Of a stretch of DNA of 64,000 bases, positions 1 to 64,000 are shown piece after piece. Each line of letters opens with the position of its first letter. Positions within the stretch are counted from its first letter, which is position 1. The notes under the pieces are model-generated. The model was not told where the DNA came from and searched no databases. It saw only the letters and a list, made by a program, of their open reading frames with translations. Source of the stretch: Eledone cirrhosa (lineage: Eukaryota); contig OZ024766.1 in the NCBI GenBank assembly GCA_964016885.1, forward strand, positions 8,184,001 through 8,248,000, in the 5' to 3' direction. The position numbers and the translations under genes were made by a program.

Positions 1-850
<850 letters not shown>

Positions 851-1782
851 GTGACCATGTAGACGTTTACTCATTCATATGTAATTGATACCCTTTGATT
901 AACCATCGATTGAATATGATTCAAATTGTTTTTCTGACTATATTAAATTATGTCCTGGACTTTTAACATATGACACCGGTTTTATGAAAGAGCAGGAAAT
1001 ATTGTCAAAGACAGCACGTACCTGCTTTCTTTACTATAACTTTAATTAATCTAATTATATCTTGTGTAGCAATTATCTCATGTTAAGGTGAAAGTTAATA
1101 TTTTCTAGCTAACATAGAGTGAGCTACATGTTTCAGGGTAGGTGTTTCATCTCCTACATGATTAAATATTTCATTTCATGAGAAACTACGCTACATCGTG
1201 AATTGGTTGTTCTACATTTTACTGAACAGTGAGAAATAGGTTTAAATCACCAACATCTGAACAATTAGCTTTCTTGGTCTTTCTTGACTTTACACTTGGA
1301 CTTGAAATATAAAGTAGATATTATTTGTATTGTTAATACAGCAGATATTGAGTTCTTTTCTACACCACAATTTTATTTCCTTGACATCAGTGTCACACTG
1401 TCATATCTATTCTTACTCTACAGTTGTGTCAACTAAGTGTTCCATTACAATCTGTATTAAAAGAATGACTATTTCACCAGAACATCTGCTGCTAGTCATT
1501 TACGGACACCCTATATATTTTAGACCACATATCATTAATTATACATAGCCACTTTTCTTAACATACAAATAGAAGTCTTTTTCTCTACAATAATACATAT
1601 GTACCACTTGGAGAGGACTCACTTTGCTACAAGAATTCTATTGGTATATAGAAAATATATCTACATTGCATATTTTCCACACGTGTAAACATAGTCTTAT
1701 GATATCTAAGACAAGAAACTGAACTGTAATATATTATAAACACAGATATTTCTCAACTTTTAAGAATTCTTCAAAAATTACT

Positions 1783-3100
1783 ATGGAAGACGTTAAACAC
1801 TTGGACATTTCTACCAATATAGATACAGTTACACAGACATACAGTGCTGAGAAACCTTTACCTAGTGAAACATGTACTGAACAAGGATCTTTATACAGAA
1901 ATATTCCTGAATATAGCTGTGAGATTTGCAGGAACACTTTCTTATCAGAAGATGAATTATCTACACACAAACACATACATATTAAAGACAAACCCTATCA
2001 TTGTGAAATATGTGGGAAATCTTCTCATTTAATTGATCATGTATGGAGTCATACTGGAGAAAAACCCTATCACTGTGAAATATGTGGGAAATCTTTTATG
2101 AATACAAGCCACTTAAACACACATCAAAAAATTATCACGGGAGAAAAACCTTTCCACTGAAATATGTGGGAAGTCTTTTACACAGAAAACTAATCTTGTT
2201 GTACATAAAAGAATACACACGGGAGAAAAACCTTTCCACTCTGAAATATGTGGAAAATCTTTTACACAGAAAACTAATCTTGTACACAAAAGAATACACA
2301 CAGGAGAAAAACCTTTCCACTGTGAAATATGTGGGAAATCTTTTACACAGAAAACTAATCTTGTACACAAAAGAATACACACTGGAGAAAAACATTTCCA
2401 CTGTGAAATATGTGGGAAGTCTTTTACTTCAAACTCCCATCTGGTAGACCATAAAAGAATACACACTGGAGATAAGCATTACCATTGTGAAATATGTAGT
2501 AAATATTTCTCTTTTAATTCTAGCTTTACTATACATAAAAGGACACACACAGGAAAAAATCTGGGTTATTGTGAAATATGTGGGAAATCTTTTTACAACA
2601 AAGACTTGAGAAAACACGAGAGAATTCTTGCTGAGGGAAAATGCTTCCACTGTGAAGTATGTGGCAAATCTTTTGTTAATTCATAAGCATAAACACACTG
2701 GAGAATACTATTTTTGTGAAATGAGTGGGAAATCTTTTCTTTCAAGCAAAGTCTTCAATAAAAACAAACAAACCCTCACATGGTGAGGGGAAACATTTTA
2801 ACTGAAATATGTGAGAAATCTTTTGTGAACAGAAGCCACTTAAACACACAGGAGAAAAACCGTTCCACTGTGAAATATGTGGGAAATCTTTTGTGAACAC
2901 ATGTGGGATATATTTTGTCTGTCTAGCACAGTCTTACATAAACACAGACTAGGGGGGGAAACATGGTAAATAATTTTGTTAACACATGTGGGATATCTTT
3001 GTGTTTACCACAGTCTTAATTAGACTCAAACACTGGAGGGAAACCTTTTAACTATGAAACATGTGGTAGATATTACTGTGAACACATGTGGGAAATGTTT
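1783..3100 (+). pseudogene. Second, distinct C2H2 ZNF (CEICGKSF type), frameshifted pseudogene, copy 1
   Basis: MEDVKHLDIS... N-terminus, then fingers broken by cactgaaat (2-nt loss giving TGA at 2158-2160) and further indels; fingers decay toward ~3100. Confidence 0.85.
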
Positions 3101-3489
3101 TGTGTCTCTAACTATCACAGGAAAAACATGCGCAGACATGAAACACAAAACAAACGAAGACAAGAAGGGGTAGAGGTTTAAAACCAGGAAAAAGAGGAGG
3201 CACAATACAAATAGTCATTGAGGAGGTCATAATGTGTAACAAAAGAACTTTGATTAACAAACAATAAAGATAAAGTAAAAATAAAATGGTGCAGGTGTTT
3301 CTTTATATTGCCATCATGACTATCCCCAAATATAAAAATATATATACATACATGTACATATATTTATATATGTTTGTATGTATATATATATATATATATA
3401 CACACACACATGTACATATATTTATATATGTTTGTATATATATATATGTATACATGTACATATATTTATATGTTTGTGTATATATATCA

Positions 3490-3840
3490 TCACAGGGTTA
3501 CAGTATGTCTTAGTGTCATTGGTGTTAAGTGACTGAGAGTACAAGACTTCCTCCTGGACAAGACACTAGTCCATCACAGGGTTAAAGTCTGTCATAGTTT
3601 CATTGGTGTTAAGTGACTGAGAGTACAAGACTTCACCTGGACAGGACACCAGTCCATCACAGGGTTAAAGTCTGTCTTAGTTTCATTGGTGTTAAGTGAC
3701 TGAGAGTACAAGACTTCCCCCTGGACAGGACACCAGTCCATCACAGGGTTAAAGTCTGTCTTAGTTTCATTGGTGTTAAGTGACTGAGAGTACAAGACTT
3801 CCCCCTGGACAGGACACCAGCCCATCACAGGGTTAAGGTC
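3490..3840. repeat. 84-bp satellite, ~4 units
   Basis: Unit tacaagacttccccctggacaggacaccagtccatcacagggttaaagtctgtcttagtttcattggtgttaagtgactgagag (84 nt). Confidence 0.92.
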
Positions 3841-4330
3841 TTATATATATATATTTATACATATATGTATATATATATATATATGTATTTCTGGAAGTCC
3901 AGAAACAGACGTCGAAATGGCTTGAGCTCTGCCGTCGGAGTCTTGACTCTTTTCCTATTACCCACTCTACTACCCAAAGTATTGAGTACTCTGGTGGCTT
4001 ATGGTCCACTTGGTGCCTTACTACACTTCCTTCATTATATATATATAAAATAAAAATATATAATATTTATTTATACAATGATATTAAATAAATGGAAACT
4101 ATATTTATAAAACCATATTTATTCTAATATATATATTTCAAGGGTACGAAAATTTTGACATAACCAAGGAGAATATACCCTAACGGTTCAAAGTATATAT
4201 ATGTATATATATATAGTAAAATAAAAATATATAATAATTATTTATACATAGTATATATTATATTATTTATTATATATATGTATATATATAAATAAATATA
4301 TATTTTTTATTTTACTATATTTTTGTATAT

Positions 4331-4514
4331 AATTGTTTCCTCTTTTGGCACAAGGCCAGCAATGACCCAGTGCATTACTGGTACTTTATTTTATCGACCC
4401 CGTAAGGATGAAAGTCAAAGTTAACCTCGGCGGGATTTGAACTGAGAATGGCAAGGACCGTAACTCTATACGTCAAAACATGGCATCCGACCCTCTACCG
4501 ATACTGCCAATCCA
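4331..4514 (-). mobile_element. tRNA-derived SINE (also 25922-26105 and 47802-47985)
   Basis: Minus strand has B-box-like GTTCAAATCC followed by ...ctttcatccttacggggtcgataaaataaagtaccag...gctggccttgtgcc; many dispersed copies in the window. Confidence 0.8.
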
Positions 4515-4846
4515 CATATAATATATACAGGTTGGTCCGAAAGTCATGTCACCCCCTACCAAAAAGTAATGAGAAACAGTTTATGTTCCCATCGCAGTAT
4601 CATCCCCTTCGGAGGAGCTGGTTTGCCGAATCTATCTTGCAGTGAAGTCATCTCACATATATAAACATATATCGTGTCATATATATATATATATATGTAT
4701 TTATTATTATTACTGTATACATATATATATAATAATAATAATAAAAAATAGAAAGACCAAAACCTAAAGAGGACTCGATAAAGTTTCAGATGACCCTGCT
4801 AAGAGTAAAAGCAGAAATGCTTTGTTTAAACTTTTAATTCGGACTA

Positions 4847-4893
<47 letters not shown>

Positions 4894-4971
4894 TCTTCAA
4901 TGTAGAGAAATGGCTTATATAGGACTAGAACTGTTTTAAAGGGTAATCAGGCAGGGAGAAAGAGGCTAACA

Positions 4972-5303
4972 ATTCTCGGACTGGGTGATGTTGTTTCCTT
5001 GAGCAAGACACTTTATTTCGCATTGCTCCAGTTTACTTAGTTGTAGAAATGAGATGATAGGGACTGGGGTCCCTATCATTCCACTGTAAAGTGGTCGTGG
5101 AGGTGCCATGGCAAAAAAGCACCCAGCACTCACTGTAAATGAGGTTGGTGTTAGGAAGGGCATCCAGCTGTAGAAATCAAGCCAGAATCACTATGAGCAA
5201 GACAAGGTCAGCCGACTGGACACTGCCCACAACAGGACAACCCGTCTAACCCATGCTAGCATGGAAGAACGGCTGTAAAACGGTGATGATGATGATGATG
5301 ATA
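4972..5303 (+). mobile_element. 5'-truncated SINE with CORE-like body and RTE-derived 3' tail (also ~26555-26885 and ~48440-48773)
   Basis: ccttgagcaagacactttatttc body, then gttaggaagggcatccagctgtag...aacccatgctagcatgga and a (GAT)n tail. The tail matches the RTE 3' end at 35948-36455; a copy with its head intact is at 60161. Confidence 0.75.
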
Positions 5304-5662
5304 CATGGGCAGAGGTGGTGGGAACAGACCACAGATCGCTGAAGCTCATGGTGGAGAGATGCTGTGCTAAATAGGACCCGTGCCACTCTTGCAAGCAGGG
5401 AAAAGAGGACGTACAAGTGACACAGTGGAGACTGAGGTTAGTTGGACATGCTCAACGACATCCAGAGTTTACACTACACTCAGTGCTCCTGTGGGAGCCC
5501 CTGCATGGACACACTAGAAGAGGAAGACCGAGGTTAACGTATGTTGATGCCTTAAGGACAGATACTGGTCTGTTGGAGACGCAGGGCATGGCAACGATAA
5601 TGAGGGACAGAAGCTGGTGGAGAGAACTCGTCCATAGATCTTTGGAATTTTACCCGCCCTAG
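5303..5662 (+). mobile_element. Two stacked RTE-type LINE ORF2 C-terminal fragments (also 26885-27269 and 48774-49133)
   Basis: TWAEVV...(DRDKW)RDAVL followed by RLRLVGHAQRH...RRGRPRLTYVDAL...RDRSWWRELV, typical RTE C-terminal motifs. Confidence 0.75.
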
Positions 5663-6259
5663 ACATATATATATATATATTTTTTTTTTTTCTTATGATT
5701 TTTATCGTTGAGTTTTTAATGCATTTTCTCTCTTCATGATATCTTCTATATTTGGATTACATTGAGTTCTTCATACGGATTGGACACTACTGTTTTATTT
5801 TGGTAGATTTATCTATATATATATATATATATATTGAGAGAGAGAGAGCATGTAGAGAAGTGACACATGAGTTGATATGTTTATAAAATAGTAAAAAAGA
5901 AAAATACAGTAGAAAATGCTAAAGGGATTTTCTCTCAGAATATACAGCAAAACATTTATTTACAAAATAGGAATTTCCACGTTAATTGTACTGGTTTCAG
6001 CTTATAGGCTTCTTCACACGACGGAGGTGTATAATGCAGTTAGATTGTATATTAATAAAAATATGGAGGTAAACATTGTTTTTACATCCATATTTAGGGA
6101 GCAAAGTTGACATTTGTCAGTTTTCTTTCTTCCTCTCTTAGTGCTGACCTTAGCCGTGTTACTACCAACAGTGTATGTAAAAACAATTTTTCCCCCATCC
6201 ATTATACATTTCTCTACAAAAACACCCAGATTGAGTGCTTCTGGCATTATCATTTATTT

Positions 6260-6455
6260 TTTCAATTTGAATCAACACCAGCAAGTGAAGCCTGGCTTAT
6301 CTCCCCTTTCATGTTACATCCCATGTTTTCAACTTGAACCAACGCCAGCAAGTCATTCTCGGCTTACCTCCCCTTTGGTGTTACATCACATGTTTTCAAT
6401 TTGAACCAATGCCAGCAACTCTGGCTTACCTCCCCTTTAATGTTACATCACATGT
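6260..6455. repeat. ~65-70-bp degenerate tandem repeat, 3 units (also ~27872-28065 and ~49828-50020)
   Basis: tttcaatttgaaccaac.ccagcaa...ggctta.ctcccctt...tgttacatcacatgt occurs three times. Confidence 0.7.
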
Positions 6456-6579
6456 CACATATACTTTAAGGTTTACCTCAAACCTTCCTCCTCACTCTTG
6501 CTCAGTTTGAATCCATGCCAGAATGTAAAGCATGGCTTATCCTCTCTTTGATAGGTTCCCTGCAAATTGATCCTTTTCG

Positions 6580-6935
6580 TGATACACCAAAAAGCACCCA
6601 GTCCACCCTGTAAAGTGGTAGTGCTGGTGATACAACAAAAAGCACCCAGTCCACCCTGTAAAGTGGTAGTGCTGGTGTTACGACAAAAAGCTCCAAGTCC
6701 ACTCTGTAATGTGATAGTGCTGGTGGTACAACAAAAAGCACCCAGTCCACCCTGTAAAGTGGTAGTGCTGGTGGTACAGCAAAAAGTACCTAGTCCACTC
6801 TGTAAAGTGGTAGTGCTGGTGATACAACAAAAAGTACCCAGTCCACCCTGTAAAGTGGTAGTGCTGCTCATACAACAGAAAGCACTCAGTCCACTCTGTA
6901 AAAAGGTAGGGCTGGTGATTCAACAAAAGTATCCC
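6580..6935. repeat. 48-bp minisatellite, ~7 units
   Basis: Unit acaacaaaaagcacccagtccaccctgtaaagtggtagtgctggtgat; resembles the aaaaagcacccag...ctgtaaagtgg motif of the RTE/SINE 3' tail. Confidence 0.9.
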
Positions 6936-7138
6936 TAAGTCGATACTGGGGGAAGAGGGTTTAGCAGGTGACAGATAAAGCAGGAGGGCCAGGGTTCTTC
7001 CAAATCTGCCGACCACTAAAAAGATAAAGACTAACACGTGATAGAATTTCTAGTGAATCGTTTTATTGACTGGTCATAGGTGGTGGTCACTATGGCAACT
7101 ATGGACTCCAACAACAACAGTGTTGGTCAAGTGATTTG

Positions 7139-10100
7139 TTATTCTGGTTTGAGACGTATGTATATGGCCATAGCATCGGCTACACCAACTCCTGAAATTA
7201 ACAATGACCACAACAACATCATTAATAACAATACCAACAGTTATAGTTTGAACAAAAAGAGGTGAGAGCATTTTGACCAGTTACAGCCAGTTTGAACATG
7301 AAGAGGTGAGAGAATTCTGGCCTGTTACAGCCAGTTTGAACATGAAGAGGTGAGAGAATTCTGGCCTGTTACAGCCAGTTTGAACAGAAAGAGGTGAGAG
7401 AATTCTGGCCGGTTATGGCCAGTTTAAACAGAAAGAGGTGAGAGAATTCTGGTCAGTTACAGCCAGTTTGAACAGAAAGAGGTGAGAGAATTCAGGCCGG
7501 TTATGGCCAGTTTAAACAGAAAGAGGTGAGAGAATTCTGGTCAGTTACAGCCAGTTTGAACAGAAAGAGGTGAGAGAATTCTGACCGGTTGCAGTCAGTT
7601 TGAACAGAAAAAGGGGAGAGGATTCTGACCAGTTACAGCCAGTTTGAACAGAAAGAGGTGAGAGAATTCTGGCCGGTTGCAGCCAGTTTGAACAGAAAGA
7701 GGTGAGAGAATTCTGGCCGGTTACAGTCAGTTTGAACAGAAAGAGGTGAGAGAATTCTGACCAGTTACAGCCAGTTTGGACATGAGGAGGTGAGAGAATT
7801 CTGGCCGGTTACAGTCAGTTTGAACAGAAAGAGGTGAGAGAATTCTGGCCGGTTACAGCCAGTTTGAACAGAAAAAGGTGACAGAATTCTGGCCGGTTAC
7901 AGCCAGTTTGAATAGAAAGAGGCGAGAGAATTCTGGCTGGTTATGGCCAGTTTAAATGCTAAAGGGTTAAGCAGAGAATTGTTCCTTTTACTTTACTATG
8001 GTGTCTTACCTTCGCTCCATGTTACTTTGGTAGATTTATTGGAATAAAAGATCTTCGGATAGGATTTAGAGGACTCCCATGTACACCAAATGTATTCTTC
8101 GTTAATAGATAACCAGCCCCGATCTTTTGAACAACCGGTGTGAAAGTTGGAAATATAGAAGCGCCGCACTTCCCTGTAAATAATAAAGGTAATTGTTTCT
8201 GATTTAGGCACAAGGCCAGCAATTTTGGGGGAGGGGGAAGTCGATATATCGACTCCAGTGTATTACTGGGACTTTATAATAAATGTTTCTACTGTAGGCA
8301 CTAGGCTAGCCATTACTCCCAGTACATTACTGGTACTTTATTTTATCGACCCCGTAAGGATGAAAGGCAAAGTTAACCTCGGCGGGATTTGAACCCATAC
8401 TGTAAAGGGCCGTAACTCTGTGCTGCAGAGCATGGCGTCTGACCCTCTACCGATACTGCCAATCCACCACCATAATAATAATGATTCCTAGTATAGGCAC
8501 AAGGCCAGCAATTAGGGGTGAGTGCTGACATTTGAAAAGTTTAAAGAAGTGAATCTTTAAATAAGCAATAAAATTATTTATATTTAATTAAGAGTTACGA
8601 AATTTAGTAGATAAATTATGTAATATTCATTCATTATTTATTCAAAGTAATCCAACTTATTTTACAAACGGGATAAAAAGATATAAAACGAACAAAGTCC
8701 CACACTCCTCACTTTATCATATAATAGATTGAGACTTACGCAATTCCAATTATAGAGAAACCGTTGAATGTTCCAAAGTCCGTCCATGGGGAACTCATTA
8801 CATTTTCTTTACTAAACCAGTTAGTTATTGTGGTTTTCTTGCCATTAAATACCATTGTGACAACAACTGTTTGATTCTTGGACAGAACCAGTTTTACCTG
8901 AAAAAGAATATGCTATGTATATATATATATAAATTAAACAATAATCAAAGCTGTGTTCAAATCATTTTATTGCTGACAATCGTTTCTTCCAAACTTTCGT
9001 TTGGAATCATCAGAGCACTAGCAAAGATTGGACATATAATTAACTTCCTATTCATCTGAACAATCATATAGATATATGGATATTAATGTTGTCATCAATA
9101 GTTTCGTATTTACAGAGTGGAATGGATGTGACATAGATTACAAGAGAATTGTGTAATAATTAAAAAGGCCCAGAGAGGAATGCATGTGACAGAGATTACA
9201 AAGGAATAGTATAATAATTAAAGAGGCATTAAGGTAGAAAGTTACTCGTAAAACGAGGACACTAGCAGTACATATGCAAGCGTAGAGAGAGTGCAAATGC
9301 ATTAGGCATATACAGGAAGGAAACAAGCAATGGTATTAGGCATATATAATTACTGCATGGTGAAGGTAACGCATAAAACAACATAGGTTTACAAGCATAT
9401 CAATCAGGCAAAGGTAAACGTACCATGGATGCTCATTTCTTTGTACGGCAATTACAGCAGGAGTACCTAGCTAACAGTAAACCCCTCTATTTAGCTTTTG
9501 TTGACCTGGAGAAGGCCTTTGACAGAGTCCTCCACTCTATTATCTGGTGGGCTCTTAGAAAACTAGGAGTGGGAGAATGGCTTGTGAAAGCTATACAAGC
9601 CATATATAGAGGAACAGTCAGCAAAGTTAGAAATAACAAAGAATATAGTGAAGAGTTTAGCGTAATAGTAGGGGTTCACCAGGGCTCCGTTCTTAACCCC
9701 CTCCTGTTTATACAGGATATAACAGAGGGATTTAAGACTGGCTGCCCATGGGAACTTCTATGTGCAGATGATCTAACTCTCATAGCTGAATCCATGGCTG
9801 AACTAGAGAAGAAGTTCCAAACATGGAAGCCTGGCCTAGAATCAAAAGGCCTTAAAGTGAACTTGTCCGAGACTAAGGTTCCAGTATGTAGAAAGGAGAA
9901 TAGGGCACAGGTACCCTCTGGGAAATGGCCATGCTCAGTGTGTAAGAAAGGAGTAGGCAGAATCTCCATTTTATGTTCCAAATGCAAACTATGGGTGCAT
10001 AAAAGATGCAGTAGGATCAGAGGTAAACTATCTAAGAATGTAGATTTTATATGTGGCCGATACTCAGGTGCAGTAAGTAGCAAGGATCCACTGGGTTACA

Positions 10101-13100
10101 TCTCCTTCAACTGCCCAGATGGTTTTATAGAAATAGTAGACACCTTCCGTTACCTGGGTGACAAAATCAGCAGTGGAGGAGGGTGCTCTGAAAGTACAGT
10201 AGCCAGAGTTAGAACAGGATGGAAAGGTTCAGAGAGTTAATACCGCTGTTGGCCACAAGGGGTTTTTCTCTAAAAAAAAAAGGCAGATTGTATGATGCTT
10301 GTATACGAACGCCGATATTACATGGTAGTGAGGCCTGGGCACTGCGTAGATTAGAAAGAACTAAAGCTTGCATGCTCCAATGAATGTGTAATAGTAATGT
10401 GCGGGAAAGGCGAAGTATAAACAAACTAAGAAGGAGACTAAGCATAAGAAGTATCAAATGTGTTCTGGGCAGTTCCCATTAGTACTATCAAATGTTGTGT
10501 TTGTATGTGTGTGACTGTACATACCAGAATATATATTTATGTGTGTGTGTGTGTGTGTGTGTGAACATATTAAACACTCACAAATGTGTATGTAGCTCTA
10601 CAGAGACCTACCTCATCAATTGGAAGCTCATTCCAAATATCCAGAATTGGATGCCGGAAAAAATTAGGACAGAAATTTCCAACACATTTCTCCACCTTCC
10701 AAGTCGACGCATTTCCTATATTAAGGAAGGAATTATAGACTAACGAGTTTGCTCCCATTGATAAGGCATACACCTTAATCCATTTATCTCCTGAAATAAT
10801 AATAATAATAATGGTTTCTTTATTGGCCACAAGGGCTAACATGAAGAAAAACATTAGAGATGGCACAGGACAATACAAAGTGGGTTTTGGTTGTGTAAAC
10901 AGGTTATAACAAAATCGGGCTAGAAATCCAAAAAATTCAAACAAAAATTCCCCCAAAAGGGGGAAACCTCCAAGGGGTCACTCATGGAGAAAACCACACA
11001 AAATAGACCACAGCCACCCTGACCACCAGAGCAAGCGCCCTCTCTCACTTTTCCCACTCCTCAGTCTACAGGCACATAGTCAGAGTGGGCCCGTTCACTC
11101 GGACCAGACTCGCCACTTTCACCCACCTTTCAACAAACTTACTAGAAGACAGTACTTACTTGCCTCTCCACTCTGATTTTCTTCTTTAAGTGAAACTTGA
11201 AAAATTTAATCAGGGATTTGTCGGAGAGGAAAGTGTCCATCTTCAACCTTGTCCACCACACAATCTCTTTTGCCATGGCCACCAGGCAGATGAAAACTGC
11301 CTGCCCTTCCTCTTCTTTAAAGGAGGATGGCGGGGCTATCTGCAAAATGGACTCAGTCGATAACCGGATCCGTCCTACACGTGACAGCAGCTGTTCGACA
11401 TAGCTCCACAAGTCAGCAATCCTCAGGCACTGAACGAGTGCGCGCAGGAGGGTTTCGTCGCCCTGCGCGCTTCTCGGACTGGCTCGACTGACAGCAACCT
11501 CCGTGCCTGTAGAGCTTATCCCGAACCGGCAACACTCCCCAGTAGCACTGCCAGGTCAGGGAAATGTACGTCTACTGTGGCGTACTTTTTGTCTCGGGTG
11601 ATGTGGAGTTTTCGTGCCCAGACGCACCCCAGGGCCTTTTGGATTTGAGTCTCCGTAGCTCTCTCCAGCCGATGTGACAATTTGCTTACGGTGCGGTAAG
11701 TCACCGTGCGCAGCTGCTGGTCTTTGAAGAAATCGGGTGGAGGTTTCAGGGAAACTCTATTGACGTTTCTTGTCACCATGGCTCTTGCGACTGCCATCTC
11801 CTCCTCCGTGACTAGCACTGTCTCTATATTTCGAGCCACACCTGTGAAAGAAGTGGCCCCTTTTTCAGCGGCACCACTATTACTGCTGCTACTCATCTGG
11901 TTGTTGGTGCTACTGCTACAAACGGTGTTGTTGGTGTTGTTGCTGTAGTTCATTGTGTTTTCGGTGCAATTTGTATTGTTGTTGGTGGTGTTGTCGTTGT
12001 TTATTTTCTTGTTAGTGGTGTTAATATCGTTGTTGCATTTTTCTATTGTCTGTATTTTGGTTGACGCTGTTATTGTTGTAGTTGGTGTGGTAATTTTTGT
12101 TAAATTAGTGTTCTCAGTGTTGTTGTCTTTGTTCACGTTGTTTGTGGTGGTGTTTGTTGTATGAATTTCTGTGACCCTCCTCTCAACTTTTACGCCGTTG
12201 TCATACGACAGCAGACATATTGCTGGGGGGCGTGGCTCAGCCATGTTTTTTTTTTTTTCATTTTCAAAAGTGAAATGTTCAAAAATATTGTTCATATATT
12301 TGGACCAAAAGGCCCAAATATTATACTTTCCCCTTCACAGGGCAATGTCCAAGGGCTTATACCCCTTACACAACAAGAAAAATTTAACAACAAATAATTA
12401 TAACAGCTAAATAAAGTGACTTACTGAGAGCAAGCAAAAAAGCTTTCCAAACAGATAATAATAGTATAAAGACCTGGAGATAGAGATTGGAAAGATCTGG
12501 AAGTTGAGGACTAAAACAATACCAGTGGTTGTAGGCGCTCTAGGAATGATACCTCAGGGGTCTAATGATTACTTATCCCAAATCCCAGGAAACCCGCGTA
12601 TAGCAGAAATACAAAAGATAGTACTAATGGGAACTGGCCATATACTAAGGAAGATTCTGTCAATATAAGTACATCACAAGTCTAAACACCTAAAGATACA
12701 TGTATGTGTGTATGTGTTCCTTCTTGAACATGGTGGACCTTGTTGTCTCTTGAGGTCACTGGTTGTGACTTGGTGATAACTCGTATGAACATAAAGCAAG
12801 ATAAATGAAATAATAATAATATTAATAATAAAGGTAACTTACTTCTATAATAAGCCATCTCGTTCATGTTCTGTCCAGTGGTGACTGTCAGTATATTCTT
12901 TGGTGAATATATCTTACAAAGCTGTTTGACTTTGTCATAACTGAAGTATTCTGTTTCTTCGGTTAAAGCAGTGACCGCACACTTGAGAAGAGTGTTGCAT
13001 GGAATGAAGTGGTCAGTTGTGGTCTTCAAAAGGTAGCTGTAGGTATAGCCACTAGCCAGATGTTCATATTGGGCTTCACTGTAGTTCGGCCTCTCTGACC

Positions 13101-13188
13101 CTGAAGACGATGATGTTGTTGAGGTGAGGGTGACCGCAATGGTCAGAAGTAGAAGTAGAACGAGGTAGATTGGTAGTGACAGCTTCAT
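7139..13188 (-). CDS. Spliced gene copy A: predicted secreted 299-aa protein (signal peptide, PAN/apple-like segment, Trp/Cys C-terminal domain). Exons 13188-12843, 10790-10612, 8897-8740, 8173-8010, 7191-7139
   Basis: All four introns are GT-AG with polypyrimidine tracts and compatible phases 1/0/2/1. Exon lengths 346+179+158+164+53 = 900 nt with no internal stop. N-terminus MKLSLPIYLVLLLLLTIAVTLTS, C-terminus GVGVADAMAIYIRLKPE*. AATAAA on the minus strand at 7062-7067. Confidence 0.88.
7245..7970. repeat. 44-bp minisatellite (~16 units) in intron 4, ending in a piggyBac-like terminus
   Basis: Unit gaacagaaagaggtgagagaattctggccggttacagccagttt; the array ends in tttaaatgctaaagggttaa (reverse complement TTAACCCTTT...). 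Confidence 0.9.
8190..8515 (-). mobile_element. Cluster of SINE pieces in intron 3 (also 29760-30075; a + strand copy at 52635-52823 in unit III)
   Basis: Same SINE family as 4331-4514 (cgggatttgaac B-box complement, ggcacaaggccagc tail). Confidence 0.75.
9410..10460 (+). mobile_element. RTE-clade LINE reverse-transcriptase fragment, degenerate (intron 2)
   Basis: ORF 9425-10240 has FVDLEKAFDRV, GVHQGSVL, CADD (catalytic YADD mutated), a Cys-rich insert WPCSVC...CSKCKLWVHKRC and FRYLGD; frameshift after 10230. Confidence 0.92.
10797..12454 (-). mobile_element. Internally deleted L1/Tx1-like LINE (5' end and ORF1 N-terminus joined to ORF2 C-terminus and 3' UTR)
   Basis: Asn/Thr-rich ORF1-like frame 12295-11516. 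From ~11560 another frame reads LTWQCYWGVLPVRDKLYRHG...ETLLRALVQCLRIADLWSYVEQLL (zf-RVT-like). The 3' end has AATAAA plus (ATT)n. Confidence 0.75.
12465..12830 (+). mobile_element. R4/Dong-like (RLE-type) LINE 3' fragment
   Basis: Translates YKDLEIEIGKIWKLRTKTIPVVVGALGMIP...EIQKIVLMGTGHILRKILSI*, followed by a 3' UTR and (TAA)n. Confidence 0.8.
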
Positions 13189-13384
13189 GTCGACCAACAC
13201 TACCACAACTGGGACTGGACAGTGGGAAGAAGGACGGTGTAATATCCTGGGCTACCCTATGAGGGCCGAGAGTGGGCAGTGAGAGGAGTGTGTTATAAGG
13301 ATGGTGAAGTGACCAAGACAGACTTGGAAAACATACAGATAAAAGGGAGAATAGAGAAGGATTAGAATAATAACAGGCTGGTCA

Positions 13385-13855
13385 CTCTGGCCACTGATGT
13401 CCACTGTTGTCCACTGCTGCCACCAATATCAACTGTGATCTGAAATGTCCACTGCTCCAAGCTAAAATCAATGTCCACTAAAGGCAGAACTAACCAATAT
13501 AGCCACCAACATCCACAAAAGCCAGAATTGACTACTATAGCCCCCAATGTTCACTACAGTCAGAACTGACCACTAAAGCGCGAACTGCCCACTACAGCCA
13601 GAACTGACCACTACAACTCAAGCTGCCCACTACAGCCAGGACTGACCTCAACAACCCGAACTGCCCACTACAGCCACCAATTTCCACTGCCGCTAAAACC
13701 GACCACTACAGCCAGGACTGCCCACTAAAGCCAGGACTAACCACTACAACCAGAACTAACCACTACAGCCACAAATGTTCACTAAATCAAGAACTAATCA
13801 CTAAAGCTAGAATTGACTACTACAACCAGGACTGTTCACCACAACTGACCACTGA
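13385..13855. repeat. Degenerate ~19-bp repeat (ccactacagccagaactga)n upstream of the secreted-gene ATG (also ~34950-35415 and ~57565-58035)
   Basis: Roughly 20 imperfect ccactac/ccactaa-cored units. Confidence 0.75.
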
Positions 13856-14383
13856 ATATAAACATCTCAGTTACTAACACATATATGTATAGAGAGAGAG
13901 ACACGCTTCACTGAACATGGAGTGCTGTTTGGTCAATGGAGGGTGTAGGTGGATGGTGTAGTGGTAATCAATGACACTTATTGAATACATATATACACAC
14001 ACTTATACATGCATACTTATACATACACAGACACACAGTATGTATGTATCTCTCTCTCTATATATATATAATGAAGGAGTTGTGGTAAGAAACCAGATGG
14101 ACCATAACGCACCAGAGTACTCAATACTTAGGGTAGTAGGAAAATGTTTGACCTCGACGGCAGAGCTCAAGCCATTTCGATGGCTATTTCTGGACTCCAG
14201 AAAGAAGAATGGATATAAAATGGTGATGATGATGATGTATTATACAACCAAAATACTTGAAAAGGTGTTTATTTATTGACAATTATTTCAATTATTCACA
14301 ATTTAATCCTAGATAATATCAATATTCCAATCAATAGATCTACATGTTATTAAGAGTATATATATATATATATATACATATGT

Positions 14384-14680
14384 ATCATCATCATCACTGT
14401 TTTATATCCATTCTTCCACGCTAGCATGGGTTAGAAGGGCTGTCCTGTTGTGAGCAGTGTCCGGTCAGCTGACCATGTCTTGCTCATACAGGAACTGATT
14501 CTGGCTTGATTTCTACAGCTGGATGCCCTTCCTAACACCAACCTCATTTACAGTGAGTGCCTGGGTGCTTCTTGTTGTGACACCCACACAACCACTTTAC
14601 AGTGGGGGCTGGGGGCTTTTTTGCCGTGGCACCTCCACGACCGCTTTGCAGTGGGAGGGTGTGCGGGGCATATTGTCTAT
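14384..14680 (-). mobile_element. RTE LINE 3' UTR fragment, truncated by a deletion in unit I
   Basis: Same sequence as 35948-36245 with a (GAT)n tail on the minus strand. Confidence 0.7.
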
Positions 14681-14831
14681 ATTACAGATCGAACCTGACT
14701 CTGCACTCGCAAGGTCTTCAGATATGTTTATCGTTTCCAAGGCATTTCTTCATACTCATGATCACCGAAGAAACCTATGTCATATATTAATAAATTGTGT
14801 TTTCATGCATCACTGATTCCTCGTTATCTAT

Positions 14832-15362
14832 AATAATTGTTTCTACTTTAGGCACAAGGCCAGCAATTACCCCAGTGTATTACTGGTACTTTATTTTATC
14901 AACCCTGTAATAATTGTTTCTACTTTTGGCACAAGGCCAGCAAATAGCCAGTACATTACTGGTACTTTATTTTATCAACCCTGTAATAATTGTTTCTACT
15001 TTTGGCACAAGGCCAGCAATTACCCCAGTGTATTACTGGTACTTTATTTTATCAACCCTGTAATCATTGTTTCTACTTTAGGCACAAGGCCAGCAAATAC
15101 CCCAGTACATTACTGGTACTTTATTTTATCAACCCTGTAATAATTATTTCTACTTTTGGCACAAGGCCAGCAATTACCCCAGTGTATTACTGGTACTTTA
15201 TTTTATCAACCCTGTAATAATTGTTTCTACTTTTGGCACAAGGCCAGCAAATACCCCAGTACATTACTGGTACTTTATTTTATCAACCCTGTAATAATTA
15301 TTTCTACTTTTGGCACAAGGCCAGCAATAACCCCAGTACATTACTTGTACTTTATTTTATCG
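14832..15362. repeat. 77-bp SINE-tail-derived satellite, ~7 units (also 36706-37158 and 59328-59857)
   Basis: Unit taataattgtttctacttttggcacaaggccagcaattaccccagtgtattactggtactttattttatcaaccctg is the reverse complement of the SINE 3' end at 16695-16763. Confidence 0.9.
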
Positions 15363-15642
15363 AGCCCCTACTCTGCTCTGCACGAGCATTGAGTGCTCAA
15401 ACGGCATACCACCTACGGACACATTGCAACCTTACAACAAATATATATTTATATATGTATATATATTATATACATATATATAATTGATAGGAAAATCTGC
15501 TTCGTATAATCGAGACGTATCCGACAACTGAAAGGTACATGTATGTACATGCAATATATTCACAATTATTATAATCAATGCCACTTATATGCCTGTTATT
15601 TACATCAACACGGACATACTCACAAACATCGATATATTGCAA

Positions 15643-15833
15643 TAACCTGGGGTCAATGACCCTCAACTCGTCAACAAGCTGTCAAGGAATTTGAGAGATG
15701 GTGTCGACGTGGATGTTTTCAAGAAACATCTCGACACTCTGTTATCCAGGATCCTGGATGAGCCCACATCAAGGTACGAAGGTAACCTAAGGGCAACAGC
15801 AACGAACTCCCTCTTACACCAATGGCCAGCCAA
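15643..15833 (+). mobile_element. CR1/L2-group LINE ORF2 C-terminal fragment (also 37439-37629; longer copy at 60680-60940)
   Basis: Translates LGVNDPQLVNKLSRNLRDGVDVDVFKKHLDTLLSRILDEPT...RATATNSLLHQ; clade assigned from remembered motifs. Confidence 0.6.
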
Positions 15834-15835
15834 TT

Positions 15836-16140
15836 GAGAGTACAAGACTTCCCCCTAGACAGGACATCAGTCCATCACAGGGTTAAAGTCTGTCTTAGTT
15901 TCATTGGTGTTAAGTGACTGAGAGTACAAGACTTCCCCCTGGACAGGACATCAGTCCATCACAGAGTTAAAGTCTGTCTTAGTATCATTGGTGTTAAGTG
16001 ACTGAGAGTACAAGACTTCCCCCTGGACAGGACACCAGTCCATCACAGGGTTAAAGTCTGTCTTAGTTTCATTGGTGTTAAGTGACTGAGAGTACAAGAC
16101 TTCCCCCTGGACAGGACACCAGCCCATCACAGGGTTAAGG
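15836..16140. repeat. 84-bp satellite, ~3.6 units, at the unit I/II junction
   Basis: Same unit as 3490-3840. Confidence 0.92.
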
Positions 16141-16580
16141 TCTTATATATATATATTTATACATATATGTATATATATATATATATGTATTTCTGGAAGT
16201 CCAGAAACAGCCGTCGAAATGGCTTGAGCTCTGCCGCCGGAGTCTTGACTCTTTTCCTATTACCCACTCTACTACCCAAAGTATTGAGTACTCTGGTGGG
16301 TTATGGTCCACCTGGTGCCTTACTACACTTCCTTCGTTATATATATATAAAATAAAAATATATAATATTTATTTATACAATGATATTAAATAAATGGAAA
16401 CTATATTTATAAAACCATATTTATTCTAATATATATATTTCAAGGGTACCAAAATTTTGACATAACCAAGGAGAATATACCCTAACGGTTCAAAGTATAT
16501 ATATGTATATATATATAGTAAAATAAAAATATATAATAATTATTTATACATAGTATATATTATATTATTTATTATATATA

Positions 16581-17005
16581 TGGATTGACAGTATCGGTAG
16601 AGGGTTTGACGCCATGCTTTCCAGCATAGTTACGTCCCTTTACGATCTGAGTTCAAATCCCGCCGAGGTTGACTTTGCCTTTCATCCTTACGGGGTCGAT
16701 AAAATAAAGTACCAGTAATGCACTGGGTAATTGCTGGCCTTGTGCCTAAAGTAGAAACAATTATATATATGTATATATATAAATAAATATATATTTTTTA
16801 TTTTACTTTATTTTTGTATATAATTGCTTCCTCTTTTGGCACAAGGCCAGAAAGTAGCCAGTGCATTACTGGTACTTTATTTTATCGACCCCGTAAGGAT
16901 GAAAGGCAAAGTTAACCTCGGCGGGATTTGAACTCAGAATGGCAAGGACCGTAACTCTATACGTCAAACATGGCATCCGACCCTCTACCGATACTGCCAA
17001 TCCAC
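16581..17005. mobile_element. Inverted tail-to-tail SINE pair: 16581-16763 (+) and 16822-17005 (-); also 38463-38885
   Basis: gagttcaaatcccgccgaggttgactttgcctttcatccttacggggtcgataaaataaagtaccag, with its reverse complement after a ~60-nt spacer. Confidence 0.85.
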
Positions 17006-17439
17006 ATATAATATATACAGGTTGGTCCGAAAGTCATGTCACCCCCTACCAAAAAGTAATGAGAAACAGTTTATGTTCCCATCGCAGTATCATCCACTTC
17101 GGAGGAGTGGTTTGCCGAATCTATCTTGCAGTGAAGTCATCTCACATATATAAACATATATCGTGTCACATATATATATATATATGTATTTATTATTATT
17201 ACTATATACATATATATATAATAATAATAATAAATAGAAAGACCAAAACCTAAAGAGGACTCGATAAAGTTTCAGATGACCCTGCTAAGAGTAAAAGCAG
17301 AAGTGCTTTATTTAAACTTTTAATTCGGACTACTAATATATATATATTTATATATATATATCATCTTCAATGTAGAGAAATGGCTTATATAGGACTAGAA
17401 ATGTTTCAAAAGGCAATCAGGCAGGGAGAAAGAGGCTAA

Positions 17440-17685
17440 CAAGACGGGAAATACGTATTACTGCGGCTAGAGAAAGAAAGCTAGCTGTTTTGTTGCTTTC
17501 CGACAAGATACAAATCTGTGGCTGAAGAATAAGAAGCTACAACAACGTTAATGGCGGAGAAGAGAGGAAAAAATTGATTTATAAAAAATATCTTTAAAAT
17601 TTCTAATTTAACAACAAAGAGATTATTTCTTTGGTTGTTTAATAAAATATAAAAAGAGAACAGATTGATTACATGTGGAGAGGGT
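17440..17685 (+). promoter_or_regulatory. Putative promoter and non-coding first exon of ZNF copy 2 (intron 17684-20555)
   Basis: Locally CpG-richer, with a YY1-like aatggcgg motif at ~17551 and donor AGG|gtaagt at 17684. Strong acceptor ttttgtttctctgttatttcag ends at 20555, 362 nt before the ZNF ATG. Confidence 0.5.
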
Positions 17686-18099
17686 AAGTTGAGAAAGATT
17701 TACTTGAAGTCTAAAATAATGTGTGTAAATAATAGAATTATGTGAACCTAACAGCGATACAGTAATTATATAGAGGTGAAAGTATTTAACAACTTTGGAC
17801 ATATTTCTTCACTTTTATATACAGGAAAATACTGGGGACATATTTATTTCATAAATACATTACAAATCGTTTGCGATTCTTTCACAATGAATATATAAAC
17901 AGAGCATATAAATAAATTTACAGTGGAATAACATAACAAATATGTTTTAAATATATACATAAATAACATTATAAATAGCTCCCGATTCTGTCAGAAGGAC
18001 GTATTCTTTTAATGTTACAATATTAAAGAAAATGTAAAGGAAGGGGTGAACAACGGAGCCAACACCAGGGCAAAAGACAGCAACGAGGAATACTGGGCA

Positions 18100-18330
18100 A
18101 CCTCTCTAATGATTTTTTAGGCAAGCCAGCACACTGGCAGCGTAACTTCAGGTGATGGCGAGGCTGATGCGCTGAAACAGCCAAGCACCCTCGCGAGGTT
18201 CGCCAGTTACCTCTATTAGGCGAGCCGCCAGTGAAGAGAGGAACCTCGCAGTCAGCGGCCCGACTCCCCCAAATGTCTCGAAAGCCACAGGCTGAAAAAT
18301 GTAGCTAAATACTTCTAGACTGAAATGTTG
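18100..18330 (-). mobile_element. CRE-like (RLE-type) non-LTR retrotransposon C-terminal fragment (also 40005-40230)
   Basis: FQPVAFETFGGVGPLTARFLSSLAARLIEVTGEPREGAWLFQRIS(L/P)AI..., a characteristic CRE-clade C-terminus. Confidence 0.75.
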
Positions 18331-18529
18331 ATGTCGTATTTTGGTAAATTTATAGGAAAAACACGCCTTCCCTCGATTTCAGTGGGGAAGTTAGTTTTTT
18401 GAGTTATCAATTAATGTAACCTCTTGGATGCGGGCAATCGAATTATTCACCCGAAAAAAAATTAGATGGATACTCTAAACATTAAAACTAAACCCTTAAT
18501 CTAACCCTTTAGCATTTAAACCAGGCATG

Positions 18530-20480
18530 ATATAATTAAGTAAGAAAGTTATTAATTAAATTTTAATTATTTTGATTTTTGTTAAATTTGTTTTAATTAT
18601 TATTTTAAATCCAAAACAGTTATTGTTAAATTTTAAGTATATTAAAGAAAGTATATTTTTTTAAATATCAAATAAGAAAGTTATTAATTAAAATTATTTA
18701 GTTTTATTTTTTTAAATACTTTTCATCTCTGTTTAATTTTTTTTTTTTTATAATTTTAAGAAAAGTAAATACGAAACAAATTATAATTTTTTTTCTTTTT
18801 GATTAAAATATTTGATTAAAATCTTTTTTGATTAAAATTTAAAAAAAAAACCTAAATTCTAATATTCCAAAGTATCTATAATACATCATAATAATGTTGT
18901 ATCCAATATAGAATATTGCCGAAGATGTTTTCTTGAATAGCATGGCACCACAGGAACTCCTGGAGGGGAGAGCTGTAAAGTGCCTCATCTGTTCTTGTCA
19001 TGGCACAGAATTAGACTGTGTAAAGCCCCCAGCTGCCTTCCACACGGTTTGTGTGGATTGTGGGGTTGTTAGGGTCCACAAGGTTGTAACATGGGTTACC
19101 AACTTGTTGTGGGAGGACATTGTATGACTGCTGGCCTTTGGTAGATTGTAGGGTTGTTAGGGTCCACAAGGTTGTAACAAGGGTTACCAACTACATGTTG
19201 TGGGAGGACTTTGTATGACTGCCAGCCTTCGGTGGATTGTGGGGTTGTTAGGGTCCACAAGGTTGTAACAAGGTTACCAAGTTGTTGTGGGAGGACATTG
19301 TATGACTGCCGGCCTTTGGTAGATTGTGGGGTTGTTAGGGTCCACAAGGGTTACCAACTTGTGGGAGGACATTGTATGACTGCCAGCCTTTGGTGGATTG
19401 TGGGGTCGTTAGGGTCCACAAGGTTGTAACAAGGGTTACCAACTACATGTTGTGGGAGGACATTGTATGACTGCCAGCCTTCGGTGGATTGTGGGGTTGT
19501 TAGGGTCCACAAGGTTGTAACAAGGGTTACCAACTTGTTGTGGGAGGACATTGTATGACTGCCGGCCTTTGGTAGATTGTGGGGTTGTTAGGGTCCACAA
19601 CGTTGTAACAAGGGTTACCAACTTGTTGTGGGAGGACATTGTATGACTGCCAGCCTTTGGTGGATTGTGGGGTTGTTAGGGTCCACAAGGTTGTAACAAG
19701 GGTTACCAACTTGTTGTGGGAGGACATTGTATGACTGCCAGCCTTTGGTGGATTGTGGGGTTGTTAGGGTCCACAAGGTTGTAACAAGGGTTACCAACTT
19801 GTTGTGGGAGGACTTTGTATGACTGCCAGCCTTCGGTGGATTGTGGGGTTGTTAGGGTCCACAAGGTTGTAACAAGGGTTACCAACTTGTTGTGGGAGGA
19901 CTTTGTATGACTGCCAGCCTTTGGTTACAATGCAATTACATGGACGAATGTACAGAGCAATGGTGGGTAAAAGGGTCGCTACATCTCGTTGTTCCACAGG
20001 TACCACAATTGTCACCTCACTCCAACATAACAAGAACGATAATCCACAAAAATCAACAACAAAATAATTTAAAAAAAAATTAAATAATTCAAAATTTAAT
20101 TAATAACTTTCTTACTTTTAAGAAAAATAATTTTTAAAAAATGTACTTTCCTTAAGATTATTTTTAAAAATAATTTAACAAGAATCAAAAAAAATTTAAA
20201 TAATTTAAAATTTAATTAATAACTTTCTTAGTAACATTTTTTAAAAAAATGTACTTTTCTGAAAATTATTTTAAAAAATAATTTAACAAAAAATATAAAT
20301 TAAATAATTAAAAATTTAACTAATAATAACTTTCTTAATTAATTACATTAAAAAAAATAATAATAATAATTTCAAATAAACATTAAATTAAATAATTTAA
20401 AATATAATTAAAATTTAATTAACAATAACTTTCTTATTTAATTACACTAAATAAAAAAAATAATTTAACTACAAGATGCC
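18530..20480. mobile_element. Foldback-like structure: AT-rich modular inverted arms around a ~1.2-kb core (also ~40428-42080)
   Basis: The left arm repeats aagaaagttattaattaaattttaattatttt; the right arm repeats its reverse complement aaataatt.aaaatttaattaataactttctt. Confidence 0.55.
19052..19924. repeat. 88-bp satellite, ~10 units
   Basis: Unit gtggattgtggggttgttagggtccacaaggttgtaacaagggttaccaacttgttgtgggaggacattgtatgactgccagcctttg. Confidence 0.92.
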
Positions 20481-20917
20481 CATAACATTAATTCTGTAAA
20501 ATACCATTTTAATATCCTCTCCTCTATATCTTATTTTGTTTCTCTGTTATTTCAGAATATCACCTGACATTGACAGAAGAGAAATTTTAAATTGAGATAC
20601 ATCATCAATATCATCTTTAAAAAGACTAACACAAGATTTTACATAAATCTTATAAAACATTTGATGAATTACGGCAAAATATTTCTTCTGAATTGAGGTT
20701 TGTAAATAAATTTCTCTTCTTCACACTCTGGAAAGTGTACGAGAAGATTCTGCATTCTTATTAAACTTGAATTAATTTACAAAGGAGCTTGCACCATTTT
20801 CAGTTGTCAACAAATATCACAGTTGATGGAAATATTTGTTGGGAACAAAACCAAGAAAAATATCTTTATTTTGTACTGAGAGAAGAAAAGTAAAGATTTA
20901 TATTTTCACCTGAAGAG

Positions 20918-22369
20918 ATGTCGAAGGAGATAGGGGTATCATTATATCACTGTGATGTCTGTGGTAAATCATTCTCTGGAGAAGATAGCCTCTCAACTCA
21001 TAAATGTACTCACACAGGAGAGAAATCATATCTTTGGGATGTCTGCAATAAATCATACTCTGAGGAAGATAGCCTCTTAACACACAAACGTATACATACA
21101 GGAAAGAGGCCATATCACTGTGGTATCTGTGGTAAGTCATTCTCACGGAGAGGAAACTTAACTACACACAAATATATACATAGAGGAGAGAAACCTCATC
21201 GCTGTGATATCTGTGGTAAGTCATTCTCACATGCAGGAACCTTGACTACACACAAACGTATACATACAGGAGAGAAGCCATATCACTGTGGTATCTGTGG
21301 TAAGTCATTCTCACATGCAGGAAACGTGACTACACACAAACGTATACATACAGTAGAGAAGCCATATCGCTGTGATATCTGTGGTAAGTCATTCTCACGT
21401 GCAGTAACCTTGACTACACACAAGCGTATACATACAGGAGAGAAGCCATATCATTGTGATATCTGTGGTAAGTCATTCTCACAGACAGGAAGCTTGACTA
21501 TACACAAACGTATGCATACAGGAGAGAAGCCATACCACTGTGATATCTGTGGTAAGTCATTCTCACAGGCAGGAAACGTGACTCCACATAAATATATACA
21601 TACAGGACAGAAACCTCATCACTGTGATATCTGTGGTAAGTCATTCTCGCAGACAGATCAGTTAACCCAGCACAAACGTATACATACAGGAGAGAAGCCA
21701 TATCAATGTGATATCTGTGGTAAGTCATTCTCACAGACATATCACTTAACACAGCACAAACGTATACATACAGGAGAGAAGCCATATCACTGTGATATCT
21801 GTAGTAAGTCATTCTCACAGACATCTCATTTAACAATACACAAACGTATACATACAGGAGAGAAACCTCATCGCTGTAATATCTGTGGTAAGTCGTTCTC
21901 GCAGACAGATCAGTTAACACAGCACAAACGTATACATACAGGAGAGAAGCCATATCACTGTGATATCTGTGGTAAGTCATTCTCACAGAGAGGAACCTTG
22001 ACTACACACAAATATATACATAGAGGAGAGAAACCTCATCGCTGTGATATCTGTGGTAAGTCATTCTCACAGGCAGTTCATTTAACAAAACACAAATATA
22101 TTCATACAGGAGAGAAGCCATACCAATGTGATATCTGTGGTAAGTCATTCTCACAGGCAGGAACGTTAACTAAGCACAAATATATACATACAGGAGAGAA
22201 ACCTCATCGCTGTGATATCTGTGGTAAGTCCTTCTCGCAGACAGTTCATTTAACAAAACACAAATATATTCATACAGGAGAGAAGCCATACCAATGTGAT
22301 ATCTGTGGTAAGTCATTCTCACAGATAGGAAACTTGACTACACACAAATGTATACATACAGGAAATTGA
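20918..22369 (+). CDS. C2H2 zinc-finger array protein, copy 2: 483 aa, 17 fingers (finger 2 has C->W), no effector domain
   Basis: Intact ORF: 11-aa leader followed by 17 x 28-aa fingers. Confidence 0.95.
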   Translation: MSKEIGVSLYHCDVCGKSFSGEDSLSTHKCTHTGEKSYLWDVCNKSYSEEDSLLTHKRIHTGKRPYHCGICGKSFSRRGNLTTHKYIHRGEKPHRCDICGKSFSHAGTLTTHKRIHTGEKPYHCGICGKSFSHAGNVTTHKRIHTVEKPYRCDICGKSFSRAVTLTTHKRIHTGEKPYHCDICGKSFSQTGSLTIHKRMHTGEKPYHCDICGKSFSQAGNVTPHKYIHTGQKPHHCDICGKSFSQTDQLTQHKRIHTGEKPYQCDICGKSFSQTYHLTQHKRIHTGEKPYHCDICSKSFSQTSHLTIHKRIHTGEKPHRCNICGKSFSQTDQLTQHKRIHTGEKPYHCDICGKSFSQRGTLTTHKYIHRGEKPHRCDICGKSFSQAVHLTKHKYIHTGEKPYQCDICGKSFSQAGTLTKHKYIHTGEKPHRCDICGKSFSQTVHLTKHKYIHTGEKPYQCDICGKSFSQIGNLTTHKCIHTGN

Positions 22370-23301
22370 GTGACCATGTAGACGTTTACTCAGTGATATG
22401 TAATTGATACCCTTTGATTAACCATCGATTGAATATGATTCAAATTGTTTTTCTGACTATATTAAATTATGTCCGCGTCTTTTAACATATGACACCTGTT
22501 TTATGAAAGAGCAGGAAATATTGTCAAAGACAGCACGTACCTGCTTTCTTTACTATAACTTTAATTAATCTAATTATATCTTGTGTAGCAATTATCTCAT
22601 GTTAAGGTGAAAGTTAATATTTTCTAGATAACATAGAGTGAGCTACATGTTTCAGGGTAGGTGTTTCATCTCCTACATGATTAAATATTTCATTTCATGA
22701 GAAACTACGCTACATCGTGAATTGGTTGTTCCACATTTTACTGAACAGTGAGAAATAAGTTTAAATCACCAACATCTGAACAATTAGCTTTCTTGGTCTT
22801 TCTTGAGTTTACACTTGGAATTGAAATATAAAGTACATATTATTTGTATTGTTAATACAGTAGATATTGAGTTCTTTTCTACACCACAATTTTATTTCCT
22901 TGACATCAGTCTTACACTGTCATATCTATTCTTACTTTACAGTTCTGTCAACTAAGAGTTCCATTACAATCTGTATTAAAAGAATGACTATTTCACCAGA
23001 ACATCTGCTGCTAGTCATTTACGGACACCCTATATCTTTTAGACCACACATCATTAATTATACATAGCCACTTTTCTTAACATAGAAATAGAAGTCTTTT
23101 TCTCTACAATAATACATATGTACCACTTGGAGAAGACTCACTTTGCTACAAGCATTCTATTGGTATGTAGAAAATATATCTACATTGCATATTTTCCACA
23201 CGTGTAAACATAGTCCTATGATATCTAAGACAAGAAACTGAACTGTAATATATTATAAACACAGATATTTCTCAACTTTTAAGAATTCTTCAAAAATTAC
23301 T

Positions 23302-24450
<1,149 letters not shown>

Positions 24451-24809
24451 AATGTTTTGTGTCTCTAACTATCACAGGAAAAACATGCGCAGTCATGAAA
24501 CAAAACAAACTAAGACAAGAAGGAGTAGAGGTTTAAAACCAGGAAAAAAAGGAGGCACAATACAAATAGTCATTGAGGAGGTCATAATGTGACAAAAGAA
24601 ATTTGATTAACAAATGAATAACAAACAATAAAGATAAAGTAAAAATAAAATGGTGCAGGTGTTTCTTTATATTGGCATCATGATTATCCCCAAATATAAA
24701 AATATATATGCATATGTATATACACATACATGTACATATATTTATATATGTTTGTATATATATATATATGTATACATGTACATATATTTATATGTTTGTG
24801 TATATATAT

Positions 24810-25495
24810 CATCACAGGGTTAAAGTCTATCTTAGTTTCATTGGTGTTAAGTGACTGAGAGTACAAGACTTTCTCTTGGACAGGACACCAGTCCATCACA
24901 GGGTTAAAGTCTGTCTTAGTTTCATTGGTGTTAAGTGACTGAGAGTACAAAACTTCCCCCTGGACAGGACACTAGTCCATCACAGGGTTAAAGTCTGTCT
25001 TAGTTTCATTGGTGTTAAGTGACTGAGAGTACAAGACTTCCCCTTGGACAGGACACCAGTCCATCACAGGGTTAAAGTCTGTCTTAGTTTCATTGGTGTT
25101 AAGTGACTGAGAGTACAAGACTTCCTCTTGGACAGGACACCAGTCCATCACAGGGTTAAACTCTGTCTTAGTTTCATCGGTGTTAAGTGACTGAGAGTAC
25201 AAGACTTCCCCCTGGACAGGACACCAGTCCATCACAGGGTTAATGTCTGTCTTAGTTTCATTGGTGTTAAGTGACTGAGAGTACAAGACTTCCCCCTGGA
25301 CGGGACACCAGTCCATCACAGGGTTAAAGTCTGTCTTAGTTTCATTGGTGTTAAGTGACAGAGTACAAGACTTCCCCTTGGACAGGACACCAGTCCATCA
25401 GGGTTAAAGTCTGTCATAGTTTCAATGGTGTTAAGTGACTGAGAGTACAAGACTTCCCCCTGGACAGGACACCAGTCCATCACTGGGTTAAGGTC
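24810..25495. repeat. 84-bp satellite, ~8 units
   Basis: Same unit as 3490-3840. Confidence 0.92.
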
Positions 25496-26437
25496 TTATA
25501 AATATATTTATGTATTTCTGGAAGTCCAGAAACAGCCGTCGAAATGGCTTGAGCTCTGCCGTCGGAGTCTTGACTCTTTTCCTATTACCCACTCTACCAC
25601 CTGGTGCCTTACTACACTTCCTTCGTTATATATATATAAAATAAAAATATATAATATTTATTTATACAATGATATTAAATAAATGGAAACTATATTTATA
25701 AAACCATATTTATTCTATTATATATATTTCAAGGGTACGAAAATTTTGACATAACCAAGGAGAATATACCCTAACGGTTCAAAGTATATATATGTATATA
25801 TATATAGTAAAATAAAAATATATAATAATTATTTATACATAGTATATATTATATTATTTATTATATATATGTATATATATAAATAAATATATATTTTTTA
25901 TTTTACTATATTTTTGTATATAATTGTTTCCTCTTTTGGCACAAGGCCAGCAATGACCCAGTGCATTACTGGTACTTTATTTTATCGACCCCGTAAGGAT
26001 GAAAGGCAAAGTTAACCTCGGCGGGATTTGAACTGAGAATGGCAAGGACCGTAACTCTATACGTCAAAGCATGGCAGCCGACCCTCTACCGATACTGCCA
26101 ATCCACATATAATATATACAGGTTGGTCCGAAAGTCATGTCACCCCCTACCAAAAAGTAATGAGAAACAGTTTATGTTCCCATCGCAGTATCATCCCCTT
26201 CGGAGGAGCTGGTTTGCCGAATCTATCTTGCAGTGAAGTCATCTCACATATATAAACATATATCGTGTCACATATATATATATATATGTATTTATTATTA
26301 TTACTATATACATATATATATAATAATAATAATAAAAAATAGAAAGACCAAAACCTAAAGAGGACTCGATAAAGTTTCAGATGACCCTGCTAAGAGTAAA
26401 AGCAGAAATGCTTTGTTTAAACTTTTAATTCGGACTA

Positions 26438-26476
<39 letters not shown>

Positions 26477-27420
26477 TCTTCAATGTAGAGAAATGGCTTA
26501 TATAGGACTAGAACGGTTTTAAAGGGCAATCAGGCAGGGAGAAAGAGGCTAACAATTCTCGGGCCGGGTGATGTTGTTTCCTTGAGCAAGACACTTTATT
26601 TCGCATTGCTCCAGTTTACTTAGTTGTAGAAATGAGATGATAGGGACTGGGGTCCCTATCGTTCCACTGTAAAGTGGTCGTGGAGGTGCCATGGCAAAAA
26701 AGCACCCAGCACTCACTGTAAATGAGGTTGGTGTTAGGAAGGGCATCCAGCTGTAGAAATCAAGCCAGAATCACTATGAGCAAGACAAGGTCAGCCGACT
26801 GGACACTGCCCACAACAGGACAACCCGTCTAACCCATGCTAGCATGGAAGAACGGCTGTAAAACGGTGATGATGATGATGATGATACATGGGCAGAGGTG
26901 GTGGGAACAGACCACAGATCGCTGAAGCTCATGGTGGAGAGGACGAAGGACCGTGACAAGTGGAGAGATGCTGTGCTGAATAGGACCCGTGCCACTCTTG
27001 CAAGTAGGGAAAAGAGGACGTAAAAGTGACACAGTGGAGACAGGTTAGTTGGACATGCTCAACGACATCCAGAGTTTACACTACACTCAGTGCTCCTGTG
27101 GGAGCCCCTGCATGGACACACTAGAAGAGGAAGACCGAGGTTAACGTATGTTGATGCCTTAAGGACAGATACTGGTCTGTTGGAGACGCAGGGCATGGCA
27201 ACGATAATGAGGGACAGAAGCTGGTGGAGAGAACTCGTCCATAGATCTTTGGAATTTTACCCGCCCTAGGCATATATATATATATATATATTTTTTTTTT
27301 CTTATGATTTTTATCGTTGAGTTTTTAATGCATTTTCTCTCTTCATGATATCTTCTATATTTGGATTACATTGAGTTCTTCATACGGATTGGACACTACT
27401 GTTTTATTTTGGTAGATTTA

Positions 27421-27457
<37 letters not shown>

Positions 27458-28189
27458 AGAGAGAGAGAGAGAGCATGTAGAGAAGTGACACATGAGTTGA
27501 TATGTTTATAAAATAGTAAAAAAGAAAAATACAGTAGAAAATGCTAAAGGGATTTTCTCTCAGAATAACAGCAAAACATTTATTTACAAAATAGGAATTT
27601 CCACGTTAATTGTACTGGTTTCAGCTTATAGGCTTCTTCACACGACGGAAGTGTATAATGCAGTTAGATTGCATATTAATAAAAATATGGAGGTAAACAT
27701 TGTTTTTACATCCATATTTAGGGAGCAAAGTTGACATTTGTCAGTTTTCTTTCTTTCTCTCTGAGCCGTGTTACTACCAACAGTGTATGTAAAAACAATT
27801 TTTCCCCCATCCATTATACATTTCTCTACAAAAACACCCAGATTGAGTGCTTCTGGCATTATCATTTATTTTTTCAATTTGAATCAACACCAGCAAGTGA
27901 AGCCTGGCTTATCTCCCCTTTCATGTTACATCCCATGTTTTCAACTTGAACCAACGCCAGCAAGTCATTCTCGGCTTACCTCCCCTTTGGTGTTACGTCA
28001 CGTTTTCAATTTGAACCAATACCAGCAACTCTGGCTTACCTCCCCTTTAATGTTACATCACATGTCACATATACTTTAAGGTTTACCTCAAACCTTCCTC
28101 CTCACTCTTGCTCAGTTTGAATCCATGCCAGAATGTAAAGCATGGCTTACCCCCTCTTTGATAGGTTCCCTGCAAATTGATCCTGTTGG

Positions 28190-28595
28190 TGATACACCAA
28201 AAAGCACCCAGTCCACCCTGTAAGGTGGTAGTGCTGGTGATACAACAAAAAGCACCCAGTCCACCCTGTGAAGTGGTAATGCTTGTGTTACGACAAAAAG
28301 CACCCAGTCCACTCTGTAATGTGATAGTGCTGGTGGTACAACAAAAAGCACCCAGTCCACTCTGTAATGTGGTAGTGCTGGTGGGACAAGAAAAAGTACC
28401 TAGTCCACTCTGTAAAGTGGTAGTGCTGGTGATACAACAAAAAGTACCTAGTCCACTCTGTAAAGTGGTAGTGCTGGTGATACAACAAAAAGTACCCAGT
28501 CCACCCTGTAAAGTGGTAGTGCTGCTCATACGACAGAAAGCACCCAGTCCACTCTGTAAAAAGGTAGGGCTGGTGATTCAACAAAAGTATCCCTA
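28190..28595. repeat. 48-bp minisatellite, ~8 units
   Basis: Same unit as 6580-6935. Confidence 0.9.
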
Positions 28596-28796
28596 AGTCG
28601 ATACTGGGGGAAGAGGGTTTAGCAGGTGACAGATAAAGCAGGAGGGCCAGGGTTCTTCCAAATCTGCCCACCACTAAAAAGATAAAGACTAACACGTGAT
28701 AGAATTTCTAGTGAATCGTTTTATTGACTGGTCATAGGTGGTGGTCACTATGGCAACTATAGACTCCAACAACAACAGTGTTGGTCAAGTGATTTG

Positions 28797-31700
28797 TTAT
28801 TCTGGTTTGAGACGTATGTATATGGCCATAGCATCGGCTACACCAAGTCCTGAAATTAACAATGACCACAACAACATCATTAATAACAATACCAATAGTT
28901 ACAGTTTGAACAAAAAGAGGTGAGAGCATTTTGACCAGTTACAGCCAGTTTGAACATGAAGAGGTGAGAGAATTCTGGCCGGTTATGGCCAGTTTAAACA
29001 GAAAGAGGTGAGAGAATTCTGGTCAGTTACAGCCAGTTTGAACAGAAAGAGGTGAGAGAATTCTGACCAGTTACAGCCGGTTTAAACAGAAAGAGGGGAG
29101 AGAATTCTGACCAGTTACAGCCAGTTTGGACATGAAGAGGTGAGAGAATTCTGGCCGGTTACAGCCAGTTTAAACAGAAAGAGGTGAGAGAATTCTGGCC
29201 GGTTACAGTCAGTTTGAACAGAAAGAGGTGAGAGAATTCTGGCCGGTTACAGCCGGTTCGAACAGAAAGAGGTGAGAGAATTCTGACCAGTTACAGCCAG
29301 TTTTAACAGAAAGAGGTGAGAGAATTCTGGCCGGTTACAACCAGTTTGAACAGAAAGAGGTGAGAGAATTCTGGCCGGTTACAGCCAGTTTGAACAGAAA
29401 GAGGTGAGAGAATTCTGACCAGTTACAGCCAGTTTGGACATGAAGAGGTGAGAGAATTCTGGCCGGTTACAGCCAGTTTAAATAGAAAGAGGCGAGAGAA
29501 TTATGGCCGGTTATGGCCGGTTTAAATGCTAAAGGGTTAAGCAGAGAATTGTTCCTTTTACTTTACTATGGTGTCTTACCTTCGCTCCATGTTACTTTGG
29601 TAGATTTATTGGAATAAAAGATCATCGGATAGAATTGAGAGAACTCCCATGTACACCAAATGTATTTTTCGTTAATAAATAACCAGCCACGATCTTTTGG
29701 ACAACCGTTGTGAATGTTGGAAATATAGAAGAGCCGCAATTTGCTGTAAATAATAAAGGTAATTGTTTCTGATTTAGGCACAAGGCCAGCAATTTTGGGG
29801 CAGGGGGAAGTCGATATATCGACTCCAGTGTATTTATAATAAATGTTTCTACTGTAGGCACTAGGCTAGCCATTACTCCCAGTACATTACTGGTACTTTA
29901 TTTTATCGACCCCGTAAGGATGAAAGGCAAAGTTAACCTCGGCGGGATTTGAACCCATACTGTAAAGGGCCGTAACTCTGTGCTGCAGAGCATGGCGTCT
30001 GACCCTCTACCGATACTGCCAATCCACCACCATAATAATAATGATTCCTAGTATAGGCACAAGGCCAGCAATTAGGGGTGAGTGCTGACATTTGAAAAGT
30101 TTAAAGAAGTGAATCTTTAAATAAGCAATAAAATTATTTATATTTAATCAAGAGTTACGAAATTCAGTAGATAAATTATGTAATATTCATTCATTATTTA
30201 TTCAAAGTAATCCAACTTATTTTACAAACGGGATAAAAAAATATAAAACGAACAAAGTCCCACACTCCTCACTTTATCATATAATAGATTGAGACTTACC
30301 TATACCCAATTATAGAGAAAACGTTGAATGTTCCAAAGTCCGTCCATGGGGAACTCATTACATTTTCTTTACTAAACCAGTTAGTTATTGTGGTTTTCTT
30401 GCCATTAAATACCATTGTGACAACAACTGTTTGATTCTTGGACAGAACCAGTTTTACCTGAAAAAGAATATGCTATGTATATATATATATATATATAAAT
30501 TAAACAATAATCAAAGCTGTGTTCAAATCATTTTATTGCTGACAATCGTTTCTTCCAAACTTTCGTTTGGAATCATCAGAGCACTAGCAAAGATTGGACA
30601 TATAATTAACTTCCTATTCATCTGAACAATCATATAGATATATGGATATTAATGTTGTCATCAATAGTTTCGTATTTACAGAGTGGAATGGATGCGACAT
30701 AGATTACAAGAGAATTGTGTAATAATTAAAAAGGCCCAGAGAGGAATGCATGTGACAGAGATTACAAAGGAATAGTATAATAATTAAAGAGGCATTAAGG
30801 TAGAAAGTTACTCGTAAAACGAGGACACTAGCAGTACATATGCAAGCGTAGAGAGAGTGCAAATGCATTAGGCATATACAGGAAGGAAACAAGCAATGGT
30901 ATTAGCCATATATAATTACTGCATGGTGAAGGTAACACATAAAACAACATAGGTTTACAAGCATATCAATCAGGCAAAGGTAAACGTACCATGGATGCTC
31001 ATTTCTTTGTACGGCAATTACAGCAGGAGTACCTAGCTAACAGTAAACCCCTCTATTTAGCTTTTGTTGACCTGGAGAAGGCCTTTGACAGAGTCCTCCA
31101 CTCTATTATCTGGTGGGCTCTTAGAAAACTAGGAGTGGAAGAATGGCTTGTGAAAGCTATACAAGCCATATATAGAGGAACAGTCAGCAAAGTTAGAAAT
31201 AACAAAGAATATAGTGAAGAGTTTAGCGTAATAGTAGGGGTTCACCAGGGCTCCGTACTTAACCCCCTCCTGTTTATACAGGATATAACAGAGGGATTTA
31301 AGACTGGCTGCCCATGGGAACTTCTATGTGCAGATGATCTAACTCTCATAGCTGAATCCATGGCTGAACTAGAGAAGAAGTTCCAAACATGGAAGCCTGG
31401 CCTAGAATCAAAAGGCCTTAAAGTGAACTTGTCCGAGACTAAGGTTCCAGTATGTAGAAAGGAGAATAGGGCACAGGTACCCTCTGGGAAATGGCCATGC
31501 TCAGTGTGTAAGAAAGGAGTAGGCAGAATCTCCATTTTATGTTCCAAATGCAAACTATGGGTGCATAAAAGATGCAGTAGGATCAGAGGTAAACTATCTA
31601 AGAATGTAGATTTTATATGTGGCCGATACTCAGGTGCAGTAAGTAGCAAGGATCCACTGGGTTACATCTCCTTCAACTGCCCAGATGGTTTTATAGAAAT

Positions 31701-34700
31701 AGTAGACACCTTCCGTTACCTGGGTGACAAAATCAGCAGTGGAGGAGGGTGCTCTGAAAGTACAGTAGCCAGAGTTAGAACAGGATGGAAAGGTTCAGAG
31801 AGTTAATACCGCTGTTGGCCACAAGGGGTTTTTCTCTAAAAAAAAAAGGCAGATTGTATGATGCTTGTATACGAACGGCGATATTACATGGTAGTGAGAC
31901 CTGGGCACTGCGTAGATTAGAAAGAACTAAAGCTTGCATGCTCCAATGAATGTGTAATAGTAATGTGCGGGAAAGGCGAAGTATAAACAAACTAAGAAGG
32001 AGACTAAGCATAAGAAGTATCAAATGTGTTCTGGGCAGTTCCCATTAGTACTATCAAATGTTGTGTTTGTATGTGCGTGACTGTACATACCAGAATTTAT
32101 ATTTATGTGTGTGTGTGTGTGTGTGTAAACATATATACACACTCACAAATGTGTATGTAGCTCTACAGAACCTACCTCATCAATTGGAAGCTCATTCCAA
32201 ATATCCAGTATTGGATGTCGGAAAAAATTAGGACAGAAATTTCCAACACATTTCTCCACCTTCCAAGTCGACGCATTTCCTATATTAAGGAAGGAATTAT
32301 AGACTAACGAGTTTGCTCCCATTGATAAGGCATACACCTTAATCCATTTATCTCCTGAAATAATAATAATAATAATGGTTTCTTTATTGGCCACAAGGGC
32401 TAACATGAAGAAAAACATTAGAGATGGCACAGGACAATACAAAGTGGGTTTTGGTTGTGTAAACAGGTTATAACAAAATCGGGCTAGAAATCCAAAAAAT
32501 TCAAACAAAAATTCCCCCAAAAGGGGGAAACCTCCAAGGGATCACCCATGGAGAAAACCACACAAAATAGACCACAGCCACCCTGACCACCAGAGCAAGC
32601 GCCCTCTCTCACTTTTCCCACTCCTCAGTCTACAGGCGCATAGTCAGAGTGGGCCCGTTCACTCGGACCAGACTCGCCACTTTCACCCACCTTTCAACAA
32701 ACTTACTAGAAGACAGTACTTACTTGCCTCTCCACTCTGATTTTCTTCTTTAAGTGAAACTTGAAAAATTTAATCAGGGATTTGTCGGAGAGGAGAGTGT
32801 CCATCTTCAACCTTGTCCACCACACAATCTCTTTTGCCATGGCCACCAGGCAGATGAAAACTGCCTGCCCTTCCTCTTCTTTAAAGGAGGATGGCGGGGC
32901 TATCTGCAAAATGGACTCAGTCGATAACCGGATCCGTCCTACACGTGACAGCAGCTGTTCGACATAGCTCCACAAGTCAGCAATCCTCAGGCACTGAACG
33001 AGTGCGCGCAGGAGGGTTTCGTCGCCCTGCGCGCTTCTCGGACTGGCTCGACTGACAGCAACCTCCGTGCCTGTAGAGCTTATCCCGAACCGGCAACGCT
33101 CCCCAGTAGCACTGCCAGGTCAGGGAAATGTACGTCTACTGTGGCGTACTTTTTGCCTCGGATGATGTGGGTTTTGTGCCCAGACGCACCCCAGGGCCTT
33201 TTGGATTTGAGTCTCCGTAGCTCTCTCCAGCCGATGTGACAATTTGCTTACGGTGCGGTAAGTCACCGTGCGCAGCTGCTGGTCTTTGAAGAAATCGGGT
33301 GGAGGTTTCAGGGAAACTCTATTGACGTTTCTTGTCACCATGGCTCTTGCGACTGCCATCTCCTCCTCCGTGACTAGCACTGTCTCTATATTTCGAGCCA
33401 CACCTGTGAAAGAAGTGGCCCCTTTTTCAGCGGCACCACTATTACTGCTGCTACTCATCTGGTTGTTGGTGCTACTGCTACAAACGGTGTTGTTGGTGTT
33501 GTTGCTGTAGTTCATTGTGTTTTCGGTGCAATTTGTATTGTTGTTGGTGGTGTTGTCGTTGTTTATTTTCTTGTTAGTGGTGTTAATATCGTTGTTGCAT
33601 TTTTCTATTGTCTGTATTTTGGTTGACGCTGTTATTGTTGTAGTTGGTGTGGTAATTTTTGTTAAATTAGTGTTCTCAGTGTTGTTGTCTTTGTTCACGT
33701 TGTTTGTGGTGGTGTTTGTTGTATGAATTTCTGTGACCCTCCTCTCAACTTTTACGCCGTTGTCATACGACAGCAGACATATTGCTGGGGGGCGTGGCTC
33801 AGCCATGTTTTTTTTTTTTTCATTTTCAAAAGTGAAATGTTCAAAAATATTGTTCATATATTTGGGCCAAAAGGCCCAAATATTATACTTTCCCCTTCAC
33901 AGGGCAATGTCCAAGGGCTTATACCCCTTACACAACAAGAAAAATTTAACAACAAATAATTATAACAGCTAAATAAAGTGACTTACTGAGAGCAAGCAAA
34001 AAAGATTTCCAAACAGATAATAATAGTATAAAGACCTGGAGATAGAGATTGGAAAGATCTGGAAGTTGAGGACTAAAACAATACCACTGGTTGTAGGCGC
34101 TCTAGGAATGATACCTCAGGGGTCTAATGATTACTTATCCCAAATCCCAGGAAACCCGCGTATAGCAGAAATACAAAAGATAGTACTAATGGGAACTGGC
34201 CATATACTAAGGAAGATTCTGTCAATATAAGTACATCACAAGTCTAAACACCTAAAGATACATGTATGTGTGTATGTGTTCCTTCTTGAACATGGTGGAC
34301 CTTGTTGTCTCTTGAGGTCACTGGTTGTGACTTGGTGATAACTCGTATGAACATAAAGCAAGATAAATGAAATAATAATAATATTAATAATAAAGGTAAC
34401 TTACTTCTATAATAAGCCATCTCGTTCATGTTCTGTCCAGTGGTGACTGTCAGTATATTCTTTGGTGAATATATCTTACAAAGCTGTTTGACTTTGTCAT
34501 AACTGAAGTATTCTGTTTCTTCGGTTAAAGCAGTGACCGCACACTTGAGAAGAGTGTTGCATGGAATGAAGTGGTCAGTTGTGGTCTTCAAAAGGTAGCT
34601 GTAGGTATAGCCACTAGCCAGATGTTCATATTGGGCTTCTCTGTAGTTCGGCCTCTCTGACCCTGAAGACGATGATGTTGTTGAGGTGAGGGTGACCGCA

Positions 34701-34750
34701 ATGGTCAGAAGTAGAAGTGGAGCGAGGTAGATTGGTAGTGACAGCTTCAT
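28797..34750 (-). CDS. Spliced secreted-protein gene copy B, 299 aa. Exons 34750-34405, 32354-32176, 30457-30300, 29743-29580, 28849-28797
   Basis: Same exon lengths, GT-AG sites and phases as copy A, with an open frame. Exon 4 = KLRLFYISNIHNGCPKDRGWLFINEKYIWCTWEFSQFYPMIFYSNKSTKVTWSE. Confidence 0.88.
28905..29540. repeat. 44-bp minisatellite, ~14 units
   Basis: Same unit and terminus as 7245-7970. Confidence 0.9.
30976..32025 (+). mobile_element. RTE LINE RT fragment, copy 2
   Basis: ORF 30991-31806 is near-identical to 9425-10240. Confidence 0.92.
32361..34016 (-). mobile_element. Internally deleted L1/Tx1-like element, copy 2
   Basis: Same as 10797-12454, with an extra frameshift near 33170. 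Confidence 0.75.
34027..34392 (+). mobile_element. R4/Dong-like LINE 3' fragment, copy 2
   Basis: Same as 12465-12830. Confidence 0.8.
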
Positions 34751-35947
34751 GTCGACCAACACTACCACAACTGGGACTGGACAGTGGGAAGAAGGACGGT
34801 GTAATATCCTGGGCTACCCTATGAGGGCCGAGAGTGGGCAGTGAGAGGAGTGTGTTATAAGGATGGTGAAGTGACCAAGACAGACTTGGAAAACATACAG
34901 ATAAAAGGGAGAATAGAGAAGGATTAGAATAATAACAGGCTGGTCACTCTGGCCACTGATGTCCACTGTTGTCCACTGCTGCCACCAATATCAACTGTGA
35001 TCTGAAATGTCCACTGCTCCAAGCTAAAATCAATGTCCACTAAAGGCAGAACTAACCAATATAGCCACCAACATCCACAAAAGCCAGAATTGACTACTAT
35101 AGCCCCCAATGTTCACTACAGTCAGAACTGACCACTAAAGCGCGAACTGCCCACTACAGCCAGAACTGACCACTACAACTCGAGCTGCCCACTACAGCCA
35201 GGACTGACCTCAACAACCCGAACTGCCCACTACAGCCACCAATTTCCACTGCCGCTAAAACCGACCACTACAGCCAGGACTGCCCACTAAAGCCAGGACT
35301 AACCACTACAACCAGAACTAACCACTACAGCCACAAATGTTCACTAAATCAAGAACTAATCACTAAAGCTAGAATTGACTACTACAACCAGGACTGTTCA
35401 CCACAACTGACCACTGAATATAAACATCTCAGTTACTAACACATATATGTATAGAGAGAGAGACACGCTTCACTGAACATGGAGTGCTGTTTGGTCAATG
35501 GAGGGTGTAGGTGGATGGTGTAGTGGTAATCAATGACACTTATTGAATACATATATACACACACTTATACATGCATACTTATACATACACAGACACACAG
35601 TATGTATGTATCTCTCTCTCTCTATATATATAATGAAGGAGTTGTGGTAAGGAACCAGATGGACCATAACGCACCAGAGTACTCAATACTTAGGGTAGTA
35701 GGAAAATGTTTGACCTCGACGGCAGAGCTCAAGCCATTTCGATGGCTATTTCTGGACTCCAGAAAGAAGAATGGATATAAAATGGTGATGATGATGATGT
35801 ATTATACAACCAAAATACTTGAAAAGGTGTTTATTTATTGACAATTATTTCAATTATTCACAATTTAATCCTAGATAATATCAATATTCCAATCAATAGA
35901 TCTACATGTTATTAAGAGTATATATATATATATATATATACATATGT

Positions 35948-36455
35948 ATCATCATCATCACTGTTTTATATCCATTCTTCCACGCTAGCATGGGTTAGAA
36001 GGGCTGTCCTGTTGTGAGCAGTGTCCGGTCAGCTGACCATGTCTTGCTCATACAGGAACTGATTCTGGCTTGATTTCTACAGCTGGATGCCCTTCCTAAC
36101 ACCAACCTCATTTACAGTGAGTGCCTGGGTGCTTCTTGTTGTGACACCCACACAACCACTTTACAGTGGGGGCTGGGGGCTTTTTTGCCGTGGCACCTCC
36201 ACGACCGCTTTGCAGTGGGAGGGGGTGCGGGGCATATTGTCTATATGCTTCAGCTTCGGCTTGTACCCGTTGGGGGTCGGGTCTTCTGTATTACTGCGTG
36301 ACGCCAGAGGTCACGGTCGTGTGTCATCGCCTTTGAGAGGTGTAATTGGGTAAGGTCAGCTTTTATCACCTCAGCCCAGGTCTTCTTGGGTCTTCCCACT
36401 CCGCGGTTTCCATCGACTCCTAGTGCTCTGCACCTTTTTATGCAGCTGTCATCCT
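35948..36455 (-). mobile_element. RTE LINE 3' end (ORF2 C-terminus plus 3' UTR); also 58566-59079
   Basis: Minus strand reads DDSCIKRCRALGVDGNRGVGRPKKTWAEVIKADL...HDRDLWRHAV, then a 3' UTR ending in (GAT)n. Confidence 0.8.
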
Positions 36456-36463
36456 TATATATT

Positions 36464-36705
36464 TATAGATAACGAGGAATCAGTGATGCATTAAAACACA
36501 ATTTATTAACATATTACATATGTTTCTCTGACGATCAGCTCAAGGCAGGATCTATTACAGATCGAACCTGACTCTGCACTCGCAAGGTCTTCAGATATGT
36601 TTATCGTTTCCAAGGCATTTCTTCATACTCATGATCACCGAAGAAACCTATGTCATATATTAATAAATTGTGTTTTCATGCATCACTGATTCCTCGTTAT
36701 CTATA
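36464..36705. mobile_element. MITE-like element with ~70-bp imperfect terminal inverted repeats (also 59088-59327; left arm deleted in unit I at ~14680)
   Basis: tatagataacgaggaatcagtgatgcat.aaaacacaatttattaa ... ttaataaattgtgttttcatgcatcactgattcctcgttatctata. Confidence 0.8.
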
Positions 36706-37630
36706 ATAATTGTTTCTACTTTAGGCACAAGGCCAGCAATTACCCCAGTGTATTACTGGTACTTTATTTTATTAACCCTGTAATAATTGTTTCTACTTTT
36801 GGCACAAGGCCAGCAAATAGCCAGTACATTACTGGTACTTTATTTTATCAACCCTGTAATAATTATTTCTACTTTTGGCACAAGGCCAGCAAGTACCCCA
36901 GTGTATTACTGGTACTTTATTTTATCAACCCTGTAATAATTGTTTCTACTTTAGGCACAAGGCCAGCAAATACCCCAGTACATTACTGGTACTTTATTTT
37001 ATCAACCCTGTAATAATTATTTCTACTTTTGGCACAAGGCCAGCAATTACCCCAGTGTATTACTGGTACTTTATTTTATCAACCCTGTAATAATTATTTC
37101 TACTTTTGGCACAAGGCCAGCAATAACCCCAGTACATTACTTGTACTTTATTTTATCGAGCCCCTACTCTGCTCTGCACGAGCATTGAGTGCTCAAACGG
37201 CATACCACCTACGGACACATTGCAACCTTACAACAAATATATATTTATATATGTATATATATTATATACATATATATAATTGATAGGAAAATCTGCTTCG
37301 TATAATCGAGACGTATCCGACAACTGAAAGGTACATGTATGTACATGCAATATATTCACAATTATTATAATCAATGCCACTTATATGCCTGTTATTTACA
37401 TCAACACGGACATACTCACAAACATCGATATATTGCAATAACCTGGGGTCAATGACCCTCAACTCGTCAACAAGCTGTCAAGGAATTTGAGAGATGGTGT
37501 CGACGTGGATGTTTTCAAGAAACATCTCGACACTCTGTTATCCAGGATCCTGGATGAGCCCACATCAAGGTACGAAGGTAACCTAAGGGCAACAGCAACG
37601 AACTCCCTCTTACACCAATGGCCAGCCAAT

Positions 37631-38020
37631 TGAGAGTACAAGACTTCCCCCTAGACAGGACATCAGTCCATCACAGGGTTAAAGTCTGTCTTAGTTTCAT
37701 TGGTGTTAAGTGACTGAGAGTACAAGACTTCCCCCTGGACAGGACACCAGTCCATCACAGGGTTAAAGTCTGTCTTAGTTTCATTGGTGTTAAGTGACTG
37801 AGAGTACAAGACTTCCCCCTGGACAGGACATCAGTCCATCACAGAGTTAAAGTCTGTCTTAGTATCATTGGTGTTAAGTGACTGAGAGTACAAGACTTCC
37901 CCCTGGACAGGACACCAGTCCATCACAGGGTTAAAGTCTGTCTTAGTTTCATTGGTGTTAAGTGACTGAGAGTACAAGACTTCCCCCTGGACAGGACACC
38001 AGCCCATCACAGGGTTAAGG
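37631..38020. repeat. 84-bp satellite, ~4.6 units, at the unit II/III junction
   Basis: Same unit as 3490-3840. Confidence 0.92.
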
Positions 38021-39321
38021 TCTTATATATATATATTTATACATATATGTATATATATATATATATGTATTTCTGGAAGTCCAGAAACAGCCGTCGAAAT
38101 GGCTTGAGCTCTGCCGCCGGAGTCTTGACTCTTTTCCTATTACCCACTCTACTACCCAAAGTATTGAGTACTCTGGTGGGTTATGGTCCACCTGGTGCCT
38201 TACTACACTTCCTTCGTTATATATATATAAAATAAAACTATATAATATTTATTTATCCAATGATATTAAATAAATGGAAACTATATTTATAAAACCATAT
38301 TTATTCTAATATATATATTTCAAGGGTACCAAAATTTTGACATAACCAAGGAGAATATACCTTAACGGTTCAAAGTATATATATGTATATATATATATAG
38401 TAAAATAAAAATATATAATAATTATTTATACATAGTATATATTATATTATTTATTATATATATGGATTGACAGTATCGGTAGAGGGTTTGACGCCATGCT
38501 TTCCAGCATAGTTACGTCCCTTTACGATCTGAGTTCAAATCCCGCCGAGGTTGACTTTGCCTTTCATCCTTACGGGGTCGATAAAATAAAGTACCAGTAA
38601 TGCACTGGGTAATTGCTGGCCTTGTGCCTAAAGTAGAAACAATTATATATATGTATATATATAAATAAATATATATTTTTTATTTTACTTTATTTTTGTA
38701 TATAATTGCTTCCTCTTTTGGCACAAGGCCAGAAAGTAGCCAGTGCATTACTGGTACTTTATTTTATCGACCCCGTAAGGATGAAAGGCAAAGTTAACCT
38801 CGGCGGGATTTGAACTCAGAATGGCAACGACCGTAACTCTATATGTCAAACATGGCATCCGACCCTCTACCGATACTGCCAATCCACATATAATATATAC
38901 AGGTTGGTCCGAAAGTCATGTCACCCCCTACCAAAAAGTAATGAGAAACAGTTTATGTTCCCATCGCAGTATCATCCACTTCGGAGGAGTGGTTTGCCGA
39001 ATCTATCTTGCAGTGAAGTCATCTCACATATATAAACATATATCGTGTCACATATATATATATATATGTATTTATTATTATTACTATATACATATATATA
39101 TAATAATAATAATAAATAGAAAGACCAAAACCTAAAGAGGACTCGATAAAGTTTCAGATGACCCTGCTAAGAGTAAAAGCAGAAGTGCTTTATTTAAACT
39201 TTTAATTCGGACTACTAATATATATATATTTATATATATATATCATCTTCAATGTAGAGAAATGGCTTCTATAGGACTAGAAATGTTTCAAAAGGCAATC
39301 AGGCAGGGAGAAAGAGGCTAA

Positions 39322-39567
39322 CAAGACGGGAAATACGTATTACTGCGGCTAGAGAAAGAAAGCTAGCTGTTTTGTTGCTTTCCGACAAGATACGAATCTG
39401 TGGCTGAAGAATAAGAAGCTACAACAACGTTAATGGCGGAGAAGAGAGGAAAAAATTGATTTTAAAAAAATATCTTTAAAATTTCTAATTTAACAACAAA
39501 GAGATTATTTCTTTGGTTGTTTAATAAAATATAAAAAGAGATCAGATTGATTACATGTGGAGAGGGT
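39322..39567 (+). promoter_or_regulatory. Putative promoter and non-coding first exon of ZNF copy 3 (intron 39566-42164)
   Basis: Copy of 17440-17685; donor at 39566 and acceptor ending at 42164. Confidence 0.5.
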
Positions 39568-41071
39568 AAGTTGAGAAAGATTTACTTGAAGTCTAAAATA
39601 ATGTGTGTAAATAATAGAATTATGTGAACCTAACAGCGATACAGTAATTATATAGAGGTGAAAGTATTTAACAACTTTGGACATATTTCTTCATTTTTAT
39701 ATACAGGAAAATACTGGGGACATATTTATTTCATAAATACATTACAAATCGTTTGCGATTCTTTCACAATGAATATATAAACAGAGCATATAAATAAATT
39801 TACAGTGGAATAACATAACAAATATGTTTTAAATATATACATAAATAACATAAATGCTTAGACAACATTATAAATAGCTCCCGATTCTGTCAGAAGGACG
39901 TATTCTTTTAATGTTACAATATTAAAGAAAATGTAAAGGAAGGGGTGAACAACGGAGCCAACACCAGGGCAAAAGACAGCAACGAGGAGTACTGAGCAAC
40001 CTCTCTAATGTTTTTTTAGGCAAGCCAGCACACTGGCAGTGTAACTTCGGGTGATGGCGGGGCTGATGCGCTGAAACAGCCAAGCACCCTCGCGAGGTTC
40101 GCCAGTTACCTCTATTAGGCGAGCCGCCAGTGAAGAGAGGAACCTCGCAGTCAGCGGCCCGACTCCCCCAAATGTCTCGAAAGCCACAGGCTGAAAAATG
40201 TAGCTAAATACTTCTAGACTGAAATGTTGATGTATTTTTGGTAAATTTATAGGAAAAAGACGTCTTCCCTGGATTTTAGTGGGGAAGTTAGTTTTTTGAG
40301 TTATCAATTAATGTAACATCTTGGATGCGGGCAATCGAATTATTCCCCCGAAAAAAAAATAGACGGAAACCCTAAACTTTAACCCTAAACATTAATCTAA
40401 CCCTTTAGCATTTAAACCAGGCATGATATAATTAAGTAAGAAAGTTATTAATTAAATTTTAATTTTTTTGATTTTTGTTAAATTTGTTTTAATTATTGTT
40501 AAATTTTAAGTATATTAAAGAAAGTATATTTTTTTAAATATCAAATAAGAAAGTTATTAATTAAATTTTAATTATTTTGATTTTTGTTAAATTTGTTTTA
40601 ATTATTATTTTAAATCCAAAACAGTTATTGTTAAATTTTAAGTATATTAAAGAAAGTATATTTTTTTAAATATCAAATAAGAAAGTTATTAATTAAAATT
40701 ATTTAGTTTTATTTTTTTAAATACTTTTCATCTCTGTTTAATTTTTTTTTTTTTATAATTTTAAGAAAAGTAAATACGAAACAAATTATAATTTTTTTTC
40801 TTTTTGATTAAAATTTTTGATTAAAATATTTGATTAAAATCTTTTTTGATTAAAATAGAAAAAAAAAAAACGTAAATTCTAATATTCCAAAGTATCTATA
40901 ATACATCATAATAATGTTGTATCCAATATAGAATATTGCCGAAGATGTTTTCTTGAATAGCATGGCACCACAGGAACTCCTGGAGGGGAGAGCTGAAAAG
41001 TGCTTCATTTGTTCCTGTCATGGCACAGAATTAGACTTTGTAAAGCCCCCAGCTGCCTTCCACACGGTTTG

Positions 41072-41519
41072 TGTGGATTGTGGGGTTGTTAGGGTCCACA
41101 AGGTTGTAACAAGGGTTTCCAACTTGTTGTGGGAGGACATTGTATGACTGCTGGCCTTTGGTAGATTGTGGGGTTGTTAGGGTCCACAAGGTTGTAACAA
41201 GGGTTACCAACTACATGTTGTGGGAGGACTTTGTATGACTGCCAGCCTTCGGTGGATTGTGGGGTTGTTAGGGTCCACAAGGTTGTAACAAGGGTTACCT
41301 ACTTGTTGTGGGAGGACATTGTATGACTGCCGGCCTTTGGTAGATTGTGGGGTTGTTAGGGTCCACAAGGTTGTAACAAGGGTTACCAACTTGTTGTGGG
41401 AGGACATTGTATGACTGCCAGCCTTCGGTGGATTGTGGGGTTGTTAGGGTCCACAAGGTTGTAACGGGGGTTTCCAACTACATGTTGTGGGAGGACATTG
41501 TATGACTGCCAGCCTTTGG
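41072..41519. repeat. 88-bp satellite, ~5 units
   Basis: Same unit as 19052-19924. Confidence 0.92.
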
Positions 41520-42526
41520 TTACAATGCAATTACATGGACGAATGTACAGAGCAATGGTGGGTAAAAGGGTCGCTACATCTCGTTGTTCCACAGGTACCA
41601 CAATTGTCACCTCACTCCAACATAACAAGAACGATAATCCACAAAAATCAACAACAAAACAATTTTTAAAAAAATTAAATAATTCAAAATTTAATTAATA
41701 ACTTTCTTACTTTTAAGAAAAATAATTTTTTGAAAATGTACTTTTCTTAAGATTATTTTTAAAAATAATTTAACAAGAATCAAAAAAAATTTAAATAATT
41801 TAAAATTTAATTAATAACTTTCTTAGTAACATTTAAAAAAATAATAATTTAAAAAAAATGTACTTTTCTGAAAGTTATTTTTAAAAATAATTTAACAAAA
41901 AATATTAATTAAATAATTAAAAATTTAACTAATAATAACTTTCTTAATTAATTACATTAAAAAAAATAATAATAATAATTTCAAATAAACATTAAATTAA
42001 ATAATTTAAAATATAATTAAAATTTAATTAACAATAACTTTCTTATTTAATTACACTAAATAAAAAAAATAATTTAACTACAAGATGCCCATAACATTAA
42101 TCCTGTAAAATACCATTTTAATATCCTCTCCTCTATATCTTATTTTGTTTCTCTGTTATTTCAGAATATCACCTGACATTGACAGAAGAGAAATTTTAAA
42201 TTGAGATACATCATCAATATCATCTTTAAAAAGACTAACACAAGATTTTACATAAATCTTATAAAACATTTGATGAATTACGGCAAAATATTTCTTCTGA
42301 ATTGAGGTTTGTAAATAAATTTCTCTTCTTCACACTCTGGAAAGTGTACGAGAAGATTCTGCATTCTTATTAAACTTGAATTAATTTACAAAGGAGCTTG
42401 CACCATTTTCAGTTGTCAACAAATATCACAGTTGATGGAAATATTTGTTGGGAACAAAACCAAGAAAAATATCTTTATTTTGTACTGAGAAAAGAAAAAT
42501 AAAGATTTATATTTTCACCTGAAGAG

Positions 42527-44398
42527 ATGTCGAAGGAGATAGGGGAATCATTATATCACTGTGATGTCTGCAATAAATCATTCTCTGGAGAAGAAAGCCT
42601 CTCAACTCATAAATGTACTCACACAGGAGAGAAATCGTATCTCTGTGATGTCTGTGGTAAATCATTCTCTGAGGAAGAAAGCCTCTTAACACACAAATGT
42701 ATACATACAGGAAAGAGGCCATATCACTGTGGTATCTGTGGTAAGTCATTCTCACAGATAGGAAACTTAACTACACACAAATATATACACACAGGAGAGA
42801 AACCTCTTAGCTGTGATATCTGTGGTAAGTCATTCTCAGAGACAGGACACTTAACTACACACAAATATAAGCACACAGGAGAGCAGCCATATCAGTGTGG
42901 TATCTGTGGAAAGTCATTCTCACAGGCAGGTACCTTAAATAAACACAAATATATACATACAGGCGTGAAGCCGTATCGCTGTGGTATCTGTGGTAAGTCA
43001 TTCTCACAGGCAGGAAACTTGACTACACACAAATATGTACACACAGGAGAGAAGCCATATCGCTGTGATATCTGTGGTAAGTCATTCTCACATGCAGTAA
43101 CCTTGACTACACACAAACGTATACATACAGGAGAGAAGCCACATCACTGTGGTATCTGTGGTAAGTCATTCTCACGTGCAGGAACCTTGACTACACACAA
43201 ATATGTACACACAGGAGAGAAGCCTCATCAATGTGGTATCTGTGGTAAGTCATTCTCACAGGCAGGAATCTTGACTACACACAAATATATACATACAGGA
43301 GAGAAGCCATATCGCTGTGATATCTGTGGTAAGTCATTCTCACAAGCAGGAACCTTGACTACACACAAATATATACATACAGGAGAGAAACCATATCAGT
43401 GTGATATCTGTGGTAAGTCATTCTCTCATGCAGCAAACTTGACTACACACAAATATATACACACAGGAGAGAAGCCATATCGCTGTGATATCTGTGGTAA
43501 ATCATTCTCACAAGCAGGAACGTTAACTAAACACAAATATATACATACAGGAGAGAAATCTCAACACTGTGACATCTGTGGTAAGTCATTCTCGCGAACA
43601 TATCACTTAACGCAGCACAAACGTATACATACAGGAGAGAAGCCATATTGCTGTGATATCTGTGGTAAATCATTCTCACATGCAGTATCCTTGACTACAC
43701 ACAAACGTATACATACACAAGAGAAGCCATATCAGTGTGGTATCTGTGGTAAGTCATTCTCACAGGCAGGAAACTTGACTACACACAAATATATACACAC
43801 AGGAGAGAAGCCATATCAGTGTGGTATCTGTGGTAAGTCATTCTCACATGCAGGTACCTTGACTACACACAAATATGTACACACAGGAGAGAAACCTCAT
43901 CAATGTGGTATCTGTGGTAAGTCATTCTCAGAGACAGGACACTTAACTAAGCACAAGCGTATACATACAGGAGAGAAGCCATATCACTGCGATATCTGTG
44001 GTAAGTCATTCTCACAGAGAGGAAACTTAACAACACACAAATATGTACACAGAGGAGAGAAACCTCATCATTGTGATATCTGTGGTAAGTCATACTCACG
44101 GGCAGTTGATTTAACAACGCACAAATATATTCATACAGGAGAGAAGCCTTATCAATGTGATATCTGTGGTAAGTCCTTCTCACATGCAGGAACCTTGACT
44201 ACACACAAATATATACATACACAAGAGAAGCCATATCACTGTGATATCTGTGGTAAGTCATTCTCACAGAGAGGAAACTTAACAACACACAAATATGTAC
44301 ACAGAGGAGAGAAACCTCATCATTGTGATATCTGTGGTAAGTCATTCTCACAGACAGGAAACTTGACGTCACACAAACGTATACACACAGGAAATTGA
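42527..44398 (+). CDS. C2H2 zinc-finger array protein, copy 3: 623 aa, 22 fingers
   Basis: Intact ORF with nearly the same leader and the same HTGN* end as copy 2. Confidence 0.95.
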
Positions 44399-45078
44399 GT
44401 GACCATGTAGACGTTTACTCATTGATATGGAATTGATACCCTTTGATTAACCATCGATTGAATACGATTCAAATTGTTTTTCTGACTATTAAATTATGTC
44501 CGGGACTTTTAACGTATGACACCGGTTTTATGAAAGAGCAGGAAATATTGTCAAAGACAGCACGTACCTGCTATCTTAATTATAACTTTAATTAATCTAA
44601 TTATATCTTGTGTAGCAATTATCTCATGTTAAGGTGAAAGTTAATATTCTGTAGATAACATAGAGTTTTTTTTCCTTGACATCAGTGTCACACTTGTCAT
44701 ATTTATTCTTACTTTACAGTTGTGTCAACTAAGAGTTCCATTACAATCTGTATTAAAAGAATGACTATTTCACCAGAACATCTGCTGCTAGTCATTTACG
44801 GACACCCTATATATTTTAGACCACATATCATTAATTATACATAGCCACTTTTCTTAACATAGAAATAGAAGTCTTTTTCTCTACAATAATACATATGTAC
44901 CACTTGGAGAAGACTCACTTTGCTACAAGAATTCTATTGGTATATAGAAAATATATCTACATTGCATATTTTCCACACGTGTAAACATAGTCTTATGATA
45001 TCTAAGACAAGAAACTGAACTGTAATATATTATAAACACAGATATTTCTCAACTTTTAAGAATTCTTCAAAAATTACT

Positions 45079-46360
<1,282 letters not shown>

Positions 46361-46714
46361 GTTTTGTGTCTCTAACTATCACAGGAAAAACATGCGCAGT
46401 CATGAAACACAAAACAAACTAAGACAAGAAGGTGTAGAGGTTTAAAACCAGGAAAAAGAGGAGGCACAATACAAATAGTCATTGAGGAGGTCATAATGTG
46501 ACAAAAGAACTTTGATTAACAAATGAATAACAAACAATAAAGATAAAGTAAAAATAAAATGGTGCAGGTGTTTCTTTATATTGGCATCATGATTATCCCC
46601 AAATATAAAAATATATATGCATATGTATATACACATACATGTACATATATTTATATGTTTGTATATATGTATACATGTACATATATTTATATGTTTGTGT
46701 ATATATATCAACGC

Positions 46715-47310
46715 AGGGTTACAGTATGTCTTAGTTTCATTGGTGTTAAGTGACTGAGAGTACAAGACTTCCCCCTGGACAGGACACCAGTCCATCACAG
46801 GGTTAAAGTCTGTCTTAGTTTCATTGGTGTTAAGTGACTGAGTGTACAAGACTTCCCCTTGGACAGGACACCAGTCCATCACAGGGTTAAAGTCTGTTTT
46901 AGTTTCATTGATGTTAAGTGACAGAGTACAAGACTTCCCCCTGGACAGGACACCAGTCCATCACAGGGTTAAAGTCTGTCATAGTTTCATTGGTGTTAAG
47001 TGACTGAGAGTACAAGACTTCCCCCTGGACAGGACACCAGTCCATCACAGGGTTAAAGTCTGTCATAGTTTCATTGGTGTTAAGTGACTGAGTGTACAAG
47101 ACTTCCCCTTGGACAGGACACCAGTCCATCACAGGGTTAAAGTCTGTTTTAGTTTCATTGATGTTAAGTGACAGAGTACAAGACTTCCCCCTGGACAGGA
47201 CACCAGTCCATCACAGGGTTAAAGTCTGTCATAGTTTCATTGGTGTTAAGTGACTGAGAGTACAAGACTTCCCCCTGGACAGGACACCAGCCCATCACAG
47301 GGTTAAGGTC
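46715..47310. repeat. 84-bp satellite, ~7 units
   Basis: Same unit as 3490-3840. Confidence 0.92.
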
Positions 47311-48318
47311 TTATATATATATATTTATACATATATGTATATATATATATATATGTATTTCTGGAAGTCCAGAAACAGCCGTCGAAATGGCTTGAGCTTT
47401 GCCGTCGGAGTCTTGACTCTTTTCCTATTACCCACTCTACTACCCAAAGTATTGAGTACTCTGGTGGGTTATGGTCCACCTGGTGCCTTACTACACTTCC
47501 TTCGTTATATATATATAAAATAAAAATATATAATATTTATTTATCCAATGATATTAAATAAATGGAAACTATATTTATAAAACCATATTTATTCTAATAT
47601 ATATATTTCAAGGGTACCAAAATTTTGACATAACCAAGGAGAATATACCTTAACGGTTCAAAGTATATATATGTATATATATATAGTAAAATAAAAATAT
47701 ATAATAATTATTTATACATAGTATATATTATATTATTTATTATATATATGTATATATATAAATAAATATATATTTTTTATTTTACTTTATTTTTGTATAT
47801 AATTGTTTCCTCTTTTGGCACAAGGCCAGAAAGTAGCCAGTGCATTACTGGTACTTTATTTTATCGACCCCGTAAGGATGAAAGGCAAAGTTAACCTCGG
47901 CGGGATTTGAACTGAGAATGGCAAGGACCGTAACTCTATACGTCAAAGCATGGCAGCCGACCCTCTACCGATACTGCCAATCCATATATAATATATACAG
48001 GTTGGTCCGAAAGTCATGTCACCCCCTACCAAAAAGTAATGAGAAACAGTTTATGTTCCCATCGCAGTATCATCCCCTTCGGAGGAGCTGGTTTGCCGAA
48101 TCTATCTTGCAGTGAAGTCATCTCACATATATATACATATATCGTGTCACATATATATATATATATATGTATTTATTATTATTACTATATACATATATAT
48201 ATAATAATAATAATAAAAAATAGAAAGACCAAAACCTAAAGAGGACTCGATAAAGTTTCAGATGACCCTGCTAAGAGTAAAAGCAGAAATGCTTTGTTTA
48301 AACTTTTAATTCGGACTA

Positions 48319-48361
<43 letters not shown>

Positions 48362-50144
48362 TCTTCAATGTAGAGAAATGGCTTATATAGGACTAGAACT
48401 GTTTTAAAGGGCAATCAGGCAGGGAGAAAGAGGCTAACAATTCTCGGGCCGGGTGATGTTGTTTCCTTGAGCAAGACACTTTATTTCACATTGCTCCAGT
48501 TTACTCAGCTGTAGAAATGAGATGATAGGGACTGGGGTCCCTATCATTCCACTGTAAAGTGGTCGTGGAGGTGCCATGGCAAAAAAGCACCCAGCACTCA
48601 CTGTAAATGAGGTTGGTGTTAGGAAGGGCATCCAGCTGTAGAAATCAAGCCAGAATCACTATGAGCAAGACAAGGTCAGCCGACTGGACACTGCCCACAA
48701 CAGGACAACCCGTCTAACCCATGCTAGCATGGAAGAACGGCTGTAAAACGGTGATGATGATGATGATGATGATACATGGGCAGAGGTGGTGAGAACAGAC
48801 CACAGATCGCTGAAGCTCATGGTGGAGAGATGCTGTGCTAAATAGGACCCGTGCCACTCTTGCAAGCAGGGAAAAGAGGACGTACAAGTGACACAGTGGA
48901 GACTGAGGTTAGTTGGACATGCTCAACGACATCCAGAGTTTACACTACACTCAGTGCTCCTGTGGGAGCCCCTGCATGGACACACTAGAAGAGGAAGACC
49001 GAGGTTAACGTATGTTGATGCCTTAAGGACAGATACTGGTCTGTTGGAGACGCAGGGCATGTCAACGATAATGAGGGACAGAAGCTGGTGGAGAGAACTC
49101 GTCCATAGATCTTTGGAATTTTACCCGCCCTAGACATATATATATATATATATATTTTTTTTTTTCCTATGATTTTTATCGTTGAGTTTTTAATGCATTT
49201 TCTCTCTTTATGATATCTTCTATATTTGGATTACATTGAGTTCTTCATACGGATTGGACACTACTGTTTTATTTTGGTAGATTTATCTATATATATATAT
49301 ATTGTTTCTACATTTGGCACAAGGCCAGCAATTACCCAGTACATTACTGGTACTTTATTTTATCGACCCTGTAAGGATGAAAGGCAAAGTTCCTATATAT
49401 ATATATATTGAGAGAGAGCATGTAGAGAAGTGACACATGAGTTGATATGTTTATAAAATAGTAAAAAAGAAAAATACAGTAGAAAATGCTAAAGGGATTT
49501 TCTCTCAGAATATACAGCAAAACATTTATTTACAAAATAGGAATTTCCACGTTAATTGTACTGGTTTCAGCTTATAGGCTTCTTCACACGACGGAAGTGT
49601 ATAATGCAGTTTGATTGTATATTAATAAAAATATGGAGGTAAACAGTTTTTACATCCATATTTAGGGAGCAAAGTTGACATTTGTCAGTTTTCTTTCTTC
49701 CTCTCTTAGTGCTGACCTTAGCCGTGTTACTACCAACAGTGTATGTAAAAACAATTTTTCCCCCATCCATTATACATTTCTCTACAAAAACACCCAGATT
49801 GAGTGCTTCTGGCATTATCATTTATTTTTTCAATTTGAATCAACACCAGCAAGTCAAGCCTGGCTTATCTCCCCTTTCATGTTACATCACATGTTTTCAA
49901 TTTGAACCAACGCCAGCAAGTCATTCTCGGCTTACCTCCCCTTTGGTGTTACATCACGTTTTCAATTTGAACCAATGCCAGCAACTCTGGCTTACCTCCC
50001 CTTTAATGTTACATCACATGTCACATATACTTTAAGGTTTACCTCAAACCTTCCTCCTCACTCTTGCTCAGTTTGAATCCATGCCAGAATGTAAAGCATG
50101 GCTTACCCCCTCTTTGATAGGTTCCCTGCAAATTGATCCTTTTC

Positions 50145-50885
50145 GTGATACACCAAAAAGCACCCAGTCCACCCTGTAAGGTGGTAGTGTTGGTGATACA
50201 ACAAAAAGCACCCAGTCCACCCTGTAAAGTGGTAGTGCTGGTGTTACAACAAAAAGCACCCAGTCCACCCTGTAAAGTGGTAGTGCTGGTGATACGACAA
50301 AAAGCAGCCAGTCCACCCTGTAAAGTGGTAGTGCTGGTGTTACGACAAAAAGCACCCAGTCCACCCTGTAAAGTGGTAGTGCTGGTGGTAGAACAAAAAG
50401 CACCCAGTCCACTCTGTAAAGTGGTAGTGCTGCTCATACAACAGAAAGCACCCAGTCCACTCTGTAATGTGGTAGTGCTGGTGGTACAACAAAAAGTACC
50501 TAGTCCACTCTGTAATGTGATAGTGCTGGTGTTACAACAAAAAGCACCCAGTCCAACCTGTAAAGTGGTAGTGCTGGTGATACAACAAAAAGCACCCAGT
50601 CCACTCTGTAATGTGATAGTGCTGGTGGTACAACAAAAAGCACCCAGTCCACCCTGTAAAATGGTAGTGCTGGTGGTAGAACAAAAAGCACCCAGTCCAC
50701 TCTGTAAAGTGGTAGTGCTGCTCATACAATAGAAAGCACCCAGTCCACTCTGTAAAGTGGTAGTGCTGGTGATACAACAAAAAGTACCCAGTCCACCCTG
50801 TAAAGTGGTAGTGCTGCTCATGCAACAGAAAGCACCCAGTCCACTCTGTAAAAAGGTAGGGCTGGTGATTCAACAAAAGTATCCC
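50145..50885. repeat. 48-bp minisatellite, ~15 units
   Basis: Same unit as 6580-6935. Confidence 0.9.
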
Positions 50886-51088
50886 AAAGTCGATACTGGG
50901 GGAAGAGGGTTTAGCAGGTGACAGATAAAGCAGGAGGGCCAGGGTTCTTCCAAATCTGCCCACCACTAAAAAGATAAAGACTAACACCTGATAGGATTTC
51001 TAGTGAATCGTTTTATTGACTGGTCATAGGTGGTGGTCACTATGGCAACTATAGACTCCAACAACAACAGTGTTGGTCAAGTGATTTG

Positions 51089-53069
51089 TTATTCTGGTTT
51101 GAGACGTATGTATATGGCCATAGCATCGGCTACACCATATCCTGAAAATAACAATGACCACAACAACATCATTAATGACAATACCAACAGTTACAGTTTG
51201 AACAAAAAGAGGTGAGAGCATTTTGACCAGTTACAGCCAGTTTGAACATGAAGAGGTGAGAGAATTCTGGCCGGTTACAGCCAGTTTGAACAGAAAGAGG
51301 TGAGAGAATTCTGACCAGTTACAGCTGGTTTGAACAGAAAGATGTGAGAGAATTCTGGCCGGTTTGAACAGAAAGAGGTGAGAGAATTCTGGTCAGTTAC
51401 AGCTGGTTTGAACAGAAAGAGGTGAGAGAATTCTGACCAGTTACAGCCAGTTTAAACAGAAAGAGGTGAGAGAATTCTGGCCGGTTACAGCCAGTTTAAA
51501 CAGAAAGAGGTGAGAGAATTCTGGCCGGTTACAGTCAGTTTGAACAAAGAGGTGAGAGAATTCTGGCCGGTTATAGCCAGTTTAAACAGAAAGAGGTGAG
51601 AGAAATCTGGCCAGTTTGAGCAGAAAGAGGTGAGAGAATTCTGACCAGTTACAGCTGGTTTGAACAGAAAGAGGTGAGAGAATTCTGGCCAGTTACAGCC
51701 AGTTTGAACAGAAAGGGGTGAGAGAATTCTGGCCAGTTACAGCTGGTTTGAACAGAAAGAGGTGAGAGAATTCTGGCCGGTTACAGCCAGTTTGAACAGA
51801 AAGAGGTGAGAGAATTCTGGCCGGTTACAGCCAGTTTGAATAGAAAGAGGCGAGAGAATTATGGCCAGTTACAGCCGGTTTGAACAGAAAGAGGTGAGAG
51901 AATTCTGGCCGGTTACAGCCAGTTTGAACAGAAAGAGGCGAGAGAATTCTGGTCAGTTACAGCTGGTTTGAACAGAAAGATGTGAGAGAATTCTGACCAG
52001 TTACAGCTGGTTTGAACAGAAAGCTGTGAGAGAATTCTGGCCGGTTTGAACAGAAAGAGGTGAGAGAATTCTGGTCAGTTACAGCTGGTTTGAACAGAAA
52101 GAGGTGAGAGAATTCTGGCCAGTTGCAGCCAGTTTGAACAGAAAGGGGTGAGAGAATTCTGGCCGGTTACAGCCAGTTTGAACAGAAAGAGGTGAGAGAA
52201 TTCTGGCCGGTTACAGCCAGTTTGAATAGAAAGAGGCGAGAGAATTATGGCCAGTTTAAATGCTAAAGAGTTATGCAGAGAATTGCTCCTTTTACTTTAC
52301 TATGGCGTCTTACCTTCGCTCCATTTTACTTTGGTAGATTTATTGGAATAAAAGATCCATGGATAGAATTGAGAGGAGTGCCATGGACATATAAAGTTTT
52401 TTTCGTTAATAAATAACCAGCCACGATTTGCTGAACAATCCCTGTTTACGTAGGAAATATAGACGCGCCACGCTTTTCTGTAAATAATAAAGGTAATTGT
52501 TTCTGATTTAGGCACACGGCCAGCAAATTTGGGGGAGGGGGAAGTCGATATATCGACTCCAGAGTATTACTGGTAATTTATAATAAATGTTTCTACTGTA
52601 GGCACAAGGCTAGCAATTACCCCTAGTTCATTAGGGCGGTGGATTGGCAGTATCGATAGAGGGGCGGACGCCATGCTTTCCAGCATAGTTACGTCCCTTT
52701 ACGATCTAAGTTCAAATCCCGCCGAGGTTGACTTTGCCTTTCATCCTTACGGGGGTTGATTAAATAAAGTACCAGTAATGCACTGGGTAATTGCTGGCCT
52801 TGTGCCTAAAGTAGAAACAATTATTTATTCAAAGTAATCCAACTTATTTTACAAACGGGATAAAAAAATATAAAACGAACAAAGTCCCACACTCCTCACA
52901 TTCCAATTATAGAGAAAGCGTCGAATGTTCCAAAGTCCGTCCATGGGGAATTCATTACATTTTCTTTACTAAACCAGTTAGTTATTGTGGTTTTCTTGCC
53001 ATTAAATACCATTGTGACAACAACTGTTTGATTCTTGGACAGAACCAGTTTTACCTGAAAAAGAATATG

Positions 53070-53121
<52 letters not shown>

Positions 53122-56100
53122 TAAACAATAATCAAAGCTATGTTCAAATCATTTTATTGCTGACAATCGTTTCTTCCAAACTTTCGTTTGGAATCAGAGC
53201 ACTAGCAAAGATTGGACATATAATTAACTTCCTATTCATCTGAACAATCATATAGATATATGGATATTAATGTTGTCATCAATAGTTTCGTATTTACAGA
53301 GTGGAATGGATGCGACATAGATTACAAGAGAATTGTGTAATAATTAAAAAGGCCCAGAGTGGAATGCATGTGACAGAGATTACAAAGGAATAGTATAATA
53401 ATTAAAGAGGCATTAAGGTAGAAAGTTACTCGTAAAACGAGGACACTAGCAGTACATATGCAAGCGTAGAGAGAGTGCAAATGCATTAGGCATATACAGG
53501 AAGGAAACAAGCAATGGTATGAGGCATATATAATTACTGCATGGTAAAGGTAACACATAAAATAACATAGGTTTACAAGCATATCAATCAGGCAAAGGTA
53601 AACGTACCATGGATGCTCATTTCTTTGTACGGCGATTACAGCAGGAGTACCTAGCTAACAGTAAACCCCTCTATTTAGCTTTTGTTGACCTGGAGAAGGC
53701 CTTTGACAGAGTCCTCCACTCTATTATCTGGTGGGCTCTTAGAAAACTAGGAGTAGAAGAATGGCTTGTGAAACCTATACAAGCCATGTATAGAGGAACA
53801 GTCAGCAAGGTTAGAAATAACAAAGAATATAGTGAAGAGTTTAGCGTAATAGTAGGGGTTCACCAGGGCTCCGTTCTTAACCCCCTCCTTTTTATACAGG
53901 ATATAACAGAGGGGTTTAAGACTGGCTGCCCATGGGAACTTCTATGTGCAGATGATCTAACTCTCATAGCTGAATCCATGGCTGAACTAGAGAAGAAGTT
54001 CCAAACATGGAAGCCTGGCCTAGAATCAAAAGGCCTTAAAGTGAACTTGTCCGAGACTAAGGTTCCAGTATGTAGAAAGGAGAATAGGGCACAGGTACCC
54101 TCTGGGAAATGGCCATGCTCAGTGTGTAAGAAAGGAGTAGGCAGAATCTCCATTTTATGTTCCAAATGCAAACTATGGGTGCATAAAAGATGCAGTAGGA
54201 TCAGAGGTAAACTATCTAAGAATGTAGATTTTATATGTGGCCGATACTCAGGTGCAGTAAGTAGCAAGGATCCACTGGGTTACATCTCCTTCAACTGCCC
54301 AGATGGTTTTATAGAAATAGTAGACACCTTTCGTTACCTGGGTGACAAAATCAACAGTGGAGGAGGGTGCTCTGAAAGTACAGTAGCCAGAGTTAGAACA
54401 GGATGGAAAGGTTCAGAGAGTTAATACCGCTGTTGGCCACAAGGGGTTTTTCTCTAAAAAAAAAGGCAGATTGTATGATGCTTGTATACGAACGCCGATA
54501 TTACATGGTAGTGAGACCTGGGCACTGCGTAGATTAGAAAGAACTGAAGCTTGCATGCTCCAATGAATGTGTAATAGTAATGTGTGGGAAAGGCGAAGTA
54601 TAAACAAACTAAGAAGGAGACTAAGCATAAGAAGTATCAAATGTGTTCTGGGCAGTTCCCATTAGTACTATCAAATGTTGTGTTTGTATGTGCGTGACTG
54701 TACATACCAGAATATATATTTATGTGTGTGTGTGTGTGTGTGTGAACATATTAAACACTCACAAATGTGTATGTAGCTCTACAGAACCTACCTCATCAAT
54801 TGGAAGCTCATTCCAAATATCCAGTATTGGATGTCGGAAAAAATTAGGACAGAAATTTCCAACACATTTCTCCACCTTCCAAGTCGACGCATTTCCTATA
54901 TTAAGGAAGGAATTATAGACTAACGAGTTTGCTCCCATTGATAAGGCATACACCTTAATCCATTTATCTCCTGAAATAATAATAATAATAATGGTTTCTT
55001 TATTGGCCACAAGGGCTAACATGAAGAAAAACATTAGAGATGGCACAGGACAATACAAAGTGGGTTTTGGTTGTGTAAACAGGTTATAACAAAATCGGGC
55101 TAGAAATCAAAAAAATTCAAACAAAAATTCCCCCAAAAGGGGGAAACCTCCAAGGGGTCACTCATGGAGAAAACCACACAAAATAGACCACAGCCACCCT
55201 GACCACCAGAGCAAGCGCCCTCTCTCACTTTTCCCACTCCTCAGTCTACAGGCACATAGTCAGAGTGGGCCCGTTCACTCGGACCAGACTCGCCACTTTC
55301 ACCCACCTTTCAACAAACTTACTAGAAGACAGTACTTACTTGCCTCTCCACTCTGATTTTCTTCTTTAAGTGAAACTTGAAAAATTTAATCAGGGATTTG
55401 TCGGAGAGGAGAGTGTCCATCTTCAACCTTGTCCACCACACAATCTCTTTTGCCATGGCCACCAGGCAGTTGAAAACTGCCTGCCCTTCCTCTTCTTTAA
55501 AGGAGGATGGCGGGGCTATCTGCAAAATGGACTCAGTCGATAACCGGATCCGTCCTACACGTGACAGCAGCTGTTCGACATAGCTCCACAAGTCAGCAAT
55601 CCTCAGGCACTGAACGAGTGCGCGCAGGAGGGTTTCGTCGCCCTGCGCGCTTCTCGGACTGGCTCGACTGACAGCAACCTCCGTGCCTGTAGAGCTTATC
55701 CCGAACCGGCAACGCTCCCCAGTAGCACTGCCAGGTCAGGGAAATGTACGTCTACTGTGGCGTACTTTTTGTCTCGGGTGATGTGGAGTTTTCGTGCCCA
55801 GACGCACCCCAGGGCCTTTTGGATTTGAGTCTCCGTAGCTCTCTCCAGCCGATGTGACAATTTGCTTACGGTGCGGTAAGTCACCGTGCGCAGCTGCTGG
55901 TCTTTGAAGAAATCGGGTGGAGGTTTCAGGGAAACTCTATTGACGTTTCTTGTCACCATGGCTCTTGCGACTGCCATCTCCTCCTCCGTGACTAGCACTG
56001 TCTCTATATTTCGAGCCACACCTGTGAAAGAAGTGGCCCCTTTTTCAGCGGCACCACTATTACTGCTGCTACTCATCTGGTTGTTGGTGCTACTGCTACA

Positions 56101-57368
56101 AACGGTGTTGTTGGTGTTGTTGCTGTAGTTCATTGTGTTTTCGGTGCAATTTGTATTGTTGTTGGTGGTGTTGTCGTTGTTTATTTTCTTGTTAGTGGTG
56201 TTAATATCGTTGTTGCATTTTTCTATTGTCTGTATTTTGGTTGACGCTGTTATTGTTGTAGTTGGTGTGGTAATTTTTGTTAAATTAGTGTTCTCAGTGT
56301 TGTTGTCTTTGTTCACGTTGTTTGTGGTGGTGTTTGTTGTATGAATTTCTGTGACCCTCCTCTCAACTTTTACGCCGTTGTCATACGACAGCAGACATAT
56401 TGCTGGGGGGCGTGGCTCAGCCATGTTTTTGTTTTTTTCATTTTCAAAAGTGAAATGTTCAAAAATATTGTTCATATATTTGGGCCAAAAGGCCCAAATA
56501 TTATACTTTCCCCTTCACAGGGAAAAGTCCAAGGGCTTATATCCCTTACACAACAAGAAAAATTTAACAACAAATAATTATAACAGCTAAATAAAGTGAC
56601 TTACTGAGAGCAAGCAAAAAAGATTTCCAAACAGATAATAATAGTATAAAGACCTGGAGATAGAGATTGGAAAGATCTGGAAGTTGAGGACTAAAACAAT
56701 ACCAGTGGTTGTAGGCGCTCTAGGAATGATACCTCAGGGGTCTAATGATTACTTATCCCAAATCCCAGGAAACCCGCGTATAGCAGAAATACAAAAGATA
56801 GTACTAATGGGAACTGGCCATATACTAAGGAAGATTCTGTCAATATAAGTACATCACAAGTCTAAACACCTAAAGATACATGTATGTGTGTATGTGTTCT
56901 TTCTTGAACATGGTGGACCTTGTTGTCTCTTGGGGTCACTGGTTGTGACTTGGTGATAACTCGTATGAACATAAAGCAAGATAAATGAAATGATAATAAT
57001 ATTAATAATAAAGGTAACTTACTTCTATAATAAGCCATCTCGTTCATGTTCTGTCCAGTGGTGACTGTCAGTATATTCTTTGGTGAATATATCTTACAAA
57101 GCTGTTTGACTTTGTCATAACTGAAGTATTCTGTTTCTTCGGTTAAAGCAGTGACCGCACACTTGAGAAGAGTGTTGCATGGAATGAAGTGGTCAGTTGT
57201 GGTCTTCAAAAGGTAGCTGTAGGTATAGCCACTAGCCAGATGTTCATATTGGGCTTCACTGTAATTCGGCCTCTCTGAGCCTGAAGACGATGATGTTGTT
57301 GAGGTGAGGGTGACCGCAATGGTCAGAAGTAGAAGTAGAACGAGGTAGATTGGTAGTGACAGCTTCAT
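51089..57368 (-). CDS. Spliced secreted-protein gene copy C, 298 aa if the alternative exon-3 donor is used. Exons 57368-57023, 54970-54792, 53054-52900, 52477-52314, 51141-51089
   Basis: Open frame. The exon-3 donor is AT|gtgagg (30-nt indel relative to A/B, phase preserved). Exon 4 = KAWRVYISYVNRDCSANRGWLFINEKNFICPWHSSQFYPWIFYSNKSTKVKWSE. Confidence 0.78.
51195..52273. repeat. 44-bp minisatellite, ~24 units
   Basis: Same unit as 7245-7970. Confidence 0.9.
53594..54642 (+). mobile_element. RTE LINE RT fragment, copy 3
   Basis: ORF 53609-54424, near-identical to the other two copies. Confidence 0.92.
54977..56634 (-). mobile_element. Internally deleted L1/Tx1-like element, copy 3
   Basis: Same as 10797-12454. 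Confidence 0.75.
56645..57010 (+). mobile_element. R4/Dong-like LINE 3' fragment, copy 3
   Basis: Same as 12465-12830. Confidence 0.8.
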
Positions 57369-60160
57369 GTCGACCAACACTACCACAACTGGGACTGGAC
57401 AGTGGGAAGAAGGACGGTGTAATATCCTGGGCTACCCTATGAGGGCCGAGAGTGGGCAGTGAGAGGAGTGTGTTATAAGGATGGTGAAGTGACCAAGACA
57501 GACTTGGAAAACATACAGATAAAAGGGAGAATAGAGAAGGATTAGAATAATAACAGGCTGGTCACTCTGGCCACTGATGTCCACTGTTGTCCACTGCTGC
57601 CACCAATATCAACTGTGATCTGAAATGTCCACTGCTCCAAGCTAAAATCAATGTCCACTAAAGGCAGAACTAACCAATATAGCCACCAACATCCACAAAA
57701 GCCAGAATTGACTACTATAGCCCCCAATGTTCACTACAGTCAGAACTGACCACTAAAGCGCGAACTGCCCACTACAGCCAGAACTGACCACTACAACTCG
57801 AGCTGCCCACTACAGCCAGGACTGACCTCAACAACCCGAACTGCCCACTATAGCCACCAATTTCCACTGCCGCTAAAACCGACCACTACAGCCAGGACTG
57901 CCCACTAAAGCCAGGACTAACCACTACAACCAGAACTAACCACTACAGCCACAAATGTTCACTAAATCAAGAACTAATCACTAAAGCTAGAATTGACTAC
58001 TACAACCAGGACTGTTCACCACAACTGACCACTGAATATAAACATCTCAGTTACTAACACACATATGTATAGAGAGAGAGAGACACGCTTCACTGAACAT
58101 GGAGTGCTGTTTGGTCAATGGAGGGTGTAGGTGGATGGTGTAGTGGTAATCAATGACACTTATTGAATACATATATACACACACTTATACATGCATACTT
58201 ATACATACACAGACACACAGTATGTATGTATCTCTCTCTCTATATATATATAATGAAGGAGTTGTGGTAAGGAACCAGATGGACCATAACGCACCAGAGT
58301 ACTCAATACTTAGGGTAGTAGGAAAATGTTTGACCTCGACGGCAGAGCTCAAGCCATTTCGATGGCTATTTCTGGACTCCAGAAAGAAGAATGGATATAA
58401 AATGGTGATGATGATGATGTATTATACAACCAAAATACTTGAAAAGGTGTTTATTTATTGACAATTATTTCAATTATTCACAATTTAATCCTAGATAATA
58501 TCAATATTCCAATCAATAGATCTACGTGTTATTAAGAGTATATATATATATATATATACATATGTATCATCATCATCATCATCACTGTTTTATATCCATT
58601 CTTCCACGCTAGCATGGGTTAGAAGGGCTGTCCTGTTGTGAGCAGTGTCCGGTCAGCTGACCATGTCTTGCTCATACAGGAACTGATTCTGGCTTGATAC
58701 CTACATCTGGATGCCCTTCCTAACACCAACCTCATTTACAGTGAGTGCCTGGGTGCTTCTTGTTGTGACACCCACACAACCACTTTACAGTGGGGGCTGG
58801 GGGCTTTTTTGCCGTGGCACCTCCACGACCGCTTTACAGTGGGAGGGGGTGCGGGGCATATTGTCTATATGCTTCAGCTTCGGCTTGTACCCGTTGGGGG
58901 TCGGGTCTTCTGTATTACTGCGTGACGCCAGAGGTCACTGTCGTGTGTCATCGCCTTTGAGAGGTGTAATTGGGTAAGGTCAGCTTTTATCACCTCAGCC
59001 CAGGTCTTCTTGGGTCTCCCCACTCCGCGGTTTCCATCGACTCCTAGTGCTCTGCACCTCTTTATGCAGCTGTCATCCTTATATATTTATAGATAATGAG
59101 GAATCAGTGATGCATTAAAACACAATTTATTAACATATTACATATGTTTCTCTGACGATCAGCTCAAGGCAGGATCTATTACAGATCGAACCTGACTCTG
59201 CACTTGCAAGGTCCTCAGATATGTTTATCGTTTCCAAGGCATTTCTTCATACTCATGATCACCGGAGAAACCTGTCATATATTAATAAATTGTGTTTTCA
59301 TGCATCACTGATTCCTCGTTATCTATAATAATTGTTTCTACTTTTGGCACAAGGCCAGCAATTACCCCAGTACATTACTGGTACTTTATTTTCTCAACCC
59401 CGTTATAATTATTTCTACTTTTGGCACAAGGCCAGCAATAACCCCAGTGTATTACTGGTACTTTATTTTATCAACCCTGTAATAATTGTTTCTACTTTTG
59501 GCACGAGGCCAGCAATTACCCCAGTACATTACTGGTACTTTATTTTATCAACCCTGTAATAATTATTTCTACTTTTGGCACAAGGCCAGCAAATAACCAG
59601 TACATTACTGGTACTTTATTTTATCAACCCTGTAATAATTGTTTCTACTTTTGGCACAAGGCCAGCAATTACCCCAGTGTATTACTGGTACTTTATTTTA
59701 TCAACCCTGTAATAATTGTTTCTACTTTTGGCACGAGGCCAGCAATTACCCCAGTACATTACTGGTACTTTATTTTATCAACCCTGTAATAATTGTTTCT
59801 AATTTTGGCACAAGGCCAGCAATTTCCCAGTACATTACTGGTACTTTATTTTATCGAGCCCCTACTCTGCTCTGCACGAGCATTGAGTGCTCAAACGGCA
59901 TACCGCCTATGGACACATTGCAACCTTACAACAAATATATATATATATATGTATATATATTATATATATATATATAATTGATAGGAAAATCTGCTTCGTA
60001 GAATCGAGACGTATCCGACGACTGAAAGATTTCAGAGTCAGGCTTGATCACCCCATCGATCGTGCCTCAAGCTGGTCACCAGAGAAACATTTGTAATATG
60101 TCCAATACATTCCTTTCGTTGTAACGCTGATTCTCTTTTTTCTGGGATATATATATATAT

Positions 60161-60489
60161 GGAGGCACATGGCTTAGTGGTTAGACCATTGGCCTTGCAA
60201 TCGAAAGATTGTGAGTTCAATTCTCAGACCAGGTGATATGTTGTTTCCTTGAGCAAGACACTTTATTTCACATTGCTCCAGTTTACTCAGCTGTAGAAAG
60301 GAGATGATAGGGACTGGGGTCCCTATCATTCCACTGTAAAGTGGTCGTGGAGGTGCCACGGCAAAAAAGCACTCACCACTCACTGTAAATGAGGTTGGTG
60401 TTAGGAAGGGCATCCAGCTGTAGAAATCAAGCCAGCATCAGTTCCCGTCCCACCCTTGCAAGCAGGGAAAAGCGAACGTAAAATGATGA

Positions 60490-60492
<3 letters not shown>
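60161..60492 (+). mobile_element. tRNA-headed SINE with CORE-like body and RTE tail (present only in unit III)
   Basis: A-box TGGCTTAGTGG, B-box GTTCAATTC, ccttgagcaagacacttt body and (GAT)n end. Confidence 0.85.
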
Positions 60493-60540
<48 letters not shown>

Positions 60541-60949
60541 CACATGTATGTATACATACATGTATACGCAGGTACATGTATGTACATGCAATATATTCAC
60601 AATTATTATAATCAATGCCACTTATATGCCTGTTATTTACATCAACACGGACATACTCACAAACATCAATATATTGCAATAACCTGGGGTCAATGACCCT
60701 CAACTCGTCAACAAGCTGTCAAGGAATTTGAGAGATGGTGTCGACGTGGATGTTTTCAAGAAACATCTCGACACTCTGTTATCCAGGATCCTGGATGAGC
60801 CCACATCAAGGTACGAAGGTAACCTAAGGGCAGCAGCAACGAACTCCCTCTTACACCAATGGCCAGCCAACACCAGCTGGAGATAGAACGTGTAGCAACA
60901 AGGGTGGTGCCCCAGCGTGGCCTCAGCCGGATGGCTGGTGCTTATCTCG

Positions 60950-62525
60950 GTTTCATGGAGTTAAGTGACTGACAGTACAGGACTTGCCCCTGGACAGGAC
61001 ACCAGTCCATCACAGGATTAAAGTCTGTCTTAGTTTCATTGGTGTTAAGTGACTGAGAGTACAAGACTTCCCCCTGGACCGGACACCAATCCATCACAGG
61101 GTTAAAGTCTGTCTTAGTTTCATTGGTGTTAAGTGACTGAGAGTAGAAGACTTCCCCCTGGACAGGACACCAGTCCATTACAGGGTTAAAGTCTGTCTTA
61201 GTGTCATTGGTATTAAGTCACTGAGAGTACAAGACTTTCCCCTGGACAGGACACCAGTCCATCACAGGGTTAAAGTCTGTCTTAGTTTCATTGGTGTTAA
61301 GTGACTGACAGTACAAGACTTCTCCCTGGACAGGACACCAGTCCATCACAGGGTTAAAGTCTGTCTTAGTTTCATTGGTGTTAAGTGACAGAGTACAAGA
61401 CTTCCCCCTGGACAGGACACCACTCCATCACAGGGTTAAAGTCTGTCTTAGTTTCATTGGTGTTAAGTGACTGAGAGTACAAGACTTCTCCCTGGACAGG
61501 ACACCAGTCCATCACAGGGTTAAAGTCTGTCTTAGTTTCATTGGTGTTAAGTGACTGAGAGTACAGGACTTCCCTCCTGGACAGGCCACCAGTCCATCAG
61601 TGTTAAAGTCTGTCTTAGTTTCATTGGTGTTAAGTGACTGACAGTACAAGAATTCTCCCTGGACAGGACACCAGTCCATCACAGGGTTAAAGTCTGTCTT
61701 AGTTTCATTGGTGTTAAGCGATAGAGAGTACAAGACTTCCCCCTGGACAGGACACCAGTCCATCACAGGGTTAAAGTCTGTCTTAGTTTCATTGGTGTTA
61801 AGTGACTGAGAGTACAAGACTTCCCCCTGGACAGGACACCAGTCCATCACAGGGTTAAAGTCTGTCTTAGTTTCATTGGTGTTAAGTGACTGAGAGTAGA
61901 AGACTTCCCCCTGGACAGGACACCAGTCAATTACAGGGTTAAAGTCTGTCTTAGTGTCATTGGTATTAAGTCACTGAGAGTACAAGACTTTCCCCTGGAC
62001 AGGACACCAGTCCATCACAGGGTTAAAGTCTGTCTTAGTTTAATTGGTGTTAAGTGACTGACAGTACAAGACTTCTCCCTGGACAGGACACCAGTCCATC
62101 ACAGGGTTAAAGTCTGTCTTAGTTTCATTGGTGTTAAGTGACTGAGAGTACAAGACTTCTCCCTGGACAGGACACCAGTCCATCACAGGGTTAAAGTCTG
62201 TCTTAGTTTCATTGGTGTTAAGTGACTGAGAGTACAGGACTTCCCCCCTGGACAGGCCACCAGTCCATCACAGTGTTAAAGTCTGTCTTAGTTTCATTGG
62301 TGTTAAGTGACTGACAGTACAAGAATTCTCCCTGGACAGGACACCAGTCCATCACAGGGTTAAAGTCTGTCTTAGTTTCATTGGTGTTAAGCGATAGAGA
62401 GTACAAGACTTCCCCCTGGACAGGACACTAGTCCATCACAGGGTTAAAGTCTGTCTTAGTTTCATTGGTGTTAAGTGACTGAGAGTACAAGACTTCCCCC
62501 TGGACAGTTCACCAGTCCATCACAG
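60950..62525. repeat. 84-bp satellite, ~19 units, right boundary of the array
   Basis: Same unit as 3490-3840; sequence not belonging to the unit follows. Confidence 0.93.
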
Positions 62526-62759
62526 GTGGATAATATTAATGATGATGATGATAGAGAGATTAAGAAAAATGCAAAGTTTAGTGTAGACATTTTATTAACA
62601 AAACTGTGATACATATTTCAATGCCAATCACATTTGGGAAAAAAATTATATGATTCCGAGTGCTTAATAATACAAATTACACCATTATTTACTGATTAGT
62701 GTGTTGCATACACAACTGTGATTGTTCAGCATGTTTACTGCAAGTATATATATATCTAT

Positions 62760-62997
62760 CTAAGGCGGGTAAAATTCCCGAGATCCATGGACGAGTTCTC
62801 TCCAGCGGTCTCTGTCCCTCATTATCGCTGCCATATCCTGCATCTCCAACAGACCAGTGTCTGTCCTTAGGGCATCAACATATGTTAACCTTGGTCTTCC
62901 TCTTCTAGTGTGTCCAAGTAGGGGCTCCCAAAGGAGCACTGAGTGCAATGTCAACTTTGGATGTCGGTGAGCATGTCCAGCCAACCTCAGTCTCCTC
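62760..62997 (-). mobile_element. RTE-type LINE C-terminal fragment (diverged relative of 5417-5662)
   Basis: GHAHRHPKLTLHSVLLWEP...RRGRPRLTYVDAL...RDRDRWRELV. Confidence 0.75.
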
Positions 62998-63097
62998 TGT
63001 ATATATATATATGTATATATATTGGGTCATCAAGTATGAAATTTGTAGAAATTTGTTTTGTTTTTCTACAAATTTCTACAAATTTCATACTTGTGTG

Positions 63098-63133
<36 letters not shown>

Positions 63134-63258
63134 TATATAGAACTTTTGCATATATATATGTACATATATATATATATATCTGTTGATTTAAAACTTCACT
63201 ATTCACAAGTGTTTTTTAACCTTCATATCATGTATCCCTATTTTCTCTGATGTATCCC

Positions 63259-63326
63259 TATTTTATCTGATGAAAAGGCAGATATCATCTCTTGATATTT
63301 GTTTTTGAAATGCGCATAATAAAATA
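63259..63326 (+). ncRNA. Minimal type I hammerhead ribozyme fold
   Basis: Stem I UAUUUUAU/AUAAAAUA, core CUGAUGA (63267-63273), 14-bp stem II AAAGGCAGAUAUCA/UGAUAUUUGUUUUU, GAAA (63307-63310), palindromic stem III AUGCGCAU, cleavage triplet AUA. Confidence 0.75.
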
Positions 63327-63356
63327 CTTGGAACTCTTTTAACCATCTTTTGATCT

Positions 63357-64000
<644 letters not shown>

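Follow-up and report, generated by a model that had tools for sequence, protein, structure and literature searches.

The copies of a secreted-protein gene in a zinc-finger-rich region of an octopod genome probably differ through selection on a predicted binding surface, and the head-to-head contact of these genes with C2H2 zinc-finger (ZNF) genes would be a likely by-product of duplication. The best reading of the locus is that of a recognition-type family under diversifying selection that was co-duplicated inside ZNF-rich DNA. The window, i.e. the whole stretch of 64 kb that was analysed, comprises the final three units of a C2H2-ZNF cluster. The units are ~99% alike when compared one against another, and the gene order is complete in all three: a poly-finger gene (ZNFa) followed by a second, frameshifted ZNF (ZNFb), both convergent with the secreted gene. 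The features were as follows (strand in brackets, a dot where none applies).

2..850 (+): ZNFa0, 3' part of a poly-C2H2 ORF whose start lies 835 bp ahead of the window, with 19 strict-pattern fingers
1723..2686 (+): ZNFb0, second ZNF subfamily, frame broken; a 145-aa ORF, with the fingers going on in another frame
3488..4960 (.): 84-bp satellite and ZNF-upstream-like block, repeating 15835-17440 directly up to the point at which a ZNF first exon would begin
7139..13188 (-): secreted gene copy A, 299 aa; exons 13188-12843, 10790-10612, 8897-8740, 8173-8010, 7191-7139
8010..8173 (-): exon 4 of copy A (codons 229-282), which is hypervariable
9377..10240 (+): RT fragment (Pfam RVT_1, E 5e-13) from a non-LTR retroelement, lying in intron 2 in all three units
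11142..12334 (-): repeated fragment in intron 1 with high repeat depth and no Pfam match, which we take to be LINE-like by class; in all three units
15835..16143 (.): 84-bp satellite at the first tandem junction, between the upstream DNA of copy A and that of ZNFa1
17440..17683 (+): putative first exon of ZNFa1, non-coding, with a GTAAGT donor after it
20918..22369 (+): coding exon of ZNFa1; 17 Pfam zf-C2H2 stretches, 16 strict-pattern fingers
23242..24310 (+): ZNFb1, frame broken
28797..34750 (-): secreted gene copy B, 299 aa; exons 34750-34405, 32354-32176, 30457-30300, 29743-29580, 28849-28797
37631..38023 (.): second tandem junction, 84-bp satellite
39322..44398 (+): ZNFa2; coding part 42527-44398 with 22 fingers, putative first exon starting at 39322
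45019..45696 (+): ZNFb2, frame broken
51089..57368 (-): secreted gene copy C, 298 aa if the GTGAGG donor is used; exons 57368-57023, 54970-54792, 53054-52900, 52477-52314, 51141-51089
60950..62526 (.): terminal 84-bp satellite of 18.8 copies, at the array end

The five-exon frames of the three secreted-gene copies are intact, with GT-AG introns; the minus-strand start codons at 13188 and 34750 that had been read from the sequence are both present, and a third lies at 57368. A 30-bp deletion takes out the exon-3 donor of copy C, where an in-frame GTGAGG remains. The exon 3-4-5 joins are supported by one spliced contig of run X4, which was taken as RNA-derived solely on this contig. A 168-aa ORF starting at 13188 was ruled out as the protein because its last 50 codons belong to an intronic repeat with more than 140 dispersed matches among 150 scored.

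The protein of copy A consists of a hydrophobic N-terminus, a PAN domain and an unnamed domain. A family-profile search matched 75 proteins, of which nearly all are uncharacterized and carry names from Octopus or Argonauta, and the family was described in no title or abstract opening in the literature searched. Its assignment to the PAN/apple class follows the predicted fold of the N-terminal domain of homolog P0001 (Z 10.3, rmsd 2.9 over 82 residues against the HGF N domain); the model, in which the C-terminal domain was folded within the whole protein, has a pLDDT of 87.8 and supersedes an earlier fold with 12 sequences (pLDDT 51). The Pfam scan of 87 rows gave PAN_3 in nine, with E values no higher than 0.1 and a best value of 7e-4. 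Relatives of the unnamed C-terminal domain occur in 1092 clusters, yet Pfam contains no family for it and no solved structure clearly shares its fold. It is joined to extracellular domains (C-type lectin, F5/8C, TSP1, SRCR, Sushi, EGF and others) in 26 of 37 longer homologs, or 24-25 if one YEATS-only and one VinK-only homolog are discounted.

Like the fibrinogen-related proteins (ficolin, intelectin, Angptl) in the passages cited from PMC5928061, the protein is secreted, and its variable cysteine-pair segment just before the last strand may, by analogy, correspond to their ligand-binding P subdomain (PMC5928061, in part). Unlike these proteins it has no sequence match of that kind: Fibrinogen_C/COLFI gave none in the 87 rows, nor did profiles A2 and A4 in the PDB. 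The structure matches of the variable domain are better for TLDc (Z 4.6-5.4, best 5.4) than for the fibrinogen-related folds (3.7-4.5; intelectin 4.5, H-ficolin 3.9), and the fibrinogen-like label, an Atlas lead, stays tentative for the C-terminal domain. No toxin family occurred among the Pfam or structure matches, and no observation pointed towards a toxin-antidote element.

That each copy carries a distinct exon 4 was borne out, with 14, 32 and 30 of 164 nt differing (A-B, A-C and B-C, respectively); exons 1, 2 and 5 show 0-5 differences each. The divergence of exon 4 amounts to 9-20% versus 1-5% in the adjacent introns and consists nearly entirely of amino-acid changes: nonsynonymous differences number 12/131, 27/131 and 26/133 versus 6/664, 14/284 and 12/275 in the adjacent intron (Fisher p about 2e-6 each), that is 4-10 times the intronic substitutions. 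The variable coding stretch spans codons 220-284 (exon 4 together with the end of exon 3 and the opening codon of exon 5), and the copies differ mainly there, likely because diversifying selection acts on the predicted binding surface. A codon test of M2a against M1a gave an LRT of 36 (p 1.5e-8) with 5.5% of sites at an omega of about 37, as obtained for three sequences with our own implementation, which ignores conversion and multi-base changes. For exon 4 alone pN exceeds pS, short of significance (Fisher p 0.08-0.25). The variable sites sit in high-entropy columns of the family (3.05 vs 2.16 bits, p 0.002) and showed no loop preference in a hand count (8 of 25 in strands vs 21 of 54 positions). 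In copy C several residues that the family conserves (231, 233, 239, 241 and 245) are altered, and these changes, together with the donor loss, could be decay. Judged on sequence and on a small sample, local dN/dS above 1 on a conserved scaffold places the genes among diversifying birth-and-death recognition families.

We consider it unlikely that exon 4 diverged by gene conversion confined to this exon from donors that were not seen, or under relaxed constraint, rather than by selection. Conversion is active here: exon 2 of the paralog D is identical to that of copy A and its exon 4 is just 43% identical in protein, while a fourth exon-4 variant, found in runs X4 (in a spliced contig) and X1, is a mosaic; moreover, A-C and B-C have a raised exon-4 pS as well. 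Against this, the 21 genomic exon-4 matches include no closer donor, the next closest being 60% identical, and the single-base changes between A and B in exon 4 are 12 nonsynonymous to 1 synonymous. The same codons are also often altered independently in different copies, mostly outside the conserved core of the family; one such codon belongs to exon 5 and some belong to exon 3, with near-identical introns in between.

With selection on the binding surface as the preferred reading, the tandem copies themselves would have been made by unequal exchange at or next to the 84-bp satellites flanking the last unit. The satellite that had been placed between the divergent genes was found at both junctions. 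These are built alike, the left flank matching the upstream DNA of the terminal copy C and the right flank matching ZNF upstream DNA, and the join comes ~98 bp before the terminal satellite and is therefore not a clean in-register exchange. Conversion or unequal crossover would then shuffle variants between copies and keep the remainder about 99% alike. This likeness is also what divergent alleles assembled in tandem would give for part of the array, and exon 4 of copy A is absent from the contigs of X1, X3 and X4 (contigs drop variants). Such a false duplication is nevertheless very unlikely: sample S1 has B-type, C-type and the fourth variant, three exon-4 variants and therefore at least two loci, the two junctions share one structure, and the three finger arrays have no common run longer than one finger code.

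The sequence-only reading had proposed a linked specificity module of a variable ZNF and a variable secreted gene, with one gene as a passenger of the duplication as its alternative. Its description of the unit held in part. The finger array is indeed distinct in each unit, with 19, 16 and 22 strict-pattern ZNFa fingers and differing recognition helices, and both genes vary fastest at their likely specificity regions; these are, however, not the only variable parts, as the ZNFb repeats, the rearranged intron 3 of copy C and the insertions upstream of the copies vary as well. The head-to-head arrangement applies to copies A and B but not to copy C, after which the array ends with the satellite and no ZNF follows for 100 kb. 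The block 17440-17690, which fits a putative ZNF first exon, was conserved in 40 of 40 scored matches, which all lie on C27 and extend to the 3' end of the block; among its eight close copies in the cluster, two face a secreted gene and six are without partner. From the ATG to this exon the distance is 4.25 kb, of which 2258 of 4251 bp (at least 53%) is dispersed repeat.

Beyond the window the pairing is irregular. The sequence-only reading had asked whether secreted homologs also lie beside this ZNF subfamily elsewhere, and two small islands do mix both families (C25:17.08-17.16 Mb and C9:53.83-53.85 Mb, secreted paralogs with ZNFb-type genes), neither followed by a further ZNF within 100 kb; among 150 scored ZNFb matches, the sole one on C25 and two of the four on C9 fall inside them. 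At 12 of 15 secreted-gene loci, those of the four closest relatives (D, C21, C24 and C2b) among them, the 30-100 kb read contained no ZNF array. Finger arrays occurred in the background in 2 of 20 (C25) and 3 of 20 (C27) evenly spaced 10-kb stretches. On a 16-gene tree the ZNF-adjacent label required 4 changes, as low as in 114 of 500 shuffles, and was not clustered. The most similar secreted pair (A, B) has the least similar ZNF partners, in a comparison of three units only.

That each ZNF controls, or is co-selected with, the neighbouring secreted variant is accordingly quite unlikely in our view, even though residues likely to set specificity vary in both genes, a ZNF stands head-to-head at no more than about 13 kb from 4 of the 15 evaluable family genes (two of them on C25, at about 6 and 12 kb), and the two islands mix both families. 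The ZNF partner subfamily and orientation differ between loci, and the window unit has no collinear spacer in common with C25 or C9, only exons, ZNF-family sequence and dispersed repeats; an old duplicon common to these loci was dropped for this reason. Copy C and paralog D are without ZNF, the latter carrying the same upstream block to about 14030. Diversification is equal in ZNFs without partner: their contact residues have a pN of 0.325 (63 fingers, five genes) vs 0.347 for the partnered ones (47 fingers), and the arrays turn over as 84-bp coding repeats, alike in ZNFs with and without a secreted partner. The divergent arrangement is that of a tandem junction, so the head-to-head contact is likely a by-product of it, and the passenger alternative fits better than the linked module. 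We hold it improbable, too, that octopods tie a selected secreted family to C2H2-ZNFs on at least three chromosomes, with the ZNFs setting the expressed variant, as a selected regulator-effector module in self/non-self or pathogen recognition.

The reading of a selected family co-duplicated within ZNF-rich DNA has counterparts elsewhere. With many tandem fingers in one coding exon, and clustered, the ZNFs are of the coleoid expanded poly-C2H2 type and resemble the tandem poly-finger clusters in the passages cited from PMC9068888, PMC9795677 and PMC12513265; these passages mention neither a secreted family nor a paired unit, and one places C2H2 genes near other expanded families (PCDH, GPCR; PMC9795677). 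Variation is concentrated at the DNA-contact residues as in the TE-associated FiNZ-ZNFs of fish, from which the genes differ in that their coding exon showed no accessory domain; the predictions of TE binding in that work also covered octopus ZNFs (PMC10547256, in part). On zebrafish chromosome 4, according to parts of bioRxiv 10.1101/022061, NLR-B30.2 genes are interspersed with multi-C2H2 genes, and its authors suggest that local duplications copied both and that conversion differs by domain. Here, too, a diversifying recognition family is irregularly mixed with tandem C2H2 genes, but instead of cytoplasmic NLRs in hundreds of copies the family encodes a secreted PAN protein, its exon 4 has 21 matches, and the variation sits in one exon. 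Sea urchin Sp185/333 (SpTransformer) is an unrelated protein, with short tandem repeats instead of the 84-bp satellite (PMC5103432, in part).

The ZNF-secreted pairing itself is probably ordinary, and it is the secreted family, with its sharp local selection, mosaic alleles and unnamed C-terminal domain, that is the lead. The protein would act in extracellular recognition, with a ligand that most likely comes from a microbe or parasite, and the family is a concrete candidate for a diversified cephalopod recognition molecule.

The 22-kb unit occurs three times in the window (G000:C27:8184001-8248000), and an alignment of all three repeats shows ~99% identity over most of their length. The arrangement present in full at all three positions is a poly-C2H2 gene (ZNFa), a gene of a second ZNF subfamily (ZNFb) in the same direction and, facing both, the secreted gene:

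7139..13188, minus strand: secreted gene, copy A
28797..34750, minus strand: secreted gene, copy B
51089..57368, minus strand: secreted gene, copy C
1723-2686, 23242-24310 and 45019-45696: ZNFb, frame broken in all three units; finger repeats of 81 bp, one codon short
15835-16143, 37631-38023 and (terminal) 60950-62526: 84-bp satellite
3488-4960 and 15835-17440: direct repeat of satellite and ZNF-upstream DNA that brackets the secreted gene; its inner copy ends where a ZNF first exon would begin and points toward the 3' end of the secreted gene
63357-64000: (TA)n tract of >640 bp, past the array end and continuing beyond the window

The secreted gene has five exons, with intact frames in all three copies (299, 299 and 298 aa); in copy C a 30-bp deletion took out the exon-3 donor, and an in-frame GTGAGG remains as candidate donor. 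The exon 3-4 and 4-5 joins are confirmed by a spliced 293-base contig of sequencing run X4, which aligns exactly over exon 4 and whose overhangs are the last bases of exon 3 and the first bases of exon 5; because it joins these exons, X4 appears to be RNA-derived. Just upstream of the ATG (13189-13235) X4 departs from all of copies A-C and from their paralog D, with three substitutions and a 10-base gap, and sample S2 therefore probably carries another allele.

The sequence-only reading was that every unit pairs a secreted gene and a ZNF head-to-head, and it proposed a linked specificity module. The arrangement bore this out only for copies A and B: the complete repeated unit is convergent, and beyond the terminal satellite of copy C no ZNF was found within the next 100 kb. 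At 15835 and 37631 the DNA left of the satellite corresponds to the upstream DNA of copy C and that to the right corresponds to ZNF upstream sequence, with the join ~98 bp ahead of the start of the terminal satellite. Unequal exchange at or beside the 84-bp satellites would have created these tandem junctions and, with them, the head-to-head contact. The upstream block common to the copies and the ZNF-less paralog D stops near 14030, ~3.4 kb short of the ZNF first exon, and dispersed repeat makes up 2258 of the 4251 bases between secreted ATG and ZNF first exon.

Across the genome, 21 exon-4 matches (36 candidates) fall in 15 loci, and the DNA of all 15 was examined. A finger array lies nearby at three (the window array, C25:17.12-17.16 Mb and C9:53.84 Mb), which leaves 12 loci without one in the 30-100 kb read, and 4/15 secreted-family genes are head-to-head with a ZNF (among genes whose exon 1 could be placed and whose upstream sequence was covered for at least ~7 kb; five genes lacking a placed exon 1 and one covered for <2 kb were excluded). 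No ZNF was found near the four nearest relatives (D, C21, C24, C2b), and ZNF adjacency did not cluster on the secreted-gene tree. Evenly spaced 10-kb samples held a finger array in 2/20 cases on C25 and 3/20 on C27 (C9 was outside this sampling), so ZNF adjacency on these two contigs is not rare. Contig C27 is rich in ZNFs: it carries all 40 ZNF first-exon matches that were scored (556 candidates) and, by hand count, 83 of the 150 scored for ZNFb (457 candidates). The best evidence for a module comes from the C25 and C9 sites, small islands mixing secreted paralogs with ZNFb-type genes, which suggest earlier joint movement of both families; ZNF partner type and orientation differ between the window, C25 and C9, and no collinear spacer is common to the window unit and either island. 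The C9 island (C9:53832642-53848234) holds one secreted paralog, two ZNFb-type genes and, as an 83% copy, the ZNFa intron seen in the window together with its 88-bp satellite; no further finger array follows for 100 kb.

The finger arrays do differ between units, as had been proposed (19, 16 and 22 fingers), and positions -1, 2, 3 and 6 account for 39% of amino-acid diversity (48 fingers; first two of each gene dropped). Six further ZNFa-type ORFs lie 12-60 kb upstream, none beside a secreted gene, and contact-residue pN is 0.325 in five of them (the most divergent was left out) vs 0.347 in the three partnered genes. Because unpartnered ZNFs diverge alike at the contact residues, a distinct array is a property of the whole ZNF cluster. 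Published work already covers octopod C2H2 clusters and reports that they lie close to other expanded families (PMC9068888; PMC9795677). Co-duplication is the most likely reading of the cassette, held with reasonable confidence, and a true linked module of secreted gene and ZNF is very improbable.

Conversion may also have shaped the secreted family, as illustrated by paralog D:

G000:C27:8751589-8769728: paralog D, chimeric relative to copy A

Its protein identity to copy A is 96.5% in exon 1, 100% in exon 2, 62% in exon 3 and 43% in exon 4, and 8 inserted residues include two additional cysteines. The near-identical exons 1-2 amid mostly unrelated introns suggest exon-limited conversion across 0.5 Mb. 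The exon 3-4 intron is very long in two other paralogs (~30 kb at C25:11050743-11085269, ~22 kb at C28:53925388-53948000), and the paralog at C3:320161171 has a stop in exon 1. Homologs are named from Octopus and Argonauta, on which ground the present genome is treated as octopod; among homolog proteins P0001-P0075, each named Octopus species has most family members on contig sequence of one length (hand count; 16 on 15.1 Mb in O. sinensis, 11 on 18.6 Mb in O. bimaculoides, 20 on 29.2 Mb in O. vulgaris), unlike the present genome, where the family is dispersed over 10 contigs.

Pairwise comparison of the copies (A-B, A-C, B-C) gives 14, 32 and 30 differences over the 164 nt of exon 4, and just 0-5 in each of exons 1, 2 and 5. 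Nonsynonymous differences in exon 4 (12/131, 27/131 and 26/133 sites) are denser than the differences in the alignable flanking intron (6/664, 14/284 and 12/275; Fisher p ~2e-6 each), compared without the 44-bp satellite and, for pairs with C, without the rearranged part of intron 3. M2a was preferred over M1a (LRT 36, p 1.5e-8; in-house GY94, 297 codons, codons 227-228 dropped), in tests that rest on three sequences and that conversion can inflate. Seven codons (221, 227, 230, 238, 240, 268, 284), spread over three exons, have a different state in each of the three copies, and the 25 variable exon-4 sites fall in family columns of higher variability than the 29 fixed sites do. A fourth, B-like exon-4 variant in runs X4 and X1 differs from B at codons 254, 255, 257, 259 and 279, plus 284 in X4, all nonsynonymous; three changes have the copy C state, one the A state and two are new (hand reading). 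Against selection, pN > pS was not significant within exon 4 alone, and several conserved residues are altered in copy C.

The full-length homolog P0001, 50-76% identical to copy A across exons 2-4, was modelled from 114 sequences (mean pLDDT 87.8), and its N-terminal domain is PAN/apple (Z 10.3 vs the HGF N domain). The C-terminal domain matched no Pfam family in a Pfam scan and no PDB entry by sequence; its structural matches on the same model are weak (TLDc, Z 4.6-5.4; fibrinogen-like, Z 3.7-4.5), and it is assigned to neither fold here. Nothing on the secreted family was found among the literature titles and abstract openings searched. The domain is widespread (1092 clusters, E up to 0.001), and 26 of 37 scanned longer homologs carrying it had a Pfam match (E up to 1e-5), 24 of these with extracellular modules (C-type lectin, F5/8C, TSP1, SRCR, Sushi, EGF, PAN, ZP etc.). 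From this extracellular company and the selection signal we infer a recognition role for the secreted protein, and the unnamed domain that carries this signal is what merits follow-up.
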